The position numbers were made by a program, and so were the translations under genes. Source: a virus (lineage: Duplodnaviria; Caudoviricetes). Taken from it: DNA of 64,000 bases. Shown piece after piece: positions 1-64,000 of this stretch. The stretch spans positions 1-64,000 of IMG/VR virus record IMGVR_UViG_3300010998_000005. The stretch is one strand, 5' to 3'. How positions within the stretch are numbered: the stretch's first letter is position 1; every line of letters starts with the position of its first letter. The notes under the pieces are model-generated. The model was not told the DNA's origin and searched no databases. It saw only the letters and a list, made by a program, of their open reading frames with translations.

Positions 1-136
1 TACAGCAGTCATTGTCTTCTTTGCTCGTTTTGCAAAGGCAACGTGTCGCTATATCACCGTAATATGCCATATACCGATATTCGTGTGCACATGGCACATG
101 ACGCTTTAGGTACTTCATTTTCTGTCTTCTGTTCAT
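1..136 (-). CDS. Small Cys-containing hypothetical protein, runs off the window edge; near-identical inverted paralog of 27681-27884
   Basis: Manual translation MNRRQKMKYLKRHVPCAHEYRYMAYYGDIATRCLCKTSKEDNDCC; reverse complement matches 27681-27816 with 4 mismatches. Confidence 0.7.
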   Translation of the reverse strand, partial: MNRRQKMKYLKRHVPCAHEYRYMAYYGDIATRCLCKTSKEDNDCC

Positions 137-273
137 TGTTTCCCTCTTTTGTTTGAATAATATGAGCAAGTGTCAGGATTGTAGGTTGGGCTTGGTTTAC
201 ACGAACTGATTATGCAATAGTCTCCACTACTATACCAATGCTTGCAGTTTAATAAACAGCATTTTGCAGCCAT
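133..273 (-). CDS. 46-aa Cys-rich protein, paralog of 28541-28678
   Basis: Manual translation MAAKCCLLNCKHWYSSGDYCIISSCKPSPTYNPDTCSYYSNKRGKQ; stop overlaps next ATG (ATGA). Confidence 0.65.
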   Translation of the reverse strand: MAAKCCLLNCKHWYSSGDYCIISSCKPSPTYNPDTCSYYSNKRGKQ

Positions 274-318
274 AATTTCATCTCCTATAACTTGAACCGA
301 CTTCAATTCGTTCCTTTG

Positions 319-585
319 TCATAATTGTTTTCTTTTAATCGTCTTAAAGTACACTTGGAAATCATCGTCCCAATTATTTGCTTTTGCCAACTCGGAACAA
401 ATAGGTCTTCCAAGTTTATCCCAACAATATGTGCCATGAGTTTCGTATAACGAGCATTTAGGACAAATCCAACGGTCTTTACCACCACCAAAATAGTTTT
501 TATATTTGCTTAGATGATGATTTACTCCATCTATTCGCAAACAAACTCTTTTATTCTTAAAATTTTTCATAATTTCCTTTGTCAT
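319..585 (-). CDS. Hypothetical protein
   Basis: 88-aa ORF on the local coding strand with A-rich leader; CxxC motif. Confidence 0.55.
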   Translation of the reverse strand: MTKEIMKNFKNKRVCLRIDGVNHHLSKYKNYFGGGKDRWICPKCSLYETHGTYCWDKLGRPICSELAKANNWDDDFQVYFKTIKRKQL

Positions 586-665
586 AAAATTTTTATTTCA
601 CCTCTCTAATTAAAGTTTTACGTTCTACAAAGTAACACTCGCAACTTTCAAGTTTGCCTTTCTTG

Positions 666-1187
666 TCAATCGTTATTGTCGTATTCTTTGTCGCGCTCAT
701 AATATTCTTTCTTTACATCTATGCCGTAGATTTCCCTGCCTATCTTTTCTTGCAGTTCAATATCCCGATAAGGATTGCAGTGTAACCCCTTGTGGCAGTA
801 GTGGCAAAGGCACATCATATTCCTTTCGTCCATTGCGTATTGCGGAAACCTATGTAAAGGTAGTACGTGATGAATTTCTGCCCTCCCCATCGGTATTTCC
901 CTGCCACATATCTCACAGCCTTTGTCAATCCTTGTTTTTGCCACGTGCTTGCGTAATGCCCTGTTATGGAAGATGCCACGCACCACATCACTGATACACC
1001 TTGGCTTTAGTCGTATGTTATGTGAAATATAGAAATGCCAATTACCCAAGTGCCAATGTCGGTAGCCGTATTTTCTTTCTTGTATTTTCCGTGCCTTGAA
1101 CATACGATTTCTCACGGCTTTTTTCCGTGCAGTCCAAATCTTGACTTCCGTATTATCTCCGTTGTTGTTTATTATTATGTCGTTCAT
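666..1187 (-). CDS. HNH endonuclease (Zn-binding type)
   Basis: CEICG...EIHHVLP...NMMCLCHYCHKGLH pattern. Confidence 0.8.
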   Translation of the reverse strand: MNDIIINNNGDNTEVKIWTARKKAVRNRMFKARKIQERKYGYRHWHLGNWHFYISHNIRLKPRCISDVVRGIFHNRALRKHVAKTRIDKGCEICGREIPMGRAEIHHVLPLHRFPQYAMDERNMMCLCHYCHKGLHCNPYRDIELQEKIGREIYGIDVKKEYYERDKEYDNND

Positions 1188-1190
1188 TGT

Positions 1191-1424
1191 TTAGCTTAGT
1201 TGTTTTAATTCGTTTAATAGCCATTCCTTGTATCGTTCCTTGTTGCCTTTCGCCTGTTGCGTTTGTTCGTATTCTTGAAAGCCTACCGCCCAAGATATAG
1301 ACGAAGGGTTGCAACAATGAAAAGAAGTATTCACGCTATAAAGCATTGCTTTCATTTCGATTATCTGTTCCCTTGTGAATGGGCAGTCCTTGTGTACTTT
1401 CTTTTGCGTTCTCGGTGAAGCCAT
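1191..1424 (-). CDS. Hypothetical protein
   Basis: 77-aa ORF tightly packed between neighbours. Confidence 0.55.
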   Translation of the reverse strand: MASPRTQKKVHKDCPFTREQIIEMKAMLYSVNTSFHCCNPSSISWAVGFQEYEQTQQAKGNKERYKEWLLNELKQLS

Positions 1425-1450
1425 AAAATATACCCTTTATTTTTTACAAA

Positions 1451-2230
1451 CTAATATGTTACCATACCAAGGTCGCCACAGACACTTTTTTTTAGTGTAT
1501 ATTTATTAGCATAAACCTTATAAAGATTATTCTTTGTAGCAAAGTTATAGCCTATAATATCGAGACCACAAACATTTGGCGCAAAAACTTGTTCGTAATT
1601 ATGTGTTTTTGTCGCCCAACCTTTTTTGATTGCGTACTGCATAGTATTGAAAGCAGTACGAATACAATTACCAGTTTCCTTTGCGATGCGTTTAAGGCTT
1701 AGTCCATATTCCTTGTACGTATCAAATCGGCTACCCAAAACACCTTGCCTAACGAGACGCTTCACTAACTTTCGTGCAGAGCGATATTCTTTTGCCCCTT
1801 TGGGGTTGCTTACACTTTGGAGCGTGCGTTTGATAAAGTCCTTGTGTGCTTGTATGATAAGAGCAAGGAAAGCTCTAAGGGAATAATATGTATCTTTGAA
1901 AGTATTGTGGCAGAATTTATCTACCTTAATATTTCTATCTTCGTTGTGTGAGCATAGTTTGGCAATAACGAGGTGTTGTCCGTTTTTGCCCTCAAAGCGT
2001 ACCCATCCCATTTGTTTAAGGATGGGCATATACTTGTTAAGGGTGGTAGCGGAAACGCCTGTCATTGTGTGTATCTTATTTATGGTATAGTTATGCAAGC
2101 AAGAGGAACGTCCAAACTTCCATTTAAGGTATAAGGCTAAAGCCAAGGCTTTCTGCAACCTCGGCTGACCTTTTGTTTCGTTTATGTATTTTCTTCTTAC
2201 TTGCATTGAAAAACTTATGTTTACACCCAT
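1451..2230 (-). CDS. Basic putative DNA-binding (HTH-like) protein
   Basis: 259 aa, Lys/Arg-rich; segments TINKIHTMTGVSATTLNKY and SLKRIAKETGNCIRTAF resemble helix-turn-helix motifs. Confidence 0.55.
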   Translation of the reverse strand: MGVNISFSMQVRRKYINETKGQPRLQKALALALYLKWKFGRSSCLHNYTINKIHTMTGVSATTLNKYMPILKQMGWVRFEGKNGQHLVIAKLCSHNEDRNIKVDKFCHNTFKDTYYSLRAFLALIIQAHKDFIKRTLQSVSNPKGAKEYRSARKLVKRLVRQGVLGSRFDTYKEYGLSLKRIAKETGNCIRTAFNTMQYAIKKGWATKTHNYEQVFAPNVCGLDIIGYNFATKNNLYKVYANKYTLKKSVCGDLGMVTY

Positions 2231-2415
2231 AGAAAAAGTTGCTCATTGGAAATCCTCCAACAAGCAACTCCTATGGGTTCGTCGTACAGTCGGAAGACTT
2301 GCTTTATGCAAGGTGGAACATTCCGCTTTCCGACGATTATAAGTGTAAACATTTCGTTATCTCAACGTCTATCCTTAATGTCTGCTTGCAGGTGTTCCAC
2401 TTCCATCAAGCATTG

Positions 2416-2447
2416 CAAAGTTACCAACATATTTTGTATTCTCCAAA
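2416..2447 (-). promoter_or_regulatory. Bacteroidota sigma-A-type promoter
   Basis: Minus strand TTTG-N20-TAACTTTG, upstream of the 2230 operon. Confidence 0.65.
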
Positions 2448-2467
2448 TAAATTTGCATTATTTAACA

Positions 2468-2884
2468 CTATTCCGTCATAAACACACTTGCGAGTTTGAC
2501 TTTTGGGGCATATCCTCCTTCAAGGAAATCAAGTATGCCGACAATTTCCTGCCCACGTTTGACGGAAAGCAGTTTCAGCGTGAAAGTCGGCTTGTTGCTA
2601 CCTTCCTTGTAAGCCCTGACAACATTTCCGTTGGCAATCTTAATGTCGTGATAGGAACGTGTGTCGCCTGCCGTAACGTAGCAAGCGTTGCCACGGAACA
2701 TTATGCCCATAGCATTGTCGGTTGCGCCAAGTGTAGATAGGTATTTTCCGTTATCCCACATTCCGATTATTACCCACGAACCATAGATGTCTTGTGTGGT
2801 GTAGGACTTATGTTTTGTCTGTGCAAGACAATCGTTGCAAGCCAAAGTAAGGCAAGCAAGCAGAATAAATAAAATCTTTTTCAT
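2468..2884 (-). CDS. Secreted or membrane-anchored protein
   Basis: N-terminal signal peptide MKKILFILLACLTLACNDCLAQ. Confidence 0.65.
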   Translation of the reverse strand: MKKILFILLACLTLACNDCLAQTKHKSYTTQDIYGSWVIIGMWDNGKYLSTLGATDNAMGIMFRGNACYVTAGDTRSYHDIKIANGNVVRAYKEGSNKPTFTLKLLSVKRGQEIVGILDFLEGGYAPKVKLASVFMTE

Positions 2885-2916
2885 TGTTGTTTTTGTTTTT
2901 AGTGAATGGGTTATTG

Positions 2917-3822
2917 TTAGAATAGTGTAGGTTGCTTTTGTTCTATCACATCTTTTAGTAAGTTCTTTCTTGTATAATACTTAGATTGCATTGTTGCAAA
3001 CATATCGGGTTGTATATTCTTTTCAAGATTGCTGCACGCATCAATATAGAAACGCTTGCTGACTTCCATGCCATAGGCTTTGCGTCCAAGTGATGCAGCA
3101 GCCACCAATGTACTACCACTTCCTGCGCAAGGGTCGATAACCACATCATCAGGGTCGGTAAACAATTCTACCAATCGTTTCAACAAAGGTATAGGCTTTT
3201 GTGTTTCATGGGTGCGTTCCATTCCTAAATCCCTTACCCAATCCATACAATTAAAAACCATTTGACCGTTGTTATTGAACTTTGGCAGTTTGTCACGATA
3301 GAGTATCAATCCATATTCGCAATTACCCACCACACGCATATTTGCTTTAAGCACTTGCGCTGAATAGTTTTTGCGGAATACAAGGTTTATGTAATGCTTG
3401 AAGCCGTAACGTTTCGCAAGTTCTATAAGGTAGAACTGTTGCATAAACTCGCAAAAGACTATCATACAAGGTGCGCTTGTTGAAGTTCTGCCCCCCCCAT
3501 TTTCTTTTGGTTCGGGTTTAAGCATTTGTGAAGCAAAGTGCATAAATTCAGCAGGCTTGAAATTCTCGTCAGTTACAAAGAATGTTTCGCCTGCTTTGTC
3601 GCTTTCTCCGTTCTTGTTATTGCCACCGATATACCAAGAAGGATTGCTACCATAAGCCTTGTCACCTAACGAATAAGGTATATCCGTAAGGATAAGTTGC
3701 GCTTTTGGTATGCCATAACGTTTGAAGTCTTGAAAAGAACTATTGAATAGTCCGACACGATTGTTGAGCATTCTAAATTCTGGATTCTCGACAGTTGCTA
3801 CGTCTTTTGTTGTCAGTTTCAT
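2917..3822 (-). CDS. DNA amino-methyltransferase (N6-A/N4-C, beta class)
   Basis: Motif IV LILTDIPY precedes motif I DPCAGSGST; HETQKP motif; C-terminus QPTLF. Confidence 0.9.
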   Translation of the reverse strand: MKLTTKDVATVENPEFRMLNNRVGLFNSSFQDFKRYGIPKAQLILTDIPYSLGDKAYGSNPSWYIGGNNKNGESDKAGETFFVTDENFKPAEFMHFASQMLKPEPKENGGGRTSTSAPCMIVFCEFMQQFYLIELAKRYGFKHYINLVFRKNYSAQVLKANMRVVGNCEYGLILYRDKLPKFNNNGQMVFNCMDWVRDLGMERTHETQKPIPLLKRLVELFTDPDDVVIDPCAGSGSTLVAAASLGRKAYGMEVSKRFYIDACSNLEKNIQPDMFATMQSKYYTRKNLLKDVIEQKQPTLF

Positions 3823-3850
3823 TGTTTCGTTGTTTTCGTGAATAATATTT

Positions 3851-4276
3851 TTAAAATTTTCCTTTCTGTTGTGGTATCATCTTGAATCCACCGTAAACAC
3901 AAAATAAGCCGAACAAAGCCATAATAGCATAAAGGCTTATAGTTATTCCGTCTGCCATACTAACGTGCGCTACAAGCCTACGGAACGGCAAATTAAGCGT
4001 TATTAGGTAAGCACACCTAAACGCATACTTGCAAAGTTCAAGTGCAAAGCACAAAATCCAAACAAGTAACACATCAAGCCAATCTATAAAGACTATATCT
4101 GAAAGAAAGAATGTGATAGGCAAATTGTAAAGCGTTTCATCCTCAACGTCAACTATCAGATTTTGGCTTATTACCGCATAAATGCTTTCTATATATCCGA
4201 CAAGTAATATGAATGCCAACACAAACGGAATAATCTTACCTAAACGGATAAGAATTTTTCTAAATAGATTTGCCAT
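3851..4276 (-). CDS. Integral membrane protein
   Basis: Several hydrophobic segments in 141 aa. Confidence 0.6.
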   Translation of the reverse strand: MANLFRKILIRLGKIIPFVLAFILLVGYIESIYAVISQNLIVDVEDETLYNLPITFFLSDIVFIDWLDVLLVWILCFALELCKYAFRCAYLITLNLPFRRLVAHVSMADGITISLYAIMALFGLFCVYGGFKMIPQQKGKF

Positions 4277-4431
4277 AATGTTTATGTTTTGCGTTTAACC
4301 CTAACTCTTAATAAGCCAGTGTTAGCAAGCATGGTGGGGTGTCCTATATTACCTACGTTGTTTTTTCTTGTTGTAGGTCTTAAAGATGCCCTCTGCTTTA
4401 CACGCAACTTTCCTCGCTTCGCCATAGGTCA

Positions 4432-4677
4432 CTAATCTAACTTTTTGTATTTGTTACTAACCCCACCCTCGTAAGCGATGAAGCCGTTGTCTAATACTTC
4501 TTGAACCCTAACTATCTCCGTAGTGTCAAGTTCTACATAGTCGCCAACCTTTATATCTCTTGGTATAAAGCATTCGCAAGTTTGGGTGTATTGAGCAACC
4601 TTTCCTTTATTAGGACACACTCCCTTGCCCATAACATCATAAGAAAAGTTCTTACATTCGTAGCAATAGTTCTTCAT
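4432..4677 (-). CDS. Small Cys-rich hypothetical protein
   Basis: CYECKNF...CP...CECF pattern common in phage accessory proteins. Confidence 0.55.
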   Translation of the reverse strand: MKNYCYECKNFSYDVMGKGVCPNKGKVAQYTQTCECFIPRDIKVGDYVELDTTEIVRVQEVLDNGFIAYEGGVSNKYKKLD

Positions 4678-4896
4678 ACCTTTATTTCCTCCATATATTC
4701 GTGCTTGTCACACTTTGGCTGGTAAGGATGTATCTTCCTTTCCTTAAAACACCTCTCGCCAAACTTGCAAGCAATGCACGTTGTCCTTTACCTTGTCAAT
4801 CATAAAATCCGTAATCATAGGTGAGGCATTGTTCTTACGCAACACCTCACCTACTTTCTGTATTACTTCTTCTTCCGCCATACAAATACAAATATT

Positions 4897-5535
4897 TCAC
4901 TTGTTAAGATACACTTGTTCTAATTGTTTGATAACATCACCACCAAAGGCATTTTTTGTAAGGTTAATAAACTCACGCATAGTCATTTCGCCCTTGTCTG
5001 GGTCAAGATTGTGCGCTCTTGCAAATTCATCACGACCAAACTTACAACTGCCCGTCAAAGTATGATGTAAGCCATAAAGTTCCTTATGTGAAACCTTTGT
5101 GTCGAGCGTAGGGTACTTGCTAATGGTGTCGGCAATACGCTCTTCAATAGGTATGTTCTCGTCATACTTCTCTTGTGCTGACTGCACAGCCTCTTTCAGC
5201 GTTTCACCATGCGCAAAATAACTCCCCACTTTCGCAATATAGCAAGGTACGAGTCCTACGTTGTAGCGTATGGTGTAGCCCTTGGCATAGTTGCGCTTAA
5301 CAGACTCTATTATAGTAGGAACACCATCCACCCTATACACAGTCTTACCATTAAGTTCTTTAACGCCGTTGCCGTTGCCGTAGCCGTTGCCGTAGCCGTC
5401 GCCGTCGCCGTAGCCGTCGCCGTTGCCGTAGCCGTAGCCGTCGCCGTCGCCGTCGCCGTTGCCGTAGCCGTTGCCGTAGCCTTCGCCGCAGCCCACGTCA
5501 AGAAAAACCTCAATCTTCTTCTTTAATAACTCCAT
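4897..5535 (-). CDS. Gly-rich (GYGNGDG) repeat phage protein
   Basis: Probable start MELLKKK at 5535; repeats GYGNG/GDGDG; C-terminal LHHTLTGSCKFGRDEF. Confidence 0.75.
   Translation of the reverse strand: MELLKKKIEVFLDVGCGEGYGNGYGNGDGDGDGYGYGNGDGYGDGDGYGNGYGNGNGVKELNGKTVYRVDGVPTIIESVKRNYAKGYTIRYNVGLVPCYIAKVGSYFAHGETLKEAVQSAQEKYDENIPIEERIADTISKYPTLDTKVSHKELYGLHHTLTGSCKFGRDEFARAHNLDPDKGEMTMREFINLTKNAFGGDVIKQLEQVYLNK
5366..5487. repeat. 6-bp tandem repeat (GCCGTN)n
   Basis: About 20 consecutive GCCGTT/GCCGTA/GCCGTC units encoding the G-x dipeptide repeat. Confidence 0.9.
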
Positions 5536-5819
5536 ACGCCCTGACCCTCCAAATTCTTGATTGCGACATCGGTGCAAGGTATAATTTGGCATACCCTGTT
5601 AAGTACCATACTCTGAACAAATGGTGACACTTGACCACCTTTAATACCATCATTGGCTATTTGTGATAAACAAGATGCACCTTTCCATCGCCATATGTTT
5701 CTTACATTTGTAATACTGACGGTTTCACCATTAACCTCATTAAGTGTTCCAAAGTACACACCTGCGTCATAACTACGCACAAGAACTTTTTTACCAATCA
5801 AATTTTCAATCGCTTTCAT
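5523..5819 (-). CDS. Small beta-barrel phage protein (DUF6948-like)
   Basis: KKVLVRSYDAGVYFGTL...RNIWRWKGASCLSQIANDG; as recalled, this family usually precedes Gly-repeat genes. Confidence 0.65.
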   Translation of the reverse strand: MKAIENLIGKKVLVRSYDAGVYFGTLNEVNGETVSITNVRNIWRWKGASCLSQIANDGIKGGQVSPFVQSMVLNRVCQIIPCTDVAIKNLEGQGVWSY

Positions 5820-5854
5820 GTTTTTTTTTATTTTTATAAGTTAAACAATAATTA

Positions 5855-6055
5855 CTAATCGTTTCGTGGAATACTAAGTATCATAAGCAGGAATATCACA
5901 GCCACCCAAGAAAGAAAACTTAAACACAATCCTGCCACTATGCCAAACACATAATCGTAGTAACGTGGATAGTTGTTGTATCTGCCACATGACACTACAA
6001 GATAAAAAGTCAATAGAAAGGCGCATATAGCACCGACAATCCAAAGTTCTGCCAT
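5855..6055 (-). CDS. Small two-TM membrane protein
   Basis: Two hydrophobic helices in 66 aa. Confidence 0.55.
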   Translation of the reverse strand: MAELWIVGAICAFLLTFYLVVSCGRYNNYPRYYDYVFGIVAGLCLSFLSWVAVIFLLMILSIPRND

Positions 6056-6103
6056 TGTTTTATTTTCTTTTGTTATTTAGTTTTCGTGAATAACTTTTTT
6101 TTG

Positions 6104-6190
6104 CGGAGGGTGAGGGATTTGAACCCCCGATACCGATTAAGGTATGCCTCGTTAGCAGTGAGGTGATTTCAGCCAATCATCCAACCCTCC
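6104..6190 (-). tRNA. trnS: tRNA-Ser(GCT)
   Basis: Minus strand GGAGGGT...ACCCTCC-G acceptor; anticodon loop CTGCTAA; long variable arm; T-loop TTCAAAT; CCA not encoded. Confidence 0.9.
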
Positions 6191-6286
6191 TTGATAAAAA
6201 GCCTACTGCCTTTCGCAAGTTTTCGGCTTAGAGAATTAACCTTAAATACTTAAACAAAATGAAAAAGCATATTACCTTATCATTTG

Positions 6287-6318
6287 CAAAGTTACGAAAT
6301 TATTTGTATATTGCCAAA
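6287..6318 (-). promoter_or_regulatory. Bacteroidota sigma-A-type promoter upstream of tRNA-Ser
   Basis: Minus strand TTTG-N20-TAACTTTG. Confidence 0.65.
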
Positions 6319-6331
6319 TCTTTAACATTCT

Positions 6332-6562
6332 TTATGTCTGCAAGAAATACTCGCATACACGTTTGTTGTTTGGTAATGTGACCATCTTTTTGCCGATATT
6401 GTAGCCTCGTTCTCGCAAATCCCAAATGCGACTTGCTAAACGGAAGCACCCGAAAAGGTTTAATGCTTCAAGGCTTGTAATCGAATAGCCTTTTTTCATG
6501 TACTCCGCAATCTTGTTGCACTGACTTTCACTTTCTTTCTTGTTCAAATTTACGTTTGCCAT
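6332..6562 (-). CDS. Winged helix-turn-helix protein (HTH_9-like)
   Basis: SITSLEALNLFGCFRLASRIWDLRERGYNI signature. Confidence 0.75.
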   Translation of the reverse strand: MANVNLNKKESESQCNKIAEYMKKGYSITSLEALNLFGCFRLASRIWDLRERGYNIGKKMVTLPNNKRVCEYFLQT

Positions 6563-6584
6563 AGTCGATACTTTGTTTTAATAG

Positions 6585-7987
6585 TCAATCCACCTTATAA
6601 AGATAACTCTTTGCCCCAGCCGTTGTCACAAATGTAACATCTGGATATGCTGCACCACCGCTGAATGTTGTGTGCTTGTCAAAGGTCTGTATATATGAGG
6701 CATTAGGCTTTATCTCCCCTTCCTCTACTTTCCACACAACACTCTCGTATGCCTTTCCCTTGCGAATAGTAAACGCAGATGCTAAAAGTTCTTTTGCTTT
6801 CATAGGTCATTTCAAATTTATATTGATTTGTACTTCAAACGCACGATGTGCCACCATGTTAATCTCACTAATCCAATATAAAGCATCGGACAGTTTTTCA
6901 AACATACGAGGTGCTTTTTCTTGTCCGTCTTTTGTGTAGTCCACACGGATATTGTAGCCACTTGTCGTTTTCTCTATTTTGGAAATGTTATAAACCAGTC
7001 CTCTCATCTTCTTGTTTGCCATAGCCTTATTCCTGCGTAATCTTTTTAAGTATTTTATTTAGTTTTTTTACCTCGCCATCAACAGCATTAGCAACTTGCG
7101 GATTATAACCACACATAACTGATGCTCTTTGGTAGTTGGATATTTGATTGATGATACACTCTCTAATAATATCTAATTCTAATTCGTTTAATGTTATTGT
7201 GTTCATAGTTTCTTATTTTTAGCGGTTTTCGTGCGTTCTAAGCGCATTTCTAATCAAAGGTGGATAGTTATTCCACAACGAAAAGAAAAGCCGTTAAAAA
7301 GCACTTTTTAATGTTTGTGAATAGTAATATGCTCAAATTCATTCCCCTAAGTCCGTCTCTTCGTAAGCCTCGATATATTCTCGGCATGTTTCGTAAAGTC
7401 TTTGTGCATATAGTTTCTCATTTGCGCTTATCTCTTCCTCATCTGTACCATAACTTTCTAATGCACCTACGCAATCGCACAAGTCTAAGTATGTGTTGTG
7501 AAATCTGCAATAACTCATATTCATAATTCTTTCCTCCTATATTATAATTTGTAAAATGTTACATTTGCTATCTCTACCCCAAGCACTTCTGCTTGAAACA
7601 AGAACGTAGCCATAGCCATAGCCACGTTGTCAGCAGGAAAAACCATGCTCCTTCCGTTAATTGTCGCCGTTGCCTTAATCATAGTCTTATCTGTTTTTGG
7701 TTTTTTGTTTTCTTCATTTCGCGCACCCATTTACGGGTTTCTTTGAGAATTAAATCCCAATCAACTACTGTGTGATTGATAATCCAAGACTCTTTGCCGT
7801 CATCATTTCTGTTGTCTTGAAATATCATACGAATATCCCACTCTTTTCGGTCAAAGCAATATAACTCAATCGGTGTTACATCGTTCCTCTTTTGTGCATA
7901 ACAATGCATCTTCCAATCACAATCAATCGCTGCGTCAAAGTTAAGTCCACAACACTTGTACTTAATATTTACAATTCTTTTTGCCAT
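6585..7987 (-). other. Cluster of small hypothetical genes (6585-6803, 6807-7022, 7339-7524, 7542-7730, 7679-7987)
   Basis: Closely packed 60-100-aa ORFs on the coding strand with A-rich leaders; no recognisable family. Confidence 0.5.
7234..7292 (+). repeat. Dispersed intergenic element, copy 1
   Basis: CGTTCTAAGCGCATTTCT-N8-GTGGATAGTTATTCCAC, followed by GCCGTTAAAAAGCAC. Confidence 0.65.
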
Positions 7988-7991
7988 GTTT

Positions 7992-8825
7992 TTATTTGTT
8001 TTTGTTTTCGTAATCACTCGCAATCCTTGCACTTCTTCGTAGGCTATTTATCATGTTTGCCAAACGTACCTGTAACTTGTAACTCTCAATATCGCCACTA
8101 AAATCCCAAGTACGGAAAAGTGCGCCCTCGCTATCCATTTCTTTGTAGTCGTGCATCATATTCAAGATACGCACACGATTTTCCTTGTGGGTGTTGATTT
8201 TATCCCATTCAGTCCATTCCGTTGGCTCACCCTTGCAGATGTCGCCAAACACACACTGCAAAATCTTCACGAAAGCACGTATCTCCCTTGAAGCAAGGTG
8301 TCGTGCGTTCTTTGTCATTCCTCTTTGTCTTGCCATTTCTATAAGTTCCTCCTTTGTATGTTTGTTTCTTGTTTCTATATATTTAGTACTACTTGCACCA
8401 AGTTTGCAACCTTGCGCTTTCTTTACTGCGAGTGCATCCTTTGTTCGTTTACTACACATTTCCCTTTCGTATTGCGCTACCGCAGCAAACACGCCAAGTA
8501 CCATAGAATTGACTACTGGCATATCTGTAAAGTGAATATCTATGCCAGTGTTGATAACCTTGAAAGTAAATTCCACGTCTCTTGCAAGTCGGTCGAGTTT
8601 CGCAATAACCAAACTGCAATCATTCTTCTTGCAATAGTCAATCGCTTGCCACAGACCCTTTCTGTCACGATGCGTACCACTTTCAACATCCATAAATTCA
8701 TGGACTTGCTTTCCTTTATTCTGTTTGATAAAGTTTTCGCACATTGTTCTTTGTGCAGAAATTCCCAAGCCTTGCGCACCTTGACGTTGCGTAGAAACAC
8801 GAAGATAAGTTACATATTGTTTCAT
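7992..8825 (-). CDS. Serine recombinase (resolvase/invertase family)
   Basis: YLRVSTQRQ catalytic motif; LVIAKLDRLAR; AQYEREMCSKRTKDAL. Confidence 0.9.
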   Translation of the reverse strand: MKQYVTYLRVSTQRQGAQGLGISAQRTMCENFIKQNKGKQVHEFMDVESGTHRDRKGLWQAIDYCKKNDCSLVIAKLDRLARDVEFTFKVINTGIDIHFTDMPVVNSMVLGVFAAVAQYEREMCSKRTKDALAVKKAQGCKLGASSTKYIETRNKHTKEELIEMARQRGMTKNARHLASREIRAFVKILQCVFGDICKGEPTEWTEWDKINTHKENRVRILNMMHDYKEMDSEGALFRTWDFSGDIESYKLQVRLANMINSLRRSARIASDYENKNK

Positions 8826-8830
8826 AATGT

Positions 8831-9040
8831 TTAAGATAATACAAATTTGTTATCAATCCACCTTTCACAGTTCTCATATCGGTTACTTTCGTACACCACA
8901 TCAAAGTCATCAATATGATACCCTTCTTCGCCATTGTGGTCAGCGTAGTAACCATCCTCGTCAAAGTCGGCGAGGTTGAAGATGTTGTATAGGTCGGTAT
9001 CTTCCTCCACAACAAACCATTGTTTTCTATCTTGTGACAT
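8831..9040 (-). CDS. Acidic hypothetical protein
   Basis: 69-aa Asp/Glu-rich ORF immediately upstream of the recombinase. Confidence 0.5.
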   Translation of the reverse strand: MSQDRKQWFVVEEDTDLYNIFNLADFDEDGYYADHNGEEGYHIDDFDVVYESNRYENCERWIDNKFVLS

Positions 9041-9218
9041 ATCTTACTCTTGTAAATTCTGTTAATACCACTTATTGTTAATTACTTCTTTTCGGTACGT
9101 TCCACTTCGGTAGTTCCGTTATCATACGTGTACACAACCTCAATATACGTTCCCTTGTCATGTGCATAAGCACCGATAATATTCGCCATAATTCGTTCCT
9201 CCTTATCTTTTTGGGGTT

Positions 9219-9545
9219 TCAAGGTAAATTTTCATCACAAATAGCCACCCTGTGACCTGCACGCACAAGTTTTGGTAGATAAGTGTCAAGTGCATGGCGG
9301 GGAAAACCTGTCATGCGATAACTCTTGACTGTGCCGCCGCTTGCCAAGACTATGCCGAGTGTGTTAGCACACACCTCTGCATCATCGCAATAGGTTTCGT
9401 AGAAGTCACCTGTGCGAAAGAGTATAACTGCGTCAGGATACTTCTTTTTGAGTTCTCTGTACTGCTTTGGTGCGTTGTTCATCTCGTTGTGTTCACTTGC
9501 AAGGTAGTTTGCAGGTGTGACAATCTCTTTTACTTCGTAGTTCAT
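9219..9545 (-). CDS. Stand-alone MutS domain I (mismatch-recognition domain)
   Basis: [24 protein letters not shown]...[28 protein letters not shown] matches the MutS N-terminal domain; ORF ends there. Confidence 0.85.
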
Positions 9546-9902
9546 AATTCTTTACTTTTAATTGGTTAATAATAATATTGTTGTCTTGTTCACTTTGTGG
9601 CGGTGACGAGTTCCATGCTCGTTACACTGGTCTAATACTGACACCGCCTAACCAACCAATATAAAACAAACAAAAATCAAAAATCCGTTACCTTGAAGCG
9701 TACATCGCACTTCGTTGAAAGTTCCGTAACAAGCATATCTGCATCTTGTTCGGTAGCGACATAGCAAAGGTTCTGCCATTTGTCGCCCACGTTAAACTTT
9801 ATTCTCATTACATTCGTCCTCCCATTTTGAAGATATCACCACTTAAAACTAAACCAATCAAACCAATTATCAAGATAATACTCATGTAGTCACCTCCTTT
9901 CC

Positions 9903-11434
9903 TTAGTCCACGTAGTCAAAGTAATACTGAATTGCTTCGTCGTGCTTTGGGTGACTATCATCAAACCAATCAAAGTACAAGTCCTTCACCATGTAGTAAA
10001 GTTCTGCATACATCTGTGAATAGTTCATGTTCTTGCGTGCGTGATGCTCCCAGGACTTCATGTTTAACACAATAACAATCTCAGCGAAAAACTCTATGTT
10101 GTCTTTCCAATTATCCATTGCGCTTTTCAAGGTGTTGGAAATAGCATGATTTCCCTCAATCGCAACACACCACTCGGCAATACTGAAATCACTTGTGTAC
10201 GTTGTCTTGCGTTTGTAGTCCTCACGCAAATTTGCTTCAAAGTTCTTCTCGCACCAAGCACCATAGGCAAACACACCCTGCGCACCATATTGTGCCACAA
10301 ACTTTTTCAGTTCGAGCTTCAAGTTGTCTAACTCGGCATTATCGATAAATGCACATATTTCACTCACTCTTGCATTAAAATCTTTCTCTTTCATAGTTAT
10401 AATGTTTTTTATTGTTGTGTACGTATAAGAATTTCTTTTCCCTCATCTACTCTGTATAGCACCACAAAGGGATGTGCATATTTCGCACGTAAACCTATTG
10501 CGATACCGAATACGATGTCTTCTGCCCTCTTCTCTGGTATGCCATACCAGTGCGTGCATACAGGTAGGTTTACAGGTTTTTTGCCCTTTTCCCAATCACT
10601 TCTGTTGCGATACACCTCAAAGCGGTAATCATGCGGTTTTTTCATATTCCGTAATTGTTTTATAGTTTAACACACCCTTTTTCGTCGAGCTCATACCACG
10701 CAGCCAACAGATAGTTGTCTTTGTTGTATTTGTCATAAGACACGTACTGACAATAGCATGAGCCATCAATATCATCACCATCATCAAAAGTCCAATTCCT
10801 GTAACCCATAACACTCATACACATAGCAAGTATAGGCGAGTGCCCCATATCTTCTGTGCTATTCACATAATGCTTACGTGAATATACGAGCATACAATCA
10901 TTTCCAACATGAGCGGTGATTATAAAAATAAATTTTGCCATAATTTTGTCTATTTAGTTTGTTTATAATTCACTGCACTTTCAAAAGTGCGCTTGCATAC
11001 TCGCTATTTTCCCTGAAAGGATTTTTGCCGTTGAATACCCATACGTAGCCGTTAGGCGCAGCCTGTGCACCTTGAAGCACTTTCCAACCCTTTGGCATTT
11101 TGTCAATAAATCTCACTCCTATCTCTTTGAAGTAGGCGATTGTCTTTTGCGTCTTTTTGTTCATCATATCTTGTCCTCCTTGTATTTGTTAGCACGCAGG
11201 TTTCAATCCTACGTACTTGTAATGATTTTTGTTATCAACCCTCTCAAATGTTTTATATAAGGCTATTCCGTTGCGGTGGCTATCTGCTTCACCCATTTGG
11301 AACACACCATTACCCCACGTTGTAGGCGGCACACTTCCTACAAGTTCCCATAACACTTCGGGAGCAATTATCTGTCCCTCTTGTACTTTCAGTGTACCGT
11401 CATTCTTCCAATCTTGCATTGTGTAGATTTTCAT
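9903..11434 (-). other. Five hypothetical genes (9903-10394, 10409-10645, 10660-10941, 10970-11167, 11189-11434)
   Basis: Consecutive ORFs on the coding strand; no function recognised. Confidence 0.55.
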
Positions 11435-11564
11435 ATCTTAGCCCTCCTCATTATTATTATTATTTCCTTGATAAATAACCCGCACTTTGTCATATTCTTC
11501 GTGTGAATCTTTGATACCTTAGTTCTCATAACGTAATCCTCCTATTTTCTTTAATTGTTATATT

Positions 11565-11732
11565 TTAGTGATTGAGATAGAATGCTACATTGTTAGCTAC
11601 ATAGCGACTGCAAGGGTAATTAGCACGCACCCACGTTGCAATTTCTGCCTTGTTCCAGCGCATGAAGTTGTTGAAACCTCCACAACCATCTATGTGTGCG
11701 AGGATTTCGTTGGTTGTCATATTCTTTTTCAT
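11565..11732 (-). CDS. 55-aa protein, copy A of a duplicated gene
   Basis: Manual translation MKKNMTTNEILAHIDGCGGFNNFMRWNKAEIATWVRANYPCSRYVANNVAFYLNH. Confidence 0.7.
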   Translation of the reverse strand: MKKNMTTNEILAHIDGCGGFNNFMRWNKAEIATWVRANYPCSRYVANNVAFYLNH

Positions 11733-11793
11733 AATGTAAAGTGTTTTTTTAATTATTGTTATTTAATTATAATATACTATGCGCGTGCACGTA

Positions 11794-11991
11794 TTAACGC
11801 AACGTGCCGTAACGTGCGCAAATCGCCCAGAAACGTGCCCAGAAGCGATTAAAATGCTTCTTACCTATAAGATATAAGCAAAGAAAATAAATCGCCCCAC
11901 AAAGCACGCAAATTGCGTTAGCGGACAAAATTAAAATCAGTCCGACAAAGATAAGCGCACAACCTGTGCAATAGATAGCAAAATTTTTCAT
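11794..11991 (-). CDS. Small membrane protein
   Basis: Two hydrophobic helices, basic aromatic tail. Confidence 0.5.
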   Translation of the reverse strand: MKNFAIYCTGCALIFVGLILILSANAICVLCGAIYFLCLYLIGKKHFNRFWARFWAICARYGTLR

Positions 11992-12353
11992 GTCACTTCC
12001 TCCTGTATAGTTTGTTTATTCGCTTATTCAGTTTGTTTGCAAGTCTAATATTTCCACTTGCCTCTGCACTCATAAGTGCGTCATACAGACTATATATTTT
12101 ACTCATAGTTTTTTCCTCCTTAGTTGCTAAATGTAAAAATACTGACTCGTAAAGTCATTACTCAGTGCACCTCCGTAGCAATCAATTTGCAACGTATTGC
12201 ACAATAACACAAATGCACATACCGAAGTCATAGGTACACACACAATCTTTTTGCTCTGCAACTCGCTGACAAGTGCGAGCACCAAATTACGATTTTCTTT
12301 CATACTTTTTTGTTTGTTTAGTGAATAATAATTTGATAATATTTTGTGGGAAC

Positions 12354-12377
12354 AGGCGGTTTCGCTCCGCCTGTGCT
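12354..12377 (-). terminator. GC-rich hairpin downstream of the vWA gene
   Basis: ACAGGCGG-N7-CCGCCTGT 8-bp stem; no clear U tract. Confidence 0.35.
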
Positions 12378-12389
12378 CTTAGATACTCC

Positions 12390-13193
12390 CTACCTTAGTT
12401 CTGCAAGGTATTCATTGACTTGCTTAGTAATGTCCTCAATACTACTATCTGCATGTACTATATTTATCACCGACAAGCAAACTCCGTCAAGACCAAGTGT
12501 TTGCTTTATGCGGTCGATATTCATAGGTGAGCCATATCTCGTCATGTACTTTTTTGAGTTGATTTCCATCCACTTCAAGAAAGTGCAACGGCAAAATGCC
12601 CTGTTACATATTGCGTATGCAACATTCAACAAGTTCAAAGGCGAGTTTGCATCTTTTATTCGTACACACATACACATTTGTGTATCGTTTCTTGCAGTAC
12701 CGCATACAGCATATAGATTAACTCGCACACCTGCCATCTCAGTTGCAGTAATAACATTCGCTATCTTAGCCCCTGCTTTTGCAACATTATCAGTGTCAAT
12801 CCCGTCATAGATGGTGCAATCAATATACATATCAATTATTGGTTTCTGTGTGTGCTCACGTTTGATTTTTAGCATATTCGTAGGCACACCACGCAGATAG
12901 TTTGGCACACTGGGTATGCAACCTTGCACCGCCACTTCTATACGAGGTACAGAGCCTGTTGTAGCCTCGGCAAGTATTTCGCCCTGTGCTTTGATTTTCT
13001 TTGCACGTTTCTCGTCTCCGCGTGCGAGTAACTTTTGACTATCTTCAAAGGTTTCGCCCATCCAAGATTTTTGTCTCTCAGCACTCATATTGAATGCACT
13101 ATGCTCATTCCATACTTTGTATGGTTTTTTAGTTGATAGTGTGCAAGCAAGTTCCTGCACACTATCATAACGCTCATATATTGTCATTTTCAT
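12390..13193 (-). CDS. vWA/CobT-like partner of the MoxR ATPase
   Basis: Directly downstream of the AAA gene; D-x-T MIDAS-like segment YIDCTIYDGI and GVRVNLYAV; RIKDANSPLNL. Confidence 0.65.
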   Translation of the reverse strand: MKMTIYERYDSVQELACTLSTKKPYKVWNEHSAFNMSAERQKSWMGETFEDSQKLLARGDEKRAKKIKAQGEILAEATTGSVPRIEVAVQGCIPSVPNYLRGVPTNMLKIKREHTQKPIIDMYIDCTIYDGIDTDNVAKAGAKIANVITATEMAGVRVNLYAVCGTARNDTQMCMCVRIKDANSPLNLLNVAYAICNRAFCRCTFLKWMEINSKKYMTRYGSPMNIDRIKQTLGLDGVCLSVINIVHADSSIEDITKQVNEYLAELR

Positions 13194-13206
13194 TTCCTCC
13201 TTAGTC

Positions 13207-14499
13207 TTAGTTCATTTCGCCCTCTGCTATTGCGTTGAACGCCTGTGCATATCTGTTAGAGCACTTCATTCGTGCATTGAAAGTGCGAATATCCTGCATA
13301 TTCCAACCGCTGCATAGTCCATACCATACCGCCTCGTTGATAGTGAAGTCTGCCTGTAACATTGTAGCAATTTGGCGGCTTGCACGTGGTGTAGCGAGGT
13401 ATGTAGTATTTGCCTCGTCAAGTACCCTGCGCATATCTTTCATGAAGTCAACCAACTCGCTATCTCCGAGAGCCATGCGCATATCGTGCTCATCGGTATA
13501 GTCAACCTTAACGAATGAGTATCTGTCAAGCGTTGAAGCGTCCAACTGGAAACGTGAAATGTACCTCTTGTCTCCGCCCCTGCCTGTGCTATTATCGCTT
13601 GCGATAATATGGAAATCGGGGTGAGCCTTTACCATGCCGTCCTTTGGGAAGTTGTAGAGCAACTGAGCAGCAGCCGTATTGAATGCAACTTGCACCTCAC
13701 CAGAAGTTGTAGAAGCCTCGTCGAAGCAGAACACACCGCCCTTAGTGAAGCACTCGTAGAATGAAGTCTTGACTAACTCGCCCGCTGCGTCTGTGTAGCC
13801 CTCCAGCTCATACTTTTGTTGTAGCGAGGAAACGCAATAGAAAGGCAAACCGAGTGTGTCTGCAACTTGCTTAGCAAGCGTTGACTTGCCACTACCAGCA
13901 GGACCGTAGAGCCACGGGTATCGCCCAAATATTCTATCATTAGTCACCATCTTGAGCACGATGGGCAAGAGTGGGTGAGGTGTTTGTCCGTCTGGCAGTT
14001 CCTTAGGCTCTGCATTGTTGACCTGCACCTTGACAACTTGCGGCTTTTGCTCCGCCAGCACTTCACGCACAATCGCACGTACCTCATCAGCGTTAACGCT
14101 TGCCTTGCCGCCCTTCATATTCATAAGCAACCGAGCAAGTTGCAGAGCCTCATCATCAGCCGTTGAAGCCGTTGCAGGCTCAGTAACCTTTGCAGGCTCT
14201 ACCTCTGCCGTTGTAGGCTCTGTTGAGGTCGCTGGACGTGGTGCAGTGCGTGCACCCCTTTGACGCTTGGTTTCCAGCTCGTAGCCCTCGGCAAGGGCAA
14301 GCTTCATAACCTCAACAGGTGCACCCTTATACTCGATTACAACTCGCTCGCCCGTATCTTTCATAAACGGGTAATTGTTGAAGAAGCGAGTCTTAGGACA
14401 AGGACACTGCCCCTCTGCGTGAATAACTCCGTTTTCAACTTTCACATTGTGAACTTTTGAAACCTCGCCCGTAGCGAGATTCTTAACATAGATTGCCAT
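13207..14499 (-). CDS. MoxR/CobS-like AAA+ ATPase
   Basis: Walker A GPAGSGKS, Walker B FCFDE, AHPDFHIIASDN, LDASTLDRY; probable start MAIYVK at 14499. Confidence 0.9.
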   Translation of the reverse strand: MAIYVKNLATGEVSKVHNVKVENGVIHAEGQCPCPKTRFFNNYPFMKDTGERVVIEYKGAPVEVMKLALAEGYELETKRQRGARTAPRPATSTEPTTAEVEPAKVTEPATASTADDEALQLARLLMNMKGGKASVNADEVRAIVREVLAEQKPQVVKVQVNNAEPKELPDGQTPHPLLPIVLKMVTNDRIFGRYPWLYGPAGSGKSTLAKQVADTLGLPFYCVSSLQQKYELEGYTDAAGELVKTSFYECFTKGGVFCFDEASTTSGEVQVAFNTAAAQLLYNFPKDGMVKAHPDFHIIASDNSTGRGGDKRYISRFQLDASTLDRYSFVKVDYTDEHDMRMALGDSELVDFMKDMRRVLDEANTTYLATPRASRQIATMLQADFTINEAVWYGLCSGWNMQDIRTFNARMKCSNRYAQAFNAIAEGEMN

Positions 14500-14890
14500 G
14501 ATTTTTTGATTTTTTGTTTGTTGGTAATATTTGCTTTTTTTTCTATCGTATTTCAAACCTTGTGCCATTATCAAAGGCACATTTTTCTATTACTTTTTCA
14601 AGTTTCCAAACCTCGCCAACAGTACAGCGGATTTCTTGTCCGTCTGTGAAAATAATAAATAACTCTTTCATTTTTTTTGCTTATTAGTTTATATCATAGT
14701 TAGGCAGGCGGAGTTGAACCGCCCAGAGTTCTTGCAACAAGAAAATTACGAAAAAAGTTTTGCAATTTAACTCTCCTTAACTAAACCACAACAAAAACAA
14801 CAAAAAGTTTACATATTTTTACAATTAAAGGTGCATGATGCCTGCCAGTTGCGACAAGTAAGACAATTTGCCACAAAGGTACAAAGGTAG

Positions 14891-14991
14891 TCAGTCAGTC
14901 ACTCAGTCAGTCACTCAGTCAGTCACTACACACTACATACTACACACTACATACATAAGTAATACACAATCCACAATACACAATACACAAT
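14891..14991. repeat. Three juxtaposed tandem arrays
   Basis: (TCAGTCAGTCAC)x3, (TACACACTACATAC)x2, then about 4 copies of (A/C)CACAAT. Confidence 0.85.
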
Positions 14992-15194
14992 ATGGATAAT
15001 TGCGTACCTTTGCCGTTTTTCTCCGCTGTGTGCGCTTTTTCTCAGTATAATGGATAACTACAAAGGTACAAAGAGAAAAACGCAATACGTGCACTCTTTG
15101 TGTTTATATATAATGTACGTAATATTGTGTGTGCTCTGTATCTTTGCTATCTTTGCTATGTTATTCCAGAACTTTTGATTTTTGCCACTTTTTA

Positions 15195-15239
15195 GCCGTT
15201 CTAAGCGCGTTTTTCTATCTTTGTGGATAACTACAAAGG
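15195..15239 (+). repeat. Dispersed intergenic element, copy 2
   Basis: GCCGTTCTAAGCGCGTTTTT-N6-TTGTGGATAACTACAAAG. Confidence 0.65.
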
Positions 15240-15424
15240 AGCAACAAAAATAATTGATTTGTGCACGCACACAATTACACAAACAAAAAATGCACCTAGA
15301 ATGAGGTGCAAAGATACAAAAAAACGTACCTTGAATAAGATACGTTTTTATGTAGGTAGTCTGTAGGTCAACACTCATACCAACCGTGCACGTCGATATG
15401 TTTGCCATAGTTATTCCTCGTTTC

Positions 15425-15595
15425 TTAGTGATTGAGATAGAATGCTACATTGTTAGCTACATAGCGACTGCAAGGGTAATTAGCACGCACCCACGTTGCA
15501 ATCTCAGCCTTATTCCAGCGCATGAAGTTGTTGAAACCTCCACAACCATCTATGTTGGCGAGTATCTCATTCGTTGTCATATTCTTCTGTTTCAT
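15425..15595 (-). CDS. 56-aa protein, copy B of a duplicated gene
   Basis: MKQKNMTTNEILANIDGCGGFNNFMRWNKAEIATWVRANYPCSRYVANNVAFYLNH; 15425-15502 identical to 11565-11642. Confidence 0.7.
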   Translation of the reverse strand: MKQKNMTTNEILANIDGCGGFNNFMRWNKAEIATWVRANYPCSRYVANNVAFYLNH

Positions 15596-15649
15596 AATTT
15601 TTGCGTTTTTAAGTGTTATTTATATAGTGTTTTCTCTCTCTCTCTCCGA

Positions 15650-16006
15650 TTAGATAAAACCGAGTTTGTTGTTCACCTCAAGTGAGATTGCTTCCTGTTG
15701 CATTTCCTCTTTGAGATGTTCGCAGAGAGCTACAATTTTCTCCATGTTTTTGTTAAGAATCTGGCTTGTTGTAAACGCATATACGAGTGTAACGGACTCA
15801 GTAACAAGACTACCATCGTTACAAACCCAGCTACCGTGTGCGTTTGTGGCAGTTGCACCGCCAAACATGATGGAGAGTTCTCTCAGTACGTGCTTCACCT
15901 GCTCGTTATTATCCGTTTCCACAGAAACATTGAACGTTGAGGGTACGTACACAGTTACTTTTGAGTCGAGCTCGAACAGATACTTAATTTGCTTTTTTGT
16001 TTTCAT
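15650..16006 (-). CDS. Hypothetical protein (DUF3574-like ferredoxin fold)
   Basis: FGGAT...GSW...E...LKEEMQQEAISLEV pattern; first gene after the 16058 promoter. Confidence 0.6.
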   Translation of the reverse strand: MKTKKQIKYLFELDSKVTVYVPSTFNVSVETDNNEQVKHVLRELSIMFGGATATNAHGSWVCNDGSLVTESVTLVYAFTTSQILNKNMEKIVALCEHLKEEMQQEAISLEVNNKLGFI

Positions 16007-16057
16007 TTTGTTTAATTTTTAGTGAAAAATAATAACTGCTTTTTCTTATCTCTGGTG

Positions 16058-16089
16058 CAAAGTTATATATATTATTTTATTGAAGCAAA
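16058..16089 (-). promoter_or_regulatory. Leftward promoter of the accessory arm
   Basis: Minus strand TTTG-N20-TAACTTTG. Confidence 0.7.
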
Positions 16090-16990
16090 TTTTTTTATTT
16101 ATCTCTTTACTTTTTAACGTTTATTTATATTTATATATTATATATATATATTATATTATATTATGTATATTCTTTTTTTCTTTTATTCTTTATAATACTT
16201 TATACTCTTTATTCTTATTATTATTATATCTTATCTCTTATCTTATTTTACACGTAGACTATACAGCGAAAATATATTTTATATCTGTAGATTTGCAGCA
16301 AAAAAACTTTTTCTTTTTGATTGGCTGCCGGTACACTCTCCTCGACTCTGTGCGTACCATTGCCCCTGGCTGTATTGCTTTTATCGGTTCCCCAACGAAC
16401 GTTTGAAAACTGAAAGTATCTGGTTATCATTTTCTTGCGTTTCTTGCGCTTTTGTTTGATGGGGAGGGGGATATTTGGGCACTCGCTTTTTATATGGTGC
16501 AAATCCTATTTTTTTGAAAAAATTTTCTGATTTTTTTTTGAAGAAGAAGAAAAAAAAATAAAAACGAAAAATTAAAATTGTAACCAATTTTTGAAAAAAG
16601 AAAAATTTCCATTTTTGAAAAGAAAAAAATTTTGGAAAGCGAGGATTTTGAAAATTGAATTTTCGGAAAAAAGAAAAAAGATTTTTCAGCGATGTTTATT
16701 TGTTGGTATTGATTTTATTTTGTACTTTTGCATTGCTTTTGCAAAAAATAGATTGGAAATTAGATTTAATGTTTTTAGAATGTTTTTAGTCATCTTCGTT
16801 GTGAAACGGGGGTGGCTGTTTTTTTTGTGTGTGTATTGCGGGTGTATGTATGTGTGTATGTATGCGTGAGAAAAGTTTTGGTTTGGGTTAGTTTTGGTTG
16901 TGTTTTTGTGTTTTGCGGATGGTGTTTGTGGTTGTAGGATTTGATTTTTGGTGGTTTTTAGACTTGTGGTGCGATTTTTTATGTGTTTCC
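16090..16990. other. Very AT-rich, low-complexity non-coding divergence zone
   Basis: TA runs, phased A/T tracts (16500-16690), G cluster GGGGAGGGGG near 16461, GT-rich stretch 16800-16980; coding strand switches here. Confidence 0.75.
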
Positions 16991-16992
16991 TT

Positions 16993-17068
16993 ACAACTTA
17001 TCCACCCGACTTAAAAAATGGCTTAGAACGGCTAGAAATGCGTTTTATGTTTTTTTAAGTTAAAAATT
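16993..17068 (-). repeat. Dispersed intergenic element, copy 3
   Basis: Plus strand TTATCCACC-N-AAATGGCTTAGAACGGCTAGAAATGCGTTTTATGTTTTTTAAGTTAAAAATTC; closely matches 26468-26520. Confidence 0.7.
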
Positions 17069-17143
17069 CCCAAGAAAATGTTAGGTTATAGTCTTAAAAG
17101 TGTATATTTGCACAGAAAATCAATTAAACAAGTTATATCTATT

Positions 17144-17365
17144 ATGAAGCAATTACATTTTTACGTGTTAGGCGAGTGCAAAAAGCGTGAGTACCTAAAG
17201 GATTGGGTTAATTGGTCTGGTGAAGTTCCACAGAAAGGAGATGTGGTTCTTATTCATTTTGGAGACAACGACGAGGAAGAGTACAAGTATCGTGTTGTCG
17301 GTCGTATCATTGATGGTGGGAAGCCAGAAGATGTGGATATTATTGTATCTTTGTTGAAGTTTTGA
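17144..17365 (+). CDS. Hypothetical protein
   Basis: Probable start MKQLHF; preceded by a TATATTTG -7 element at 17103. Confidence 0.6.
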   Translation: MKQLHFYVLGECKKREYLKDWVNWSGEVPQKGDVVLIHFGDNDEEEYKYRVVGRIIDGGKPEDVDIIVSLLKF

Positions 17366-17368
17366 TGT

Positions 17369-18229
17369 ATGACAGAGGATTTAGAGAAAAAGGTTGAGCG
17401 TGCGATAAAACTCATTCAGAGTGCGAGTAAGATTGCTGCTGCTAATGGTTGTCCTGAAATAGAGGTGTGTTATTCAGGCGGCAAAGATTCCGATGTTATC
17501 TTGGAGTTGACGAAGATGGCTGGTGTGCCTTATAGGGCTATTTACAAGAATACTGGCATAGACCCTAATGGAACTATCAGACACGCAAAAGACAACAACG
17601 TAGAGATAATGCCGCCGAAGAAGAAGTTTATAGACCTGCTTGCTTATTATGGTATGCCTTCACGCAGAAACAGGTATTGCTGTCAGCATTTGAAAGAGTA
17701 CAAGATACTTGACTATGCTATATTGGGTATAAGAAGGGATGAAAGCGTGGCAAGGAGGGAACGATACAAGGAGCCAGAGCAATGTCGGGAATATAGCAAG
17801 AAAGAGAAATGTCGGCAATACTTTCCTATACTTGATTGGACGAAAGATGACGTGTTGGGGTTTATCAAAGAACGTGGTATCAAGTTGCATCCTATATACT
17901 ACAAGGACAATGGGGAGATAGACGTGGAACGCAGATGCGGCTGCATGGGATGCCCTATGGCTTCATACAAAAAGCGTCTTGAGGAGTTCAAGAAGTACCC
18001 CAATATGGTTAAACTTTATGTACGTGGTGGGGGGCAATACCTTGACAATCACAGCCTTAGCAAGATTGCGAAACTATGCAAAGATGGTTATCAGTTCTTT
18101 TGCTTTGACGTTTTTTGCGAACGCTCAAACATTAGATTCCAACAAAAGTTTGGTGCAAACCTCTTTGATGACGGCATAGACTGCAAGAAATTCTTGGAGG
18201 ACTATTTCAAGATAAAGTTCAAGGATTAA
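17369..18229 (+). CDS. Phosphoadenosine phosphosulfate (PAPS) reductase-family protein
   Basis: PP-loop YSGGKDS, CCQHLKE, GIRRDES..R, PILDWT, RCGCMGCP. Confidence 0.88.
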   Translation: MTEDLEKKVERAIKLIQSASKIAAANGCPEIEVCYSGGKDSDVILELTKMAGVPYRAIYKNTGIDPNGTIRHAKDNNVEIMPPKKKFIDLLAYYGMPSRRNRYCCQHLKEYKILDYAILGIRRDESVARRERYKEPEQCREYSKKEKCRQYFPILDWTKDDVLGFIKERGIKLHPIYYKDNGEIDVERRCGCMGCPMASYKKRLEEFKKYPNMVKLYVRGGGQYLDNHSLSKIAKLCKDGYQFFCFDVFCERSNIRFQQKFGANLFDDGIDCKKFLEDYFKIKFKD

Positions 18230-18232
18230 ATA

Positions 18233-18264
18233 TTTGCATATAACGAGAAAAGTTGTTATCTTTG
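18233..18264 (+). promoter_or_regulatory. Bacteroidota sigma-A-type promoter
   Basis: TTTG-N20-TATCTTTG. Confidence 0.65.
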
Positions 18265-18363
18265 CAAGTGAAAAGATGATGTAGTAATGATTTTTTCATA
18301 ATATTTTTGTGTTTTCCCTTTATTTTTGTCTGTGATAGATAGAGATAAAGGTTTTTTTGTGTA

Positions 18364-18500
18364 TATATACTTATTAAAAGAATATATATTTTTGCGTGTA
18401 CGTGCGCACGTGTGTGTATGTGCGTGTAATACGTTATACTTGTTAAATGAATATACTTTGTATGCACGTGCAAAGAGGGTATATTTGTTAAAAGAATATA
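18364..18500. repeat. Three imperfect 21-bp direct repeats
   Basis: TATA(C/T)TT(A/G)TTAAA(A/T)GAATATA near 18365, 18435 and 18480. Confidence 0.65.
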
Positions 18501-18965
18501 GTGTATATGTTAAAACTTAGTATCTTAATGTTAAATTCTTTATAATTATTTGGTTTGTTCAAAAAGAAAGTTGTACCTTTGTAGTCGATAAACTTTTAAT
18601 TTATATTTTTTATATTTCCTCTGACACTTGTGAAAGCGGTAGGAGGTTTTTGAAAGAGGGTTCTTTGAAAAATTGAGATATGATAGGATGGAAGTGATTT
18701 CCGAAAGGATGACGCTCCCCACGAAGATGCAAGGAGGGTGAAACCTTATAAAAAACACAGGCTTAACACGCATCAATCATTTCTATTCTATCACACAAAA
18801 GTGGCACAAGTTTACGGACGGCCCAATGAACATAAGCCTGTGGCAGGATAAATGATGTTGCCCATTAGTGGGGTCTGAATGCCATGCTCTCCGTATTTTT
18901 CTTCTAAGCCTATGGATTGGGGTTACTCGGTCGGGGTTTGGTAGCGTTGTGTGCCACTTTTATTT

Positions 18966-19040
18966 GGTCGCATCGTCTAATGGTCAGGACTCAAGATTTT
19001 CATTCTTGCGATGGGGTTTCGATTACCCCTGCGACTACCA
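18966..19040 (+). tRNA. trnE: tRNA-Glu(TTC)
   Basis: Cloverleaf; anticodon stem CAAGA/TCTTG, loop TTTTCAT; encoded CCA. Confidence 0.9.
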
Positions 19041-19065
19041 CGTTTAATGAAAACAAAAAAGTAAG

Positions 19066-19632
19066 ATGTTAGAAAAGATTGAAGAATACACCAATCGTGC
19101 CTATGCCAACGCTCGCAAGCACGGCTTTCACGACGAGGAACTAAGCATTGAGCATTGTTTAATGCTTGTAATAACCGAGGTGTCGGAAATGGTAGAAGCG
19201 GACAGAAAGGATAGGGAAAGGGCTTCCGTTGAAATCTTTGTTGATGCTTTGCGAAATGTAAAGTTTACGCAGGCATTTGAGGACTATATCAAAGACCGTG
19301 TTCCTGATGAAATGGCTGACGTGTGCATACGTTTGTTTGACCTCTTGGGTGTATTAGACAAAAAGGAAAGGATAGACTTCGATATGCTTGGACGTGTCAT
19401 TAACACAAGCAAAAAGAGTGTAGGCTTTGATGCCATGTCCTTTACCGAGCGTGCGTATGCTTTATGTGGTATATTGACAAACAAGCCTCATATCGCTATA
19501 CGACTTGTATGCCGTGCGCTGGCTTTTGTTATGTATTGGGCAAAGGACTTGAATATAGACCTTGACTGGCATATTGAAATGAAGATGCAGTACAACGAAT
19601 TGCGTGCAAACAAGCACGGAAAGAAATATTAA
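19066..19632 (+). CDS. MazG-like nucleoside-triphosphate pyrophosphohydrolase
   Basis: LMLVITEVSEMVEADR and DEMADVCIRLFD acidic motifs. Confidence 0.75.
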   Translation: MLEKIEEYTNRAYANARKHGFHDEELSIEHCLMLVITEVSEMVEADRKDRERASVEIFVDALRNVKFTQAFEDYIKDRVPDEMADVCIRLFDLLGVLDKKERIDFDMLGRVINTSKKSVGFDAMSFTERAYALCGILTNKPHIAIRLVCRALAFVMYWAKDLNIDLDWHIEMKMQYNELRANKHGKKY

Positions 19633-19653
19633 ACCAAATAAACAGTAAAACGA

Positions 19654-20040
19654 ATGGAATTAACAGGAACAGTAGTAGCCGTATTAGGGGAACAGAAGTT
19701 CAACGGCAAGAACGGAGAAATAAGGAAGCATGGCTTTGTCATTGAAACAAGTGGCGAATACCCCAAAAAGGTTGCCTTTGATGTCTTGGATAGTGGCGAC
19801 AAGGACAAGTGGGGAAAGATGCAAGAACACGTTGTGGATGGCAATAATGTGTCCGTTTCTTTTGAAGTTTCTTCAAGGGAATATCAAGGCAGGTGGTTTA
19901 CACAAGCCAATGCCTTTAGGGTAATGCCTTTGTCGGGTGCAGGTGCAAGCGCACAAGCAACACAAAACCAAGCGTCTAATGCCGAACCAATACCAGCGAG
20001 TGCGCCAGTGGTACAAAATGAAGGCGTAGTGCCATTTTAG
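19654..20040 (+). CDS. DUF3127-family OB-fold, probable ssDNA-binding protein
   Basis: MELTGTVVAVL...GEYPKKVAFDV...VSVSFEVSSREYQGRWFT; flexible tail ending PF. Confidence 0.8.
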   Translation: MELTGTVVAVLGEQKFNGKNGEIRKHGFVIETSGEYPKKVAFDVLDSGDKDKWGKMQEHVVDGNNVSVSFEVSSREYQGRWFTQANAFRVMPLSGAGASAQATQNQASNAEPIPASAPVVQNEGVVPF

Positions 20041-20078
20041 GCAAAGCAGATAGTTCACACGAAAACAAAAAGAATTTT

Positions 20079-20459
20079 ATGGGTAGGAATGATGCGTTGC
20101 AAGCGTTGTGTAGGGAATACCTATGCAGGCTTGAAAGCGTGGCACGGAAATACGGTTTGTTGCCACAACTTAACACCTTGATTGTATCAAGCAATAATAA
20201 CACTTGTGTTGCGACCTTGGAAGATGTAGAAATGCTTTCAAGGGCGTGTAACGATGAACGTGTGTCGGCTTGTGGATTGACTAAGTTATTAGGCTTGTCA
20301 TATCGCTATTGCCGTGAACACAACGTGTTCGACAAAATTAAAAGGCTACACAACAACGGCACTTATAGCAAGGTAGATGCGATGTTGTATGAAGTGGAGC
20401 AACCCAAGCCTGCGACCAAGAAGAAAAGGATTAGGCATAAGAAATGGACTATTGTATAA
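20079..20459 (+). CDS. Hypothetical protein (possible HTH)
   Basis: 126-aa ORF in operon. Confidence 0.55.
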   Translation: MGRNDALQALCREYLCRLESVARKYGLLPQLNTLIVSSNNNTCVATLEDVEMLSRACNDERVSACGLTKLLGLSYRYCREHNVFDKIKRLHNNGTYSKVDAMLYEVEQPKPATKKKRIRHKKWTIV

Positions 20460-20477
20460 CGAAAACGAAAGAAAAGT

Positions 20478-20882
20478 ATGAATAAGAAACCGAAATTCTA
20501 CATTAAGAACGCAAAGGGCAGATACGAGGAATACAAAGAACCCGTACAAGACTACGACAACAAGTTATACCGTAAAGTGGGTAACAGATATGAGCCTTGC
20601 GATATGCTTGTAACGCAAAGTTTAAGCGAGGGTGTGTGGGTAGTGACCAAGCATAAAAGCAGTAAGTCCTATGCAAGCGGAAAATATCTTTTGGAAAACT
20701 TCATGTGCCTAAAGGCGAGTGACATTCAAGAAGTATCGTTGGCAAAGTTAGGCGGTATGGAGAAGTTAGCACACTATCTATCGCAACATTGGGATGAGTT
20801 ACCTACAAACGCAAGCCAATACGAGCGATGTCAAGCGATAGTAGGGTTGTTGTTCAAGTACGAAAATCACAACGAAAGTTAA
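20478..20882 (+). CDS. Hypothetical protein
   Basis: 134-aa ORF in operon. Confidence 0.55.
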   Translation: MNKKPKFYIKNAKGRYEEYKEPVQDYDNKLYRKVGNRYEPCDMLVTQSLSEGVWVVTKHKSSKSYASGKYLLENFMCLKASDIQEVSLAKLGGMEKLAHYLSQHWDELPTNASQYERCQAIVGLLFKYENHNES

Positions 20883-20885
20883 AAT

Positions 20886-20917
20886 TTTGGTGTATTCAAA
20901 TTCTTTTCGTAACTTTG
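20886..20917 (+). promoter_or_regulatory. Promoter of the methyltransferase operon
   Basis: TTTG-N20-TAACTTTG. Confidence 0.7.
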
Positions 20918-21037
20918 CACAAGAATTAGTTGAAAGTGGTGTGCGAGACCGCTAATGACAATACTTATAGCCCCTTTCGTGTAGGTGATACTCGCACTAT
21001 CCCTACCGATTGGGGCGTTTTATTTGGAAAATGTAAA

Positions 21038-21880
21038 ATGGAATATACGAAAGATAACCCACTTAAAGTAATAACCCTTTGCAGTGGTTATGATAGTCAG
21101 TGCCTCGCCCTGAATAGATTAAAAGGGTGTTATCCCGATTTCGACTATGAATTAGTTGCTTGGTCTGAGTTTGACCCCGAAAGCAAAGCATCGCTGGAGA
21201 AGCAGCCTGCGGTTATAGCACATAATGCCTTATTCCCACAATGGAAAGACCGCAATCTTGGCGATATGACTAAAATAGAGTGGAATAAACTAAATCTGCA
21301 ATGCGACTTATTGTTTTATAGTACTCCATGCCAGAGTATTTCCGCGGCAGGACTGCAACACGGATTTGTTGAGAGTAGCGGTACACGTTCAAGCATTATC
21401 TGGAACGTGCGTGATGCAGTAATAGCACTAAAACCAAAATTCCTATGCCTTGAAAATGTTAAAGCAATGGTGTCAGGCAAGTTCGTGGGAATGTTTAATC
21501 TGTGGCAGAGAGAGTTGGAAAAACTCGGCTATGCTAACTTTGCACAAGTCCTTAATTCTAAAGACTACGGCGTACCACAAAACAGAGAGCGTATATTCCT
21601 CGTTTCAATAAGGATTGACAATGAGAATGATTACCCTAAGTATTATTTCCCACAGCCTTTCCGTTTGGAAAAGAAACTCAAAGATGTGTTAGAGGACAAT
21701 GTGGACGAGAAGTATTACCTGAGTGATGAAAGGGTGCAGGGTTTAATGGCAAGTACGGAGAAAGAGCAGGAGCGTGGAAATGGCTTTGCGTGGAATCCGA
21801 CAGATGGCAGCGGTGTTGCTTGCACCATTCAGACGACACAGAACAGGAAAACGGATAATTACTTGTTTGATGAACAATAA
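21038..21880 (+). CDS. DNA cytosine-C5 methyltransferase, N-terminal catalytic half (motifs I-VIII plus first TRD-like unit)
   Basis: TLCSGYD (I), YSTPCQSIS (IV), LENV (VI), YGVPQNRERIF (VIII); stops at NYLFDEQ without motifs IX-X. Confidence 0.92.
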   Translation: MEYTKDNPLKVITLCSGYDSQCLALNRLKGCYPDFDYELVAWSEFDPESKASLEKQPAVIAHNALFPQWKDRNLGDMTKIEWNKLNLQCDLLFYSTPCQSISAAGLQHGFVESSGTRSSIIWNVRDAVIALKPKFLCLENVKAMVSGKFVGMFNLWQRELEKLGYANFAQVLNSKDYGVPQNRERIFLVSIRIDNENDYPKYYFPQPFRLEKKLKDVLEDNVDEKYYLSDERVQGLMASTEKEQERGNGFAWNPTDGSGVACTIQTTQNRKTDNYLFDEQ

Positions 21881-22065
21881 AATTACCCCCCCAGAGGTGG
21901 ATATGCGAACAGCGGATACCGACACCGCAGACAAAGGATGGTTGTTGTCCTGCGTTGACAGCGACATACGATTATGCGAGTTTTGCGAATATGTTTAGCG
22001 TGGGTCATTATCCAAGGATGGGTGTAATAGAGATAGGTCATTATGAAGAAGTTTATACCGATTAA
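21870..22065 (+). CDS. TRD-like cassette 1, interrupted at a C7 tract (21886-21892)
   Basis: With C6 it reads MNNKITPQRWICEQRIPTPQTKDGCCPALTATYDYASFANMFSVGHYPRMGVIEIGHYEEVYTD. Confidence 0.7.
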
Positions 22066-22228
22066 CACGGACGCTGATGGTAATGCAAAGACTATTTTGG
22101 CTTGTTGTTATAAATTTGGTTTTTCAGCCTTGTTGAATTGGGAAGGTTCAACAATGACTTGCGTAGGTGTGGTACAAGATGAAGAAACTGACCGAAGGAA
22201 TCCGAATGAAGAAGATACTTGTTTATGA
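22043..22228 (+). CDS. TRD-like cassette 2 (intact)
   Basis: MKKFIPINTDADGNAKTILACCYKFGFSALLNWEGSTMTCVGVVQDEE... Confidence 0.75.
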   Translation: MKKFIPINTDADGNAKTILACCYKFGFSALLNWEGSTMTCVGVVQDEETDRRNPNEEDTCL

Positions 22229-22414
22229 TGATTATAATTCTGTTCTACCCCCCCCAATAAGCAGGGGGTTATAGGAACGATAACGCCACAATTCGGCAAC
22301 TCTACATTAAGAAATGGCTGGAAAATAATAGAAGTATATGAAGAAGAAAGCGACAGGCGGTGTGCGCCTTGCGAAGATGATACACAAGGTAAACAAGCCT
22401 TATTTGTGGATTGA
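22179..22414 (+). CDS. TRD-like cassette 3, interrupted at a C8 tract (22248-22255)
   Basis: With C9 it reads ...ILVYDDYNSVLPPPNKQGVIGTITPQFGNSTLRNGWKIIEVYEEE... Confidence 0.7.
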
Positions 22415-22508
22415 CACTTACAACCAATGTGTAAGTGACATTGCCGGAACGATAAAAGCGAGAATAAATAGTAATAATATGTATTATGTAAGTGTACCAA
22501 ATGGCTAA
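22338..22508 (+). CDS. TRD-like cassette 4 (intact, 56 aa)
   Basis: MKKKATGGVRLAKMIHKVNKPYLWIDTYNQCVSDIAGTIKARINSNNMYYVSVPNG. Confidence 0.75.
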   Translation: MKKKATGGVRLAKMIHKVNKPYLWIDTYNQCVSDIAGTIKARINSNNMYYVSVPNG

Positions 22509-22689
22509 ACAAGCATACGGACTCGGACGCTCTCGCAGTAGCAGTGGGAAAGGTGATATTGTAAATTGGCATCTTAATCCTTACGTCAACTGCATCCACA
22601 CTCTTGTAGGTGGAGGGTGGAAAACGATGGAAGTCTTAATTGTAGAAGTTTATGATGATACTGACTTGTGCGATAAGAGGAAGGAGTGA
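22501..22689 (+). CDS. TRD-like cassette 5 (intact)
   Basis: MAKQAYGLGRSRSSSGKGDIVNWHLNPYVNCIHTLVGGGWKTMEVLIVEVYDD... Confidence 0.75.
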   Translation: MAKQAYGLGRSRSSSGKGDIVNWHLNPYVNCIHTLVGGGWKTMEVLIVEVYDDTDLCDKRKE

Positions 22690-22822
22690 TGGCGAGTGGC
22701 ATTCGTCCGACCATAGCCAGAGGTTAGAAGTCGGCGGTGACATAGCTAATTCGATAACGTCTGTAAGCAAGAACAGTTTAATACTGATAGTTAATGAAGA
22801 TAGTAAAAGCGATAGGTCGTGA
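22652..22822 (+). CDS. TRD-like cassette 6 (intact, 56 aa)
   Basis: MMILTCAIRGRSDGEWHSSDHSQRLEVGGDIANSITSVSKNSLILIVNEDSKSDRS. Confidence 0.75.
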   Translation: MMILTCAIRGRSDGEWHSSDHSQRLEVGGDIANSITSVSKNSLILIVNEDSKSDRS

Positions 22823-22976
22823 AAGGACGGAAGAGGAAAAGAGACGTAGGCATTTGTATGGTGACAAAGGGGCAAGGTTCTCTAAAGGTAAGCAGTTATG
22901 CCTACTTGGTGATATAATAGGAGCGATAACGACTTTATGCACAAAAGACAACTTGATATGCGAGATAGAATTATAA
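22794..22976 (+). CDS. TRD-like cassette 7 (intact)
   Basis: MKIVKAIGRERTEEEKRRRHLYGDKG...GDIIGAITTLCTKDNLICEIEL. Confidence 0.75.
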   Translation: MKIVKAIGRERTEEEKRRRHLYGDKGARFSKGKQLCLLGDIIGAITTLCTKDNLICEIEL

Positions 22977-23138
22977 AATTAGGGTACTATATAAAGCCCA
23001 ACCGAAAGAATCCGAGCAAGGGTGTGGTGTATAGCATTGAAGGCATTGCACCTTGTATGTGCGATTTTTCTGGGGGGGGGTAATTTAGTGCCGACAATAG
23101 TAGTAAAAGATGAACGGGAAAGTAAAGAAACTGTTTAA
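22958..23138 (+). CDS. TRD-like cassette 8, interrupted at a G9 tract (23072-23080)
   Basis: With G8 it reads MRDRIIKLGYYIKPNRKNPSKGVVYSIEGIAPCMCDFSGGGNLVPTIVVKDERESKETV; with G9 a TAA follows immediately. Confidence 0.72.
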
Positions 23139-23252
23139 CATCTACGGCTTTGATGGCGGCAACTTCGCAGGGAATGTGTACGACCCTGAATATATCAGTC
23201 CTGCCCTCAGCACAATGGGGGGGGTAATCAGCAACCTTTAATAATTACAGAT
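23110..23252 (+). CDS. TRD-like cassette 9, interrupted at a G8 tract (23217-23224)
   Basis: With G9 it reads MNGKVKKLFNIYGFDGGNFAGNVYDPEYISPALSTMGGGNQQPLIITD and fuses in frame to the C-terminal half. Confidence 0.75.
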
Positions 23253-23525
23253 ATGGAACAGAAACAAAAAATCACCTTGCCTAAAGAATTAGAGGGCAAG
23301 AAGTTTAGAATCAGAAAACTTACTCCGAGAGAATGCGGACGTTTGCAAGATGTGGATGATAAAGACATTGACATCATCGAGAACGCAGGTTTGAGTAATT
23401 CAGCAATGTATAAATTGTACGGGAATAGTATAACTTTATCGGTCTTATTTTTCATTTTTGAAGAATTATTTATACCTTTGCACCCGAAAAGGGGCAAAGA
23501 GCCTATTCAATTATTATTATTTTGA
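23253..23525 (+). CDS. DNA cytosine-C5 methyltransferase, C-terminal half (motifs IX-X)
   Basis: IRKLTPRECGRLQDV (IX), MYKLYGNSI (X); ends IQLLLF. Confidence 0.9.
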   Translation: MEQKQKITLPKELEGKKFRIRKLTPRECGRLQDVDDKDIDIIENAGLSNSAMYKLYGNSITLSVLFFIFEELFIPLHPKRGKEPIQLLLF

Positions 23526-23526
23526 T

Positions 23527-24822
23527 ATGAGAAAGGAAAAAGTAATTCAGATGGATTTAGATGGAAACTACATTTCCGTCTTTGAAAGTGCAGTTGCTGC
23601 TTCTAAAGCATTAGGAGTTGGTTGTGGTAACATAAGTTTATGTTGTCGTGGACTTGCGGACAGAGTAAAAAATTATCGTTTTAGGTATGTTGATGATGTA
23701 CTAAACGAAAAAGCCGTGAAAATTCGACAAGTACGACACAACAAAGCGTCAGATAACCACAAGAAGGCATGGATTCCGAAAAGGAGAAAGGTTTATCAAT
23801 TCTCTTTAGATGCAGTATTGATTGCTTGCTATAAAAACGCAGATATAGCATCAAGTAAAAACGGAATCCCAAAGCATCTAATATTCCAATGCTGTAATGG
23901 GACAATCATCCAAAGCGGAGGGTATATATGGAGTTATAATAACAAAGTAGAATCTGTATTGAAGAACGATATTCCAACTGAACAAGGAGAAGAGTGGCGT
24001 GATGTAGTCGGGTACGAAGGTCTTTATATGGTAAGTTCTTTTGGTCGAGTTTGGAGTTTAAGGAGGAGAACAGAAAAAGTCGGGAATTTGATAGGTGGAT
24101 TTATGCTTACAAACCATATAGACAATAGGGGGAGAACGTCCAACACGCTAACAACAAAAAATGGGGAAAAAGTTAATGCAGTAACCGCTCGTCTTGTTGT
24201 AATGTCTTTTATTCCTAATCCAGACAACCTTCCTCAAGTAAACCATAAGGATGAAAATCCATTAAACAACCATGTGGATAATCTTGAATGGTGTACGGCT
24301 AAATATAATTGCAACTATGGAACAAGGATTGAAAGGATTAAAGAGAAGCAAAACATACCAATACTCCAATACACACTGAATGGTGAATTTGTTGCAGAAT
24401 ACGCTTCAATGCACATTGCCGCGGATGCTATAAATGCAGATGCAGGACACATTTGTGATTGTTGCTTGGGAAATAGGTCTTATGCCTATGGTTTCTTTTG
24501 GCGTTACAAAGATGATGAAATGTATAATTCTGCCAAAGTAAGGCTGCAAGATAAAATTTCCGCAAGTAAAAAATCGAGAGCAGACAAGTTTACGGCGAGA
24601 GCATTAAATGTAGTACAACTTGATATGAACGGTAAATATATACAGACACATCAGTCAAGTAGGCTTGCAGCGGAAAGAGTTGGAAGTTTCCGACCAATGA
24701 TTATAAATTGTTGCAATGGGAAAATATCAAATGTTAAAGGCTACAAGTTTATGTACGAGCGAGATTTCCGCAAGATGTTCATAGAAACGGAAAACGAAAG
24801 CCAACAACTAAGTTTATTCTGA
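23527..24822 (+). CDS. Free-standing HNH homing endonuclease with NUMOD4 and repeated NUMOD1-like domains
   Basis: EEWRDVVGYEGLYMVSSFGRV (NUMOD4); VNHKDENPLNNHVDNLEWCT (HNH); repeated V.Q..LDG..I..F/Y.S...A modules; ends QQLSLF. Confidence 0.9.
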   Translation: MRKEKVIQMDLDGNYISVFESAVAASKALGVGCGNISLCCRGLADRVKNYRFRYVDDVLNEKAVKIRQVRHNKASDNHKKAWIPKRRKVYQFSLDAVLIACYKNADIASSKNGIPKHLIFQCCNGTIIQSGGYIWSYNNKVESVLKNDIPTEQGEEWRDVVGYEGLYMVSSFGRVWSLRRRTEKVGNLIGGFMLTNHIDNRGRTSNTLTTKNGEKVNAVTARLVVMSFIPNPDNLPQVNHKDENPLNNHVDNLEWCTAKYNCNYGTRIERIKEKQNIPILQYTLNGEFVAEYASMHIAADAINADAGHICDCCLGNRSYAYGFFWRYKDDEMYNSAKVRLQDKISASKKSRADKFTARALNVVQLDMNGKYIQTHQSSRLAAERVGSFRPMIINCCNGKISNVKGYKFMYERDFRKMFIETENESQQLSLF

Positions 24823-24827
24823 TATAA

Positions 24828-25637
24828 ATGGGAGAAAGTATGATTGAACTTGACCATATCTATTGTGAAGATTGTTTAATCGGCATGAAGCGGATTCCTG
24901 ACGGGAGCGTGGATGCGGTGATTTGCGATTTGCCGTATGGGACAACCGCCTGCGCCTGGGACTCCGTGATACCCTTCGACAAGTTGTGGGAGCAGTACCG
25001 ACGTATCTGCAAAACAAATGCTCCGATAGTGCTGTTTGGCATAGAGCCATTTACGGCGGCTCTCATTATGTCGAATGTAAAGGAGTTTAGGGAGAAATTA
25101 ACATGGGAAAAACATAAACCGAGTAATATTGGCAATGCAAAGTACATGCACCTAAAATATTCGGAAGACATTGTAGTATTCTCCCGTGGAAAATGCACTT
25201 TTAATCCTCAAATGCAACCAAGAATAAGCGACAGAGTAAGAGAGGCGCAAAAAGGGAACAGTAAGCAATGGCGTAGTAATCGCAAGGAAACTGGCGAAGT
25301 GTCTTTTGCAACGCAATATGAGCCGCGAGATTGGAACTCATTTGATGCTGATAAGAAATACCCAGGAAATGTATTTTATTTCCCAGCCGTTGTTTCTAAT
25401 TCCCACGAGAAATGCGACCACCCCACCCAGAAGCCCGTTGACCTGCTGCGCTATCTCGTGCTGACCTACACCAACGAGGGCGACACGGTGCTCGACAACT
25501 GCATGGGCAGCGGCACGACGGCCATCGCCTGTATCAAGGAAAAGCGGCACTTTTTAGGATTCGAGCTGAATGAAGATTATTACAAGAAAGCAATCAAGAG
25601 AATAGAAGTTGAAAAATCTCAATTAACGCTATTTTGA
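24828..25637 (+). CDS. DNA amino-methyltransferase (N6-A/N4-C, beta class)
   Basis: DAVICDLPYG (IV), HPTQKP, VLDNCMGSGTT (I); ends QLTLF. Confidence 0.92.
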   Translation: MGESMIELDHIYCEDCLIGMKRIPDGSVDAVICDLPYGTTACAWDSVIPFDKLWEQYRRICKTNAPIVLFGIEPFTAALIMSNVKEFREKLTWEKHKPSNIGNAKYMHLKYSEDIVVFSRGKCTFNPQMQPRISDRVREAQKGNSKQWRSNRKETGEVSFATQYEPRDWNSFDADKKYPGNVFYFPAVVSNSHEKCDHPTQKPVDLLRYLVLTYTNEGDTVLDNCMGSGTTAIACIKEKRHFLGFELNEDYYKKAIKRIEVEKSQLTLF

Positions 25638-25638
25638 C

Positions 25639-26202
25639 ATGAAAGAAGAATGGAAAGAAATAGATGGTCATAGTGGGTACATGGTATCTAACTATGGAAA
25701 CATAAAAAGCCTGTCATTTAACAAGACTGGTGTAGAGAAAAAACTTACACCATGCGTTGATAAGAAAGGCTACCTTTTTGTGTGTCTTCACGGTAAACAA
25801 TTAAGGGTACATAGACTTGTGGCATTAGCATTTATACCAAAAGTTAATGGAAAAGAACTAATCAACCACATCAATGAGGATAAACAGAATAATGCCGTAT
25901 GGAATTTAGAGTGGTGTACCGCATCTTATAATCTTAATTACAATGGTAATAGAGAAAGGATTTCCAAGAAGCACAAAAAGAAAGTGTATGCTTATAAAGA
26001 TAAAGAGTTATTTCAATCTTTCGACAGTATAACAGAAGCCGCTAAAGCGTTCGGTGTTTCTATCAATAATATATCTTCGTGTTTACACGGAAGAAAGAAA
26101 CAAGCATGTGGGTGTGAATGGTCATTCGAGTTGAACAAGGAATACTACGACAAAGCCATGAAGCGCATCGACAACGAACGCCGACAACTGACATTATTTT
26201 AA
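25639..26202 (+). CDS. Free-standing NUMOD4-HNH endonuclease
   Basis: EEWKEIDGHSGYMVSNYGNIKS; RVHRLVALAFI; INHINEDKQNNAVWNLEWCT; ends QLTLF. Confidence 0.9.
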   Translation: MKEEWKEIDGHSGYMVSNYGNIKSLSFNKTGVEKKLTPCVDKKGYLFVCLHGKQLRVHRLVALAFIPKVNGKELINHINEDKQNNAVWNLEWCTASYNLNYNGNRERISKKHKKKVYAYKDKELFQSFDSITEAAKAFGVSINNISSCLHGRKKQACGCEWSFELNKEYYDKAMKRIDNERRQLTLF

Positions 26203-26444
26203 TTATCACCCCGAACCCCGAAAGCATAACAATAAAACTATGTAACATTCAAAAGGAGATACAACTATGACACAATACATCAACAAAGCCGCTGTAGTGG
26301 CGGAGAGTTCAACAGTTGCGACTTTATGACGTTCTCTCCGCGAAAAGGTTTTGTATGTAGCAAATATTTTGATGACTGAGTATGCGTATGATGCCGAATT
26401 TGGCACTTTTCGTGGCTTCTGGCAGCTTCGAATCGCAAAATGGT

Positions 26445-26520
26445 GTAGTTATCATGTCGGTTGGAGAAATGCGCTCAGAGCGGCTTAAATGCGTTTTTGG
26501 TTTTTTAAGTTAATAAATTC
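26445..26520 (-). repeat. Dispersed intergenic element, copy 4
   Basis: Plus strand GTAGTTATC-N-AAATGCGCTCAGAGCGGCTTAAATGCGTTTTTGGTTTTTTAAGTTAATAAATTC. Confidence 0.7.
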
Positions 26521-26532
26521 AAAGAATAAGAT

Positions 26533-28050
26533 ATGGAAGAAAAGAAGACACACATCTACAATCTGCAACTGACAGAAAAGCAGGCAACGCTGTTGTCCTA
26601 CGCTTGCGACAGACTTTCACGAATCATCTGCGGGCAAGACTGGACTTATCAAGAGTTCATGGAAGAAGCGTGGGAGAAACGCTGCAAGGAAGCCACTGGC
26701 AACATGATGGATGATAAGTGGGATGGCGGTTGGCACAATATGCGGCATGAAGCGGAAGAAATCAGCAAGAACATCAAGAAGAGGTTTTGGGGTTTGGAAC
26801 GTAATGCCATGTACGGCATCCACTATGACGATGCGGCGGACATTCTATTTGACTTGCACCAATGTATCAGACACCAACTTTGGCTCGATAGACCCGAAAG
26901 CGAGAAATCGACTATCACGGTGGATGCTTCCGAGGCAATGCGTGTTGGAAATGAGCCGTTGGCAATTATTGAACGGATAAAATATAAAGAACTATGACAA
27001 GAGAACAATTCGAGACGTTAAAGGTTGGCGACAAAGTACGCCATGCTTTCGGTGGTATCGGTGTTGTCACGGAGAAAGAGGAAAACGGCTATACGGTGAA
27101 AGATAAAGGCTTTGACCAAGGTGATGGAATGTGTGAGGTTTCATTTGCATGGAATGAAGGTGAGATATGGTTGCCAACAGGGGTAATGGAATCTCCTTCT
27201 AAAACATTTCCAAGAGTTAATGAAGAACGGATAAAAGACAAGGCGGAATAGTTATGTTACAGGCGAGAACGAAAGAACAGAATGAGCACATCGAAGGTAT
27301 CGTAAAAAAATATGTCGACGTGAATACGCAAAACAGCAAATTTGTTTCTGCGGATGTTTATAAAAACTTTGAAGAACTTGTTGAAATCAATTTAAGATGC
27401 GAAGATTGTGATGAATTATTATCCATTGATATTCGTTTCGACATGATGGCTGAAATTGTCGATTACTTGCGAAAAGAGAATGAACAAATAGAAACTCCAA
27501 CTCGATGTGAAGTTTCTTTTTCTGACGGTATATTGAGTTATGGCTTGCTGCATACACCACATGAGGAGGTGATGAATTTCTGTAAGAAACTTGCATGGGT
27601 GAAAGGTAATGACTTTGACTATTATTACAAGCAGTACGTTAAAACAAGAAAGATAACGATACGAATGAGGGAGAAGTAATATGAACAGAAGACAGAAAAA
27701 TAAATACCTAAAGCGTAATGTGCCATGTGCACACGAATATCGGTATATGGCATATTACGGTGATATAGCGACACGTTGCCTTTGCAAAACGAGCAAAGAA
27801 GACAATGACTGCTGTAATACGCTGAAACATGAAAATAAAAATAGTTCCAAGATGGGAGCAATTTATGGCTCCAGAAGGGTATGAAACAAAACTATACGAT
27901 GTGTATCATGGCTTCACCCACTTTCTGTTCTTTACCAAGTGGAAGTTAGATAAGGCAGGTCTTGACGAACAAGAAATGAAAGAGTATCTGCAACCATTTA
28001 TGTTTGGTCATTCACCCTTATTGGTATCTAAAATTACGATAAACTTATGA
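26533..28050 (+). other. Five hypothetical genes (26533-26997, 26994-27251, 27254-27679, 27681-27884, 27829-28050)
   Basis: Overlapping or abutting ORFs on the coding strand. Confidence 0.6.
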
Positions 28051-28487
28051 AAAGTAAAATCTACGAATTTGACCCAGTGCTTTATCCGTTCCCTATCCAT
28101 GTCACAAAAGACTTTGACAAGGAAGAACTGAAAAGCATCTACAACGGAACGAACAGTGAAGGAGATGAAGTGCCATTGGATATAGATATTCCATCCACGA
28201 CTACGGCAAGAACATTTCAAGCCGTGGAAAAGGAAAGTGGAAATCACTATTACCTTGTCTGCTTGTTAAAGCCCGAAGATATAGGTGCAGGAATTGTGGC
28301 ACACGAAGCCGACCATATTACCAATGCCTATTTGCAGGACTTGGGCTTTTCCTTACCTACACCTTGGAATGATGAACCTCATGCCTATTTCCTTCAATGG
28401 GTGACTGACTGCATTTGGTCTGTCTTGATAAATGAGCCAGAAGAAATGAAAGGAGTATTGCTTGACCAAAAATCAGGGGAACAATGA
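28047..28487 (+). CDS. Putative HExxH metallopeptidase-like protein
   Basis: IVAHEADH followed by DEPHAY. Confidence 0.55.
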   Translation: MKSKIYEFDPVLYPFPIHVTKDFDKEELKSIYNGTNSEGDEVPLDIDIPSTTTARTFQAVEKESGNHYYLVCLLKPEDIGAGIVAHEADHITNAYLQDLGFSLPTPWNDEPHAYFLQWVTDCIWSVLINEPEEMKGVLLDQKSGEQ

Positions 28488-28540
28488 ACACAATTAGACA
28501 ATCAGCGAAAAAATGGTGCAGAACATTAAGGCATTAAAGT

Positions 28541-28678
28541 ATGGCAGCAAAAGCGTGTATTCTTAATTGTAAACATTGGATGTGTGTGGAAAATTACTGC
28601 ATAGTTAGCGGTTGCAAGCCGCCAACGACTTACGACCCTGAAACGTGCCCTTATTTCAAATCAAAGAAGAAATTATGA
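28541..28678 (+). CDS. 45-aa Cys-rich protein, paralog of 133-273
   Basis: Manual translation MAAKACILNCKHWMCVENYCIVSGCKPPTTYDPETCPYFKSKKKL. Confidence 0.65.
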   Translation: MAAKACILNCKHWMCVENYCIVSGCKPPTTYDPETCPYFKSKKKL

Positions 28679-28974
28679 AATGGCGTAAAGTAAAGAAGCA
28701 GTTCAAGAAGGACAAACACAAGTATTTGGGACTAAACCTTGTCGCACAAGATTCGACTGGCATGAATGTGGGCATGGTAGTAAGTGACGTAAAGATTCGT
28801 CCCGCTGGCGGAAAGCAAGTCTATTACGACTTTGAGGCTGAACCGATACAGAGCAAGTTGTGGGTGCCGAGAGAAGAGCCCAAAGGCTATTATTCCAACC
28901 ACGAATTCAGCGCAACCTTTGACATAACTATTGATACACCGACAAAGGATTTGAAGAAATTATTGAATATGTAG
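28675..28974 (+). CDS. Hypothetical protein
   Basis: Probable start MKWRKVKK overlapping the previous stop. Confidence 0.55.
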   Translation: MKWRKVKKQFKKDKHKYLGLNLVAQDSTGMNVGMVVSDVKIRPAGGKQVYYDFEAEPIQSKLWVPREEPKGYYSNHEFSATFDITIDTPTKDLKKLLNM

Positions 28975-29164
28975 ATTTTTATGGAATAAACTTTCTTAAT
29001 AATCCTTAAACAATTTACGAATACCAAATATAAGTAGTATTTTTGCAAAAGAAATAAATAATCAATGTGGCGTGTCCTACTTAAAGCCACAAAGATAACA
29101 ATAGATACTTGCAGGCGTGATGAACGGGTAGTAGGACACCTTAGTAGTCACGCTTGCAAAGTTT

Positions 29165-30049
29165 ATGCAGGTTACAATGAAAAAAAAAAGAACATCTTTT
29201 GTCTTTTATGGCGATTGGTATGATGCCATTTGCGGACTTGATGACAGTACGGCTTTAGAGGTCTGTAAATCCATTATGGCTTACGCCCTTGGAAGAGATG
29301 AGCCAAAACTATCCGACATGGCAAAAGCAATAATGATGCTTATACGACCCCAAATTGATAGAGATACCGAAAAATGGCTTAATACAAGAGAAAAGCGAAG
29401 TATCGCAGGAAAAAAGCATAAAGGAAATCAATATAGTAAAGTGGAACAAATGGAACAAAATGGAACAAATGGAACAAATGTTCCAACAATGGAACAAAAT
29501 GGAACAAATGGAACTGTTAATGTAAATGATAATGTAGATGTAGATGTTAATGATAATGTTGTTACCATAGATGATAACAAACAATTATCTTCATTACATT
29601 CAGATAATATAATATCAACTAAAGTTGATGCGTCATCTTCTCCTGTCTGGGCAGAGAATTTTGTAAAATTCTTTAATAATGCGATAGACAGGAATAATTC
29701 GGTAATAGCAAAAATAAGAATTATTCAAGGGAATAGGGAAAAGCAACTGAAAGCGAGAATAAAGCAATATGGGGAAGAAGCCGTATGTGAGGCTATCACA
29801 AAAGCAACGCAATCTGCTTTCCTTAACGGGCAAAAAGGATTTATAGCAACAATAGACTGGATATTAAAACCAAACAACTTTCCAAAAATCTTAGAAGGTA
29901 ATTATGACAACAGAGAAACAAGCGTATTTAGAACCAATGAATGTGAGCAGATTAATAAGCGGATTGCCTACGGACAGCAGACAACAAGACTTATGCGAGA
30001 GGAAGAAAATGTCCTTAACCTTGCAAACGCGGACAATCCACCGTTTTAA
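29165..30049 (+). CDS. Putative replication initiator (DUF6291-like N-terminus, DnaD/lambda-O-like organisation)
   Basis: SFVFYGDW..; internal iteron-like repeats; C-terminal FLNGQKGFIATIDWILKPNNFPKILEGNY. Confidence 0.75.
   Translation: MQVTMKKKRTSFVFYGDWYDAICGLDDSTALEVCKSIMAYALGRDEPKLSDMAKAIMMLIRPQIDRDTEKWLNTREKRSIAGKKHKGNQYSKVEQMEQNGTNGTNVPTMEQNGTNGTVNVNDNVDVDVNDNVVTIDDNKQLSSLHSDNIISTKVDASSSPVWAENFVKFFNNAIDRNNSVIAKIRIIQGNREKQLKARIKQYGEEAVCEAITKATQSAFLNGQKGFIATIDWILKPNNFPKILEGNYDNRETSVFRTNECEQINKRIAYGQQTTRLMREEENVLNLANADNPPF
29442..29514. repeat. Iteron-like repeats inside the initiator gene (candidate origin)
   Basis: Seven direct TGGAAC(AAA) units plus one inverted TGTTCCA. Confidence 0.75.
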
Positions 30050-30569
30050 GACCAAGGAAGAATTGCTCTTGAAAGCAAACAAAGACTCCGGCTCTTACTT
30101 CGTGCGCAACGAAAGAATTGCGTTTATGGGGGAATATCCCACGCTTACGGATTTAAGGAAAGCATACGGAGAGGGAACAGATGTACAGTGGCTCTTACCG
30201 CAGATAGGCTCTTTGGTAATGTTTACAGGTGCAAAGATGATGGACGAGGAACAACAAAGATACCTTGCAAGGATTATTGCCACCGACTATCATTTCTTGA
30301 AGATTACCGAATTATTGATATTCTTCCATAAGTTTGCAGCAGGGGAATACGGAAAGTTCTACGGCTCGGTAGATGCCCTTACCATAATGGAGGGGTTAAG
30401 GGATTTTATGAACTATCGGATTTACGCCCTGCAAAAGTATGAACAGGAAGAGCAAGAGGAAGAAAGGCAAGAGGAAGAAAAGAAAAACCCTCCCTTGTCT
30501 TTGCAAGAATGGCGAGAGATTAAGGCAATAATCGCAATGTATAATTCCGACTACACAATAGAATACTAA
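30009..30569 (+). CDS. Replication-associated protein (DUF6633-like)
   Basis: Directly after the initiator; FFHKFAAGEYGKFYGSVD motif; probable start MSLTLQ at 30009. Confidence 0.55.
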   Translation: MSLTLQTRTIHRFKTKEELLLKANKDSGSYFVRNERIAFMGEYPTLTDLRKAYGEGTDVQWLLPQIGSLVMFTGAKMMDEEQQRYLARIIATDYHFLKITELLIFFHKFAAGEYGKFYGSVDALTIMEGLRDFMNYRIYALQKYEQEEQEEERQEEEKKNPPLSLQEWREIKAIIAMYNSDYTIEY

Positions 30570-30602
30570 CAAATAATTATTCACAAACAAAAGAAAGAAA
30601 TT

Positions 30603-31035
30603 ATGAAACCAGAAAAAAGCAAAGAAGTTCTTTGTGGACTTCGACAAGGCAATGAGCGACGATGAAACTTTCTTCGCACTATGGAACAAAGACAGTGACA
30701 AGGAAAACACCACCTTGGTTGTTGCACCTAATACGGTGGAAAGCCAAGCGCAGGCAGCAGCCATATTGGCAAAGCGCATTTACGAAGGAATGAACGGTGA
30801 GGGTAACGAAAACGATAAGGTGCTTGCCGATATAATCGTGTTCGCAGTCAAGAAAGCATTTGAATGGCAAGAGGAAGATGATGAAGAAGAATACGATGAA
30901 GATGAAGACTACAAAGAAGAAGAATGTGCCGATTGTTCCGATATGCGCACTTGCAACGAAAAGAAAGCAATAGCATATCGCAAGAAACACCATATACCAA
31001 GACCAAAGAAGAAATCAAACAAAAAAATAAGTTAA
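30603..31035 (+). CDS. Acidic/Cys hypothetical protein with an apparent frameshift at A6 (30613-30618)
   Basis: ATG 30603 with typical leader joins the 30634 frame only if the A-run is 5 long (MKPEKAKKFFVDFDK...). Confidence 0.55.
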
Positions 31036-31039
31036 AATA

Positions 31040-31071
31040 TTTGGTATATTCAAAATAAAATAGTACCTTTG
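31040..31071 (+). promoter_or_regulatory. Promoter upstream of tRNA-Gln/dnaN
   Basis: TTTG-N20-TACCTTTG. Confidence 0.7.
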
Positions 31072-31176
31072 CATTGTACTTATGTGATTACATGATTTTT
31101 TGTTTGATTTAATGGTAGATAATAATTGCTTACACCTACAAGGCTTGTGATAAGTAGTAGTAGGTTTTTCAAAAAT

Positions 31177-31248
31177 TGGCGTATGGTGTAGCGGTAGTCA
31201 CATTTGCCTTTGGAGCAAATAGCCCAAGTTCAAATCTTGGTACGCCAA
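31177..31248 (+). tRNA. trnQ: tRNA-Gln(TTG)
   Basis: TGGCGTA/TACGCCA acceptor; anticodon loop CTTTGGA; T-loop TTCAAAT. Confidence 0.9.
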
Positions 31249-31290
31249 CAAAGTTAAATGTTTAACGAAAACGAAAAAGAAAAAGAAAGT

Positions 31291-32433
31291 ATGAAAATTC
31301 AATTAAACGTAAATGACATCCTTACGCCGCTTGTAAACGCAACAAGCGTGGTAGGCACAAAGAACTCTATCGCAATCCTTTCTTGCGTAATGATTGAGGT
31401 AGGAAAGAACAACACCCTTATAATTACGGCAAGCGATGGCTCGCAATGGGTTTCCACTAAGGCGACAATCATAGAAACGGATATTGCCGAGGGAACAAAG
31501 TTCTGCATCGAAGCAAAGGACTTAAAGCAAGCTCTGTCTAACCTTTCAGGGCGTATCGTAGAACTTAACTTTGATGAAACAGCGCACACGATGACTTGTG
31601 CTTTCGCCAATGGTAAGTTTACGTTGCCATACCTTAGTGCAGATGAATACCCACAAAGCACACCAATAGAGGGTGATGACAAGGTGGAATACATCTTAGA
31701 CGCACCAAAGATTGCAAGAATGATTGCGCAAACCAACTACGCAATGGCTAACGACCCATTGAGAATGGTTATGAACGGTGCGTACTTTGATTTCCATAAG
31801 GATGACCTTTCCATTGTGGCAAGTGACGGACATAAACTCGCACTTTGCCAAGATAAGACCATAAAGAACGAAGATGGCGAGGACAAATCCTTTATCCTTA
31901 TGGCTAAGTCTGCAAGCATCCTATCTACGTTAATAGACAAAGAGGAAGGACAAATCAAGATTGCTTTCAACGGTAATAATGTTTGCATCAACAACCAGAG
32001 CTTCAGACTTACGGCAAAACTCATAGAGGGCAGGTTTCCCAACTATAATGCCGTGATACCAAAGGATAGCGACAAAAGGGTTAAGGTGAACAAGGATGAT
32101 ATACTTAGCGCAATGAAGCGCATACTGCCTATGAGTAGTACAACGACCGAGATTGTAAAGTTTATCTTTTCACCAAACCTGCTTACTTTGTTCTGCGAGG
32201 ATGTAGATTACAGCAAGTCTGCAAGTGAAACAATGCAAAGCGACTACCCTAATCAAGCGGACTTTACCATAGGCTTTAAGGGTAGCGCAGTCGTACAATC
32301 TTTGCAAGCCATAGAGGGTGACGAAGTTGTGATACGAATGACCGAAAGCAGCAGGGCAGCGATATTCACAAGCGCAACAACCGATGAAACGTATTCACAC
32401 ATAGCATTGATAATGCCCATATTGGTAGATTAA
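31291..32433 (+). CDS. dnaN: DNA polymerase III beta sliding clamp homolog
   Basis: About 380 aa; ADEYP, ASDGHKLA, LIEGRFPNYNAVIP, C-terminal LIMPI. Confidence 0.93.
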   Translation: MKIQLNVNDILTPLVNATSVVGTKNSIAILSCVMIEVGKNNTLIITASDGSQWVSTKATIIETDIAEGTKFCIEAKDLKQALSNLSGRIVELNFDETAHTMTCAFANGKFTLPYLSADEYPQSTPIEGDDKVEYILDAPKIARMIAQTNYAMANDPLRMVMNGAYFDFHKDDLSIVASDGHKLALCQDKTIKNEDGEDKSFILMAKSASILSTLIDKEEGQIKIAFNGNNVCINNQSFRLTAKLIEGRFPNYNAVIPKDSDKRVKVNKDDILSAMKRILPMSSTTTEIVKFIFSPNLLTLFCEDVDYSKSASETMQSDYPNQADFTIGFKGSAVVQSLQAIEGDEVVIRMTESSRAAIFTSATTDETYSHIALIMPILVD

Positions 32434-32468
32434 AAGAAAATTCTTTTTCATATAATATATTTTTTTGT

Positions 32469-33408
32469 TTGGTAAGGGGGCGCAAAGGGCAAGATAAGCA
32501 TAATCCCACCTATCTTGTACCACCCCTTACCAATTTTAGGAAAACAAGCGAGGAAGTGAGCGACTACAACAATGACATATACGGTAATGCAAGCGACGGT
32601 TTCCTGCAAAGGAAAGGAAAAGGAAAGTACGATGGGGAACTTTCTATTGATGGTGTGAATATTTCACCTATAATGGGAATATTCTTCGAGGACAATAATA
32701 AAACCTACCTTTGGCTAAAACGTAAACCTTTACTTGAATATGACTTTGAAAGTGGCAGATACAAGGAAAGACCACGTGAACCACGATGGGAAGCATACTT
32801 GGAAAAACAAAGCGATGGGGTGGTAGCCTTTAAGGGCATTTTCGCCTTTCTTCGCTTCAAATACCGCATAGTCGCCATTTGGGATAGGGTCTTGGGAAAA
32901 GACTTGCAAAGAATGAATTTCTACGTGGAAAGATTACCAATGGAACAACAAACAATAATCAACAATATCAATGAACGAAAAAGACAAGATTTCAAGACTG
33001 AACGCCATTGAGTCTTACGCCTCGCAACTTGTGGAATTGGTTTCCGAGGTATGTGATGTTAGCATAGAGGAAATTTTTGCAGAGGAAAAGAGGGTGCATT
33101 GCGTACACGCACGCTGGCTATATTGGTATGCCCTTAGATATATAACAGGAGAGAGTTACGAGATAATCAGCAGACCAAGGTATTTCTGTACACGCAAGTA
33201 CACTTCTAATGCCGTGGGGGTTGGGGTAAAGAACATCGGGGAAATGATGGCACGTGAACCTCTATGGCACAAACGATGGATTTTACTGAAACAAGCAATC
33301 AAGGAAAAAATTTCCGATATAGATATTGTAGAAGATAACACGATAGTTATTAACGTTCCAAAAGGTATGCGAAGCCAGTTTAACGTAGTGATACAAGAAA
33401 AGAAATAA
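32469..33408 (+). other. Two hypothetical genes (32469-33011 start uncertain; 32971-33408 DnaA-C-terminal-like HTH)
   Basis: Second has VSEVCDVSIEEIF...ARWLYWYALR, resembling DnaA domain IV-like HTH proteins. Confidence 0.55.
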
Positions 33409-33425
33409 AAGAAAGGGAAAAATAT

Positions 33426-33824
33426 ATGCTATACGAAGTAGAAATATCTTACACGTCATTAGACGACAAGACTATCAAGGAAAAGTATTTGGTGGAGGCA
33501 GAAGAGTTCTTTGCCAATGTTGAACACTCCATGTATAAGAAGTTCATAACACTTAACGACCTTGATGTTACAAAGATTAAGCGTAGCAACATCAAGGAAG
33601 TGGCTAACAAGCGCAACCTTACAACCGACAAAGTATGGATTGCGCAATTGCAAGATGTGTTTGTAGATGATGAAGGAGTGGAAAAGCCCATCAAATACAA
33701 GATTGCCTTTTTCTCCGAAACCTACGAAAGCGCAAACGACTTTATCATTGAATATTCTAAACAAGGCTATCAAATGTCGCTTGTAAGCATGAAACTCTCT
33801 AACTTTAACGATGTAATACAATAG
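33426..33824 (+). CDS. DUF4494-like Bacteroidetes protein
   Basis: KEKYLVEAEEFF..E...VTKIKRSNIKEV pattern. Confidence 0.6.
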   Translation: MLYEVEISYTSLDDKTIKEKYLVEAEEFFANVEHSMYKKFITLNDLDVTKIKRSNIKEVANKRNLTTDKVWIAQLQDVFVDDEGVEKPIKYKIAFFSETYESANDFIIEYSKQGYQMSLVSMKLSNFNDVIQ

Positions 33825-33828
33825 AATT

Positions 33829-34320
33829 ATGAGCAAGGTATTTGTAGGTGTTGACAATGGTGTAACAGGTACGATTGGAATAGTAGGAGACAATATACAA
33901 CCACAAATATATCATACGCCAATCAAAGTAGAGCAGGACTACACCAAGGCAAAGAAAAATATAAAGCGTTTGGATTGTAGTGCCTTTATGGAAATCTTTA
34001 GCCAATTCAACAAGAACGACATTCATGTGGTATGTGAAAGACCCATGATTAACCCTACACGTTGGAACGCATCTATGTCTGCTATCCGTTGTTGGGAGGC
34101 ACAACTTATAATACTTGAAGTGTTAGGTGTGCCGCACCAATTTATTGATAGCAAGGAATGGCAAAAGGAATTGCTGCCAAAGGGTATCAAGGGTGCTGAC
34201 GAACAGAAGAAAGCAAGTAAGGATATTGGCAAACGCTTGTTCCCACAACTTGCTGACTTTAAGCATACGGACTTTGACGGATTGTTGATTGCGGAATATG
34301 CACGACGTAAAAATTTGTAA
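33829..34320 (+). CDS. RuvC-like Holliday junction resolvase
   Basis: VGVDNGVTG, VVCERP, WQKEL, FDGLLIAEY RNase H-like acidic residues. Confidence 0.8.
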   Translation: MSKVFVGVDNGVTGTIGIVGDNIQPQIYHTPIKVEQDYTKAKKNIKRLDCSAFMEIFSQFNKNDIHVVCERPMINPTRWNASMSAIRCWEAQLIILEVLGVPHQFIDSKEWQKELLPKGIKGADEQKKASKDIGKRLFPQLADFKHTDFDGLLIAEYARRKNL

Positions 34321-34533
34321 ATTATGAAGTACGAAAATTATCCAAGATTATGAACAAAGAAGAATTAGAAAAACTCGCAAAACCGTTAAATGAGTGGTTG
34401 CGAAAGAACGGAAAGAACGGTGGTGCGCACACGCATATCTTTATTTACTCTAATGGTGTGGAAGTTGTTGAATCAAAAATGTTTTTTGCCGTTGATGTTT
34501 CGGACTAATAATTGATTGTAACAAAGAAATAAT

Positions 34534-35154
34534 ATGTTAGACTTACTTTCTACACAAAACCAACTCCACACAAGGCTTGTGGACTTTACCTTGCAAGAAT
34601 ACTTATTCACGCTCCAAGTAGTCTTAGGAGAGAGAATAGAAGTTGCATACGCAAATACTTTTGACACGCAAGAATACAAGCGTAATATTCCATCCGAGGA
34701 TGAAGAAGAATACCTTGCAAGTAAGCGCAAGGATGCCGAAATAATGTTGGAACAACAAAATTGCCGACATCTACGTGAATACCTTGAACAAGAATACCGT
34801 AGCGACATCCAAGAAAAAGCAAGCACGCTAAAGGACTTCAAGTTTACGGGTGCTGAGGTTCAAAGGCTTTTGAATAACCTTTTGCATGAAAGGTCGCAAG
34901 AGCTAAGTGAGGCAAGTGTTAGAGATATTCTTGCACTTATCAAGAGTATGTATGATTCTGGTGCACTTGATTCGGGGGATGCTTTCAGCCAGCATTTTGT
35001 GACCATCCCAAACAAGTACAACACTATTTGCCCTCGATGCTCACGTGAGGGCTATGCGATTGAAGGGCTTGACTTTCGCTGCGAACATTGCGGTTGCATA
35101 GCGAAGTGGGATGAAAGTTCTCGTAGATATTTTCCCGAATTAAATCACCTCTAA
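34534..35154 (+). CDS. Helical protein with a C-terminal Zn ribbon (function unknown; possible terminase small subunit)
   Basis: CPRC...CEHCG; the TerS idea is inference only. Confidence 0.45.
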   Translation: MLDLLSTQNQLHTRLVDFTLQEYLFTLQVVLGERIEVAYANTFDTQEYKRNIPSEDEEEYLASKRKDAEIMLEQQNCRHLREYLEQEYRSDIQEKASTLKDFKFTGAEVQRLLNNLLHERSQELSEASVRDILALIKSMYDSGALDSGDAFSQHFVTIPNKYNTICPRCSREGYAIEGLDFRCEHCGCIAKWDESSRRYFPELNHL

Positions 35155-35312
35155 ACTTTAACGCTTATGGAAACGGATTTTAGAATTGCAGAGAGTAGGT
35201 ATCTTAGAATGTTAGGAGACCCTGACCGTTATAGCGAAGAAGAAAGGTTTGAGATTGAAAGAGAATTTTCAAGACAATCAACCGAAATGATTTTAGCAAG
35301 TTTAATTTTAGA

Positions 35313-35905
35313 ATGTCGCTTATGACACAAGAAGAAAGAATATCTAATTACCACAAACTTTTTGATGGAATAAAGAAAGAAGGGCGTTTCGCAGGGATTA
35401 CTGTATATGATAGCGTTGACCCACAAGATTGTGAAGACTATGCTGGCAACATTATACACGACCATGTTCGATATATGCGAATGTTTTTGAACTTTACCGA
35501 CAATAAAGATAAAGGTCGTGAGTTCATTGACAATATCACGGTAGAAAAATTGCAAGACTGTGGCTTAAACCCTTACGACGGAAAGTTGGATAAAGACTAT
35601 ATGCTTTCGTTGTTGGACGCAACAGGTAAGTTCGATATTAAATTAGAATTTGAAGTAGTAGAATATTAACGCTTATGGAAACCATTTGGCACGACTTACG
35701 AAAGAAGCCAATACCACTTGAATATCTGCTTGTGGAAACACACACAAAGCACTATCCGTATAGGGTGTGTTTATATTTTGAAGATGGAACTTTTAGGGAC
35801 GCTTACAAGACATCTTATTTCTTTCCAAAGTCATGTAAAGTGCCACACCATCGGGATAATGACTTTACAGTTAAGAGGTGGGCTTACATAAAAGATATAA
35901 AATAA
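35313..35905 (+). other. Two hypothetical genes (35313-35669, 35675-35905)
   Basis: Packed ORFs on the coding strand. Confidence 0.5.
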
Positions 35906-35910
35906 CGCTT

Positions 35911-36255
35911 ATGGAAGAAAATATGGTATATTGCCACCGAAACAAATGGCATTGGGGTGAAAGCATAGATATTGTGCGCAAGGACGGTTTGGCTATAATG
36001 TGTGTCAAGTTTGATAAAGACTTTCCAAGTGTGGCTTACTTTTGCGATTTGTCGGTACTTGAAACCGAACGTAGGCAAGGATTAGGCAATGATATGCTTG
36101 ACCACGCTTTTGCCGTTGCAAGGAAATACGGCAAAACCTTTGCACGGTTGTATTGTGACAAGACAAAGATTTGGCTTAAAGAATGGTACGAAAAACGTGG
36201 GTTTAAGATTTTCTCGCAAGATGAACACGATTACGAAATGATAATGGAATTGTAG
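35911..36255 (+). CDS. GNAT-family acetyltransferase
   Basis: LSVLETERRQGLGNDML acetyl-CoA loop; WYEKRGF. Confidence 0.85.
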   Translation: MEENMVYCHRNKWHWGESIDIVRKDGLAIMCVKFDKDFPSVAYFCDLSVLETERRQGLGNDMLDHAFAVARKYGKTFARLYCDKTKIWLKEWYEKRGFKIFSQDEHDYEMIMEL

Positions 36256-36288
36256 ATAGTAACACAATAACGAGGAAACACCCCTATT

Positions 36289-36372
36289 TGTCGTTTTAAG
36301 GCACGTAGGGGCGTTTTCTTGTGCTTGGTGGTATAGTTGACCACACGAACAAAAATAATCGCTTAGAGAGGG
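36289..36372. repeat. Dispersed element variant (copy 5) at the convergence of two transcription units
   Basis: GTCGTTTTAAGGC...GTGGTATAGTTGACCAC...CGCTTAGAG; long imperfect hairpin. Confidence 0.5.
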
Positions 36373-36376
36373 GTTT

Positions 36377-36745
36377 TTAGTTTTGTGGTATCATATATAC
36401 CTTTTCCTCCTCTCCTCCTTGTTCGTTCTTTTTATCCTCGTTAGTCGTTTCCTTCAAGAAATCCGTGTTTGGTGTTGAACTCCCAAAACCACCATAGTTG
36501 AACATTGAACCGAGGATGCCTAAAGCAAACATATCGGCAAGCCCACTGTTTAGTTGAATTTTCGCACCCCACAATAGATTGCATAGCGTACTTAAATGCC
36601 CTTCGGTAGCCATCTTGTCCTTTTGATACTTTTGCTTGTCGAACTCGTCAAGTTTGTAGAACTCTTCCGAATAGCGAAATCTTGTTTTCTCTACAAGGCT
36701 TTCAAGCGTTGCCTTGTATTCTTCTAAAAGTTTTTCTCTTTCCAT
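36377..36745 (-). CDS. Hypothetical protein (crAss001_48-like helical N-terminus)
   Basis: EEFYKLDEFDKQKY..DKMATEGHLSTL. Confidence 0.5.
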   Translation of the reverse strand: MEREKLLEEYKATLESLVEKTRFRYSEEFYKLDEFDKQKYQKDKMATEGHLSTLCNLLWGAKIQLNSGLADMFALGILGSMFNYGGFGSSTPNTDFLKETTNEDKKNEQGGEEEKVYMIPQN

Positions 36746-36787
36746 TTTTTTTGTTTTCTTTGTAAAAGTTATATTTAATAATATTCT

Positions 36788-37174
36788 TTAATAGCAAGGC
36801 AGCGCAACCTCGGTAACAAATTGTCTCATAAGTTCACCCATAGTATAAGCAGACTCTTCCGCATCCAATCCCTCACCATAGAAGCGTATAATAGAACAAG
36901 TTGCATGGTAGAGTTCGTGAGCAACGCTCGACCAAAATTCATCATTGCTTGTTGCCTTGGAAATCATAACAAGCGACATCTTTACTTCGGGGAAAGATAC
37001 GCACATACCCGTATTGGGTGCGGAAAGTATGTTCAACGAGCGACGTGCTTGGATAGGCGACACACCAAAAGACACTATGATTTCAAACAATTCGTCATAT
37101 TCACTTTCAACATCGTAGTTGAAAAGAACTACACAACCCCATTTGCCCGCAAGGTCTAAATACGCTTTTTCCAT
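36788..37174 (-). CDS. Putative HExxH metallopeptidase-like protein
   Basis: VAHELYHA followed by EESAY. Confidence 0.55.
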   Translation of the reverse strand: MEKAYLDLAGKWGCVVLFNYDVESEYDELFEIIVSFGVSPIQARRSLNILSAPNTGMCVSFPEVKMSLVMISKATSNDEFWSSVAHELYHATCSIIRFYGEGLDAEESAYTMGELMRQFVTEVALPCY

Positions 37175-37178
37175 AAGT

Positions 37179-37589
37179 CTATATCATTTCGTTCCAATGA
37201 ATAATGCAACCGCCAACACTACAATCGGCAAGGTAGCGTGCAAACACTTGACCCTCGGAAGCATCAACATCACACAGTGTGTCCTCGATATACTTCGCAA
37301 GATGCTCTTCATCCTCGATAGATGAACCCCAATAGTCTGCTTTAACCATCGCGGCGAGATACAAAGCGTTATATAGGTCATTGCTTTCAATTTCTATCTT
37401 GTGCTTTGTAAGCAACGATTTAAGTTCGTCAAGTGTCATAGGCTTAACCATTTCAAGTTTACCATCGGCACTTTCCCTGCGCATATTCTCAACTGCAAAT
37501 TCGTACAGTTTCTTTGAGAAATTCATTCCATAGTAGGATAGGTAGATTTTCATATCCTCTGGAATATCATATTTCATAAAGTTTGCCAT
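37179..37589 (-). CDS. Conserved hypothetical protein
   Basis: YLSYYGMNFSKKLYEFA, MVKADYWGSSI..E..LAKY. Confidence 0.65.
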   Translation of the reverse strand: MANFMKYDIPEDMKIYLSYYGMNFSKKLYEFAVENMRRESADGKLEMVKPMTLDELKSLLTKHKIEIESNDLYNALYLAAMVKADYWGSSIEDEEHLAKYIEDTLCDVDASEGQVFARYLADCSVGGCIIHWNEMI

Positions 37590-37670
37590 AATATATGTTC
37601 TTTATAATTCTTTACAATTCTTTCAATATTGGAAAGGATTGGCAGTTGCCCACCAATCCAATCCGTGTAG

Positions 37671-37895
37671 TTAAACGTATCTGCCCATAGAGTCTCTGCG
37701 GCGACGCATTTCCATTTCGTCATCCATATCCTCCATTGCGTGTTCATAACCTTTCTTGTAGTAGTGTTCACGCATGGTAGCACTTGAACCTCCGTAGTTG
37801 CGATAGTTACCGCCACCACGATAAGCACGGCGCATTTGAGAGCGTAAGCCCTGCATTTCGTCATCTCTGTCTGTGTTGAAAATCAAATAGCCCAT
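37671..37895 (-). CDS. Small Arg/Gly/Tyr-rich protein
   Basis: RRAYRGGGNYRNYGG...RRRRDSMGRYV. Confidence 0.65.
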   Translation of the reverse strand: MGYLIFNTDRDDEMQGLRSQMRRAYRGGGNYRNYGGSSATMREHYYKKGYEHAMEDMDDEMEMRRRRDSMGRYV

Positions 37896-37933
37896 TTTAC
37901 TATTCCTTTCTTGTTTTTAATGAATACCTAAGT

Positions 37934-38443
37934 TTACGATGGTGAGTCAAGTTTCTTTAAGATGTTCAGAATGCTATCTAACTTTTGGTCGGTAGCAGAC
38001 TGCCTTTTCTCTAAGTCACTTATGGTACGTGCTTGCCTTTTTTCTTCCGCATAGCGAGGATTAAGGGTTTCAAGCATTTTTTCTGACTCTTGTATCACGC
38101 TCTTGTGGAAAGGTATTTGTTCCAACGCCTTTTTAGAGGTTTGTAGCATCGTATCGACTGCTTGTAACATTGCTTCCCTGCTACCACTAAAGGTTTCGTT
38201 ACCCATAGCAGCAATCTCTACATTGATAGGAATGCTTGGTATAACCCTGTCACTGCCATTTATCGTAACGGTCAAATCCACCACTTGCTGAAAGTTTAAG
38301 CCATTCATCAAGTTAGGGGTTGAGGTTTGATACTGTGGGCGTGGTTGGGATTTTCCCTTTACCGTTCCTACTTCAAGTATTGGTCGCTCGCCTTTCTTTA
38401 GCACATAGAACGGACAACCGTTTGTAAGACTTTGAATATCCAT
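37934..38443 (-). CDS. Conserved hypothetical protein with a C-terminal coiled coil
   Basis: 169 aa, in operon. Confidence 0.65.
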   Translation of the reverse strand: MDIQSLTNGCPFYVLKKGERPILEVGTVKGKSQPRPQYQTSTPNLMNGLNFQQVVDLTVTINGSDRVIPSIPINVEIAAMGNETFSGSREAMLQAVDTMLQTSKKALEQIPFHKSVIQESEKMLETLNPRYAEEKRQARTISDLEKRQSATDQKLDSILNILKKLDSPS

Positions 38444-38475
38444 TGTTTTTGTTACTTTTAATTGTTAAACACTAA

Positions 38476-38811
38476 TTACACTATTGTACGAGACGTAAGC
38501 ACAAGCAAGCCATTAAACTTGTCATTGAAAACCTGCAAGATGCTTGCACCAAGCACATCAGTAACAGTTACAGCATCGCCATTAGCCAAAGTTAATGCCC
38601 TTGTCACTCCATTCAATGTCAATGTTATTGGCAAAGTTGCAGTAGTGCCAGTAGGTATTGCATTTTCCATTCGGATAGTAAAGTACCCGATAGGTTGTAT
38701 GCGCCTCCAACCAAGTGCAATGTTTACGGTGTCAGTACCTACGGTAACTTGTGTATTCGCAATATAAGGCTGACCACCTGCGTTGATTGTTATGTTTGTA
38801 TTACAATTCAT
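38476..38811 (-). CDS. Beta-rich hypothetical protein
   Basis: Thr/Val-rich 111 aa. Confidence 0.65.
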   Translation of the reverse strand: MNCNTNITINAGGQPYIANTQVTVGTDTVNIALGWRRIQPIGYFTIRMENAIPTGTTATLPITLTLNGVTRALTLANGDAVTVTDVLGASILQVFNDKFNGLLVLTSRTIV

Positions 38812-38835
38812 GCGTTTTACCTCCTATGCCTTAAA

Positions 38836-39759
38836 TTAGAATACTACAGAGCCACCGAAGCCGTTGCCCCACCAACCATAACCACCGTTGTACGGAGTGT
38901 TATTGACTGCCTGAATGTTTGGATAAACTACAGGTACGGTCGGAAGTTGCTTGTTGGCGATTGTGTCAACCGTCTTTTGCAATGGAGTCACAAGACCATT
39001 TACATAGTTCGTGATAGCAGCCGTCTGATTTGCATTGTCTATCTGAGAACGAAGAAGTGCATTGTTAGCAGTCAAGGTTGTAATCTTGTCTTGCAGCTCA
39101 CGCTTTTCAAGGTCGCAGAACTTCTCATTGATGAATGTGGTCTGCTGTGCGATGTCAGCACGTATCTGCGCAGTGTTCACATTTGCTTGGTTAGAGAGCG
39201 TACCCGTCTGCTCGATTGTGCGGATTTGGTTCTCGTAACCTTGTGCCATAATCTGCTGTTGTGTCTGACAGCAACACTGACAGAACTGTTGAGAAAGTGT
39301 CTGGTTTCCACTCTGTATAGAGTTGATAATCTGTGGAGTGCTTACGGCTTGTTGCAATGCGAGAGTGCTCAAAGAGTTTTGTATGCCTTGTATGCCTGTA
39401 TTGACAAGGTTAAAGTCCTGACCTAACATTGTAGCAAGGTTTTGTACGGCGTTGCGATTTGCTTCTCCTTGTGAAGTGATTGCATTCATAAGCAATTCGC
39501 GACCGCTATCGGTGTTGAGTTGCGTAGCAAGTGCTGCCATTTGTGCATTTCCACCGCCCCAATTACCGAAGTTGCCATTTCCACCCCAGCCAAACATGTT
39601 AGCCACAAGTGCAAGTGCGAAGATGTCAAATACACCGTTCATGCCGTTGCCGAAGCCCCAGCCGTTGTTACCCATTCCACCGAAACCGATTGGAATAGAG
39701 AAAGGAATTGTTGCATTCCCATTGTTGCCGTTTTCGGGCAACTGATAAATCTCTGCCAT
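38836..39759 (-). CDS. Gly/Asn/Gln-rich low-complexity coiled-coil protein
   Basis: GFGGMGNNGWGFGNG N-terminus, QQFCQCCCQTQQQ core, GGYGWWGNGFGG C-terminus. Confidence 0.75.
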   Translation of the reverse strand: MAEIYQLPENGNNGNATIPFSIPIGFGGMGNNGWGFGNGMNGVFDIFALALVANMFGWGGNGNFGNWGGGNAQMAALATQLNTDSGRELLMNAITSQGEANRNAVQNLATMLGQDFNLVNTGIQGIQNSLSTLALQQAVSTPQIINSIQSGNQTLSQQFCQCCCQTQQQIMAQGYENQIRTIEQTGTLSNQANVNTAQIRADIAQQTTFINEKFCDLEKRELQDKITTLTANNALLRSQIDNANQTAAITNYVNGLVTPLQKTVDTIANKQLPTVPVVYPNIQAVNNTPYNGGYGWWGNGFGGSVVF

Positions 39760-39979
39760 AGTTTTGAAAGATTTTACTTGTTAAACAATTTAGTTGAAAT
39801 AATAGATTTTGTAACGCATTACGCCCACAAAATTAAATGTTATGCAAGCAAATCTTTCATGGATATTTTGATGTCCTTTTCAACGTGGGAAAAACAAAAT
39901 AAAAAAAACAAGCACCGATATAAAAACGATGCTTGTCAAGAGTAAAATGTATGAGGGAAAAAGAAATCTTCCTGAGAGA

Positions 39980-42900
39980 TTACATTTTCCCACCGTTATA
40001 AACGAAGAAGTCAAATGCGCAATCTACATTATTACCATTTATGTCTGTAGTTTGTGCAATAAAGTATGGGTATTGGATGTTATCAATAACTTCTGTCTTA
40101 CATGTAGAGAAGAATATGCGTCTTTTTTCATCGGAGTTGGTGTGCCCACTAATAGATGGGTGAGAGGCAAGAATGTTGTTAGGCAATACAATTTTGTAAG
40201 TGCCAGTTGCGGTTTGGGACACAGAAAACAATCCAGTAGTAGTGCTCTGGGAGGAAGAGTAGATAGTCCCATTGGCGTTAACCATTGCTTTGACAAAACA
40301 ATTCAAAGGTAATCCCATATCTCCTTGGATGGCGGTCTTATTGAGTACAAGCCACCCCAAGAACTTTGTCTTAGTGCCCAATCCGAGCAATTCAACAACT
40401 TCTCCATAAGAAATAGAAAGTTGTTTGATGCCGATACCATGATAATAAAAGTATTCCTCATTGATTGGCTGCCCCGTGTCAGGGTCTGTGTCGTTACCTT
40501 GCAGAACCAAGGTCGCTCTTGTGGTGTAGCCCGTAGAAAAATCCTGAGCTGCAAAACGCAATATGCGACCAGCGTTTTTAACGCCCGTGTATATCTTATA
40601 GGTGACGTCGCTTAAACTTGCGAAGTTATTATCATAGGATTTGTCTTGAGTATCAGCAAGGTCATGCCAAGGTGAATACATACTATTTTGCATCAGTCCT
40701 TGAAACTCACCCTTATCTGCGTACACAGTACCTGCAACATTAGCATCATTGATATAAGCCTTGCCAGTTAGACCGTCAACGGCATAAGATGGGATAAAAT
40801 TTTCTCCCGTGTTGTCATTCGGGTGCGAGGGGTCAAATAAGTTGTAGTCAGTTGACACAACACCATTAACTGTACCATTTTGAGAAATCATCCAATCCCC
40901 GCTGATGACAAAAGAGCCTAATTTTGCAAAGTTGGCAAATATTGCTTCCGAAATAAGATACTTGAAGTCCGTAACCATTATTTGCCAATTAGCACTTGCA
41001 CTTGATGGTGCGCCCATTTGAGCCATAGTGTAAGTACCATTAGCACCCACCCACACCCACTTGTTGTTATTGTAGGCGAAATAGGGTGTTTCGTAATCGG
41101 TAACGGAGAATTGTGTGGTAGTGTCGCTTGCATCGAAATCGCCGCCATAGTAGTAGTTCTTGCCTATCTTGCCCTGCCTGTCCTCTACATTGTCCATCCA
41201 TTCCGTAGCGCAATCACCCTCTTCAATCTTTGGCATTGTTAACCACATCTCTGCTTGGTCGCCACTATTATCACACTGCAACCTCCACAAGACCCATGAA
41301 TAACTCGGCAAGGTACTTGGTGTGCGGAACTTTACAACGCACTTAGTCCATGCCATAGATGATGCATGACCATGATAGAAGTCCATACCACCTGCCATGT
41401 ACGACACGATGTTTCCGTCCGCAAGATAAAACCCTGCGCTATCCATTGTGAACGGATAAACAAAAACCCTTACGCTTGCATTGTTAACAATATTACACTT
41501 TAGCCAATAAGACAAGGTGTACCACGTATTGGGTTTTAACTTGTTGGCTAATGATTGAGCAAGTATTTCTTTATAATGGCTACTTGAAGATGCTTCATAC
41601 GTGTAACTTCCGTAATAACAAGGGATATTATTTATGTTATAACCGCTATTGGTCTGCACCTGACCATTGTAATCCCCCCACTTCCTTGTATCGGCAAAGC
41701 CGTAAGTGTCAGCAAGGATATTTTGTCCTATCGGCAGTGTGTTTTCAGCAAGACCGTTGTAGGACGTTGCCACTTGATTGGTCGTGTCGGTAACGTCTTC
41801 TATTTTCAAGTTCTCCACTTTGTAGATGCCCTCAAATGACACAGTGCCAGTAGTCTCCAATAAAGTGCAAACGACATTCCTTATATCCACAAGGGGTGAC
41901 AAGTACAACTTAAAGGTTTTTGCAACATTGGCAACAACATCAATAAAGTCAGAACCTACTGCAAAGGTGGTGTCTTCTTGTCGGCTTTCGATACGAAAAT
42001 AGCAGGAAACGGGAGAAGTGACTTTTCCCGAAATGGCATATTTGTGGTTGGCAGGCAGGTTTTCTGCCATGATTATATCGACGTTAGATGCAATAATACT
42101 ATCTCCCGTGCTCTTTGTGTAAGCCACAAAACCATTGTCAGAATGTGCACAGCTTGTGATATGCGCACCTAAAGCGAATTGCCTGTCATATCCGAAAAGA
42201 TTGGCTTGGGGAGCATCGACTCCGCTTTCACCTGTATCACCTTTCTTACCCATACAACAATACTTGGTGGTATTCTTGCTTGTGTCGGTATATACAGTTA
42301 CCTCTTTCTTCCATAGATATGGGTAATCATTTGTGGTGATTGGCTGCGCGCTACTCCAAGATCCTTGTATGGCAGGTGCGGTAGTGTCATTAGATGTTGT
42401 TCCTTGCGAAGAAATTGCATAGGTGTTAGTAATACTTACAATGCCATTACCATCTTCCACCAACTTGAATGCACTACCCCATGCACTTGCACTTATAGTC
42501 GTAGTGGATTGTTCACTTTGAACAAACACTTGCCTTACCCAACAAGGGTTTCCATCACTATTAGGCACAACGACGCTCCATCCATTCAAAGTGCCGCTAA
42601 GCGTGCCATCCGCAAAAGAATATGTTGTGGTCGAGGTGGGCTTGTCGGAAGAAGTAGGCTGACTTGCAGAACGCTTGTAGATAAAAACAGTAGCAGTATT
42701 CTTTCCGTCATCACCCTTGTCACCTTTGATTTGACCGACATTTTCCCAAGAACTTTCATTGGCAACAAAAAGGTCTCCATCTACCATGTAACCATCGCCC
42801 TCATCTGCCTCTGTTGCTTCCCAAGTAAAATCTGGGGCATTGATATAACACATCACTGTAGGCGAACTATAACCGTCATGATCTTCCCCGCCCTCGCTTT

Positions 42901-45900
42901 CGTAATAGTCGCTACTTGTATCAAGAATAAACAGGTCTCCTTCGGTTGGTTGTATATCGGACAAATCCTGTTCTAATGCCGTAAAGTTAGCATAATGACC
43001 TATGGCAATACCACTAATCCTGATACTTGTTCCGTCCTCTGCATAATGTGCAAACAACGCAGGGCTTGACCACGCCCCCCATGTTCCATCTGTCTTTGTG
43101 CGCTTGGATATATAGACATTTTTATTTGAAGCACTGACACTAAGTGGGGATACACTCCAATTCGCAGGTACGTACTCATCGTCTTGTTCATAACCACTTG
43201 GTATAGTAGGGGTGTTGCCTGAATAAGAATAGATGGTGCGCATACTACTACCGCTTGTCAAGAGTTTCTGCCAATAGAGAGAATTATTATCCGTAGGCTC
43301 ATAGTAAACGTTGTTGTACGGCTGTGGTGTTTTACATCTCCAATAGTTGCCATTGTGCCAGACATTATGGGTTTCATATTGTCCTGTGTCCTCGTTGTAC
43401 TGATTGAAGAGATATTCAGTATTGTCTTGCCATTCCCCCTTATCAATATACTCTACCTTTGGGTTTCCTTGCTTGTCAATCTTGATTAAATCCTCGACGA
43501 CAATACCTTGCGCATAAAGGTAATCCGCACCATCTGCGACACGCTCCGCTACATTAGCATACGCTTTGACAAATGCAGGCAGTTCACCAAATGTTGCACC
43601 ATAGTTGCCGTTAACAAGTTTTGGGCTGTTAACGCCCACAAGCCTTGTAATGCGACCATCGGTATTAGAAAGAATGAACAAACTTTGTAACCTCCTGCGT
43701 CTTTCTTTTTCCGCACTACTAATACCATCTTCTTCTGGATTAAGCACGTTACCCATTCTTGCGATAGTCATAAGTTCGCACGGCTCAAAGTTTGTTCCTG
43801 CGGGTGTTTGATTGTCGGCAAACAAAGACACGAGAATTTGATTGTTCGCAAGTGATATGCCTGTAGTGTTGCTATTGCTGGTTGCTATACACTGCATCCA
43901 AGAAGTGTAATACTTGTTGCTTCCGTCCGTTTCGACACTCTGACCTGTCGTGACATCACTCACGTTAGCAAGATTGGCAGCCAAGGTATTTACAACCCCA
44001 CGTAAGATATTGCCAACGCTTTGCGTGGTAATATAGCCACCCCATTTTTCTTTAAGGGATAGGCGATAGGCATCTCCACCCCCATAAGACAATTTTTCCA
44101 CATAGTCTATTTGGTCATTGTCAGTAAACATAGTATCGCCCTCTTGTGCTTGCACACGATTTACCAACAACTCCATAATCTCCATAAAGGAACGTACCCT
44201 TATGCTTTCCACCTCCGCATTGCCAAGTTCATCTATGCGCCAACCACGACCTTGCGTAGTCATTCCTTGTATGTAATTGTTTGACCTTATATCACTATGC
44301 AAGATAAGACTTCCGATACTATCCAATCCTTGTTGGAACGTAATCTTACCCAAGGCAATATCATCTTGAATACGGCTTAACCTACTTGATATGTCATTGA
44401 TAAGGTTTTGAGCGTAATACTTTTGCATTTCGCTCATTTGTACCCTTAACGATGATACATCTTCCGTTACTTGCCCTATTTGGTTAAGCACTACCTCAAT
44501 ATCATCGGTAAGCGTAATATCGTATTGTGGCAATACGTTATCACCCCATTTGATGCTTATCTGCTTAACGAACAAAGCCATTGTACTTTCGCCACCAAAT
44601 TGGAACTTAATACGTGTGTTGTTGTGTATCTGTTGCAGTATGTCAAGGTTGTTCGCCAAGAAGTATTCATCAAATTTCAAAGGGTATTCAAAGTGAGGCA
44701 CGTTGTTTTCAAGCATATATTCCTTTGAAGCATCATCAAGCCTTTGCTCTGCATCTTGAATATATGTCAAAGGCAAGGATATACCTAAGAAAACAATAAT
44801 ATCATTTTCCTTTGGCTGTTGGTACACATTAGGCATTATTGTGCCAAAAGTTTCGTATTCCTTTTGGCATATAACAGTTATGCTACCTTGTGAACTATCG
44901 GGGTATTTGTCGTAATCACGTTGTTCACCTTGTGGATTAAACTTGCCATCGCTGTCATAGAAATTCTTTTTGTAATCCTCCCAATCGACTTGTATGGGGA
45001 AAGTACAACCTATGCAAGCACCGCTACGCATATAGATTTTCATTTCCTCGGTAATGCTTGCACAAGCGTAAAGGTCAAATGACAGTTGTGGCAAAGTCAT
45101 TTGGAAGTAACTTTGGAGATAATTACCATCATCATCCATTGTATCATCCCAATCGGGTTCGGGTGCTTCGTTGGCATATAATACTTTCTTTTCAAAGTTT
45201 ACGCCACTTGACTCGTATTTTTCCGTAAGGAAATAATCATTAAGCACCTTCACTTCGTATTTGTAGGTGTATGCCCCGCCAACACTTTCTTCATCCTTAT
45301 CTGTTGGAGGAGATTGCGTTATAACCAAAGAACCAAGCACATCTTTTTCTTCTGCTATGGCAGATACGCCCATAATTTGACCAAGAAAGGTGTTAAAACC
45401 TGACACGGTTACATAATCACTCTCTTCTTCTTTTGTGTTGTATGGTTTTGCATTCTCTGGAAGTTGCGTGCTATCCCCCAATTCGGGTTTAATATCCTCA
45501 AATTGATGTATTTCATACGAGGGGCTTGACGGATTGATGGGGTTAGGATAAGAATTGTCGGCATCATAGTAGTCTATAATCCTTGTTTCGGGGTCATAGT
45601 TCGTATTAAGCGGATTAACCTTTTTGTTCACCGTTTCACCGTATATACTTGGCATAAGGTGGTTACGTGTGAAAGGGTGCATGATAAGCCTTACCTTTTG
45701 ACCATTCACAACACCATCATAGATAGGGTAAGAAAGGAAATTGTCCTTGTCGTTGTCTATCGTGTAATCCCACGTTTGGTCGCCAGTCCACACAATTTGC
45801 GGATAGCCGTAAGGAATATTACTCTCGCTACCATAGCCCGAAATCCTTGTTACTATCTTATTATTCTTTGGTGTGCGTGAATTATTCTTTAAGCCAACAC

Positions 45901-46600
45901 CTTGACCTAACTTGAACACATATTCCTCACCATCTACCGATACCATTTCATTAGGCATACCAAAGGTAATAGCATAGCGTTTTCCATCTTGGTAATCTGC
46001 ATCGCTATCTGCAAGTTTTTGTATGGTAAATGGCTTTTCCCACGTTTCGTAAGCCGTTTTTAAGGCATCGCTTATAAAGTTGTTGTCGAAAGATAAAACC
46101 TCGCTTAACTTGTCATCTGCTAAGGTTACGTTGTTTCTTACAATCCACTCCGTATGCGCAAGGTTGGCATTAAGTTTAGCCACAAAGTCACGCAAGTAAC
46201 CTATCCAAGAGAATGTCTTGTTTTGCGCAAGGTATCTTTCCTCACTGTCGGTTACTGCCACATCGGTAAACTCAAAGTTGCCTAACATATACATAGGGTG
46301 ATAGAACGTAAAGGAATACTTAGTCAACCCCTTTGCCGCACTATTGTCCTTTACCAATCCCTCACGCACAATGGTAGGAGGGGTTACAAGGACGTAACGC
46401 ACACCCTCGTATTCTATGTATTCTTGCATAGTAACTGCAAGGGTGTTGTCCTTATAATACGCATCACCTGTAATCTTGTCACCAAGTGACATTACAACAC
46501 TTTCAAATGCCGACTTATGTAACACCAAATCCTCAAATGATGTGCCGTCGGCGTTGTATATCGGAAACTGTACGTTCAACCCTTTTGCGCTAATATCCAT
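39980..46600 (-). CDS. Large multidomain minor tail/host-attachment protein (2206 aa)
   Basis: N-terminal tail hub-like region (IVTRISGYGSESNIPYGYP), collagen-like GDKGDDG/GKKGDTG linkers, carbohydrate-binding-like blocks. Confidence 0.75.
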   Translation of the reverse strand: MDISAKGLNVQFPIYNADGTSFEDLVLHKSAFESVVMSLGDKITGDAYYKDNTLAVTMQEYIEYEGVRYVLVTPPTIVREGLVKDNSAAKGLTKYSFTFYHPMYMLGNFEFTDVAVTDSEERYLAQNKTFSWIGYLRDFVAKLNANLAHTEWIVRNNVTLADDKLSEVLSFDNNFISDALKTAYETWEKPFTIQKLADSDADYQDGKRYAITFGMPNEMVSVDGEEYVFKLGQGVGLKNNSRTPKNNKIVTRISGYGSESNIPYGYPQIVWTGDQTWDYTIDNDKDNFLSYPIYDGVVNGQKVRLIMHPFTRNHLMPSIYGETVNKKVNPLNTNYDPETRIIDYYDADNSYPNPINPSSPSYEIHQFEDIKPELGDSTQLPENAKPYNTKEEESDYVTVSGFNTFLGQIMGVSAIAEEKDVLGSLVITQSPPTDKDEESVGGAYTYKYEVKVLNDYFLTEKYESSGVNFEKKVLYANEAPEPDWDDTMDDDGNYLQSYFQMTLPQLSFDLYACASITEEMKIYMRSGACIGCTFPIQVDWEDYKKNFYDSDGKFNPQGEQRDYDKYPDSSQGSITVICQKEYETFGTIMPNVYQQPKENDIIVFLGISLPLTYIQDAEQRLDDASKEYMLENNVPHFEYPLKFDEYFLANNLDILQQIHNNTRIKFQFGGESTMALFVKQISIKWGDNVLPQYDITLTDDIEVVLNQIGQVTEDVSSLRVQMSEMQKYYAQNLINDISSRLSRIQDDIALGKITFQQGLDSIGSLILHSDIRSNNYIQGMTTQGRGWRIDELGNAEVESIRVRSFMEIMELLVNRVQAQEGDTMFTDNDQIDYVEKLSYGGGDAYRLSLKEKWGGYITTQSVGNILRGVVNTLAANLANVSDVTTGQSVETDGSNKYYTSWMQCIATSNSNTTGISLANNQILVSLFADNQTPAGTNFEPCELMTIARMGNVLNPEEDGISSAEKERRRRLQSLFILSNTDGRITRLVGVNSPKLVNGNYGATFGELPAFVKAYANVAERVADGADYLYAQGIVVEDLIKIDKQGNPKVEYIDKGEWQDNTEYLFNQYNEDTGQYETHNVWHNGNYWRCKTPQPYNNVYYEPTDNNSLYWQKLLTSGSSMRTIYSYSGNTPTIPSGYEQDDEYVPANWSVSPLSVSASNKNVYISKRTKTDGTWGAWSSPALFAHYAEDGTSIRISGIAIGHYANFTALEQDLSDIQPTEGDLFILDTSSDYYESEGGEDHDGYSSPTVMCYINAPDFTWEATEADEGDGYMVDGDLFVANESSWENVGQIKGDKGDDGKNTATVFIYKRSASQPTSSDKPTSTTTYSFADGTLSGTLNGWSVVVPNSDGNPCWVRQVFVQSEQSTTTISASAWGSAFKLVEDGNGIVSITNTYAISSQGTTSNDTTAPAIQGSWSSAQPITTNDYPYLWKKEVTVYTDTSKNTTKYCCMGKKGDTGESGVDAPQANLFGYDRQFALGAHITSCAHSDNGFVAYTKSTGDSIIASNVDIIMAENLPANHKYAISGKVTSPVSCYFRIESRQEDTTFAVGSDFIDVVANVAKTFKLYLSPLVDIRNVVCTLLETTGTVSFEGIYKVENLKIEDVTDTTNQVATSYNGLAENTLPIGQNILADTYGFADTRKWGDYNGQVQTNSGYNINNIPCYYGSYTYEASSSSHYKEILAQSLANKLKPNTWYTLSYWLKCNIVNNASVRVFVYPFTMDSAGFYLADGNIVSYMAGGMDFYHGHASSMAWTKCVVKFRTPSTLPSYSWVLWRLQCDNSGDQAEMWLTMPKIEEGDCATEWMDNVEDRQGKIGKNYYYGGDFDASDTTTQFSVTDYETPYFAYNNNKWVWVGANGTYTMAQMGAPSSASANWQIMVTDFKYLISEAIFANFAKLGSFVISGDWMISQNGTVNGVVSTDYNLFDPSHPNDNTGENFIPSYAVDGLTGKAYINDANVAGTVYADKGEFQGLMQNSMYSPWHDLADTQDKSYDNNFASLSDVTYKIYTGVKNAGRILRFAAQDFSTGYTTRATLVLQGNDTDPDTGQPINEEYFYYHGIGIKQLSISYGEVVELLGLGTKTKFLGWLVLNKTAIQGDMGLPLNCFVKAMVNANGTIYSSSQSTTTGLFSVSQTATGTYKIVLPNNILASHPSISGHTNSDEKRRIFFSTCKTEVIDNIQYPYFIAQTTDINGNNVDCAFDFFVYNGGKM

Positions 46601-47010
46601 CTTATTATCTTATATATAATGAAACCTATAATCAAAATGCAAAGAAAAAGAGCATACTTATATGTTGTAGGTATTTTAGTAACTTCTTTTGTTACTTCTT
46701 TCTCTTTGTTTACTATCTTATCCCTATACAAAGTATCTACCTTGATTACAACCCTGTCCTTATATGCTATCTTTTGCACATACTTGGTCGCAAACACCGT
46801 ATCGCCTTTCTTTACTACCTCGTAGTACACGCTATCGTGAATGTGGGATATAAGCGTGTCATGTTGCATCTTGGTAACATATTGCGTCACGATGCTATCC
46901 CTATATTCAATGTGCTTTTGTGTCTTGCAACCACTTAGAAGCAACAGAACAAGAATTGCACCCAAAGCGACATAGAATATGCCACACAAAAACTTCGTTT
47001 CCCTTTCCAT
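46576..47010 (-). CDS. Lipoprotein, spanin-like lysis accessory
   Basis: Lipobox LLLSGC; C-terminal TM helix; follows the endolysin. Confidence 0.65.
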   Translation of the reverse strand: MERETKFLCGIFYVALGAILVLLLLSGCKTQKHIEYRDSIVTQYVTKMQHDTLISHIHDSVYYEVVKKGDTVFATKYVQKIAYKDRVVIKVDTLYRDKIVNKEKEVTKEVTKIPTTYKYALFLCILIIGFIIYKIIRWILAQKG

Positions 47011-47017
47011 GCCCTTT

Positions 47018-47497
47018 TTACTTTTTCTTTATGTTGTCACTTGCATCGACAAAATAGCGTTCTTTGCCAAGAAACATATTTGCCTCGGCTACACGCCTAC
47101 GTTTCAGTCCTAACAAAGGTCTACCACCTGCATTGTGCCACTTTATGAGTTGGTCAGTAATTTCTTCATCGTTCCTATTAGCCACTATATAGCGTTTCAT
47201 TGTACTTGAATTGAAAGCACCGCTACCAAGATTGAATATCCAACTGCACAAAGCATCAAACTCGTTTTGTGTAAGGTTTACACCAAGTTTATTCAAGGTC
47301 TGTTCGCAAGTAGCCAAGTCACTACGCAAATAAGCATCGGCTTGCGCTTGTGTTACGGTCATACCCATCTTTACACCTTTGGTATGCCCGACACCGATAG
47401 TGGGAATACCTACACTATCACGATAGGCGGTTAACTTGCACCCCTCAAACTTTTTAATAAGGTCGATACCTTTTTGTGAAATCTTCATAAGCGTCAT
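47018..47497 (-). CDS. Endolysin, GH24 phage lysozyme
   Basis: LIKKFEGCKLTAYRDSVGIPTIGVGHT; GLKRRRVAEANMF. Confidence 0.93.
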   Translation of the reverse strand: MTLMKISQKGIDLIKKFEGCKLTAYRDSVGIPTIGVGHTKGVKMGMTVTQAQADAYLRSDLATCEQTLNKLGVNLTQNEFDALCSWIFNLGSGAFNSSTMKRYIVANRNDEEITDQLIKWHNAGGRPLLGLKRRRVAEANMFLGKERYFVDASDNIKKK

Positions 47498-47503
47498 ACC
47501 CTT

Positions 47504-47923
47504 TTAGTTTTCATTGTCTGTGCTATCTTCTTGTATCTCCACTTTCTTGCGATTTGTGCATCCTGCAACGGCACACGAAAAAGGGAGTATCACCTCCAAC
47601 TTCCTGCCCATACGTGCCATATCCCTGCGTAAATCTATGACTTGGTTTTCTATATTGTTATACTTTTCATGCAACTTGCGATTTTCTTCACGTAGGACTA
47701 TATTTTCCTCCATAAGCATATCCCTGTCTTTGCGTATTTTGTCGCATACATTGTTCAAGTCATCAATCGTCTGCTGGTACACGTTTTGCATCTTTTCCCA
47801 CCCATCAGCCTCGGCTTGTGCGGCTTCTCCGTTTTGTTTGCGCTTGTAGGCACGATAGGTCACAAACCAACCACCACTTGCTATGAGTGTCATTGCAGAT
47901 ATTACATAATTTAACCAATCCAT
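47504..47923 (-). CDS. Holin-like or inner-membrane lysis protein
   Basis: One N-terminal TM helix plus coiled coil, directly upstream of the endolysin. Confidence 0.55.
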   Translation of the reverse strand: MDWLNYVISAMTLIASGGWFVTYRAYKRKQNGEAAQAEADGWEKMQNVYQQTIDDLNNVCDKIRKDRDMLMEENIVLREENRKLHEKYNNIENQVIDLRRDMARMGRKLEVILPFSCAVAGCTNRKKVEIQEDSTDNEN

Positions 47924-47927
47924 ACGC

Positions 47928-49469
47928 TTAACTGTTTACTTGTGCAGGTTCAACTTCAATCTTATCTTCATTGTCACGAATTATATCGTTACGGTTAATT
48001 GCCATACTTGAAGCCTTGCCCGCATTATCCTCTACGGTCTTGTCGCTACGACTTATAAGCTTGCCACGCTCGGCAATAATACGTTCAACCTCATCGGGTG
48101 CTGCATCAGGGCATCTCTCCACAATAGTCTGTGTAGAAAGATATGGTGCTTCCATTCCAAGATTGACAAGTTTGGTGTTCGTGGTTTCAAGCGACCAGGG
48201 AATAATCCTTGCACCTATGCGAACTTGTGCAAACTTCTCCCTGCCATTTGTTTCCAAATCCATACCCTCTTGATGTAAGTAAACCATATCATTGACAAAC
48301 CTTTGCCAATCAATAGAGGATTGTACGGCAAGTGAGTAGTCGTTAGACATTGCAAGAGCAATACCGTTGCCGCCACTATTTGATGTGGTAATATCTTTCG
48401 GGGTGATGAACGAAGTAGAAGAAAACAAGGAAATCTTTTCTTCTAAGGTCTTTAAGTACCCATCCATTGTTTGTGGCTCTGGGAAATCCAAAACCTTTGC
48501 ATCTTGCTTTCCATTTGTAGTGTCACTTGAAAGGTTTACGATAAGTGTGGAATTGTCACGCTTGAAACTATCCTTATCCATTTCGCCTATAAAGACAAGT
48601 GCAAATGTACCAAAGCGTTTTAAGGCAATAGCATTGATGTTTGTCATCAACTCCCACATTTCAATAGAACTTTCGGCATATTCCCAAGCCACTTTGCCAC
48701 GATTATAAAGAAGTGGGCAACGTGAAAAGCCGTGAGGTCTTTGTGTTATCTCCCATCCACCCTCTACGGCTTCGTTTTGAACAAAGCGATACACAAACTT
48801 ATTATCATAGGTATCAAGAACTAACTTACCGTCAAGTTCATAGGCAAGCGTGCGTGCTACCTCTGCACCATATTCATCATAGTTAGGTATGATTTGATAG
48901 CCATCTTCGTAAGAAAAGTTTGTAACCGTGTACTTGCTCGTTTCCTTGTCGTAACTAAATAATACACCGCAATTACCAAGTTTCTTGCAAGTACTTATGG
49001 CTTCGTACTTGTACCATTCCATCTCACGCCAAAGCCATTCCTGTTTAATCTTGCTGAACACCTTTCTTTCGTTTTCCTCTGGTGTTTCGTTGCAAAGATT
49101 AAATTCCAAAGGGTTTGCCGTAAGGTTTCTTACGTGCGCTGCGTGTATCAACTTTTGGAACGATGCCGTTTGCACAATCTCCATTATATTCGTAGGCAGT
49201 TCCGTGCCATTCAAAGTAACCCTAATCTTAGGTATTGACTTGTTCAATATAATGTGGTGCAAATCGGGGTTGTATTCCGTAATGTACGTGTCTTGCGAAA
49301 TAGGGTGCAAGGTAAGGTTGGCAAACCCCGTATTCATATACGTATTGTTAAGTATGCTTTCATCCTCAAACCCGTGTGCATTCAAAGAACCACCACGTGT
49401 AAAGGGTTTCATACTCAACAATCTCATTGGGTCTTGTGCAAACCATTTAATGTCGTGTAGTCTATTCAT
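47928..49469 (-). CDS. Portal protein
   Basis: 513 aa immediately after TerL; GKVAWE..., SGGNGIAL clip/stem-like motifs of SPP1-type portals. Confidence 0.8.
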   Translation of the reverse strand: MNRLHDIKWFAQDPMRLLSMKPFTRGGSLNAHGFEDESILNNTYMNTGFANLTLHPISQDTYITEYNPDLHHIILNKSIPKIRVTLNGTELPTNIMEIVQTASFQKLIHAAHVRNLTANPLEFNLCNETPEENERKVFSKIKQEWLWREMEWYKYEAISTCKKLGNCGVLFSYDKETSKYTVTNFSYEDGYQIIPNYDEYGAEVARTLAYELDGKLVLDTYDNKFVYRFVQNEAVEGGWEITQRPHGFSRCPLLYNRGKVAWEYAESSIEMWELMTNINAIALKRFGTFALVFIGEMDKDSFKRDNSTLIVNLSSDTTNGKQDAKVLDFPEPQTMDGYLKTLEEKISLFSSTSFITPKDITTSNSGGNGIALAMSNDYSLAVQSSIDWQRFVNDMVYLHQEGMDLETNGREKFAQVRIGARIIPWSLETTNTKLVNLGMEAPYLSTQTIVERCPDAAPDEVERIIAERGKLISRSDKTVEDNAGKASSMAINRNDIIRDNEDKIEVEPAQVNS

Positions 49470-49488
49470 AAACCTTTCTTATAATATA

Positions 49489-51273
49489 TTATATACTGCT
49501 TAAAATATTCAAAACATCGTCACTTACATTTTTTATCTTTTGTGTGTGACGTATACGGCTATCCATTCCTTGTGACATATCACCATTGATATTCAGCATA
49601 GCCATCATATCCTCTGCCCTTAACTGCTTCTTTATAATGCCTGCATCATCACGCAATATTCTGTAACAATCATAGCAAGTGCCACCACAAAGCATTATCA
49701 CGTTATCGAACAAATCGGGCGACATACCTTTCAACAGTTTATGTTGGCTTTTCTTATCCAACATGGTAAACCTGCCATTTGGGGTTTTGTCGAATTGAAA
49801 GATGCAACTTTCAAAAATCATGTGCTTTAACACCGTAGTAGAACCTATGCGTTTCATATTTTGGTGTGTGTAGCGCATATCGGCAAACCGTGGTTCATAG
49901 TGTATCAAGCCACTTTGTATCATTTCCATAGCAAGATGTGAAGCTTCATCCTTTGCAGTCTTATATTGCGCCTTAGAACGCTTGCTTGGTTGCGATGCAC
50001 CGCTAAATTGTATGGCATTAGGATAACAATCCCTTAGATAGCCAAAGCCTTGCACATCGATGATTATTTGCTTGTCTTGTAGGTTGTGTTGGTTGCGGAA
50101 ATCGCTAATCATCATTACCGCCCCCCTATTGTCGTTCTTTACGCTATAACGTATATCACGACAAATAAAGCCGTAGTGTGACCACAATTCCCAATATTTC
50201 ATTACAAGATTGTCAAAGCCCGTAGTTGCCACATCGACGGTCATAAACCTTTTTATCAGTTCGCTGTTGTAGGGTATCTCACGTGGTCGGAACATTCTTT
50301 CTACATCGGTTGAATGTAGTTGTACGTTAGCCAAGTCCTCTATGTCCTTTTCTTCGTCTGTTATAGAATAGTTCCAGTTGCCCTCGTGTGCAGACTTTGC
50401 CGTAGCCGAGTTAGCAGCCAAGCCACGATATTGCTTGTTCTTTGCAAGCATCTTCTTGTTGTCACGCACATCAAACGTATAGAATACCATAGAAAGAATA
50501 TAATCTTCGTAGGTCATATCCGTGTCTAATGCCAACAAAGCATCTATGTGGTCTTTGCATTTCTCGTAAACCTCACGCTTGGTTCTTCCGAAATAAGTTT
50601 TTTCAAGGTCGCCCTCTTGCATATTGAGGTACATAACGACACCATCCATAGACTTATCTACCGTACCATCATCGTTTATCCAACCGCCACCATGTTCACC
50701 CTTTCCGCAAAGTTTTCTAAGAAAGCACTCCCTTTCGGGGTTTTGTGCAAGGAATATTTGTGCCTTACCTGCGCTATCGGAACGCAAACGTGGCATAAAT
50801 GATGTTATTGTGCGCCAATCAAACTTGTTACATTCGTCAAAGATAAGTTTCTTTGCCTGCAAGCCCTTTGCTATCTTATCAATCACAATAGGACTTTCGT
50901 TGTCAAGTTGTTGGAACTTTATCTCACTTCCGTTGTAAAGTTTCAAACCCATATCCGTTTGGTTGCGGATTATCTCACCTATCGGGTCATGGGGTTGCTT
51001 CTTTGCAATCCTATCAATCAAAGGGTACATCTTTTTCAAAGTGTCCGAAACTTTGCCTGCACCCCAGAAGTCACTTACGTTACGCATAAAGCACACAATC
51101 TTTGCGTTATCGTTCATTGCAAGGTATTCAATAGGGGCATAATAAAGGGCATAACTCTTGCCGCCTCCTGTCTGACCTGTAAAACAAACAATATCCGCAT
51201 TGCTACGAATGGCATACTTTTGGTTGCCATCCTCCAATGGTGCTAATACTATGTCGTTTCTCTTTCTTGCCAT
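49489..51273 (-). CDS. terL: Terminase large subunit
   Basis: Walker A GQTGGGKS, Walker B LIFDE, AQNP, nuclease DVATTGFD and SPDLFD; probable start MARKRND at 51273. Confidence 0.92.
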   Translation of the reverse strand: MARKRNDIVLAPLEDGNQKYAIRSNADIVCFTGQTGGGKSYALYYAPIEYLAMNDNAKIVCFMRNVSDFWGAGKVSDTLKKMYPLIDRIAKKQPHDPIGEIIRNQTDMGLKLYNGSEIKFQQLDNESPIVIDKIAKGLQAKKLIFDECNKFDWRTITSFMPRLRSDSAGKAQIFLAQNPERECFLRKLCGKGEHGGGWINDDGTVDKSMDGVVMYLNMQEGDLEKTYFGRTKREVYEKCKDHIDALLALDTDMTYEDYILSMVFYTFDVRDNKKMLAKNKQYRGLAANSATAKSAHEGNWNYSITDEEKDIEDLANVQLHSTDVERMFRPREIPYNSELIKRFMTVDVATTGFDNLVMKYWELWSHYGFICRDIRYSVKNDNRGAVMMISDFRNQHNLQDKQIIIDVQGFGYLRDCYPNAIQFSGASQPSKRSKAQYKTAKDEASHLAMEMIQSGLIHYEPRFADMRYTHQNMKRIGSTTVLKHMIFESCIFQFDKTPNGRFTMLDKKSQHKLLKGMSPDLFDNVIMLCGGTCYDCYRILRDDAGIIKKQLRAEDMMAMLNINGDMSQGMDSRIRHTQKIKNVSDDVLNILSSI

Positions 51274-51294
51274 GCTTTCCTTTTCGTGTTGCCA

Positions 51295-51420
51295 CAAAGG
51301 TAAACATTGTTTCAATGTTTCGATATTTGGCAGAATGGGAAAGTTTTTGGAAAAAGTGGTATTCCAAAAAAGAAAGTAAACGAAAAGGTATTTTATATAG
51401 TCTATTTGTTTTTATCTTTG
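51295..51420. promoter_or_regulatory. Divergent promoter region between terL and the scaffold gene
   Basis: Minus TACCTTTG at 51295-51302 and plus TATCTTTG at 51413-51420; -33 elements weak. Confidence 0.5.
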
Positions 51421-51464
51421 TGGCAAACAATTATTGTTTAACACGAAAATTATAGTAGAAAACT

Positions 51465-52097
51465 ATGACAAAAGAACAAGCGTTACAGAAAGTAACAGAT
51501 TATTGTACGGAGAAAGCGTACACAAGTGAAACTCTCACGGATGGTTTTAAGGACAAGTTCGCAGAACATTTTGCAAAGCGTTTCCCCGATGCTGATGCAG
51601 ATGACGAAAATGCGATTGCGGAAATGAAATTTGCGCTTAATTCCGCTTTTAGTGGTGCAAGCCTTATCATTACCGAAAAGACAAATGCCTTTACATCGAA
51701 AGAAAACGATTACAAGAACCAAATCGCAGAGTTGAACAAGAAACTTGGCACACCAACACCGCCACCGCCAACGGTTACAATACCAAAGGAAGTGCAAGAG
51801 CAGTTGGATGAACTAAAGAAGTTCAAGAACGAAGAGGCAAAGAAAGCCAAATCAAAGAATATTCTTAGTATTGCCAAGAACAACATTCGAGAGGACTTAC
51901 ATAGGTCGTTTGAGAACTACGCAAAGGACTTTGTAGTAAACTTGGATGAAGCCGATGAAGAGCAAGCCAAGAAATTGACCGCTCGTTTCCAAGAAATCTT
52001 CAAGGATAGTATTGGTGACATAAAACCTTTCAAGCCACAGCAGACGCAGAAGCAAGAAGATGAAATCATCGGCAAGGTAAAGAAAGTAGAAATCTGA
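51465..52097 (+). CDS. Capsid scaffolding protein
   Basis: Charged coiled coil with a Pro-rich linker, upstream of the capsid genes. Confidence 0.65.
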   Translation: MTKEQALQKVTDYCTEKAYTSETLTDGFKDKFAEHFAKRFPDADADDENAIAEMKFALNSAFSGASLIITEKTNAFTSKENDYKNQIAELNKKLGTPTPPPPTVTIPKEVQEQLDELKKFKNEEAKKAKSKNILSIAKNNIREDLHRSFENYAKDFVVNLDEADEEQAKKLTARFQEIFKDSIGDIKPFKPQQTQKQEDEIIGKVKKVEI

Positions 52098-52128
52098 TTT
52101 TTTAACAACAACTTAAAACTTAATTATC

Positions 52129-52815
52129 ATGGTTACAAACCTTGGATTTTATTTTGAAACGCAAAAGGAAGTACGTGGTGGTAAGTTCGTTTGGTGGGGT
52201 GATACCAATCCTACCTTGAAGAAGAACCAGTTGCTTGGTGGTGATTTGCTCAACCCTAAGAAGGGCTTTGACCATTTCTACGCAGGACAACTTGGTAAGT
52301 ATGTGCCAGGAGGTGGTCTTTCCGAGGACACCGAGGGTATTACCATTTATCGTGCTTTTGCGCCAAAGGAGGCTGCAAGTGCAAGCACCACTATTGTTCT
52401 TAACGCTACGGGTTGGGATGATGCACCCGAAGCAGGTATGCTGATTATGGTTGCTCCTGATACTGCTTCTACTACGGGTCAGTCTGCAAAGATTACCAAC
52501 GTAGAGTATGACAAGGAGGAGGAGAAGTTTACCGTTACTGTTGACACCGAACTTACCGTTGCCACTACCGATATTCTCGTAGAGGCAAAGGGTGACGAGG
52601 CAAGCAGCGAGGCAACACCACTTGTTGACTATGTTAATATGTGGGTACTTGCCGACGAGGATTTGCTTCCTACCGACGGCTTTGGTATCAAGAATGGTCA
52701 CTACTATATGTCTGGCGTAAGCGGTTGCGCTGCTTACATTGGTCGTATGCAACCATTGGCAAAGTACATCCTTGCACAGAACAAGTCACTTATTGACGGA
52801 GTGTTTGAACTTTAA
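52129..52815 (+). CDS. Head decoration/cement-like protein
   Basis: Beta-rich 228 aa between scaffold and major capsid. Confidence 0.55.
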   Translation: MVTNLGFYFETQKEVRGGKFVWWGDTNPTLKKNQLLGGDLLNPKKGFDHFYAGQLGKYVPGGGLSEDTEGITIYRAFAPKEAASASTTIVLNATGWDDAPEAGMLIMVAPDTASTTGQSAKITNVEYDKEEEKFTVTVDTELTVATTDILVEAKGDEASSEATPLVDYVNMWVLADEDLLPTDGFGIKNGHYYMSGVSGCAAYIGRMQPLAKYILAQNKSLIDGVFEL

Positions 52816-52838
52816 TAAAAAGAAAGGAGAAACAAGAT

Positions 52839-54104
52839 ATGGCAAACGCATATAAATATCCAGATAATCCGCAAGCACTTGTTGAAAAGCTTTATGCAAA
52901 GGGTTTGCTTAACGAAGGTGGCAACGGATTTGTACAGAAGTTGATTGACCAAAGCATTGTTCTTAATGCCAATCGCTTCTTCTGGCAGGAAAACTTTACC
53001 GTTGAGGGCAACGAGTATCAAATAGACCTTGGCGCAACGAAGAAGAACCCTGCTTGGACTGTAAGAATGAAGACTAACCGACCAGTACCTACCGCTGATG
53101 CGATGGCACCTCTGAGTGAAACCGCACAACTTGACGGAGAGGGTTACATCGAGAAGTCAGGCTCTATCCACCAATGGGGTAAAGGACTTTATGACACTAC
53201 AATGTCTAAGTTGGAACTCCAAGCACGTCTTCGTGAACTTGGTAGCGTAGATGCAGACCTTCTTGATGGTTATGTACGTGGCGTGGCAGCCCTTACCGCT
53301 ACACACATGTATACACTTAGCCACATTGCAGCACAGACCATTTCTAAGGGTGGTGCTTACGACAACTCTAAGATTAAGGGCTTCTCTGCAATTAATGTCA
53401 ACCAAGATGCTTACATTCCACAAGCAAACTTCAAGACCGCAGGTGCAAAGGTTTGGGCAGATGCCGATTGTGATATACCATCACAGATGCAAAAGATTGA
53501 GCAAGATTTCAAGATGGCTAACAACATTGCCGAGGACGCTCCTTTTGTATGGCAGATACCTTACGACATCCTTATTTCCGTATTCTTGAACAATCAGTAC
53601 GTTAAGGAAGAGGTAAATCGTTACATTCGCCTTTACGCACCCGATAAGGTTGTTGTCATACAGGCAAATGGCACATCAAGCATTGATGCACAGACCATTT
53701 CGCTTGAACAGCTTATCGAGTACAGCCGTAACACCAACATCTCCAAGATTGCGCCTATTATGGTTGCAAAGGAGTCGCAAGTGGTACAGGACATCAAGAC
53801 TATCAGGACTGTTAGCGGATGGGAGCAAGGCAAGGTTGTTCTTCGCCCACTTGGTGATAATGGCAAGTGCGGTGTTATCGTTCACGCACAAGTAGCCGAT
53901 GTTGAGATGATAGGCACAGGTGAGATTAACAATTCTGTAACTGCTAATGCAAGCAAGATTGCTAATTTCCTCTATCTGCTTAACGAGGTGTCTAACGATG
54001 GTAAGTACAAGAAGTACGCAACCAAGGTTATTGGTCGCTACGGTACGGTACTGACCGAGGCTATGCAACACGTGGTAGTTGATATAACAACCGCTGATGC
54101 ATAA
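52839..54104 (+). CDS. Major capsid protein
   Basis: 421 aa, position, strongly biased codon usage, PTADAMAPLSE segment of gpE-like capsids. Confidence 0.8.
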   Translation: MANAYKYPDNPQALVEKLYAKGLLNEGGNGFVQKLIDQSIVLNANRFFWQENFTVEGNEYQIDLGATKKNPAWTVRMKTNRPVPTADAMAPLSETAQLDGEGYIEKSGSIHQWGKGLYDTTMSKLELQARLRELGSVDADLLDGYVRGVAALTATHMYTLSHIAAQTISKGGAYDNSKIKGFSAINVNQDAYIPQANFKTAGAKVWADADCDIPSQMQKIEQDFKMANNIAEDAPFVWQIPYDILISVFLNNQYVKEEVNRYIRLYAPDKVVVIQANGTSSIDAQTISLEQLIEYSRNTNISKIAPIMVAKESQVVQDIKTIRTVSGWEQGKVVLRPLGDNGKCGVIVHAQVADVEMIGTGEINNSVTANASKIANFLYLLNEVSNDGKYKKYATKVIGRYGTVLTEAMQHVVVDITTADA

Positions 54105-54156
54105 AGCCACGCACGCTTAAAAGGATTGTAGTAGAAACTTGTAAAGATTTAATACG

Positions 54157-54540
54157 ATGACGGTACTTGAATGGCTTAGAGCATCTACAAGATACACCTT
54201 TGAGGATGAAACCTTTAAGAAGATTGCATTGGATAGGGAATGTAACCTTGAAGATGATGTATATGGCGAAAGTGTAACGAAGCGTCAAAGGGAACTTATG
54301 ACTGCCGATATTATATTCACAGCCGTACTTCTAAGTCCTTCAAATACCGCTTCTTTAAGTCAATCCCACAATGGTTTTCAAAAGACCATAGGGCAAGAGC
54401 AGGATTTCTACCAAGATGAAAAGATAAAGTACGCAATAAGCATCTATAGCTTGTACGAAGATGAGCGTGGTGACATCTTAGAGGCTGCGACAAGGAAGAA
54501 GATTACCTTTATACCAATCGTTGATGTAGATAGGCTATGA
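54157..54540 (+). CDS. Head-tail adaptor
   Basis: Position after capsid; MTVLEWL..., SLSQSHNGFQKTIG. Confidence 0.6.
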   Translation: MTVLEWLRASTRYTFEDETFKKIALDRECNLEDDVYGESVTKRQRELMTADIIFTAVLLSPSNTASLSQSHNGFQKTIGQEQDFYQDEKIKYAISIYSLYEDERGDILEAATRKKITFIPIVDVDRL

Positions 54541-54872
54541 TAAGGGGTGAGATAGATGAATACCCTTACGAGGGAACGATAACACGCACCGTTGAGGGTA
54601 GTGGTAGAGATGAAGATGAAACCATCGTTGTCTATCAAGGCAAGATGGATGAACACATGGTAACGGACGAAGAGGGTCGTTCCTTGCAGACATCATCTTA
54701 TATCATTTCCATACCCTTGGTTCAAAACGAAAATGGTGTGTGGTGTATTCCTAAGAAAGGTGACAATATCGAACTTGTGCGCTATGGTGAAACGATAGAA
54801 TTTAATGTTGACAATGCCGAGCCATCGCAAATAGGTGGTGTAAGTGTTTACGCATCAAGAAACAGTTGGTAG
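54537..54872 (+). CDS. Head closure/stopper protein
   Basis: Position; beta-rich 111 aa. Confidence 0.55.
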   Translation: MIRGEIDEYPYEGTITRTVEGSGRDEDETIVVYQGKMDEHMVTDEEGRSLQTSSYIISIPLVQNENGVWCIPKKGDNIELVRYGETIEFNVDNAEPSQIGGVSVYASRNSW

Positions 54873-54884
54873 TTCAAGGTATAT

Positions 54885-55598
54885 ATGGCAAGGGTTTACA
54901 TAAAAGGTCTAAATGCTTACTTGAAAAAGTATGGCAAAGATTTGAAGAAAGAGATTTCTGGCAAGCAGACCGCAAACCTTTTGGAATATGCTAAGAACAC
55001 TATACAAAGTATTGGTGACAAGATAGCATCTTACAGTAGCGCAAACAATCTTGACAGAACGGGCAATTTGCTTGATAGTCTATGTTGGGGATTGGTGTAT
55101 AATGGCAAACTTGTTGGCAAAGGTTTCTACCGACCACAAAAGGCATCGGAAGAGTCTCATTTGCACGAATGGATGTCAAGCGACATTTCTTCTTTGTTTC
55201 CTGTTTACGGTCACGGACTTGCAGAGCAATTTATCCAAAGGTTTGCTAAAAGAAATGGTAGCGGACAAGGTTGGAGGGTTTTCTTTGCTGTTCTTGCACC
55301 TTATTGGGGATATTGGGAAGAAGGGTTTACGATGGTACATGGCTGGAGCAACAATGGCGGGAAGAGTAAATTTATGGGTGCTACATTTAAGCAGTTCGCC
55401 GTAATGACAGAGTTCTACGATGTCGTAAAATCGGACTTAAAGCCTGCAAAGGTTACTTTCCATAACTATGTGCCAAAGTACAACACCAACAAGAAGAACA
55501 ATCTTCAAAGTTTGCGTAAGAGTACCGCTAACCAACCATACAAAGAGACAAGGCATTTTAAGAATATACCACGTATCAAGACAAAGGGCAAGAAGTAA
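54885..55598 (+). CDS. Tail completion protein (HK97 gp10-like)
   Basis: DRTGNLLDS and APYWGYWEEG motifs. Confidence 0.6.
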   Translation: MARVYIKGLNAYLKKYGKDLKKEISGKQTANLLEYAKNTIQSIGDKIASYSSANNLDRTGNLLDSLCWGLVYNGKLVGKGFYRPQKASEESHLHEWMSSDISSLFPVYGHGLAEQFIQRFAKRNGSGQGWRVFFAVLAPYWGYWEEGFTMVHGWSNNGGKSKFMGATFKQFAVMTEFYDVVKSDLKPAKVTFHNYVPKYNTNKKNNLQSLRKSTANQPYKETRHFKNIPRIKTKGKK

Positions 55599-56044
55599 TG
55601 TTTGAAAAGTCAAGAATAGCGATATACGATTATTTGTATAACTTGTTTTATGACACGGTAACAAAGAACGTGTATTCTATGCACGAACCGCAAGAACTTA
55701 TCCAAAGTGACACAAAGGATGGCTTTCTTGTAATTCGTGTTGGTGACATACAAGATATGAGTGAGTTCAGGGCAAACGCATACGGACAAGTTCGTTGCTA
55801 CGTTGAAGCCTATGTACCGCCTATGTCACGTGGTCGCCTTGATTACAGCAAATACGAAGCCTTTGAGAATAAAATCGAACATGTGATAGAAGAAGAAATT
55901 GCAAGTGGTGGCAATGGCGACTATTCCATACAAGACGAGGAAATCTTGTCTATGGACACGAAAGAGGACAGCCAAAGCAACAACCAATATTTCTTGTTCA
56001 TCAAATCCTTTATAGTGACAATTAACAAAGAAAGTATTTCATAA
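55598..56044 (+). CDS. Tail terminator-like protein
   Basis: Position before the tail tube gene. Confidence 0.55.
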   Translation: MFEKSRIAIYDYLYNLFYDTVTKNVYSMHEPQELIQSDTKDGFLVIRVGDIQDMSEFRANAYGQVRCYVEAYVPPMSRGRLDYSKYEAFENKIEHVIEEEIASGGNGDYSIQDEEILSMDTKEDSQSNNQYFLFIKSFIVTINKESIS

Positions 56045-56087
56045 TCATATTATTCATTATTAACCAAACTTAGAAAGGAAACAAGTT

Positions 56088-56576
56088 ATGGCAACAAAGA
56101 AAACAACCTTAAAGACCGCTTCGCTTGGCTATCGTGCCGTTGGCGGTAGTGGTGATTACACTATGGTAATGGGTGTTTTGAAGGGTCTTACCCTTTCACA
56201 AGACGAGCCAGATGCAACCGAGATTGAGGCAGAGTTCTATGACACGCCGTTTGACATCAGTTACGATGGCAACCCACCCGTAATGTCTTTCTCTCTTGTG
56301 AACTTTGCGCTTGATGAACTGCCAAATATTTTTGGTGGCGAGTATGATAGCACAACCGACACTTACACCTTTGCACCAAATGCATATTCAAGCGAGTGGG
56401 AGTGGAAGCTGGAGTTCCAAAAGGGTAACAAGGCATACGTTATCCATCGTGGCGTAACACTTGGTACTATTTCCAAGGAAGAGGACGGTGCTTTGCAGTT
56501 CAATGTGACCGTTACAGGTCTTACAACCGACGACAGCAAGGTACAGTCTATTGTTGGTAGCACTACCAATTCTTAA
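56088..56576 (+). CDS. Major tail tube protein
   Basis: 162 aa, biased codons, LTLSQDEPDATEIEAE. Confidence 0.7.
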   Translation: MATKKTTLKTASLGYRAVGGSGDYTMVMGVLKGLTLSQDEPDATEIEAEFYDTPFDISYDGNPPVMSFSLVNFALDELPNIFGGEYDSTTDTYTFAPNAYSSEWEWKLEFQKGNKAYVIHRGVTLGTISKEEDGALQFNVTVTGLTTDDSKVQSIVGSTTNS

Positions 56577-56742
56577 TAAAAAAAACAAATTTCTTTTTGT
56601 TTTCGTGTGAACGTGGGGAGGCGTTTATTGGGGTGTCCCCGATGATGTCTCCCCATTTATGTTTATTCGGAAACAAAGCAGAAAAAAAAAGAAAACGAAA
56701 AGGAAAGTTTTACACGAACAACAAAAGAAAGGGAAGAAAGAT

Positions 56743-57366
56743 ATGCAGTTATCGGGAAAGAAGATACGTGAATCACAGAAGAAGAAGCAAGAGGCACTTG
56801 ATAGGCTTGAAGAAGAACTCAGTGACTTTTCTATTGACGTAAAGCGTGAAATAGCCGACATAATCAATGACTGCCCTACCATAGTACGTTTAGGTGAAAA
56901 GGACTATGTGATGAAAGATTTGCGTTTTTATAGCATCTATCGCATCTTTAACCTTGCTTACAAGATGATAAAGGCAGATGAAAAGTTAGATGATGACAAC
57001 AAGGTTATTGTGGCTTTGTGTACCGATTTGGATGCTATGTGTGAGATAATGGCAATTATACTTTGCAATCACTTGTTTACGGCAGAAGGTGCAAAGACCT
57101 ATGATGATATAGAAAGTTTGCGCACAAGGAATGACAAGATGGTTGAAATAATGAAAGCCAAGGTAATGTATTCCACCTACGATACTAACCAATGGGGTGC
57201 GATAGTGATTGGTGCTATAAAGTCTATTGATTTAGGCGGTTTTTTTTTACTCAAAAAATCGGTGAATACGCTTTTAACTTCGCATCTGTCGAGGAAGAAG
57301 AAGTCAGTGGAGACAGCCTCACAATTTACGGAAGCACAGTCGTTGCGGATGCTTCAGACTTCTTAA
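56743..57366 (+). CDS. Tail assembly chaperone (gpG-like)
   Basis: Between tail tube and tape measure; probable start 56743. Confidence 0.7.
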   Translation: MQLSGKKIRESQKKKQEALDRLEEELSDFSIDVKREIADIINDCPTIVRLGEKDYVMKDLRFYSIYRIFNLAYKMIKADEKLDDDNKVIVALCTDLDAMCEIMAIILCNHLFTAEGAKTYDDIESLRTRNDKMVEIMKAKVMYSTYDTNQWGAIVIGAIKSIDLGGFFLLKKSVNTLLTSHLSRKKKSVETASQFTEAQSLRMLQTS

Positions 57367-57563
57367 AGGTTTTCACGCAATACACCCTTGACGACTATCT
57401 TTTTAATCTTAGTGTGGCGCAGATACAATTCATGTCAATAGACAACACCCACACAAAATACTTGAAAGGTGCGGATAAAAAGGCTTGGAATGCCTATGCC
57501 GATGCCTTGAAAGGTCAAAAGCAAGTATCAAGTTTTCTTGGTGGCTTGGATAACAAGGAATAA
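57240..57563 (+). CDS. -1 frameshift extension of the tail chaperone (gpGT-like)
   Basis: Slippery T TTT TTA at 57240-57249; the -1 frame stays open to TAA 57561-57563 (TQKIGEYAFNF...GGLDNKE). Confidence 0.8.
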   Translation, partial: FFFTQKIGEYAFNFASVEEEEVSGDSLTIYGSTVVADASDFLKVFTQYTLDDYLFNLSVAQIQFMSIDNTHTKYLKGADKKAWNAYADALKGQKQVSSFLGGLDNKE

Positions 57564-57592
57564 CAACAACTACAAAATAAGAATATAGCATT

Positions 57593-60500
57593 ATGGCAGC
57601 AACAGAACCAACGATTATAGTCGGAAAATTAGATGACAAGGCGTTACAAGAGTCTATCGACAAACTTATTTCCGATGTTAACAACAAGTTAAACGGAAGT
57701 GATGGTCTTGCAGGTAAGTTTAAGAGTGGTATAGAGGCAATGCAAAATAGCCTAAACTCTTTTGCGACCACCATAAAAGCCGTCAAAGGTGACGTTGGTG
57801 ATATGTCAAAGTCCTTTGAGGCTATGTTCAAGGCTATGAGTGGTACTGGTGGTAGTGGTGCAAGTGGCGGTGGAAAAGGTGGTACTACAAGTGGTGCATC
57901 TACAACCGCATCTGCACCAAACACTATTGGCGAACTTAAAGAGCAAATTAAGTTGCAAGGTCAAATTGTAGACCAACAAGTAAGAAGTACGGCAGAAAAG
58001 GAACGCCAAGTAAACAAACAACGTCAACTTACAAACGAACTTGAAAAAGAACTTCGTAGCACTGCACAATCAAGGTTGCAAAGAGGATTAAATATGCAAC
58101 CCCAAGGTTTAGACGAAGCACAAAGAAAATTACAATATCTGCAAGCCGTACAACGTAGATATGCAAACACTACACAACTTAGCGCACAAGAGCAAAGAAA
58201 TCTTGCTAACGCTATTGCAGGAACACAAAGGGAAATTGCAAAGATAAACAATACACGCCCAAAAACCTTAAAAGAGGTGCTTGGTATGGATGAAAGTAGC
58301 GTGGATGCCATAACACGTAAGATGCGCGAATTAAAGCGCGTACAAATAGACACAAACGATGCAACGCAAGTCAAGAACTTGGCAAGCAAATATCAAGAAC
58401 TTACAAACAAGCGGCGTGAAATGCTTGGTCAAAACCAGTTATTAGAAAACTCTAACCTTTCACTTGCTCGTTCATTCAACTACATACGCAACCGACTTGT
58501 GTATGCTTTTACTATTGGTGCGGTAGTAAACTTTACAAAGGAAATTGTAAGGGTAAGGGCAGAATACGAAATGCTTGACCGTTCACTTGGTATTCTTATA
58601 GGTGACATGGAAAAGGGAACGCAGATTTTCAATGAATTAAACGAAATGGCATTGAAATCTCCGTTTACCTTGATAGAACTTGGTACGGCTGCGAAGCAAC
58701 TTACGGCATACAACTTCGCCGCTAACGAGGTTGTAGATACTACACGCAGATTGGCAGATATCAGTGCTGCTTTGGGCGTACCTATGGAACGTCTGACCTA
58801 TAACTTAGGACAGATTAAGGCGCAAGGTGTATTGAACGCACGTGATGCACGTGACTTTGCCAACGCAGGTTTGGCTATCGTGCCTATGCTTGCACAACTT
58901 TACACAAAGCAAAAGAGATTTGGTGATGAAATAGTTACTACGGCACAAGTGTATGATATGATGTCAAAGAAGATGGTATCATACGGTGATGTGTTGCACG
59001 TACTTACGGACATCACCGATGAGGGTGGTAAATTCTTTGATTTCCAAGCAAAGCAAGCCGACACGTTAAAGGTGCAACTTGCAAACCTTACTTTGGCATA
59101 CAACAATATGCTAAACGAAATAGGCACGGACAATCAAGGTGTTATTTCGGGCGCATTGGGTCTGCTAAGAAGTTTGGCGCAAAACTGGAAAACGGTGAAG
59201 AACGCAATCCTTACCGTTGTGACTGCCCTTGGAGCATACAAGGGGGCTTTGATGCTTGCCTATTTATGGAGCAAGAGGGTAGCTGCAGGGGAAACGATAA
59301 AGGCATTTTATGAACTTGCGAAATCTGTAAAGACTGCCAAAGATGCAATGATTTTGTTCAATACCGTTTGTAAAGCAAATCCTTTGGGAATATTTGTTAG
59401 TTTACTTGCAACCGCAGGTGCGGCTTTCCTTGTGTTTGGCGATGATGTAGATGAAGTATCCGAAAATGTAGAAATGTTTGGAGAAAATGCTTGGCAAACC
59501 GTAAGCAAAGTCAAGTCTTTACAAAAGGTGTTGCTTGGATTGGATGAAAATACTTCTACTTATAAAAAGACATTACAAGAACTTAACGGTATATTAGACG
59601 AATACGGCATAACGGAGATAAAGAACCGTGATGAGATAAACAAAAAGATAGAGCAAACAATCGCCTTAATAGAAGAAGAGGCTTCTGCACGCCAATATGC
59701 TAACCAAATGGCAAAAGGTGAAGAAACCTACAATAAAGCCGTTGCAGATGCCAATAGTAAACTTTCAAGTGAATACAACGATTTATTTAAGGGGGTATTT
59801 GGTTATGACAAGGCAATGGCTGAACAGATGGCTAATGCCTTTACAAGTGTCACTGCGCAAATCATACAAGCGAACATAAAAAGTGTCATCAACAAAACTG
59901 GGGATGAATACGAAAAGGGTGTAGTACAAATAAAGGTACGTTTGGAGGATGCTTTCAGAAAAATGGGATATAGCGAAGTGCAGATTTCCATGATTATGAG
60001 AGAAATGAAAGGCGATATTGATGATAACATAGAGTCAGTAAAACAAGCCACCGAAGCACAAAATGCACACAACGAGGTTATAGAAAAGGCTTATAGCAAA
60101 GGACAAAAACTAAGCAAGGGCGTACTTGCCTTCAACCAAAAGTTGCAAGCACAAAGGAAAGTTATGACCGATGCTTCTACGGATGCCAAAACCTTGTATA
60201 ATCGCATATATAGCATTGTTGACCTTGCAAAGAAGAATAGCAAGAATACTATTACTTTCGACCTGCAACTTACGGCAACAAACCCACCAAAGTGGATGAA
60301 GAACTTTTCCGATGAAAGGATAAGGGAACTTGCAGTTTCTTTCGGTGCAATCGCAGCCGCAGGTGGTCGCGCAAAGGGTATGACGAGGGAACAAACCCTA
60401 CAAAGGTCTTTGGAATATGCGAGCGAGAATAGGTTGCGTGAAGAAGCCAAGGCAAGCGACAAGGCAGACAAAACCTCCAAGACACGCACGAAGCAAACCG

Positions 60501-63397
60501 ATGAATTTGCCAAGGCGATAAAAGAAGTCGGTAATGCCATGACCAATACACGAAAGAAGCAACAGGAATTGCTTAAAGAGGGTATTGATGGCACTACGAT
60601 ATTGAATAGCATTTCGGAAAACTACGGCAAGACCATAGATATAAACAACGAGAAATTGCAATCTTTCGGCGTGAAAGGCTTGAAGACTGCAAAAGACTTT
60701 GCGAATATGGGGCAAAGGGAACAAAAGAGTTTCCTTATGTCTTTACTTGATGTTGCAAAGTTAAGGGGTAGTGCCGAGGCAATAGAATACATTGAAGGCA
60801 AACTTGCAGACCTCAATGAGGAAATCCTTAAAACGGATAACAAAACGCTTGTAGATAGCCTTAAAAGCGATTTAGAGCAGTTAAAGAACGAATACGAAAT
60901 AGGCATAGAATTAGATGCGAACCCCGAACTTGGTGGTATTATTGCACAAACTTTCGGCTTTACCGATGAACAAATGCAATCTATACCACGCACGGCAAAG
61001 GATATTGCGGAAAAGATACAGAAAATCTTTGACGACAAGCTTGGCAAGGGTAAGTTGAATTTCCTTGACTATACCGACAAGAAAGCCCTTCAAAGTGCTA
61101 TGGGTAATCTTGGTATTGACCCCAAAAGTGCCAAAGCAGAGGCACTGTATGCTTATGCTGAACTTTATAACAAAATACTTAAAGACGAAACAAAGGCGCA
61201 AACCGATGAATGGAACAAGTTGCTTGAAAAGTATGCAGAATACGAATACAAGCAATCGCAAATACAAAAGAAAGCCGTAGAGGAACGTAAGGACTTTGCT
61301 ATGCGTCTTGGCAATGAGGAACAAAAGAGTCGTGCAATGCAACTCGTTACTCTAATAGGTGTTGCAGCCGACCCAACGCAAAAGCAAGCACTCGTAGAAC
61401 AATTAAAGACTTTGTTGCGAGAAATTGCAGGCGATGATGAGGCAAAACTAAATATCGTTGTTGGTATCGACAACAAGGAAGCGGAAGAAAGTGCTACTTT
61501 GGCATTTGAGGAGTTCAAGAAGAACCCTGAATGGCTTGTTGCTACGGGCGACCTTGCAGGACTTACCGACAAGGCTTTGCGTGGTCTTATTGGGGATATA
61601 GAAGATTACAAGAAGAAAGCCAAAAATCTTAATCCAAAGCAAATTAAGGAAATCAACAAGGCTTTGCGTGCATTGCATAAGCAAGTGCGCCAAGGCAGTC
61701 CGTTTGCTGCCATTGCTGATATATTTGAACAAGCCAAAGAAAGGGCAAGCGAATACGATGAGGAAATCGCAAAGGTCGAAAAGCAAATGCAAGACCTTAA
61801 CGAAATCAGCGAGAACGGAGGCGAACTTTCCGATGAACAATCAAAAAAACTTAAAACCCTTAAAGACCGTTGGGAAGAACTTAAAGAAAAGAAAAAGGAT
61901 GCTGAAAAGGTTGACACAAAAGCCCTTGTGGATGGCATAAATGGAATGATAAGCGTTATATCGCAAGCCACGAATGCTATTGGCGAAATGTTTGAAGCCT
62001 TTGGCTCTGGAGGTAAAAATGCCTCAAAAACAATGAAAGACATTATGTCCGTCGTAGAGAAAGGCGGTCAATTTGCTGCGATAGGTGCGCAAATCGGTGG
62101 TGGCTATGGTGCTATCATTGGTGCTGTGGCAGGTGTTGCAACTGGGCTTATTTCCATACTTGCAAGTGCTTCAAATGAAAGAATCACCGAACAGGTCGAA
62201 GAGTCCGAGCGTGCAGTAAAGGAACTTGAAAACGCATACAAAAGACTTACCTATGCGGTCGAAGACTCCTTTGGCACTATAGTAATGGGATTTAAGCAAG
62301 CGCAAAAAGCAAACAGGGAATATCAACTTGTAGAACTCAAGCGTCAACTCCAACTTGAACAATCACGTTCAAGCAAGAACCGTGACGAAGATAAAATACG
62401 TGACCTCCAATCCCAAATTATTGAACTCGAACACGAGATAGCGAAAGCAACAGAAGAAACCCTCAACGATATAATGGGAATATCCTCTCTTGGTGAGTTC
62501 TTCCAAGGTCTCGTGGACGATATGATAGATGCGTTCAAGAATGGCGAGGACGGTATGAAGAAGTTCGCTGAAAGTTGGGATGAAATGGTGGACTCTATGG
62601 TAGGTAAGTTACTCCTTCAAAAGGTCTTTACACCTTTCATAAACGCTATGAGCGAGGATATGCAAGACATTATAGAAAAATACACCAAAGATAGTTCCAA
62701 GGAAAGAGCGAATTTGACAAGCCTTACTGCCAACCTAAAGGACATGACGGGAGAACAAGTCTTAGGACACTATTTTCAAAAAAACTTGGACGAATTGGAA
62801 GATACGCTCGTAGCAATGGGGCAAGAAGTTCCTGAGTGGTTAAGTGAAAGGAATTGGTCAAAAAATCAGGGAAATGACCGTTGGAAGTGGCAAGCAAGTG
62901 TTGATTTGGAGGCAATCAAGCAGGCGTATATCGCTCGTATCGAAAATGGTATATCTTCCCTCGATGAAAAGATTGCTTATCAAACTGCCGATGCTACGGA
63001 GGAACTTATTGAGTACGCAAAGCAAAAGAAAGAGGAAGCAAAGGGGTTGTTCTCCGAGGATTTAATGAATCTCTTAAAGGGGTACTACACCTTTGGTCAA
63101 GACAACGAAAAGGAGTTGTCGGCGTTGCAAAGGGGTATTCAGGGCATAACCGAAGATACGGCAGGAGCGTTGGAAGCAATAACAAATGGTATATCTCAAC
63201 AATGCTACTTGCAGTCAGACCTCCTTACCCAAATCCGCGATGCCGTAGTTGCCATTGACAGTGATGTTCAAACGAGTACACAAGCCGAAATGCTTTTGCA
63301 ACTGCAACAATCCTATCAAGTTCAAATGTCTATCGAAAGCATTTTGCAAGGCGTACTTGTTCCGAGTGGTCGTGCATTTGCCGTAGAAATACAATAA
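57593..63397 (+). CDS. Tail tape measure protein
   Basis: 1934 aa helical; tape-measure domain LGTAAKQLTAYNF...LTYNLGQIKAQG. Confidence 0.92.
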   Translation: MAATEPTIIVGKLDDKALQESIDKLISDVNNKLNGSDGLAGKFKSGIEAMQNSLNSFATTIKAVKGDVGDMSKSFEAMFKAMSGTGGSGASGGGKGGTTSGASTTASAPNTIGELKEQIKLQGQIVDQQVRSTAEKERQVNKQRQLTNELEKELRSTAQSRLQRGLNMQPQGLDEAQRKLQYLQAVQRRYANTTQLSAQEQRNLANAIAGTQREIAKINNTRPKTLKEVLGMDESSVDAITRKMRELKRVQIDTNDATQVKNLASKYQELTNKRREMLGQNQLLENSNLSLARSFNYIRNRLVYAFTIGAVVNFTKEIVRVRAEYEMLDRSLGILIGDMEKGTQIFNELNEMALKSPFTLIELGTAAKQLTAYNFAANEVVDTTRRLADISAALGVPMERLTYNLGQIKAQGVLNARDARDFANAGLAIVPMLAQLYTKQKRFGDEIVTTAQVYDMMSKKMVSYGDVLHVLTDITDEGGKFFDFQAKQADTLKVQLANLTLAYNNMLNEIGTDNQGVISGALGLLRSLAQNWKTVKNAILTVVTALGAYKGALMLAYLWSKRVAAGETIKAFYELAKSVKTAKDAMILFNTVCKANPLGIFVSLLATAGAAFLVFGDDVDEVSENVEMFGENAWQTVSKVKSLQKVLLGLDENTSTYKKTLQELNGILDEYGITEIKNRDEINKKIEQTIALIEEEASARQYANQMAKGEETYNKAVADANSKLSSEYNDLFKGVFGYDKAMAEQMANAFTSVTAQIIQANIKSVINKTGDEYEKGVVQIKVRLEDAFRKMGYSEVQISMIMREMKGDIDDNIESVKQATEAQNAHNEVIEKAYSKGQKLSKGVLAFNQKLQAQRKVMTDASTDAKTLYNRIYSIVDLAKKNSKNTITFDLQLTATNPPKWMKNFSDERIRELAVSFGAIAAAGGRAKGMTREQTLQRSLEYASENRLREEAKASDKADKTSKTRTKQTDEFAKAIKEVGNAMTNTRKKQQELLKEGIDGTTILNSISENYGKTIDINNEKLQSFGVKGLKTAKDFANMGQREQKSFLMSLLDVAKLRGSAEAIEYIEGKLADLNEEILKTDNKTLVDSLKSDLEQLKNEYEIGIELDANPELGGIIAQTFGFTDEQMQSIPRTAKDIAEKIQKIFDDKLGKGKLNFLDYTDKKALQSAMGNLGIDPKSAKAEALYAYAELYNKILKDETKAQTDEWNKLLEKYAEYEYKQSQIQKKAVEERKDFAMRLGNEEQKSRAMQLVTLIGVAADPTQKQALVEQLKTLLREIAGDDEAKLNIVVGIDNKEAEESATLAFEEFKKNPEWLVATGDLAGLTDKALRGLIGDIEDYKKKAKNLNPKQIKEINKALRALHKQVRQGSPFAAIADIFEQAKERASEYDEEIAKVEKQMQDLNEISENGGELSDEQSKKLKTLKDRWEELKEKKKDAEKVDTKALVDGINGMISVISQATNAIGEMFEAFGSGGKNASKTMKDIMSVVEKGGQFAAIGAQIGGGYGAIIGAVAGVATGLISILASASNERITEQVEESERAVKELENAYKRLTYAVEDSFGTIVMGFKQAQKANREYQLVELKRQLQLEQSRSSKNRDEDKIRDLQSQIIELEHEIAKATEETLNDIMGISSLGEFFQGLVDDMIDAFKNGEDGMKKFAESWDEMVDSMVGKLLLQKVFTPFINAMSEDMQDIIEKYTKDSSKERANLTSLTANLKDMTGEQVLGHYFQKNLDELEDTLVAMGQEVPEWLSERNWSKNQGNDRWKWQASVDLEAIKQAYIARIENGISSLDEKIAYQTADATEELIEYAKQKKEEAKGLFSEDLMNLLKGYYTFGQDNEKELSALQRGIQGITEDTAGALEAITNGISQQCYLQSDLLTQIRDAVVAIDSDVQTSTQAEMLLQLQQSYQVQMSIESILQGVLVPSGRAFAVEIQ

Positions 63398-63420
63398 TAA
63401 TCACACAAAACAAAAGAGAT

Positions 63421-64000
63421 ATGGAAGATGCTTCATTCAACTATTACAAAAACGCTTTACTAAGTAATCTTTGCGAAGAATACAAAGCAGAGTGGAGGGC
63501 AAAGAGAAACGACAAGTTAGCGTTGATGAAACTTGCGCTAAAGCAACAGAGCATACCGCATTGTGCTACGTTCGCCTATCAAGGCAAGGGTATAACCAAG
63601 GAATATATGCTAAAGGAATTTGGCGATTATCTAAACGGCTATGTGGTAAACGATGCGGACAATGTTAAAGGCTACACCTATACTTGGTATGTAGGCTATG
63701 ACTACGACAACGACATAGATGTTACTTGCGATGTAACGCATATATCGTGGACTAAGAATAAGACGCTTGTTGTGCCGCAATGCCGATGCCCTATCATTCA
63801 TATTAGCAACAAGTCAAAGGTAAGGATATTATGCGAGGGGTGGAATAGCCTTATCATACACCTCTATGACGAAAGCGAAGTGACGATAGATGATGCCGAC
63901 GAGCATAGCAAGGTCTTTGTCTATCAGTATAGCGACAAGGTGAAAGTTAGTGAGGGCAAGTATAACTTTGCCACGATATGCAAGCGTGAACGCAATATAA
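63421..64000 (+). CDS. Hypothetical protein after the tape measure (runs off the window)
   Basis: Manual translation MEDASFNYYKNALLSNLCEEYKAEW..., open to the window end. Confidence 0.65.
   Translation, partial: MEDASFNYYKNALLSNLCEEYKAEWRAKRNDKLALMKLALKQQSIPHCATFAYQGKGITKEYMLKEFGDYLNGYVVNDADNVKGYTYTWYVGYDYDNDIDVTCDVTHISWTKNKTLVVPQCRCPIIHISNKSKVRILCEGWNSLIIHLYDESEVTIDDADEHSKVFVYQYSDKVKVSEGKYNFATICKRERNI

Follow-up and report, generated by a model that had tools for sequence, protein, structure and literature searches.

Proteins that bind the bacterial beta sliding clamp through a short motif include Pol II, Pol III alpha, Pol IV, Pol V, MutS, MutL, Hda, transposases and Mu protein C, and a hexameric form of the motif, Q-x-x-L-x-L, occurs in Pol IV and Hda. 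A 2024 review ranks QLDLF strongest among the pentamers, also refers to the hexameric peptide LQLELDF and does not have DNA methylases among the clients that it lists (PMC11139829). Clients encoded by mobile elements have been described as well, namely transposases (PMC4549789, PMC11417375) and the phage Mu protein C, MuC (PMC12867686). For DNA methylation itself, a short clamp-binding peptide of DNMT1 brings this methylase to newly replicated DNA via PCNA (PMC9690074), and it has been suggested that the plasmid methylases M.EcoGIX and M.BceJIII may reach Pol I by way of the sliding clamp (PMC7736820). Our literature search, of partial coverage and hence no proof of absence, revealed no publication in which a bacterial or phage methylase is tied to the beta clamp. 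New phage DNA has to be methylated before host restriction cuts it, and there is no settled view of how phage methylases keep up with replication.

We analyzed a 64,000-nucleotide window of a complete phage genome (78,094 bp, about 125 gene-like ORFs) that encodes three DNA methylases and a DnaN homolog. The N6/N4 DNA methylases A (301 aa; 2917..3822, minus strand) and B (269 aa; 24828..25637, plus strand) each contain a full-length PF01555 domain (E 1.9e-20 and 74.2 bits for A, E 3.5e-30 and 106 bits for B, against a Pfam cut-off of 26.7), and the third enzyme is a C5 cytosine methylase. Searches of the phage's own genome returned no methylase of PF02086 or PF05869 and, beyond these three enzymes, no gene of PF01555 or PF00145. 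The initial annotation had listed five C-termini of one type, and re-reading the ORFs gave QPTLF, QLLLF, QLSLF, QLTLF and QLTLF, as claimed. Its further statement that no other ORF ends in this way held for the 490 window ORFs of at least 40 aa and for the remainder of the 78,094-bp genome. Exactly five Q-x-x-L-F C-termini are therefore present among the roughly 125 ORFs of the whole genome, each of them a methylase 3' end; given 5 such ends in 125 ORFs, the hypergeometric probability that all three methylase ends would have the motif by chance is 3e-5. The consensus Q-L-x-L-F is fitted by four of the five tails, and the remaining one, QPTLF of methylase A (encoded at 2920-2934, behind a linker of about 30 residues), has its Q-P start in common with the E. 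coli MutL motif. The annotation's claim that all methyltransferases end in the motif was borne out for the three methylases. The tails that it listed for two HNH genes are relic methylase ends rather than an endonuclease property, so that there are three independent carriers and not five.

The C5 methylase gene is not one continuous ORF over motifs I-X. Its N-terminal part (20930..21880, plus strand; motifs I-VIII; PF00145, E 4.5e-42, profile positions 2-227) and its C-terminal part (23253..23525, plus strand; motifs IX-X; PF00145 profile positions 265-322) are split by 1.37 kb (21881..23252, plus strand) that contains four G/C homopolymer tracts and short target-recognition-like ORFs spread over three frames. 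Changes of ±1 base at these four tracts restored no single C5 ORF, so slippage of this size does not rejoin the gene, and sequencing error is unlikely to explain the broken gene because two relatives, L085 and L087, have the same layout. The C-terminal part closes in a surrogate end of 21 residues (23460-23522) terminating in QLLLF (23508-23522), with the junction placed by comparison with L085.

This surrogate end is cassette-borne, as is that of methylase B (25560-25634, closing in QLTLF at 25620-25634). Inserted behind the two methylase genes are HNH/NUMOD endonuclease 1 (431 aa; 23527..24822, plus strand; Pfam NUMOD1, NUMOD4 and HNH_3) and endonuclease 2 (187 aa; 25639..26202, plus strand; Pfam NUMOD4, HNH_3 and NUMOD1). 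HNH and NUMOD domains, insertion into a conserved gene and a duplicated target flank mark both as homing-type endonucleases with predicted cleavage activity. The native methylase ends are fused in frame to the inserted HNH genes, and recoded surrogate ends come with the cassettes. In endonuclease 1, the native C5 end makes up the last 18 residues (24766-24819, closing in QLSLF) and matches the end of the uninterrupted C5 homolog in L085, a relative that lacks the HNH gene; this homolog closes in QMSLF. The native end of methylase B survives as the last 25 residues of endonuclease 2 (26125-26199, closing in QLTLF); this relic has a GC content of 0.42, compared with 0.47 for the methylase B gene body and 0.30 for its surrogate end, and it is somewhat closer to homolog tails than the surrogate is (on average 15.4 versus 14.3 identical residues of 25).

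The duplication of ends raises the question of whether the tails were simply copied by the HNH cassettes or inherited by common descent, with the motif itself unselected. Two of the five tails are indeed duplicates made by HNH insertion, but we consider this explanation hardly credible. The surrogate and native C5 ends have the motif alone in common; homologs that lack any HNH gene also carry it; the Gln at -5 hardly changes amid variable neighbors; and the five tails use different synonymous codons (Leu TTA/CTG/CTA; Phe TTT/TTC), which indicates that the motif is kept at the protein level and not at the DNA level. As the surrogate ends differ from the native ends, seen for C5 in L085, yet retain the motif, they provide good evidence, at the sequence level, for selection on it, in line with the proposal in the initial annotation that the replacement tails of both insertions recreate the motif under selection.

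We then considered conservation of the tail in 240 metagenomic homologs, 120 each for family A and family B. In family A, the C-terminus is Q-x-x-[LIMV]-F in 46 of 120 homologs, and in 70 of 120 the motif lies within 12 residues of the end, with linkers of unrelated types ahead of it and with Q-x-x-L-x-L forms in many others. In family B, 29 of 120 end in Q-x-x-[LIMV]-F, and [LIMV]-F lies within 12 residues of the end in 63 of 120. The conserved positions are Gln at -5, Leu at -2 and Phe at -1; among sequences ending in [LIMV]-F, Gln occupies -5 in 29 of 35 for family B and in 45 of 46 for family A. The tail is, judging from these alignments, a conserved short linear motif, which persists though the preceding linker diverges. 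The five tails and those of the homologs also fit the QL[SD]LF / QLxLxL consensus of beta-clamp clients, the resemblance to which had been recognized at the outset. A different tail, N-P-L-L-x-A-L-x, is conserved in related methylases on other viral contigs, which suggests that methylases of this family generally use their C-terminus for docking.

The AlphaFold2 model of methylase B has its last helix at residues 249-263, followed by coil at 264-269 (mean pLDDT of the last block, 72), placing the motif in a terminus that is predicted to be exposed and unstructured; the family A enzymes have a variable linker ahead of the motif. The tail of methylase B begins only about 5 residues past the last helix, as might be expected if it were the methylase's own part, making a folding, dimerization or DNA-binding contact without an external partner. 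However, the tail is modeled as coil, the linker varies in length and sequence, some homologs run on past the motif, most PF01555 relatives from prokaryotic genomes lack it, and the same tail occurs on the unrelated folds PF01555, PF00145, phrog_757, RusA, PcfK and PRTRC_E. We therefore regard an intrinsic structural role as quite improbable.

To place the motif in a broader context, we used 80 dnaN-bearing viral loci, retrieved with a DnaN alignment (a single DnaN protein query found none). The pentamer lies within 5 residues of the end in 44 of 2064 ORFs from these loci, compared with 4.9 ± 2.4 in shuffled tails. On PF01555 methylases it is present in 8 of 17, versus 36 of 2047 other ORFs, an enrichment of about 50-fold (Fisher p 5e-10, a test that overstates independence as the compared loci are related), and counting the pentamer or the hexamer raises the methylase figure to 11 of 17. 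The motif is thus more frequent at methylase ends than at other phage protein ends, a comparison to which the initial annotation had tied its proposal. Its carriers include unrelated methylase families (two PF01555 subfamilies, a phrog_757 methylase and the C5 enzyme, PF00145) and, outside the methylases, RusA, PcfK-like and PRTRC_E proteins; the C5 methylases of other dnaN phages had the motif in 0 of 8. Among viral relatives of methylase B the pentamer was found in 2 of 80, one of them on the sole dnaN-positive record among the 32 searched, and among relatives in prokaryotic genomes in 1 of 79. The expected co-occurrence of motif-bearing methylases with dnaN was thus observed (8 of 17 PF01555 methylases in dnaN loci versus 2 of 80 viral relatives), and this association may come partly from shared ancestry of the sampled phages.

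These distributions bear on whether the tail, although a genuine short linear motif, serves some partner other than the beta clamp, such as a different protein of the replisome or the host, or a protease adaptor; in one variant it would be a C-terminal degron limiting methylase lifetime. Lactococcus phage P1048 has QMSLF near a methylase end in a genome without dnaN, so a phage clamp is not required for such a tail to occur, and both this case and the N-P-L-L-x-A-L-x tail of related methylases would suit a different partner, as would the weakness of the predicted clamp binding described below. Against it, the pentamer and its hexamer alternates closely fit the clamp-binding consensus, motif carriers cluster beside dnaN, and the motif is almost absent from relatives on records without dnaN. 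On balance, we think a different partner unlikely.

The phage beta sliding clamp DnaN (380 aa; 31291..32433, plus strand) lies in an ORF that spans 31258-32433, with the true start at 31291. Its three DnaN Pfam domains score above their cut-offs (PF00712, 65.7 bits; PF02767, 87.1 bits; PF02768, 42.6 bits), and it matches beta clamps in the PDB (E 2.5e-40) with the pocket segments aligned. The segments DGHKL (residues 179-183) and MPI (375-377) that the initial annotation had noted are both present; DGHKL, FPNY..VIP and MP are invariant among 41 DnaN family members, including G180, H181, K182, L183, P250, V255, M375 and P376. The phage therefore has available a cognate clamp with an intact peptide-binding pocket. 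An SSB-like protein (DUF3127; 19654..20040, plus strand; phrog_4932, PF11325) belongs to a replication module shared with dnaN, and a replication initiator or DnaD-like loader is encoded at 29165..30049 (plus strand; phrog_10469, phrog_345, phrog_19658). A search of the phage genome for the three families Pol III alpha, Pol A and DnaB found none of them.

Complex prediction for the phage DnaN and methylase B residues 225-269, using custom alignments, gave ipSAE values of 0.40, 0.43 and 0.43, with 0.01 for the best of 3 controls, a partner pLDDT of at least 52 and at least 92% of contacts agreeing between runs. The result was graded as weak support, with no individual contacts listed, and we do not treat it as strong evidence. 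Of 80 solved complexes 58 attain the pass mark, as do 2 of 110 mismatched pairs, and ipSAE values at or below 0.60 are mostly unreliable, coming from only 7 of 80 solved complexes but from both passing mismatches. As many clamp-peptide complexes have already been solved, a pass may also reflect likeness to those structures.

Taken together, these results partly support the replication-coupled methylation proposed in the initial annotation, and we favor clamp tethering of methylation as the best reading of the data, with Q-x-x-L-F on the three methylases acting as a beta-clamp-binding motif, and assign it a probability of roughly 65%. Because all three methylases bear a clamp tail and the phage carries a clamp gene, the phage probably methylates its DNA while copying it; we infer physical binding, which is predicted, the choice of clamp and the effect on methylation. 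The peptide would form an exposed tail behind the methylase catalytic domain and would dock on the phage's own DnaN, or perhaps on the host clamp, where a hydrophobic pocket lies between domains II and III. Since clamps remain on newly made DNA behind the fork, tethered methylases would reach nascent, unmodified phage DNA at once, and prompt methylation would protect it from host restriction. A wider proposal, to which we give a little less than even odds, is that beta-clamp phages repeatedly put clamp tails on methylases and other DNA-processing enzymes, that the phage clamp serves as a private tool-belt by which anti-restriction methylation is coupled to the fork, in what would be an equivalent of DNMT1-PCNA among prokaryotes and viruses, and that tail type tracks clamp type across lineages. 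If these proposals are true, a clamp-tethering tail would be a simple physical answer to keeping pace with replication, DNA methylases would join the list of beta-clamp clients, the puzzling dnaN genes of phages without their own polymerase would gain a role, and tail type would be a sequence marker predicting the clamp used by a phage enzyme.

Free-standing HNH/NUMOD homing endonucleases in phage genes (I-HmuI-like) have the same domain set and likewise sit inside a conserved phage gene, but the cassettes described here supply a recoded methylase 3' end, and the native end remains fused to the endonuclease ORF. DNMT1 is also a DNA methylase with a short clamp-binding peptide, a likeness that is a functional analogy only, as DNMT1-PCNA involves a trimeric clamp, a PIP box and a large multidomain enzyme without homology to the phage proteins, whose motif and clamp are of the bacterial beta type. 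M.EcoGIX and M.BceJIII are, like the methylases studied here, enzymes of mobile elements, and they are physically linked to replication, although in that work (PMC7736820) the partner shown is Pol I, they act on single-stranded DNA and a clamp-binding motif is not reported; for the phage methylases the putative link is the clamp. The closest resemblance is to the bacterial beta-clamp clients, with which the methylase tails share the consensus, the exposed terminal position and the alternation between pentamer and hexamer, but the carriers here are DNA methylases and the clamp may be the phage's own.

In a regular-expression scan of all window ORFs of at least 40 aa, precisely five had Q-x-x-L-F as their C-terminus, at the same coordinates as in the initial annotation: the N6/N4 methylase A (2917-3822, - strand, QPTLF), the C-terminal part of the C5 methylase (23253-23525, + strand, QLLLF), the N6/N4 methylase B (24828-25637, + strand, QLTLF) and the HNH/NUMOD endonucleases 1 (23527-24822, + strand, QLSLF) and 2 (25639-26202, + strand, QLTLF). 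The gene-like ORF set of the whole genome (~124 ORFs) added no further Q-x-x-L-F endings, confirming that other ORFs do not share this ending. All three methylase C-termini carry the motif, as had been claimed, and with five motif ends in 125 ORFs the probability of this by chance is 3e-5. The codons of the five tails differ synonymously, and it is therefore the peptide, not a DNA site, that is conserved. The observation is genuine and exceeds chance by a wide margin.

The virus record is complete (78,094 bp, with direct terminal repeats), and the window, its first 64 kb, falls into divergent modules, as judged by GC skew and the orientation of the ORFs. The replication and modification module (17-36 kb, + strand) encodes an SSB-like protein, the C5 methylase, both HNH/NUMOD endonucleases, methylase B, a replication initiator, a beta clamp and a Holliday junction resolvase; a PAPS-reductase-like gene (17369-18229) and a MazG-type pyrophosphatase (19066-19632) lie at its start. 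The SSB-like DUF3127 protein (19654-20040) ends in VVPF and the initiator (29165-30049) in NPPF, endings that resemble the IPF tip of bacterial SSB. Genome-wide, the methylase content is two PF01555 genes and a single PF00145 gene, which is in pieces; a search of the genome found no D12 or Dam-type methylase. The clamp, SSB-like protein and initiator are all phage-encoded; because searches of the whole 78,094-bp genome detected neither Pol III alpha nor Pol A nor DnaB, the clamp presumably operates together with replisome components of the host, and the methylases appear to be the only evident clients that the phage itself encodes.

The clamp (31291-32433) contains all three DnaN domains and hits beta clamps of known structure with E 2.5e-40. 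The segments corresponding to the E. coli beta peptide pocket, which we take to be G174-H175-R176-L177, P242...V247 and M362-P363, are invariant in 41 DnaN relatives, in agreement with the earlier claim that the phage clamp keeps its pocket. AlphaFold2 models methylase B (mean pLDDT 78) with its last helix stopping at residue 263 and the motif as coil. Prediction of a complex between DnaN and methylase B residues 225-269 gave ipSAE values of 0.40, 0.43 and 0.43 (best of three controls, 0.01), with a partner pLDDT of at least 52 and at least 92% of contacts shared among runs. The tool rates this result as 'weak support'. Of 80 solved complexes 58 attain this mark, as do 2 of 110 mismatched pairs; values of 0.60 or less comprise just 7 of the 80 solved complexes yet both mismatches that passed. 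The prediction used alignments that we made ourselves, and since many clamp-peptide complexes have been solved, resemblance to these may account for the pass.

Of 120 methylase B homologues (59-89% identity), Q-x-x-[LIMV]-F forms the C-terminus of 29, and [LIMV]-F lies no more than 12 residues from the end in 63. For methylase A, the motif is terminal in 46 of 120 homologues and within 12 residues of the end in 70; the linkers in front of it fall into two or more types that are unrelated. Many of the other homologues finish in the hexamer variant, Q-x-x-L-x-L, as known for Pol IV and Hda. Glutamine occupies position -5 in 29/35 (methylase B) and 45/46 (methylase A) of the [LIMV]-F-ending sequences, and neighbouring positions vary. 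In a wider sample, the pentamer is near the end of 18 of 150 representatives of 50%-identity clusters, and in the isolated Lactococcus phage P1048 QMSLF is located three residues from the C-terminus of the methylase.

To place these tails in context, we retrieved 80 viral loci with the DnaN alignment, each extending up to 10 kb either side of dnaN. The pentamer lies within 5 residues of the end in 44 of 2064 gene-like ORFs, where 4.9 ± 2.4 are expected from shuffled tails and 4.2 from the internal frequency of the pattern. It is present in 8/17 PF01555 methylases versus 36/2047 other ORFs (odds ratio 50, p 5e-10, although the compared sets are phylogenetically related and p-values overstate independence); a pentamer or hexamer is present in 11/17, and almost all end in LF in some form. 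The proposed association of motif-bearing methylases with dnaN is seen for PF01555 enzymes; none of the C5 methylases in these loci carries the motif (0/8). Only 2 of the best 80 viral relatives of methylase B have the pentamer, one of them on the sole dnaN-positive record among 32 records of at least 25 kb searched. In prokaryotic species genomes, 1 of 79 complete relatives has it, and the majority fall in a subfamily whose ending is different and basic. Other carriers near dnaN (RusA-type resolvases, PcfK-like and PRTRC_E proteins, an HNH gene, a phrog_757 methylase and small ORFs) suggest a wider set of phage clamp clients.

Many viral methylase B relatives without dnaN share another conserved tail, N-P-L-L-x-A-L-x, which may serve for docking to some other partner or to a clamp of another type. 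The nearest genome-collection relatives (63% identity) are on a Bacteroidales MAG and a 75.6-kb contig binned as a Bathyarchaeota MAG; the latter, about as large as this phage, may come from a related phage and have been binned wrongly with the archaeal MAG.

The initial annotation also proposed that both HNH insertions brought replacement tails that recreate the motif. The last 25 residues of endonuclease 2 are a second copy of the methylase B end. GC content is 0.47 in the methylase B gene body, 0.30 in its present last 25 codons, which resemble the HNH gene (0.35) in this respect, and 0.42 in the copy fused to the endonuclease 2 ORF. A viral contig lacking the HNH gene (L085) encodes a 73% identical C5 methylase whose C-terminus runs on into sequence matching the last 18 residues of endonuclease 1 and ends in QMSLF. 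From the copy, the GC pattern and this comparison, we infer that each cassette (23460-24822 and 25560-26202, surrogate ends included) brought a recoded surrogate 3' end for the interrupted gene, leaving the native end fused in frame to the endonuclease. The methylase B surrogate is AT-rich, and that of the C5 gene (GC 0.31) is merely slightly under its surroundings. A surrogate end would preserve the function of the interrupted methylase and probably protects the allele from cleavage. The replacement part of the proposal is thus retained, but the tails on the HNH ORFs are relic methylase ends, so that the genome has three independent carriers, not five. The surrogate and native C5 ends have nothing in common except the final motif, which we regard as the strongest single sign of selection on it.

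The C5 gene (20930-23525) is not a single ORF. Its N and C parts are separated by about ten short, target-recognition-domain-like ORFs (35-65 aa) in all three frames, several with their own Met-Lys-Lys start, among which lie four G/C homopolymer tracts (C7, C8, G9 and G8). Relatives have the same layout with G8-G10 tracts (L085, 5869-8126; L087, 6041-7141). Changes of ±1 base at the tracts restored no single ORF, and the region may represent either a specificity system of the phase-variable or cassette type or a multispecific methylase in decay. The sole other G/C run of at least 7 in the 78-kb genome, C8 (+ strand) at 3491-3498, encodes Gly-Gly-Gly inside methylase A, placing all five such runs in methylase genes.

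Together, these sequence comparisons indicate that the tail is a short linear motif under selection, located at the C-termini of methylases in phages that have a beta-type clamp. As in the earlier proposal that the methylases ride the clamp and modify DNA at the fork, we consider clamp tethering, hence replication-coupled methylation, the best explanation, with a probability of about 0.65. The tail would bind a sliding clamp, that of the phage or possibly that of the host, and tether the enzyme, coupling methylation to replication. A 2024 beta-clamp review does not mention methylases (PMC11139829), Dnmt1-PCNA is the only methylase case mentioned in a 2022 clamp review (PMC9690074), and our full-text literature search found no bacterial or phage methylase-clamp link. 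The nearest known cases include phage Mu protein C, which has a clamp-binding motif and acts as a transcription factor in a clamp-dependent way (PMC12867686), transposases that bind the clamp (PMC4549789, PMC11417375), and plasmid methylases that co-purify with Pol I, for which the authors raise the possibility that the clamp is the intermediary (PMC7736820).

Follow-up and report, generated by a model that had tools for sequence, protein, structure and literature searches.

Why would a phage carry a C5-methyltransferase (C5-MTase) whose two conserved halves are kept apart by nine small overlapping open reading frames, four of them broken at runs of a single base? This arrangement occupies positions 21038-23525 of the window, the 64,000-nucleotide stretch of the IMG/VR record analyzed here, with all features on the + strand. 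We consider it probable that the region encodes a multi-chain, multispecific phage C5-MTase whose recognition subunits act in trans and whose phase switches are homopolymers. The original prediction had put forward a combinatorial methylase, fed either by plug-in recognition peptides or by frameshifting at the junctions. A split layout that is conserved and under selection, the start codons of the individual units and the length-variable tracts favored the combinatorial enzyme, whereas the frameshifting option fitted less well.

The α chain (21038-21880) comprises motifs I-VIII and a resident C-terminal unit resembling a target-recognition domain (TRD). It matched Pfam PF00145 over 21038-21877 (profile positions 2-227, E = 3e-42), and its translation contains TPCQSIS, LENVKAM and PQNRERIF, that is the catalytic Cys of PCQ, ENV and QxRxR of the class. 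Orthologues comprised 57 distinct ORFs; the 37 of these 57 aligned with the window's α (alignment A3) were 63-81% identical. The β′ chain (23253-23525) carries motifs IX (TPRE..RLQ) and X (GNS) on a separate ORF and matched PF00145 over 23253-23522 (profile positions 265-322, E = 1.4e-7). Both profile matches fell where the motifs had been predicted. β′ starts with its own conserved Met, found at most a few codons away in 28 of 34 relatives. Its tail residues Q86, L87, L89 and F90 were nearly invariant in an alignment of relatives, and the tail, QLLLF, resembles a clamp-binding peptide in sequence. No further PF00145 match occurred elsewhere in the complete 78-kb genome of this rumen or gut phage. 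The α chain and the motif IX-X chain are separate ORFs, the assembly of which is predicted by a model; the last TRD is out of frame with IX-X in the IMG/VR record and in frame in relatives L001, L005 and L061.

Three-frame translation bore out the nine predicted ATG-started mini-ORFs, at 21870, 22043, 22179, 22338, 22501, 22652, 22794, 22937 and 23110, and each ATG overlaps the preceding unit, lying upstream of its stop. With the frame defined as start coordinate modulo 3, α is in frame 2, cassettes 2, 4, 5, 6 and 7 are in frames 2, 0, 1, 2 and 0, and cassettes 1, 3, 8 and 9 change from 0 to 1, 0 to 2, 2 to 0 and 1 to 0, the final frame of cassette 9 being that of the C-half. Because of these assignments, eight of the nine junctions are +1, as had been claimed, the sole exception being the −1 step from cassette 7 to cassette 8. 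Among 258 junctions, 177 (69%) were +1, 51 (20%) were +2 and 30 (12%) stayed in the same frame with an intervening stop. The overlap had a median of 14 nt and ranged from −39 to +77 nt, and the context (T/G)ATGA(A/G) was conserved. The strong +1 bias together with this motif could hint at a recoding signal. Unlike the single polypeptide of SPR-type MTases, the locus has a stop and frame change at each junction, conserved in relatives.

Between motifs VIII and IX we counted ten TRD-like units, the tandem arrangement of multispecific enzymes; no Pfam or PHROG family matched any cassette. The resident unit ending α (TRD0, 21776-21868, GNGFAWNPTDGSGVACTIQTTQNRKTDNYLF, from translation) is free of tracts here, and in relatives a G8-G9 run frequently gates the homologous unit (in frame in L012, L031 and L040, out of frame in L002 and L029). 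Cassettes 1, 3, 8 and 9 are broken at C7, C8, G9 and G8, as predicted, and intact orthologues exist for all four. Single-base repairs of opposite sign (−1, +1, −1 and +1, respectively) restore them. Cassette 1 (21870-22065, ATG 21870) contains a c1-type TRD (...WICEQRIPTPQTKDGCCPALTATYDY...GVIEIGHYEE), seen in translation and in 19 loci, across which its frame showed third-position bias. This frame is reachable from the ATG only after a change in length of the C7 tract (21886-21892), C6 or C9 joining the two; as recorded, the ORF runs from 21870 to 21998 in an alternative Cys-rich-like frame. The orthologous tract was C6-C9 in ten relatives, with in-frame and out-of-frame states both present, and the intact orthologue in L003 (FTPPRKWICEE) reads continuously. 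Cassette 3 (22179-22414; MKK..ILVYDDYNSVLPPP before the break, NKQGVIGTITPQFGNSTLRNGWKIIEVYEE after it) ends at 22274 as recorded, out of frame at its C8 tract (22248-22255), where C9 restores the frame; in the intact orthologue of L012 (TIPPPEKMDAVGAITTQFG) C8 is in frame. Cassette 8 (22937-23138; ..KLGYYIKPNRKNPSKGVVYSIEGIAPCMCDFSGGG, then NLVPTIVVKDE) ends at 23083, out of frame at G9 (23072-23080) and restored by G8, and its intact orthologue in L001 (DYSLGGNLVPTIIV) is fused in frame to the C-half. Cassette 9 (23110-23252; ..LFNIYGFDGGNFAGNVYDPEYISPALSTMGG, then GNQQPLIITD) ends at 23241 as recorded, broken at an out-of-frame G8 (23217-23224). One added G was predicted to fuse it to motifs IX-X, and the G9 frame is indeed continuous in translation into the C-half. 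The orthologous TMGGG site was out of frame in L002, L007, L012 and L045 and in frame, as G9, in L029, where the intact orthologue (TITTMGGGNREPLIV) reads continuously.

The five remaining cassettes are intact. Cassette 2 (22043-22228, MKKFIPINTDADGNAKTILACCYKFG..., tract-free) showed 0.41, 0.27 and 0.68 differences per site at codon positions 1, 2 and 3 over 22 loci. Cassette 4 (22338-22508; MKKKATGGVRLAKM..YLWIDTYNQ..AGTIKARI..YYVSV) had a median amino acid identity of 64% and third-position bias over 17 loci. Cassette 5 (22501-22689; ..YGLGRSRS..NPYVNCIHTLVGGGWKTMEVLIVEVYDD) was matched in 39 loci, with R10 and R12 invariant in alignment A1; its Gly-Gly-Gly is written GGT GGA GGG here, which is non-slippery, and as G7-G9 runs in relatives. 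Cassette 6 (22652-22822; ..CAIRGRSDGEWHSSDHSQRLEVGGDIANSITSV..LILIVNED) again showed third-position bias (23 loci). Cassette 7 (22794-22976; ..GRERTEEEKRRRHLYGDKGARFSKGKQLCLLGDIIGAITTL..LICEIE) had 70% median identity over 35 loci and is tract-free here; relatives carry a G7-G10 tract at this site, for instance G8 out of frame in L097 and G9 in frame in L098.

One hundred loci shared the split layout, of which 99 belonged to relatives drawn from many metagenomes; this settles the question, raised with the original prediction, of whether the junction breaks are random or conserved. Every cassette frame had third-position bias; over 193 locus matches, the differences per site were 0.34, 0.24 and 0.63 at codon positions 1, 2 and 3, similar to the C-half (0.42, 0.27 and 0.68), while wrong-frame queries gave only 7 and 26 matches, in which the variable codon position moved accordingly. 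An ATG lay within −6 to +4 codons of the orthologous cassette N-terminus in 109 of 115 cases (95%, against a baseline of 21%). The proposed comparison of cassette number and order revealed a mosaic: some 26 mini-ORF families are common, their orders differ, and the count reaches about 14 per locus, down to a minimal form in L061 consisting of α and a TRD-β fusion. In 12 loci the core is a permuted ORF (IX-X-I-VIII); the seven inspected all continued with free TRD mini-ORFs, and none of the 12 had a C-half match downstream of the permuted core. Most of the 60 protein matches were 44-124 aa long. P0058, a distant relative, is a single chain of 445 aa with its c5-type match between two segments aligning to M.HhaI, in the gap between motifs VIII and IX. 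From reading the sequences, P0058 appears to hold four in-chain TRDs; P0040 appears to be a coreless fusion of four, and P0051 and P0053 fusions of two or three. Covalent linkage between TRD and core is, by this reading, evolutionarily fluid. Since the layout is conserved and selected in about 100 related phages, the region probably encodes a switchable anti-restriction enzyme with multiple targets rather than a broken gene.

Homopolymers are concentrated in these arrays. Only five G/C runs of at least 7 occur in the window; four lie within this 1.4 kb, and the fifth (3491-3498) is in frame inside another DNA methylase gene. Arrays contained 145 such runs in 66 kb (2.19 per kb, with a length peak at G8-G9) and flanks 8 in 247 kb (0.032 per kb), a 68-fold enrichment. 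Of 85 assessable tracts, 55 were in frame and 30 out of frame, in both shift directions; at one orthologous site G9 was in frame and G8 or G7 out of frame. Three pairs of near-identical contigs, the members of each from different samples, were informative: L047/L049 and L097/L098 each differed solely by one nucleotide in a G9 run over ~2.7 kb, and L077/L078 had a 1-nt G-tract change as their sole indel, plus six mismatches. These comparisons support the tracts as a conserved, length-variable feature of the arrays, and in cassettes 1, 3, 8 and 9 they are frame-setting homopolymers within coding sequence, as in phase-variable genes. At least nine loci showed a G-tract site with a neighboring TRD that has no start codon of its own. 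A suspected indel site at 30613 is positioned between two ORFs.

Following a proposal made with the original prediction, the profile search that found PF00145 in both halves was complemented by modelling them with a cassette, and free cassette 5 was predicted to dock on the core. The model of α, β′ and cassette 5 reached an ipSAE of 0.76, the best control 0.11. In calibration, 58 of 80 solved complexes attained this ipSAE mark, as did 2 of 110 mismatched pairs; the calibration is only rough for the present model, which used its own alignments and three chains. Runs agreed in at least 63% of contacts, with a partner pLDDT of at least 59. Residues 44-53 of cassette 5 paired with 17-23 of β′, and 22-33 touched α 180-184 (PQNRE). 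The β′ strand KKFRIRKLTPRE is predicted from this to be the docking site for cassette C-terminal strands. The docking score may partly be memory of single-chain C5-MTase structures (M.HhaI, M.HaeIII); what the model shows is fold compatibility, not binding.

Could the four homopolymer breaks be consensus or sequencing errors, with cassettes 1, 3, 8 and 9 really intact and the last one fused to the C-half? A single base repairs each of them, and consensus errors at G8-G10 runs may be the source of individual out-of-frame states. We nevertheless regard this explanation, which would leave the remaining architecture standing, as unlikely: about a third or more of the 85 tracts were out of frame, in either direction and across many independent assemblies, the long ORFs listed for 16.5-32 kb showed no break at an A/T run (the 30613 site aside), and all five G/C runs in the window fall in methylase genes, one of them in frame. 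The caveat of sequencing error attached to the original prediction can be dropped as regards the junction breaks and the fact that tracts exist; it stays for the four tract lengths of the record. The numerous frame breaks, with four cassettes out of frame in the record, might also suggest a decaying pseudogene of a formerly continuous multispecific methyltransferase. This we find hardly credible, as the same breaks are kept in about 100 relatives with purifying selection in each frame and conserved start codons, and the genes in question are the only C5-MTase pair of the complete genome. As the origin of the junction breaks, pseudogene decay was refuted by the conserved layout, the frame-specific selection and the start-codon conservation.

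A further alternative is a single long multispecific chain for which ribosomes would shift frame or hop in a programmed way at each junction, with the mini-ORFs a reading artefact. The shared +1 shift, the conserved junction motif and P0058, a single-chain relative with the same TRD type, speak for it. Plug-in peptides are to be preferred, because a fifth of the junctions shift the opposite way, 12% are interrupted by an in-frame stop between the two cassettes, the spacing of ATG and 0-frame stop varies and permuted loci have no downstream C-half to join. Moreover, a slippery heptamer or shift-prone codon pair was absent at the junctions, the ATG conserved at 95% of cassette starts would be unneeded at a shift site, and after nine shifts in series hardly any full-length product would remain; we therefore rate frameshifting as very improbable. 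Scarcely better placed, and still improbable, is a silent cassette library recombined at its junctions into expressed positions fused to α or β, as in pilin or vls antigenic variation. The mosaic content and order, the conserved junction sequences and the terminal position of the core-fused cassettes would suit such a library. A silent cassette, however, needs no start codon, yet the ATG is kept; selection covers complete ORFs including their N-termini, the tract switch that many cassettes own would be pointless without translation, near-identical contigs vary in tract length and not in cassette order, and a free cassette docks on the core in the model.

We thus return to separate recognition subunits acting in trans, for which the following scheme may be drawn. 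α would provide motifs I-VIII and one resident module, and β′ motifs IX-X after its own Met. Nine genes of 45-65 aa, each read from its own ATG and probably coupled to the overlapping upstream ORF, would each encode one TRD. In trans, a free TRD would complete the enzyme by pairing the conserved strand at its C-terminus (h-h-h-E-h-Y-E) with the KKFRIRKL strand ahead of motif IX, its recognition loop lying against motif VIII, so that one core would be programmable with many specificities. The poly-G/C tracts of cassettes 1, 3, 8 and 9, all out of frame in the IMG/VR record, would be hypermutable and turn single specificities on or off, and the tract of the last cassette would set whether its module is tethered to β. 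Such an enzyme could shield phage DNA from many host restriction systems, tract switching being a possible hedge against methyl-dependent restriction. Separate translation, trans assembly, m5C activity, the specificities and switching in this phage's own population are inferred. A free TRD of ~55 aa would have no tether of the kind by which single-chain multispecific enzymes raise local concentration, and we know of no three-part C5-MTase that has been demonstrated to work. An extended version of the scheme, to which we give somewhat less than an even chance, combines free ~50-aa subunits exchanged in trans, as HsdS is by a Type I core, with a clamp tether and with several homopolymer tracts that would select frames beyond mere on/off switching. 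One G tract would then decide whether a complete TRD 'A' is made or an A-prime-B fusion recruiting the neighboring TRD that has no start codon of its own (at least nine loci), the poly-C tract of cassette 1 would choose between a TRD and a Cys-rich peptide in another frame of the same DNA, and the QLxLF tail of β may anchor the complex to the sliding clamp encoded by the phage itself.

How does this compare with known systems? Multispecific C5-MTases of Bacillus phages (M.SPRI, M.Phi3TI, M.Rho11sI, M.H2I) were reportedly the work of the Trautner laboratory. They are single polypeptides with 3-5 TRDs, one module being thought to give one specificity, and an anti-restriction role is presumed. 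The present locus shares with them the phage-borne core and tandem modules of ~40-60 aa between motifs VIII and IX, but here every module forms a separate ORF that starts at an ATG of its own in a shifted frame, the core is divided, relatives carry up to ~14 cassettes and many modules contain homopolymer tracts. Phase-variable MTases with simple sequence repeats include the Mod phasevarions of Haemophilus and Neisseria and the poly-G/C tracts of Helicobacter and Campylobacter restriction-modification systems. G/C tracts of 7-10 in methylase coding sequence, both frame states and length variation among near-identical genomes (here shown for relatives) are common features. In those systems, switching affects a bacterial enzyme as a whole, or a single specificity domain, within a cell lineage, whereas here several independent tracts gate single modules of one phage enzyme, and some appear to select alternative downstream frames. 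C-terminal switching was described for H. canadensis (PMC2823697).

M.AquI (α/β; cited in PMC5944983, refs 45-47, and PMC3404938) has two chains with one specificity, and fragment complementation is cited there for M.BspRI/M.BsuRI and M.SssI. M.AquI is likewise split between motif VIII and the variable region, with adjacent ORFs whose products reconstitute the enzyme, a form matched exactly by L061; in contrast to M.AquI, TRD-only chains lie between the halves here, and a conserved internal start in β would give a TRD-less chain. Circularly permuted C5-MTases (M.BssHII, M.Alw26I, M2.Eco31I, M.Esp3I, M2.BsaI; PMC5944983) resemble the 12 relatives with IX-X before I-VIII in one ORF, but the phage relatives open between the TRDs and IX and have their TRDs as free ORFs, and the window itself is non-permuted. 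Type I HsdS serves as a working analogy, being an exchangeable polypeptide separate from the catalytic core to which it lends sequence specificity; the hsdM and hsdS genes overlap and are translationally coupled (PMC3510504). Type I enzymes, however, are N6-adenine MTases with TRDs of ~150 aa in one S subunit, of unrelated fold and chemistry and without homology.

We found no published description of this architecture, and annotation currently calls each such array a series of hypothetical proteins. Should the mini-proteins act in trans, the enzyme would be the first C5-methyltransferase to have interchangeable specificity subunits. To enzymologists it would mean that the recognition domain of a much-studied family can be a separate 50-residue chain docking by one β-strand, and to tool builders it would offer a naturally occurring set of no fewer than about 20 compact recognition modules with which cytosine methylation might be programmed. 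In phage biology it would suggest how one gene cluster lets rumen and gut phages cover many host restriction systems, and how tract slippage may yield progeny with differing methylation patterns, a bet-hedge against methyl-dependent restriction.

The source record is a complete 78-kb virus with direct terminal repeats, of which the window covers 64 kb. Its C5-methyltransferase (C5-MTase) belonged to an ordinary enzyme family (PF00145) and was split as the original prediction had it. An alpha ORF with motifs I-VIII (21038-21880; PF00145 positions 2-227, E 3e-42) and a C-half ORF, beta-prime, with motifs IX-X (23253-23525; PF00145 positions 265-322) were the only PF00145 matches in the whole genome, so that any m5C activity requires both. 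Within the 1.4 kb between them, nine mini-ORFs or cassettes (c1-c9), each a predicted target-recognition domain (TRD), started at 21870, 22043, 22179, 22338, 22501, 22652, 22794, 22937 and 23110, every ATG lying upstream of the preceding unit's stop. Translation placed the next unit in the +1 frame at 8 of the 9 junctions and in the -1 frame from c7 to c8. A tenth TRD-like unit, TRD0, closed the alpha ORF (~21776-21868). Frame changes were located at a C7 run in cassette 1 (21886-92), a C8 run in cassette 3 (22248-55), a G9 run in cassette 8 (23072-80) and a G8 run in cassette 9 (23217-24), past which the rest of cassette 9 continued in frame into motifs IX-X, the predicted join to the C-half. 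The earlier description of the locus was accurate at every point checked. Two NUMOD/HNH homing-endonuclease-like genes (23527-24822 and 25639-26202) lay directly 3' of the C5 C-half and of an N6/N4 methylase gene (24828-25637), respectively. A PAPS-reductase-domain protein (PF01507; 17369-18229), whose gene precedes the methylase cluster by a few genes, possibly belongs to a different DNA-modification pathway.

With the alpha protein as query, 12 viral, 7 MAG and 80 metagenome loci were retrieved, at an alpha identity of 59-81%. MAG bins with matches were mostly Bacteroidales, Bacteroidaceae and Paludibacteraceae, from which the host is probably a member of the Bacteroidota of rumen or gut. 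A nucleotide search of deposited phages gave a sole match of 60 nt, at motif level, to Clostridioides phage methylases, and no close cultured relative. The relatives decided whether sequencing error or decay could be the source of the layout. At every locus with sufficient sequence we found a stopping alpha ORF, mini-ORFs that change frame along the array and, in most cases, fusion of the final unit to motifs IX-X; junction breaks were conserved rather than random. The shortest form (L061), alpha plus a single TRD-beta chain, resembled M.AquI. Orthologues of the window cassettes occurred at 11-39 loci apiece, with 0.34, 0.24 and 0.63 differences per site at codon positions 1, 2 and 3 (193 locus hits), similar to the C-half (0.42, 0.27 and 0.68). 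Control queries from the two wrong frames of the same DNA matched only 7 and 26 loci, and there the variable position shifted to the true third position. An in-frame ATG was present at -6 to +4 codons in 109 of 115 non-redundant orthologous N-termini, against a baseline of 21% inside cassettes. The conserved layout, the codon-position bias and the conserved ATGs ruled out error or decay as the origin of the layout, and we regard architecture and selection as close to certain. The C-half, too, had a Met about 10-15 residues ahead of LP.EL.GKKFRIRKL in 28 of 34 cases. Mini-ORF families were defined by strict clustering, in which c6 and c7 still merged, single linkage having merged families via overlapping or fused ORFs. 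The C-half tail in the window (..FIFEELFIPLHPKRGKEPIQLLLF) was unlike that of the relatives (..FRKMFIETxxESQQLTLF). In some relatives (L011:4701-5100 and L012:4701-5100) an intein-like insert interrupted the alpha ORF; it ended ..HSYIVNGCxxKN, immediately ahead of the motif IV catalytic Cys (CQSIS).

The cassettes could be separate proteins or, as the original prediction offered for one option, parts of a chain continued by frameshifting at each junction. Of 258 junctions, 177 put the next ATG in the +1 frame and 51 in +2, while 30 kept the frame with a stop ahead of the ATG; the overlap had a median of 14 nt and ranged from -39 to +77. The ATG stood in the context (T/G)ATGA(A/G), which makes h-E-h-(Y/D)-E-E the end of the upstream chain and M-K-K the start of the following one. 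Offsets of several kinds, stops in frame, a stop distance that varies and an ATG that is conserved all disfavour serial programmed frameshifting and argue for cassettes that are separately initiated. Recoding of stop codons was dropped as an explanation since frames change, not stops alone.

The window has five G/C runs of at least 7 nt (tracts), four of them inside the array. The fifth was an in-frame G8 (3491-3498) in an N6/N4 methylase gene (PF01555) on the other strand (2917-3822, minus), where it reads NGGG on the coding strand of a protein ending QPTLF; methylase genes thus house every one of the five long G/C runs in the 64 kb. Such runs numbered 145 over the 66 kb of the 44 complete arrays (2.19 per kb) and 8 over 247 kb of flanks (0.032 per kb); the commonest lengths were G8 (45) and G9 (47) rather than the shortest class. 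Frames could be assigned for 85 tracts, of which 55 preserved the reading frame and 30 broke it (17 with one sign, 13 with the other); this out-of-frame share of 35% is a lower bound because the automatic call labelled some out-of-frame tracts as in frame (L012 5727, L040 1843 and L045 3681, for instance). Two pairs of loci, L047/L049 and L097/L098, were free of mismatches over 2623 and 2766 nt, respectively, and differed solely by one G in a G9 run; a change of this kind was also the only indel between L077 and L078 (6 mismatches in 2994 nt). Tract length predicted the frame state at orthologous sites: at the c5 site, the 3 loci with G9 were in frame and the 4 with G8 or G7 were not, and at the c7 site G8 was out of frame in L097 and G9 in frame in L098. 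The Gly-Gly-Gly of window cassette 5 is written GGT GGA GGG, which is non-slippery. Judged from sequence, the array tracts carry the signature of contingency loci, and within this phage family they very probably act as hypermutable switches. In this record, the four out-of-frame tracts may show the true majority state, one state among several in the population, or an error of the consensus.

At least nine loci (L003:5914-6171, L002:5879-6097, L055, L082, L034 and others) contained a type-B TRD (IVGxxWxSxQNGxVYDPxGIAPCIC) without its own ATG, accessible only if translation leaves the G tract of the type-A cassette before it in an alternative frame (ANFxRGGG / TEQQxxLSC...); the complete A module (YGATAVxVxE) is read in another frame past this tract. 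That the linker frame TEQQxxLSC stays open at at least nine loci suggests a tract-driven selector between A and B modules. Cassettes of the c1 type had a conserved C6-C9 tract just after the ATG, with both frame states among relatives. At some loci the other (-1) frame of their TRD DNA is a Cys-rich mini-ORF (MRRTK..CNHGD.RIC.VCQYNDDCP), a case of dual coding. This family has 16 members at array positions (L002:6084-6218, L012:6592-6714 and L003:6199-6327 among them) and stands alone at several loci; the cassette 1 ORF as written in the window (21870-21998) is a degenerate copy of the Cys-rich frame. Beyond switching on and off, we infer that some tracts may select alternative frames.

At 12 loci the core was circularly permuted within a single ORF (IX-X-I-VIII, TRD0 present or absent), similar to that of the permuted C5-MTase M.BssHII (PMC5944983), and free TRD mini-ORFs followed it at all seven of these loci that were inspected. 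None of the 12 had a C-half match downstream of the core, so the mini-ORFs there cannot be linked to motif IX. A cassette 5 search of 1.84 billion representatives returned 60 proteins, nearly all of 44-124 aa. The best E-value belonged to P0001 (3093 aa, 20 matched stretches), probably a repetitive protein. Another match, P0058, was a single-chain methylase of 445 aa, through which the region was anchored to M.HhaI: its residues 12-212 and 334-428 align with M.HhaI 20-209 and 223-315, and the c5-type match (251-296) falls inside the 120-residue insert between these segments. The natural TRD8 and C-half fusion of locus L001 had no match in a sequence search of the PDB. Reading of further sequences suggested four fused TRDs without a core, behind a separate alpha ORF, in P0040, and two or three fused TRDs in P0051 and P0053. 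Permuted loci, the in-chain match in P0058 and the fused-TRD proteins together indicate that the cassettes are true variable-region modules, for which evolution tolerates the fused or the free state.

A model of alpha, beta-prime and cassette 5, with a separate alignment for each of the three chains, gave an interface score (ipSAE) of 0.76 (runs 0.72, 0.76 and 0.80) against 0.11 for the best control. Of 80 solved complexes 58 attained this ipSAE mark, as did 2 of 110 mismatched pairs, a calibration that is rough here (own alignments, three chains). Contact agreement between runs was at least 63% and partner pLDDT at least 59. Modelled cassette 5 residues 44-53 (VLIVEVYDD) ran antiparallel with beta-prime 17-23 (KFRIRKL), and residues 22-33 (WHLNPYVNCIHT) contacted alpha 180-184 (PQNRE, motif VIII). 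The predicted strand pairing would explain the common end strand of the cassettes and the strongly conserved beta head. The score could derive from single-chain C5-MTase structures that the model has memorised, and what it predicts is fold compatibility of the pieces, not binding. We lean only a little towards trans-acting TRD subunits.

We place the window locus with the multispecific C5-MTases, within which it is set apart because it lacks the single polypeptide of the SPR family. Its modular variable region is reminiscent of the Bacillus phage multispecific enzymes, its alpha/beta split of M.AquI and its homopolymer tracts of the phase-variable methylases of Helicobacter, Campylobacter and Neisseria. 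The literature searched, which covered few subscription journals, offered background on methylases that are split, permuted or phase-variable, and none of it described arrays of free TRD mini-genes; neither there nor in the compared systems did we find separately started recognition-module genes, arrays thereof and per-module tract switches, all in phages. For eight cassette peptides, neither Pfam at E values up to 1 nor PHROGs at up to 0.01 had any match.

As the best explanation of the whole we propose, with moderate confidence, a multi-chain multispecific methylase with TRDs acting in trans and tract switches. The C-halves end QLxLF (window 23511-23525), with Q86, L87, L89 and F90 nearly invariant in the C-half alignment (A2, 21 sequences), and a DnaN-like sliding clamp (31258-32433) with three Pfam beta-clamp domains is encoded by the phage itself. 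Tail and clamp together suggest that methylation in this phage may be clamp-tethered and coupled to replication.

Follow-up and report, generated by a model that had tools for sequence, protein, structure and literature searches.

Two HNH endonuclease genes in the ends of phage DNA methyltransferase genes, with replaced and captured C-terminal tails

How can a nuclease gene lie in the end of another gene's coding sequence with that gene still closed by a stop codon, and why should the nuclease itself finish in a peptide resembling the end of its neighbour? These questions are raised by a locus in the 64,000-nucleotide stretch of DNA analysed here (the window), which derives from a complete 78-kb phage genome and carries an HNH nuclease gene directly behind a C5-cytosine methyltransferase gene. 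An earlier note, made from the sequence alone, had proposed that the HNH gene inserted into the 3' end of the methyltransferase gene, supplied a substitute C-terminus and fused to the displaced original tail. The coordinates and sequences behind this proposal were confirmed, with the nuclease gene (HNH1) lying between two tails, A1 and B1, and the same architecture was found again on the adjacent N6/N4 methylase gene (25560-26202). We consider it probable (roughly 0.8) that two cassettes of the I-HmuI type replaced the methylase tails, that the displaced native tails are now read by the nucleases, and that homing explains the arrangement. The features concerned are as follows.

2917-3822, minus strand: third DNA methyltransferase (N6_N4), ending in QPTLF (Pfam and translation)
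20930-21880, plus strand: C5-cytosine methyltransferase, N-part with motifs I-VIII (Pfam DNA_methylase, E 4.5e-42)
23253-23525, plus strand: C5-methyltransferase, C-part with motifs IX-X and the substitute tail at its end (Pfam DNA_methylase profile positions 265-322 of 324)
about 23457-23525, plus strand: tail A1, substitute C5-methylase C-terminus, QLLLF and stop
23527-24822, plus strand: HNH1, I-HmuI-like homing endonuclease gene reading in frame into tail B1 (Pfam)
24766-24822, plus strand: tail B1, native C5-methylase tail (FRKMF...QLSLF), now the C-terminus of HNH1
24828-25637, plus strand: MTase2, N6/N4 DNA methyltransferase (Pfam N6_N4_Mtase, E 3.5e-30)
25560-25637, plus strand: tail A2, substitute tail of MTase2 (25 codons and stop, ending in QLTLF)
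25639-26202, plus strand: HNH2, I-HmuI-like homing endonuclease gene reading in frame into tail B2 (Pfam NUMOD4, HNH_3, NUMOD1)
26125-26202, plus strand: tail B2, native N6/N4 methylase tail (last helix of the domain and QLTLF), now the C-terminus of HNH2
31258-32433, plus strand: phage DnaN, the beta sliding clamp (all three Pfam DNA_pol3_beta domains)

The N-part of the C5-methyltransferase is 73.6% identical to that of L001 and 70% to that of L355 (L numbers denote other contigs, P numbers HNH homologues), and its C-part can be aligned with the C-parts of L001, L346, L005, L239, L241 and L244. This C-part ends with a TGA at 23523-23525, and the ATG of HNH1 follows one base on, at 23527. Within tail A1 the GC content goes down to 0.29-0.31. 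The sole homologue of this tail is the one preceding the HNH gene of L239 (42% over 31 aa), and no counterpart was found at the end of any of about 75 HNH-less C5-methyltransferase relatives. Since it closes the methylase frame and is absent from these relatives, tail A1 is indeed a substitute C-terminus; the case named beforehand as fatal to the idea, an HNH-less relative ending in the substitute tail, occurred in 0 of the about 75.

The opposite prediction, that methylases lacking the insertion should end in the tail now carried by HNH1, was borne out in more than 10 of them: the ending ...[HY][IL]FRKMF[IV]...Q-x-[ST]-LF is present in HNH-less L001, L354-L363, L369 and L372, and L355 agrees with the predicted uninserted ending at 16 of 19 residues. 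The 18 residues of tail B1 are identical to the native tail of L355 at 15 positions, including the whole of FRKMFIETENE, and to tail B of L346 at all 18, and a DNA block in it, TTCCGCAAGATGTTCATAGA, is common to L001, L004 and L005. The fusion of the nuclease to a displaced original tail therefore stands. A further argument of the earlier note, that the two tails align with each other, fared less well. Within the window the similarity of A1 and B1 is weak on its own (local BLOSUM62 score 27; p about 0.014 against shuffles, rising to 0.035 when the final five residues are kept in place), it falls inside the null range in a scan of 90 HNH loci, and the tails share little except F-x-x-[LM]-F-I and the final motif. 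What raises the first element above chance is that HNH-less relatives end in the tail of HNH1.

HNH1 has 688 homologues, the nearest no closer than 52-70% identity, and is missing from L001 and about 75 other methylase relatives. Pfam recognized NUMOD1, NUMOD4, HNH_3 and the I-HmuI NUMOD-like domain in 23527-24819, the protein consisting of two extra N-terminal NUMOD1 modules, NUMOD4, HNH_3 and C-terminal NUMOD modules. Its HNH_3 score, 24.4 bits, is just below the Pfam cutoff of 24.8, and the catalytic N-H...N...N-L-E-W columns are invariant across 25 aligned homologues. The tail is foreign to HNH domains, as had been suggested: I-HmuI (174 aa, structure solved) ends at the end of the HNH core, placing the captured tail outside the I-HmuI fold.

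At the second element the two tails are recognizable within the window itself, A2 (25560-25637) and B2 (26125-26202) scoring 90 against a null maximum of 57. At the start of A2 the GC content falls from 0.62 to 0.30-0.33, and this tail is identical at 21 of 24 positions to the tail preceding the HNH gene of L318, the methylase bodies being only 53-59% identical. Tail B2 is identical at 22 of 25 positions to the native tail of HNH-less L168, as against 16 of 25 for A2, and at 20 of 25 to tail B of L318. Tails of the B2 type also close the HNH-less methylases L334-L345, and B2 includes the last ~14 positions of the Pfam N6_N4_Mtase domain; MTase2 itself matches profile positions 1-220 of 221, up to residue 256 of 269. 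The core of HNH2 (HNH_3 score 34.8 bits) is 84% identical to the HNH protein of L318, and HNH2 is 62% identical to that of L117. In an AlphaFold2 model of HNH2 the tail is predicted to form an added helix (residues 167-185) that follows the final core strand, with a pLDDT of 65-75.

Comparison with L318 delimits the second cassette: a sharp-edged block of high identity comprises the substitute tail, the HNH gene and the native tail, with unrelated flanks. DNA identity is 45-65% in the methylase body, 77-88% from about 25545-25560 and 72-88% across the HNH gene and tail B, and drops to 40-53% past 26202. The steps of the GC profile coincide with the cassette boundaries. At the first site a mosaic is seen with L346: its tail B, together with the 3' half of its HNH gene, is 85% identical in DNA to the window, but its tail A and HNH 5' half are different, and its DNA past the stop codon is unrelated. 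The identity profiles with L318 and L346 and the intermediate conservation of tail B2 are compatible with tail B being the resident gene's own as well as with its being partly carried by the cassette. Both stop/start junctions in the window carry a common motif (repeat family D3), and in L004 and L346 the ATG of the HNH gene overlaps the TGG-TAA of the methylase. A scan of 20500-26700 retrieved fewer promoter-like sites than shuffled sequences, and no terminator was found downstream of either tail. We also considered, and rejected, co-conversion of the methylase flank that precedes the cassette: the C-part core is 64-69% identical to HNH-bearing L239 and L241 and 49-54% to L001, but this signal faded with more relatives, and since HNH-less L354 and L355 are equally close (64%, as is HNH-bearing L239), we make no claim on the direction of conversion.

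Both sites are polymorphic. At the first, the window, L346, L004, L005, L239, L241 and L244 carry an insertion, which L001 and L354-L372 lack; at the second, the window, L318 and L117 carry one, and L168 and L334-L345 do not. Few of the relatives have an occupied site, an HNH-type gene standing directly behind the C5-methyltransferase in 1 of 80 (IMG/VR). The order of tail A, HNH gene and tail B recurs in independent assemblies. Tail B is in frame with the nuclease in L239, L346 and L318. In L004, L005, L241 and L244 it lies out of frame behind an HNH gene ending at its own stop, in L117 it is interrupted by an internal stop codon, and some of these displaced tails are decaying. Since displaced tails elsewhere are out of frame or decaying, tail replacement is the general rule and in-frame capture a variant, which has been inherited through whole HNH sub-clades. 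This variant is neither recent nor private to the present genome. HNH homologues with the same tail, which had been named as a possible refutation, do exist (P0004, P0010, P0016 and P0022). Genomic contexts of tail-bearing HNH homologues were taken from L346, L239, L240, L243 and L318, and the one that could be read for a homologue sharing the tail of HNH1, P0004 in L346, is the same site of the orthologous methylase; this position indicates an inherited fusion and is no evidence for a tail native to HNH proteins. Among cultured phage records, megablast of 20900-26300 gave no match and tblastn of P0004 gave distant matches only (at most 37% identity over most of the query).

The following course of events would account for this anatomy. 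Two free-standing NUMOD4/HNH_3/NUMOD1 nuclease genes have each inserted within the final 18-25 codons of a phage methyltransferase gene, in a cassette made up of a replacement tail in the methylase frame (including QLxLF), a stop codon, and an HNH start one base on or overlapping. Because the cassette supplies the replacement tail, the methylase is full length without splicing. The native tail has been pushed behind the nuclease gene, and since it lies in the nuclease frame in both cassettes, both nucleases end in a methylase-derived peptide. During co-infection the nuclease may nick or cut the uninterrupted tail-coding sequence of HNH-less relatives, and repair would then copy the cassette into the cut allele. 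The diverged tail pair could serve as short homology arms fitting any methylase gene with a similar end, and the target, being split and diverged, would keep the nuclease from attacking the genome that carries it. The sequence comparisons show the anatomy, the presence/absence polymorphism, the cassette boundaries and where the tails come from, whereas nuclease cleavage, homing and self-immunity are inferred.

Could the insertions instead be old and immobile, a single illegitimate recombination at each site having duplicated the gene end, followed by vertical inheritance, with an HNH protein now inactive or repurposed? The rarity of occupied sites among relatives, the distance of the closest HNH1 relatives (just 52-70% identity) and the slightly sub-threshold HNH_3 score of HNH1 would fit such a history. 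We nevertheless think it improbable, given the discordance between cassette and flanks in the comparison with L318, the mosaic with L346, and the invariance of the catalytic columns. Far less credible is the absence of any duplication, the HNH and methylase tails being alike through independently evolved clamp-binding motifs. The little that A1 and B1 have in common might be explained in this way, but B1 matches native methylase tails far past the motif, in protein (FRKMFIETENE in L355) as well as in the shared DNA block, B2 holds the end of the N6_N4_Mtase domain and closely follows L168, and out-of-frame relics behind HNH genes with their own stop codons are not explicable by selection on the nuclease.

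We give even less credence to an HNH gene residing in a self-splicing intron or an intein, with the native methylase tail regained by splicing. In its favour, the native tail persists downstream, and I-HmuI itself is encoded inside a group I intron. Against this, no intron or other ribozyme family of Rfam was detected in 20500-26700 (no intron family at E <= 1), and in L004, L005, L117 and L244 the relic does not lie in frame or contains a stop codon. An intein is excluded because the HNH gene starts in another frame, after the methylase frame has been closed by a complete, motif-bearing tail and a stop codon.

The preferred reading, two cassettes that replaced the methylase tails, leaves the question of whether the capture of the native tail is of use to the nuclease. 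Four consecutive ORFs end in QLLLF, QLSLF, QLTLF and QLTLF, and the third methylase, which has no HNH gene behind it, ends in QPTLF; among ORFs of at least 50 codons in real genes, the Q-[LP]-x-L-F end is limited to these five. QLxLF at the extreme C-terminus is the consensus for binding the beta clamp (PMC4549789), and the phage encodes a DnaN of its own, which is the likely partner of these tails. The main reading could thus be extended to an adaptive capture, in which the methylase peptide would tether the nuclease to the beta clamp of phage or host, for example on the replicating DNA of a co-infecting relative. In the clade closest to HNH1, about 22 of 39 members have an in-frame Q-x-x-[LF]-[FWL] end, kept despite a linker past the conserved ...YERDY that varies from 7 to 27 residues. 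The fused tail is kept in 5 of 5 members of the clade closest to HNH2 (73-100% identical, all 187 aa), and the position of the tail outside the I-HmuI fold also favours a use for it. On the other side, the out-of-frame relics in L004 and L241 have intact motifs too, so that every round of homing could restore the motif from native methylase tails, with no selection for it in the nuclease; the in-frame excess is 56% against an expected one third, uncorrected for shared ancestry; and entire sister HNH clades end at their own stop codons. We regard adaptive capture as a tentative extension, somewhat less likely than not, and the full combination of phage cassettes with their own homology arms and a homing endonuclease tethered to a phage or host clamp as rather doubtful. 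We know of no homing endonuclease tied to the replisome.

The closest parallel is in fungal mitochondria, where mobile ORFs (mORFs) have replaced C-termini in Allomyces macrogynus atp6 and in Glomus atp6, atp9, cox2 and nad3 (PMC3630166). The likeness to such 3'-end replacements noted previously extends to the layout: an endonuclease ORF comes with a foreign, in-phase C-terminal copy, and the native C-terminal part remains downstream of the ORF (PMC3630166). In the window the in-phase tails are A1 and A2, and the native part is the closer one to empty alleles in both elements (B1 15 of 18 to L355, A1 without a match; B2 22 of 25 to L168, A2 16 of 25). Whereas mORFs encode LAGLIDADG or GIY-YIG enzymes and occupy mitochondrial respiratory genes, the nucleases here are of the I-HmuI HNH type and occupy phage methylase genes; unlike in mORFs, the duplicate is just 18-25 codons long and has endowed the nuclease with a putative protein-docking motif. 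The cassettes, having HNH-family nucleases and a phage genome, are an analogue of mORFs and not members of that group, and can be regarded as their phage counterpart. In fold and domain order the nucleases resemble I-HmuI, the HNH homing endonuclease of Bacillus phage SPO1 (PDB 1U3E), whose full chain is matched by the HNH2 family profile (E 1.4e-35). NUMOD4 scores 39.2 and 46.3 bits in the two HNH proteins of the window, and both contain NUMOD1 and PF22083. Unlike I-HmuI, their genes are free-standing, with no intron found, and add 18-25 methylase-derived residues at the C-terminus.

Free-standing endonucleases of T-even phages (Seg and Mob), which home without introns, and nuclease genes at boundaries of genetic exchange (PMC10448857) are similar in three respects: they are found between conserved genes or at their ends, their presence varies among relatives, and mosaic similarity breaks off where they stand. 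The literature consulted on these systems yielded no cassette that replaces the end of its target gene with a carried copy or is fused to the displaced end. In the open-access literature we found neither a phage account of tail replacement by a homing endonuclease nor a homing endonuclease or phage methylase with a QLxLF motif. C-terminal QLxLF motifs have been described in bacterial replication and repair proteins and in IS transposases (PMC4549789). Here too the consensus pentapeptide stands at the extreme C-terminus of DNA-acting enzymes, those of mobile elements included, but the candidate clamp motif of the nuclease is second-hand, from the invaded gene.

A selfish nuclease gene can thus invade a useful gene within its coding sequence, with no intron or intein, and leave that gene working. 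The carried duplicate of the gene end would at once repair the host gene, disrupt the nuclease target and supply homology for the next invasion. If the captured QLxLF does bind the clamp, a homing endonuclease would be tied to the replisome, and a mobile element would have obtained, from the invaded gene, a peptide for interacting with its host. In annotation, one should be prepared for short gene ends that seem "orphan" and for nuclease ORFs whose tails are foreign.

A flank-duplication scan of 90 HNH ORFs revealed further cases, at another C5-methyltransferase tail (L015) and at the head of thyX (L045). The arrangement is recurrent in gut and rumen phage metagenomes, in the two methylase families described here, a third C5-methylase and thyX, and, being recurrent, duplicated gene ends around HNH genes may mark intron-less homing in general and be easy to search for. 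The thyX case is a mirror image of the arrangement at the methylase tails.

The window belongs to a complete virus record of 78,094 bp with direct terminal repeats, from a phage of an uncultured host. Two HNH genes in this window directly follow DNA methylase genes, and comparison with related loci in other contigs (L001, L355 and others) showed such HNH genes to be polymorphic insertions at fixed points within the last 18–25 codons of methylase genes. The replacement tail (tail A) comes in with the HNH gene and closes the methylase frame, and the native tail (tail B) stays 3' of the HNH gene. The genes concerned are:

2917-3822, minus strand: third methylase with a Q-[LP]-x-L-F end
20930-21880, plus strand: C5-cytosine methyltransferase, N-part
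23253-23525, plus strand: C5-cytosine methyltransferase, C-part, separated from the N-part by a broken specificity region
23527 (ATG) to 24822 (stop), plus strand: HNH1 gene
24828-25637, plus strand: N6/N4 methyltransferase
25639-26202, plus strand: HNH2 gene
31258-32433: phage DnaN

Both HNH proteins have a NUMOD4, HNH_3, NUMOD1/I-HmuI-NUMOD-like architecture (Pfam), and the HNH2 family profile matched a single solved structure, I-HmuI (1U3E, 174 aa), at full length (E 1.4e-35). No Rfam intron families were found in 20500-26700. In both elements the methylase stop and the HNH start are arranged as TGA-N-ATG with a common junction motif, and in two relatives (L004 and L346) the HNH start codon and the methylase stop share bases; these tight junctions suggest a coupling of HNH translation to that of the methylase.

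An earlier note had proposed that HNH1 inserted into the 3' end of the C5-methylase gene, supplied a substitute C-terminus and captured the displaced tail. Its sequences and coordinates for the junction and tails proved correct on re-check: the methylase frame is indeed closed by the substitute C-terminus, with a stop at 23525 behind QLLLF, and the HNH1 ATG lies one base past the TGA. HNH1 itself ends FRKMF...QLSLF (24766-24822). The similarity between tails A1 and B1 is weak (local score 27; shuffle p ~0.014, or 0.035 with the last five residues fixed) and stays inside the null range of a 90-locus HNH scan, so that the case for element 1 depends on relatives.

The HNH-less locus L001, reached via the methylase N-part (73.6% identity) and hence independently of any tail, has a methylase ending ...LFRKMFIET...QMSLF. 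Searching with a C-part alignment added 80 C5-methylase loci, with a readable C-part in 77. One of the 80 carries an HNH-type gene directly 3' of the methylase, and about half of the remaining methylases end in [HY]-[IL]-F-[RK]-[KN]-[ML]-F...Q-x-[ST]-L-F; the tail in L355 is identical to that of HNH1 at 15/18 positions, FRKMFIETENE included. Among L001 and this search set, no HNH-less C5-methylase ends in the window's tail A1. A DNA block, TTCCGCAAGATGTTCATAGA, is common to the native tail of L001 and the sequence behind the HNH genes of the window, L004 and L005; given this block and the L001 and L355 tails, the HNH1 tail is a methylase tail, with FRKMF being part of the last methylase helix after motif X. 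Many HNH-less relatives end in the type predicted by the earlier note, the observation of which is confirmed and the interpretation supported.

The same order of tail A, HNH and tail B was found in other occupied alleles. In four of them (L004, L005, L241 and L244) the methylase closes in its own motif-bearing tail, the HNH gene has its own stop codon, and a second methylase tail lies just 3' of it in a different frame; this relic is intact in L004 and L241 and altered in L005 (QPTLF) and L244 (...SLIDD). In the other four (L239, L240, L243 and L346) the HNH gene reads the tail in frame. The single detected homologue of tail A1 is the tail preceding the HNH in L239. L346, a contig placed in a Bacteroidales genome bin, represents this locus in a closer relative. 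Compared with the window, its methylase shows patchy DNA identity of 79-92% up to 23326. The two loci do not align over 23336-24175 (tail A, flanked by the remaining C-part and the HNH 5' half), are 84.6% identical over 24193-24825 (the 3' half of HNH and tail B, the latter identical in protein at 18/18 positions), and do not align 3' of the stop codon. The similarity breakpoints in 23336-24190 lie within the HNH gene, just 5' of the catalytic motif; the adjacent substitute tail therefore co-varies with the nuclease's N-terminal DNA-binding modules and not with its catalytic half. The L346 tail A differs from that of the window and ends QLSLW, since the HNH ATG overlaps TGG-TAA. The overlap of ATG and methylase stop (TTATGGTAA; L004:85-95 and L346:3485-3500), with a clamp motif ending in W rather than F, constrains this methylase motif in both loci.

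Element 2 repeats the arrangement on the N6/N4 methylase, whose 25-codon tail (25560-25637) has a second counterpart at the end of HNH2 (26125-26202). Both tails start with TTCGAG, take in the final positions of Pfam domain N6_N4_Mtase, and score 90 against each other (null maximum 57). Tails of type B end the HNH-less methylases L168 (22/25 matches) and L334-L345. In L117 this site holds an HNH gene 62% identical to HNH2 that ends at a stop codon of its own; behind it lies an out-of-frame relic tail interrupted by a stop codon. L318 carries an HNH with a core 84% identical to the HNH2 core. Its DNA identity to the window is 45-65% over the methylase body, climbs to 77-88% from about 25545-25560, holds at 72-88% across HNH2 and tail B2, and falls to 40-53% past 26202; in protein, the methylase bodies are 53-59% identical, with matches at 21/24 positions of tail A and 20/25 of tail B. 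At 25560 the GC content drops from 0.62 to 0.30-0.33, and it returns to 0.43 in tail B2. Tail A, HNH and tail B are therefore conserved as one unit between dissimilar flanks, which is the appearance of a mobile cassette.

In the proposed mechanism, the putative nuclease would recognise the tail-coding sequence where it is uninterrupted, in empty alleles, and nick or cut there; repair would then copy in the cassette. Its two diverged tails could offer homology on the left and on the right with any methylase gene that ends similarly, and the carrier would be protected by its split, diverged target. The nearest described phenomenon is C-terminal replacement by fungal mitochondrial mobile ORFs, a parallel also drawn in the earlier note: in Allomyces atp6 and Glomus atp6, atp9, cox2 and nad3, a foreign in-phase C-terminal copy comes first, an endonuclease ORF next, and the relic of the native C-terminal part last (PMC3630166). 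The phage elements would work in a similar way but are analogues, not members, differing in enzyme family (HNH), genome (phage) and targets (DNA methylases), and in a much shorter duplicated piece bearing a putative docking motif. Within phage systems, they group with free-standing homing endonucleases and nuclease genes at genetic-exchange boundaries (PMC10448857). In the open-access literature we found no case of phage tail replacement by a homing endonuclease, nor of a clamp motif on one.

The Q-[LP]-x-L-F motif ends only five gene products in the window, namely the four consecutive proteins encoded between 23253 and 26202 and the methylase at 2917-3822. Ends of this type match the published C-terminal beta-clamp-binding consensus (PMC4549789), and the phage has its own DnaN gene. 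The motif terminates about 22 of the 39 proteins in the closest HNH1 clade (a raw count that ignores kinship), following a variable linker of 7-27 residues after a conserved ...YERDY, and the fused tail is kept in 5/5 members of the closest HNH2 clade; HNH sister clades end at their own stop. Apparent in-frame tail capture is thus not limited to this genome. In the AF2 model the HNH2 tail is a helix outside the I-HmuI-like core, with lower confidence. Selection for a predicted clamp-binding end on the nuclease would fit the motif pattern across both clades, and we regard it as a tentative explanation, at odds clearly short of even. The pattern also fits a relic tail that is renewed from native methylase tails at each homing event, because the motif can persist in out-of-frame relics too (L004, L241).

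Scanning HNH loci for flank duplications returned two further cases. In L045:3900-5430 the first 25 codons of thyX stand on both sides of an HNH gene (3995-4540; score 89, null maximum 46; Thy1 domain confirmed by Pfam), forming a mirror image in which the copy preceding the HNH is a thyX stub and the second copy heads the intact gene. In L015:2066-3540 a different, unrelated C5-methylase has a duplicated end with a borderline score of 44: the methylase ends ...PQVIYEIFKSI..., followed by the HNH and then by a second copy, PQVAFEIFKAI, in a different frame. The duplication principle is therefore not restricted to methylases or to 3' ends.

Several methylase loci have further peculiarities. L318:600-4930 holds a row of six N6/N4 methylase genes, most with a Q-x-x-L-F type tail; the one preceding the HNH gene carries a frameshift and has lost the final F of its substitute tail (QLTLDFK). 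In L168 (G002:C1:24974-28065) a 2.3-kb insertion with other ORFs interrupts the HNH-less relative of the N6/N4 methylase near residue 90. Between the C5-methylase N-part and C-part, L005:1600-3300 carries two additional ORFs, one HNH-like by eye with no Pfam hit and one in which Pfam detects PAPS_reduct (E 1.4e-11). In the window's C5-methylase, the variable, target-recognition region (21881-23252) consists of many short ORFs split by stops and runs of 8-9 G or C, and one additional G at 23214-23221 would fuse its last module to the C-part. Fragmented variable regions also occur in independent assemblies (L001:6790-7760, L239:1280-2380, L238:700-1350 and L346:2520-3135), with modules ending ...YETE-stop in L239 and ...IKF-stop in L238.

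What the first reader, a model, noticed from the sequence alone, without database searches (positions are those of the whole stretch)
25560..26202. Second, independent HNH insertion with the same tail-swap architecture
Seen: the MTase ends FELNEDYYKKAIKRIEVEKSQLTLF (25560-25637); the next HNH ends FELNKEYYDKAMKRIDNERRQLTLF (26125-26202); both begin TTCGAG(C/T)TGAA. The HNH tail has C/G-ending codons (aac aag tac tac gac gcc cgc atc gac) like the MTase body just upstream of 25560, whereas the current MTase tail is AT-rich like the HNH. This points to the HNH tail as the original MTase end. Two cases within 3 kb suggest a repeatable intron-free homing strategy aimed at methylase 3' ends.
Basis: partly seen in the sequence, partly recalled or inferred. 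Interest (0 to 1): 0.7.

Follow-up and report, generated by a model that had tools for sequence, protein, structure and literature searches.

The report
Homing nuclease cassette swapping methylase tail
A selfish HNH nuclease gene sits inside the last 75 bases of a phage DNA methylase gene; it carries a spare end that keeps the methylase whole and reads on into the displaced end, a layout known from fungal mitochondria and apparently not described in phages.

Summary
The N6/N4 methylase (24828-25637) and the next gene, an I-HmuI-like HNH nuclease (25639-26202), end in homologous 25-residue tails: 18/25 residues and 50/78 bases match, far above chance.

The unit 25560-26202 (spare tail, HNH, displaced tail) is a mobile cassette.
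- A second phage (L082) carries the same cassette in a different methylase. DNA identity is 66% in the methylase body, 73-83% across the cassette and 30% after it.
- A sister cassette (L035) can be compared with uninserted alleles. Homology of 93% stops at the GFE junction and resumes at a decayed tail behind the HNH.
- The first cassette (23253-24822) has the same build. The last 18 residues of its HNH match the native tail of uninserted C5 methylases.

- The GC3 argument is weak, because uninserted relatives also lose GC3 in the tail.
- The displaced tail is the family-typical, native-like one, but its synonymous divergence matches the cassette, not this methylase body. It probably travels with the HNH.

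Both tails end in QLTLF, a beta-clamp-binding-type peptide, and the phage encodes its own DnaN.

This scan had already noted the layout on this same DNA. The closest known kind is the mobile-ORF C-terminal replacement of fungal mitochondria, so this is a new variant of a known kind.

The parts
24828..25559 (+). Body of a beta-class N6/N4 DNA methyltransferase (PF01555), up to the Gly-Phe-Glu strand (motif II region)
   Evidence: Pfam PF01555, E 3.5e-30, over residues 28-256. AlphaFold model has pLDDT 88.5 with strand 241-245 at the junction. The last 134 nt are 89.6% identical to L013, and that homology stops at 25552.
25560..25637 (+). Cassette-borne replacement tail of the MTase: last helix of the fold plus terminal QLTLF and the stop codon
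   Evidence: 83% DNA identity to the L082 copy, against 66% for the adjacent body; pN 0.05, pS 0.64. Helix 249-264 in the model, then the free QLTLF. Tails 22/25 identical occur on MTases whose bodies are only about 50% identical.
25639..26124 (+). I-HmuI-like HNH homing endonuclease body (NUMOD4, HNH_3, NUMOD1/I-HmuI NUMOD-like). Its ATG lies one base after the MTase stop and it has no stop codon of its own.
   Evidence: Pfam hits. Match to PDB 1u3e over residues 4-165, the full length of I-HmuI. 79% DNA identity to the L082 copy. Homologues P0002-P0005 are 73-83% identical.
26125..26202 (+). Displaced MTase tail read in frame as the C-terminus of the HNH, ending in QLTLF and a stop
   Evidence: 18/25 identical to the resident tail. 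Lies beyond the end of the I-HmuI homology. Predicted as a lone C-terminal helix 167-185. All five members of the HNH clade keep it in frame. Closest MTase homologues carry this type of tail.
25620..25634 (+). QLTLF, a beta-clamp-binding-type pentapeptide at the MTase C-terminus
   Evidence: Five ORFs of the 78-kb genome end in Q[LP]xLF, against 0.03-0.09 expected. The consensus QL(S/D)LF is given in PMC9690074.
26185..26199 (+). QLTLF at the C-terminus of the HNH, captured together with the tail
23253..23525 (+). Closing half of the C5 MTase with a divergent replacement tail (first cassette)
   Evidence: PF00145 C-terminal match. Its tail differs from the native tails of uninserted relatives L276-L283.
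23527..24822 (+). First HNH endonuclease. Its ATG lies one base after the C5 stop, and its last 18 residues (24766-24822 with the stop) are the native C5 MTase tail.
   Evidence: Pfam NUMOD1/NUMOD4/HNH_3. 16/18 identity of the last 18 residues to the native tail of L276. TGA-N-ATG geometry.
31258..32433 (+). Phage-encoded DnaN (beta sliding clamp), the likely docking partner of the QLxLF tails
   Evidence: PF00712, PF02767 and PF02768, all above their cut-offs.
2917..3822 (-). Third MTase (PF01555), ending in QPTLF

Best explanation
The stretch 25560-26202 is a free-standing, intron-less homing-endonuclease cassette. It is lodged in the 3' end of a phage N6/N4 DNA methyltransferase gene, directly after the codons for the conserved Gly-Phe-Glu strand.

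The cassette has three parts:
1. A spare MTase tail with its own stop codon. It restores the last helix of the methylase fold and the terminal QLTLF.
2. An I-HmuI-like HNH nuclease gene that starts one base after that stop. It is probably co-transcribed and translationally coupled, and it has no stop codon of its own.
3. A displaced MTase tail that the HNH reads in frame.

Inferred mechanism:
- The nuclease nicks or cuts cassette-free MTase alleles at the conserved body/tail junction.
- Repair from a cassette-bearing genome copies the cassette in. The conserved MTase C-terminal module serves as the left homology arm and the tail as the right arm.
- The carrier genome is protected because the insertion splits the site and the spare tail is recoded (10 changes in its first 33 bases).
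- The host pays no cost because the MTase stays complete.

The displaced tail gives the nuclease the MTase's clamp-binding-type peptide. Whether the nuclease uses it is open.
For: Shown:
- The tails are homologous far beyond chance.
- The HNH is a full-length I-HmuI homologue, and its homology ends exactly where the extra tail begins.
- The same three-part unit lies in a different MTase of another phage. Identity to L082 is 66% in the body, 83% in the spare tail, 79% in the HNH, 73% in the displaced tail and 30% downstream. Synonymous divergence is 0.97 in the body against 0.61-0.69 across the unit.
- Sister cassette L035 against the uninserted alleles L015, L019 and L058: 93% identity up to the GFE codons. 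About 557 nt of foreign tail plus HNH follow. Homology then resumes at 77-85% on a tail remnant that maps to the uninserted allele's own tail. That remnant is out of frame and carries a stop.
- Four further HNH proteins, 73-83% identical, keep an MTase tail in frame.
- The closest MTase homologues (84-89% identical) carry tails of the displaced type at the diagnostic positions.
- The spare tail is under strong purifying selection (pN 0.05, pS 0.64).
- The tail is a structural helix plus a free end in the MTase model.
- No intron or other Rfam family lies in 23000-26600.
- The first cassette in the window has the same build and the same TGA-N-ATG joint.

Inferred: the cleavage site, the repair route and the immunity of the carrier.
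Against: - No cassette-free allele of this very phage was found. The nearest MTase DNA (L013) stops matching at the junction, and its tail is only 65% identical to the displaced tail.
- The displaced tail shares the cassette's history and not the body's, so it cannot be shown to be this body's own end.
- An uninserted relative (L020) carries a tail of the spare type, and its homology runs through the spare tail.
- Nuclease activity and target are untested.
- Only 3 loci with DNA and 4 proteins without context carry the MTase cassette.
Confidence: 0.85

Rival explanations
1. Reverse polarity. The MTase with its present tail is intact and native, and an HNH gene that already carried a foreign MTase tail landed just behind its stop codon.
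For: The uninserted relative L020 has a tail of the same type as the resident one, and its homology runs through that tail. GC3 also drops in the tails of uninserted relatives.
Against: The resident tail is 83% identical to the L082 copy, while the adjacent bodies are 66% identical with saturated synonymous sites, so the resident tail belongs to the shared mobile unit. L013 homology of 89.6% breaks at the junction. In L035 the resident tail is only 45% identical to the tails of sister alleles whose bodies are 93% identical. The closest MTase homologues carry the other tail type.
Confidence: 0.07
2. The HNH tail is not a relic. It is a selected clamp-docking module that the nuclease gained by local duplication of the neighbouring gene's 3' end, with no homing involved.
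For: The tail stays in frame in all five members of the HNH clade. Its dN/dS is about 0.17. QLxLF ends are enriched in this genome and the phage has its own DnaN.
Against: The sister lineage has the tail out of frame and decaying. The presence/absence polymorphism lies exactly at the junction. The whole unit sits in different MTase bodies. The part of the tail before QLTLF is an MTase fold element with no partner in the HNH; it is modelled as a lone helix of lower confidence. Selection for a docking module is compatible with homing, so this reading is more an addition than a rival.
Confidence: 0.05
3. The HNH lies in a self-splicing intron or an intein, and the true MTase is made by joining 25559 to 26125.
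For: I-HmuI, the closest solved relative, is encoded in an intron. Joining the two points restores an open MTase frame (sequence).
Against: No Rfam family matched at E up to 1 in 23000-26600. The upstream ORF already ends in a complete, strongly conserved tail with its own stop. The HNH is not in the MTase frame, which excludes an intein.
Confidence: 0.02
4. Assembly artefact or chimeric contig that duplicates the gene end.
For: The window comes from a metagenome-derived virus record.
Against: The two tails differ at 28 of 78 bases. The architecture recurs in independent samples and sources: L082, L035 and P0002-P0005.
Confidence: 0.01

Closest known systems
Mobile-ORF (mORF) C-terminal replacement in fungal mitochondrial genes (Allomyces macrogynus atp6; Glomus atp6, atp9, cox2, nad3; PMC3630166)
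   Same: An endonuclease ORF enters the 3' part of a conserved gene together with a foreign C-terminal segment that is in phase with the gene body. The native C-terminal segment is left downstream. In some cases the ORF has no stop and runs in phase. The native segment is closer to relatives than the inserted one (compared).
   Different: Here the host is a phage, the targets are DNA methyltransferase genes and the nuclease is an I-HmuI-like HNH, not a LAGLIDADG or GIY-YIG enzyme. The nuclease is a separate, translationally coupled ORF. The displaced tail is kept as the working C-terminus of the nuclease and carries a clamp-binding-type peptide.
Intron-less homing by free-standing phage endonucleases (T4 SegF/SegG and the Mob HNH enzymes; own knowledge. 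See also PMC10448857 on nucleases at recombination boundaries.)
   Same: A free-standing nuclease gene lies between or at the edge of conserved genes, is expected to cut the nuclease-free allele nearby, and spreads with co-conversion of its flanks.
   Different: Those genes lie between genes, or split a gene as mobE does in Aeh1 nrdA. In the text I searched I found no case that brings a replacement gene end and fuses with the old one.
I-HmuI (PDB 1u3e), the group I intron-encoded HNH nicking endonuclease of Bacillus phage SPO1
   Same: Same domain order, with collinear homology over the whole I-HmuI chain.
   Different: No intron here, and 22-25 extra residues of MTase origin at the C-terminus.
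Clamp-tethered DNA methylation (eukaryotic DNMT1-PCNA; PMC9690074) and bacterial QL(S/D)LF clamp-binding proteins
   Same: A terminal pentapeptide fits the bacterial consensus. It is found on three MTases of two unrelated families in one phage that encodes DnaN.
   Different: Binding is untested. I found no report of a bacterial or phage MTase, or of a homing endonuclease, with a clamp-binding motif.

Membership tests
Free-standing HNH homing endonuclease (I-HmuI-like) | NUMOD4 - HNH_3 - NUMOD1/HTH domain order with the HNH core conserved | tested here: met
   Pfam hits above their cut-offs. 1u3e match over the full chain. His58, Asn76, His77 and Asn89 are invariant or nearly invariant across 81 homologues.
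Free-standing HNH homing endonuclease (I-HmuI-like) | Presence/absence polymorphism at one precise site in otherwise homologous genes | tested here: met
   Met for the sister cassette: L035 against L015, L019 and L058. Not found for this very phage.
Free-standing HNH homing endonuclease (I-HmuI-like) | The element's history is decoupled from that of its host gene (mobility) | tested here: met
   Window against L082: 66% identity in the body, 73-83% in the cassette, 30% downstream; pS 0.97 against 0.61-0.69.
Free-standing HNH homing endonuclease (I-HmuI-like) | Site-specific cleavage of the element-free allele and conversion of it | not testable with these tools
   Needs an enzyme assay and phage crosses.
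mORF-type C-terminal replacement | The inserted C-terminal segment is in phase with the host gene body and completes it | tested here: met
   The ORF 24828-25637 is complete. The Pfam domain runs to residue 256, and the model shows strand 241-245 and helix 249-264.
mORF-type C-terminal replacement | The native C-terminal segment is displaced downstream of the endonuclease ORF and is closer to relatives than the inserted one | tested here: met
   L035: the remnant is 77-85% identical and the inserted tail 45% identical to sister alleles. Window: at positions 5, 6 and 9 of the tail, most of the closest homologues carry the displaced tail's residue. In whole-tail identity the displaced tail scores higher than the spare tail in 6 of the 10 homologues whose bodies are at least 80% identical (lower in 2, tied in 2), and in 123 against 31 homologues over all 178 compared. 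However, it shares the cassette's divergence.
mORF-type C-terminal replacement | Mitochondrial host with a LAGLIDADG or GIY-YIG nuclease, as in all described cases | tested here: not met
   Phage genome and an HNH nuclease. It works like a mORF but belongs to a different nuclease family and host.
Intron- or intein-encoded homing endonuclease | A surrounding self-splicing RNA, or an in-frame intein | tested here: not met
   No Rfam hit at E up to 1. The HNH is in a different frame and is preceded by a stop.
Beta-clamp-binding proteins (QL[SD]LF motif) | A pentapeptide fitting the consensus at an accessible terminus | tested here: met
   QLTLF forms the last five residues of both proteins. It lies outside regular structure in the MTase model and at the end of a lone helix in the HNH model.
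Beta-clamp-binding proteins (QL[SD]LF motif) | Physical binding to the hydrophobic cleft of DnaN | not testable with these tools
   A phage DnaN is present. Binding needs a pull-down, ITC or a complex model.
Beta-class N6/N4 DNA methyltransferase (PF01555) | Pfam domain with a DPPY-type motif IV before the GSG-type motif I | tested here: met
   PF01555, E 3.5e-30. DLPY lies near the N-terminus and GSGTT near the C-terminus in the translation.

The most novel reading that the evidence does not exclude
The conserved C-terminal module of these gut/rumen phage methylases ends in a clamp-binding peptide and tethers methylation to the phage's own sliding clamp. A family of HNH homing nucleases has made this module its landing pad and, by reading into the displaced tail, has taken over the clamp tether. 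The nuclease then rides the replication clamp and meets cassette-free genomes while they replicate. That would be a clamp-guided homing endonuclease and a prokaryotic counterpart of DNMT1-PCNA.
Probability: 0.3. Interest if true: 0.75.

Novelty: new variant of a known kind. Interest (0 to 1): 0.55.

Why it matters
It shows that phage homing nucleases can invade the coding 3' end of a gene without an intron or intein, by carrying a recoded spare end. This trick was documented so far for fungal mitochondrial mobile ORFs.

It explains why MTase genes of these phages are mosaics, with a very widely shared C-terminal module on diverse bodies.

It offers natural pairs of target and immune sites for an I-HmuI-like nuclease.

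It links two untested ideas: clamp-tethered phage methylases and a nuclease that inherits their tether.

For annotation, it warns that a 25-residue MTase-like end on an HNH protein is a captured gene end and not a new domain.

Tried and rejected
The contigs of the tail-bearing HNH proteins P0003-P0005 and of the MTases with the spare-type tail (P0241, P0242) could not be read.
- I looked for syntenic cassette-free relatives through the downstream gene 26533-26997. It gave only non-syntenic loci.
- Scans with an HNH alignment were swamped by distant HNH genes of at most 45% identity. A narrower alignment found only L082 again.
- Cultured-phage records hold many HNH relatives of at most 48% identity, and none of the 15 matches listed, of about 2,000 records, reaches into the tail.
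- GC3 as a marker of the native tail was rejected, because uninserted relatives show the same drop.
- The within-genome similarity of the first pair of tails is weak (score 27, shuffle p 0.04). That case rests on uninserted relatives instead.
- Intron, intein, assembly artefact and reverse-polarity readings were rejected, as set out under the rival explanations.
- L133 in the survey was borderline (score 44) and was not accepted.

Full report
**Observation.** The window is the first 64 kb of a 78-kb virus record with direct terminal repeats. ORF 24828-25637 is a PF01555 N6/N4 DNA methyltransferase. ORF 25639-26202 has the NUMOD4, HNH_3 and NUMOD1/I-HmuI-NUMOD domains of an I-HmuI-like homing endonuclease. 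Both end in a 25-residue tail that starts with the same TTCGAG and ends in QLTLF and a stop.
- Identity is 18/25 residues and 50/78 bases, and the differences are concentrated at third codon positions.
- The similarity is far above chance. The score is 90, against a maximum of 41 in 2000 shuffles and 45 in 300 cross-locus controls.
- The stated GC3 contrast is real: 0.31 in the resident tail, 0.65 in the HNH-borne tail and 0.87-0.93 in the body just upstream.

**What the tail is in each protein.** The Pfam MTase domain runs to residue 256 and therefore includes the first 12 tail residues. In the AlphaFold model (pLDDT 88.5) the junction lies at the end of strand 241-245. The tail forms the last helix (249-264), and QLTLF is left free at the end. 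An MTase cut at 25559 would thus lack a fold element.

The HNH aligns with I-HmuI (1u3e) from residue 4 to 165, which is the whole I-HmuI chain. Residues from about 163 to 187 are therefore extra. They model as a lone helix of lower confidence.

**The cassette is a unit that moves.** L082, from another phage contig, has an HNH 84% identical. It has the same spare tail before it and the same kind of tail fused behind it, inside a different MTase. Segment identities to the window are:

| Segment | DNA identity | Synonymous divergence (pS) |
|---|---|---|
| Last 141 nt of the MTase body | 66% | 0.97 |
| Spare tail | 83% | 0.64 |
| HNH | 79% | 0.69 |
| Displaced tail | 73% | 0.61 |
| Next 100 nt downstream | 30% | not computed |

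. Both tails therefore share the history of the HNH and not that of the MTase bodies. This excludes the reverse reading, in which the resident tail is native. It also means that the displaced tail cannot be shown to be this body's own end.

**Uninserted alleles.** No cassette-free allele of this very phage was found, but the sister cassette in L035 (HNH 63% identical) has several. Against L015, L019 and L058:
- L035 is 85% identical over the upstream gene and the MTase start, and 93% identical up to the GFE codons (L035:4681).
- About 557 nt of divergent tail plus HNH follow.
- Homology then resumes at L035:5239-5317 (77-85%) with the uninserted alleles' own tails, which in those alleles are contiguous with the body.
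- That remnant is out of frame with the HNH and carries a stop in place of the Gln codon.
- The tail now used by the L035 MTase is only 45% identical to the tails of its sisters.

This is a direct demonstration of tail replacement plus displacement at the same junction.

**Which tail is native-like in the window.**
- The closest MTase proteins (84-89% identical) mostly carry tails of the displaced type. One matches it at 21/25 against 16/25 for the spare tail.
- At tail positions 5, 6 and 9, where the two tails differ, most of the homologues whose bodies are at least 80% identical carry the displaced tail's residue.
- Over all homologues the displaced tail is the closer one in 123 cases against 31.
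- L013 matches the body at 89.6% up to 25552 and then stops.

L020, which has no HNH, has a tail that begins like the spare tail, and its homology runs through that tail. In the light of the L082 and L035 data it instead identifies the kind of MTase from which the spare tail derives. A tail 22/25 identical to the spare tail sits on MTases whose bodies are about 50% identical.

**How general it is.**
- Four more HNH proteins (73-83% identical) keep an MTase tail in frame. Their tails resemble different native tail types. The sister clade ends at the normal HNH terminus.
- The first cassette in the window is real. The last 18 residues of the HNH at 23527-24822 match the native tail of uninserted C5 MTases at 16/18, while the window's C5 tail is divergent. 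It also shares the TGA-N-ATG joint.
- The two HNH genes are distant paralogues with different domain layouts, so the insertions are independent.
- In a survey of 162 distinct loci of this HNH family, a duplicated end of the upstream gene was significant only in the window, L082, L035 and L149. In L149 the host gene is a DnaG-type primase.

The strategy therefore recurs, but it is a minority habit of the family.

**The clamp peptide.** Five ORFs of the genome end in Q[LP]xLF, against 0.03-0.09 expected. They are the three MTases, from two unrelated families, and the two HNH genes. Uninserted C5 MTases and many N6/N4 MTases of related phages end the same way. The motif fits the bacterial clamp-binding consensus, and the phage encodes DnaN. 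The displaced tail shows pN 0.19 against pS 0.61. It is not free of constraint, but it is less constrained than the spare tail, which has pN 0.05. This is compatible either with use by the nuclease or with repeated conversion from working MTase tails.

**Rivals excluded.** No Rfam family, and hence no recognisable intron, lies in 23000-26600. The HNH is out of the MTase frame, so it is not an intein. The two copies differ at 28 of 78 bases and the layout recurs in independent samples, so it is not an artefact. No excess of promoter-like sites separates the genes, which fits co-transcription and coupled translation.

**Comparison and novelty.** The layout matches the mobile-ORF C-terminal replacements of fungal mitochondria: an inserted C-terminus in phase, an endonuclease ORF, and the native C-terminus downstream. 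It differs in host, target gene and nuclease family, and in the retention of the displaced end as the nuclease's C-terminus. In the literature library I searched I found no phage case and no clamp-motif-bearing homing nuclease or prokaryotic MTase. Earlier notes of this scan on the same DNA reached the same reading. I had formed it before reading them, and I tested it independently.

Noticed in passing
window 24888-25037 and 25398-25559 against 25038-25397: The MTase is a compositional and homology mosaic. The two conserved catalytic modules have GC3 of 0.7-0.93 and match many phage MTases at the DNA level. The middle, presumably the target-recognition part, has GC3 of 0.3-0.4 and matches none. 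L035 shows the same pattern against its sisters. This suggests swapping of recognition modules between conserved arms.
   Followed up: partly
L082:2155-2175: The MTase that hosts the cassette in L082 is broken by a frameshift at a run of seven G. Its spare tail ends in QLTLDFK and not QLTLF, and its stop overlaps the HNH start. This may be phase variation or a sequencing error.
   Followed up: no
L149:1474-3100: A related HNH (about 40% identical) sits at the 3' end of a DnaG-type primase gene. A 21-residue copy of the primase end lies directly after the HNH stop, giving the same tail-duplication layout on another host gene.
   Followed up: partly
L020:1237-1971; proteins P0250, P0263, P0265: Some MTase tails look like chimeras, with a spare-type first half and a displaced-type second half. 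They could be scars of cassette loss by recombination between the two tail copies, or simply the pool from which the spare tail came.
   Followed up: no
window 2917-3822 (- strand): A third MTase (PF01555) ends in QPTLF, the tail type typical of the L014-L034 group of MTases.
   Followed up: partly
L016 and L017, 3202-4780: Two tandem PF01555-type MTase genes both end in the same QPTLF-type tail. Several other loci (L005, L049, L082) carry arrays of three to five MTase genes, most ending in an LF-type terminus.
   Followed up: no
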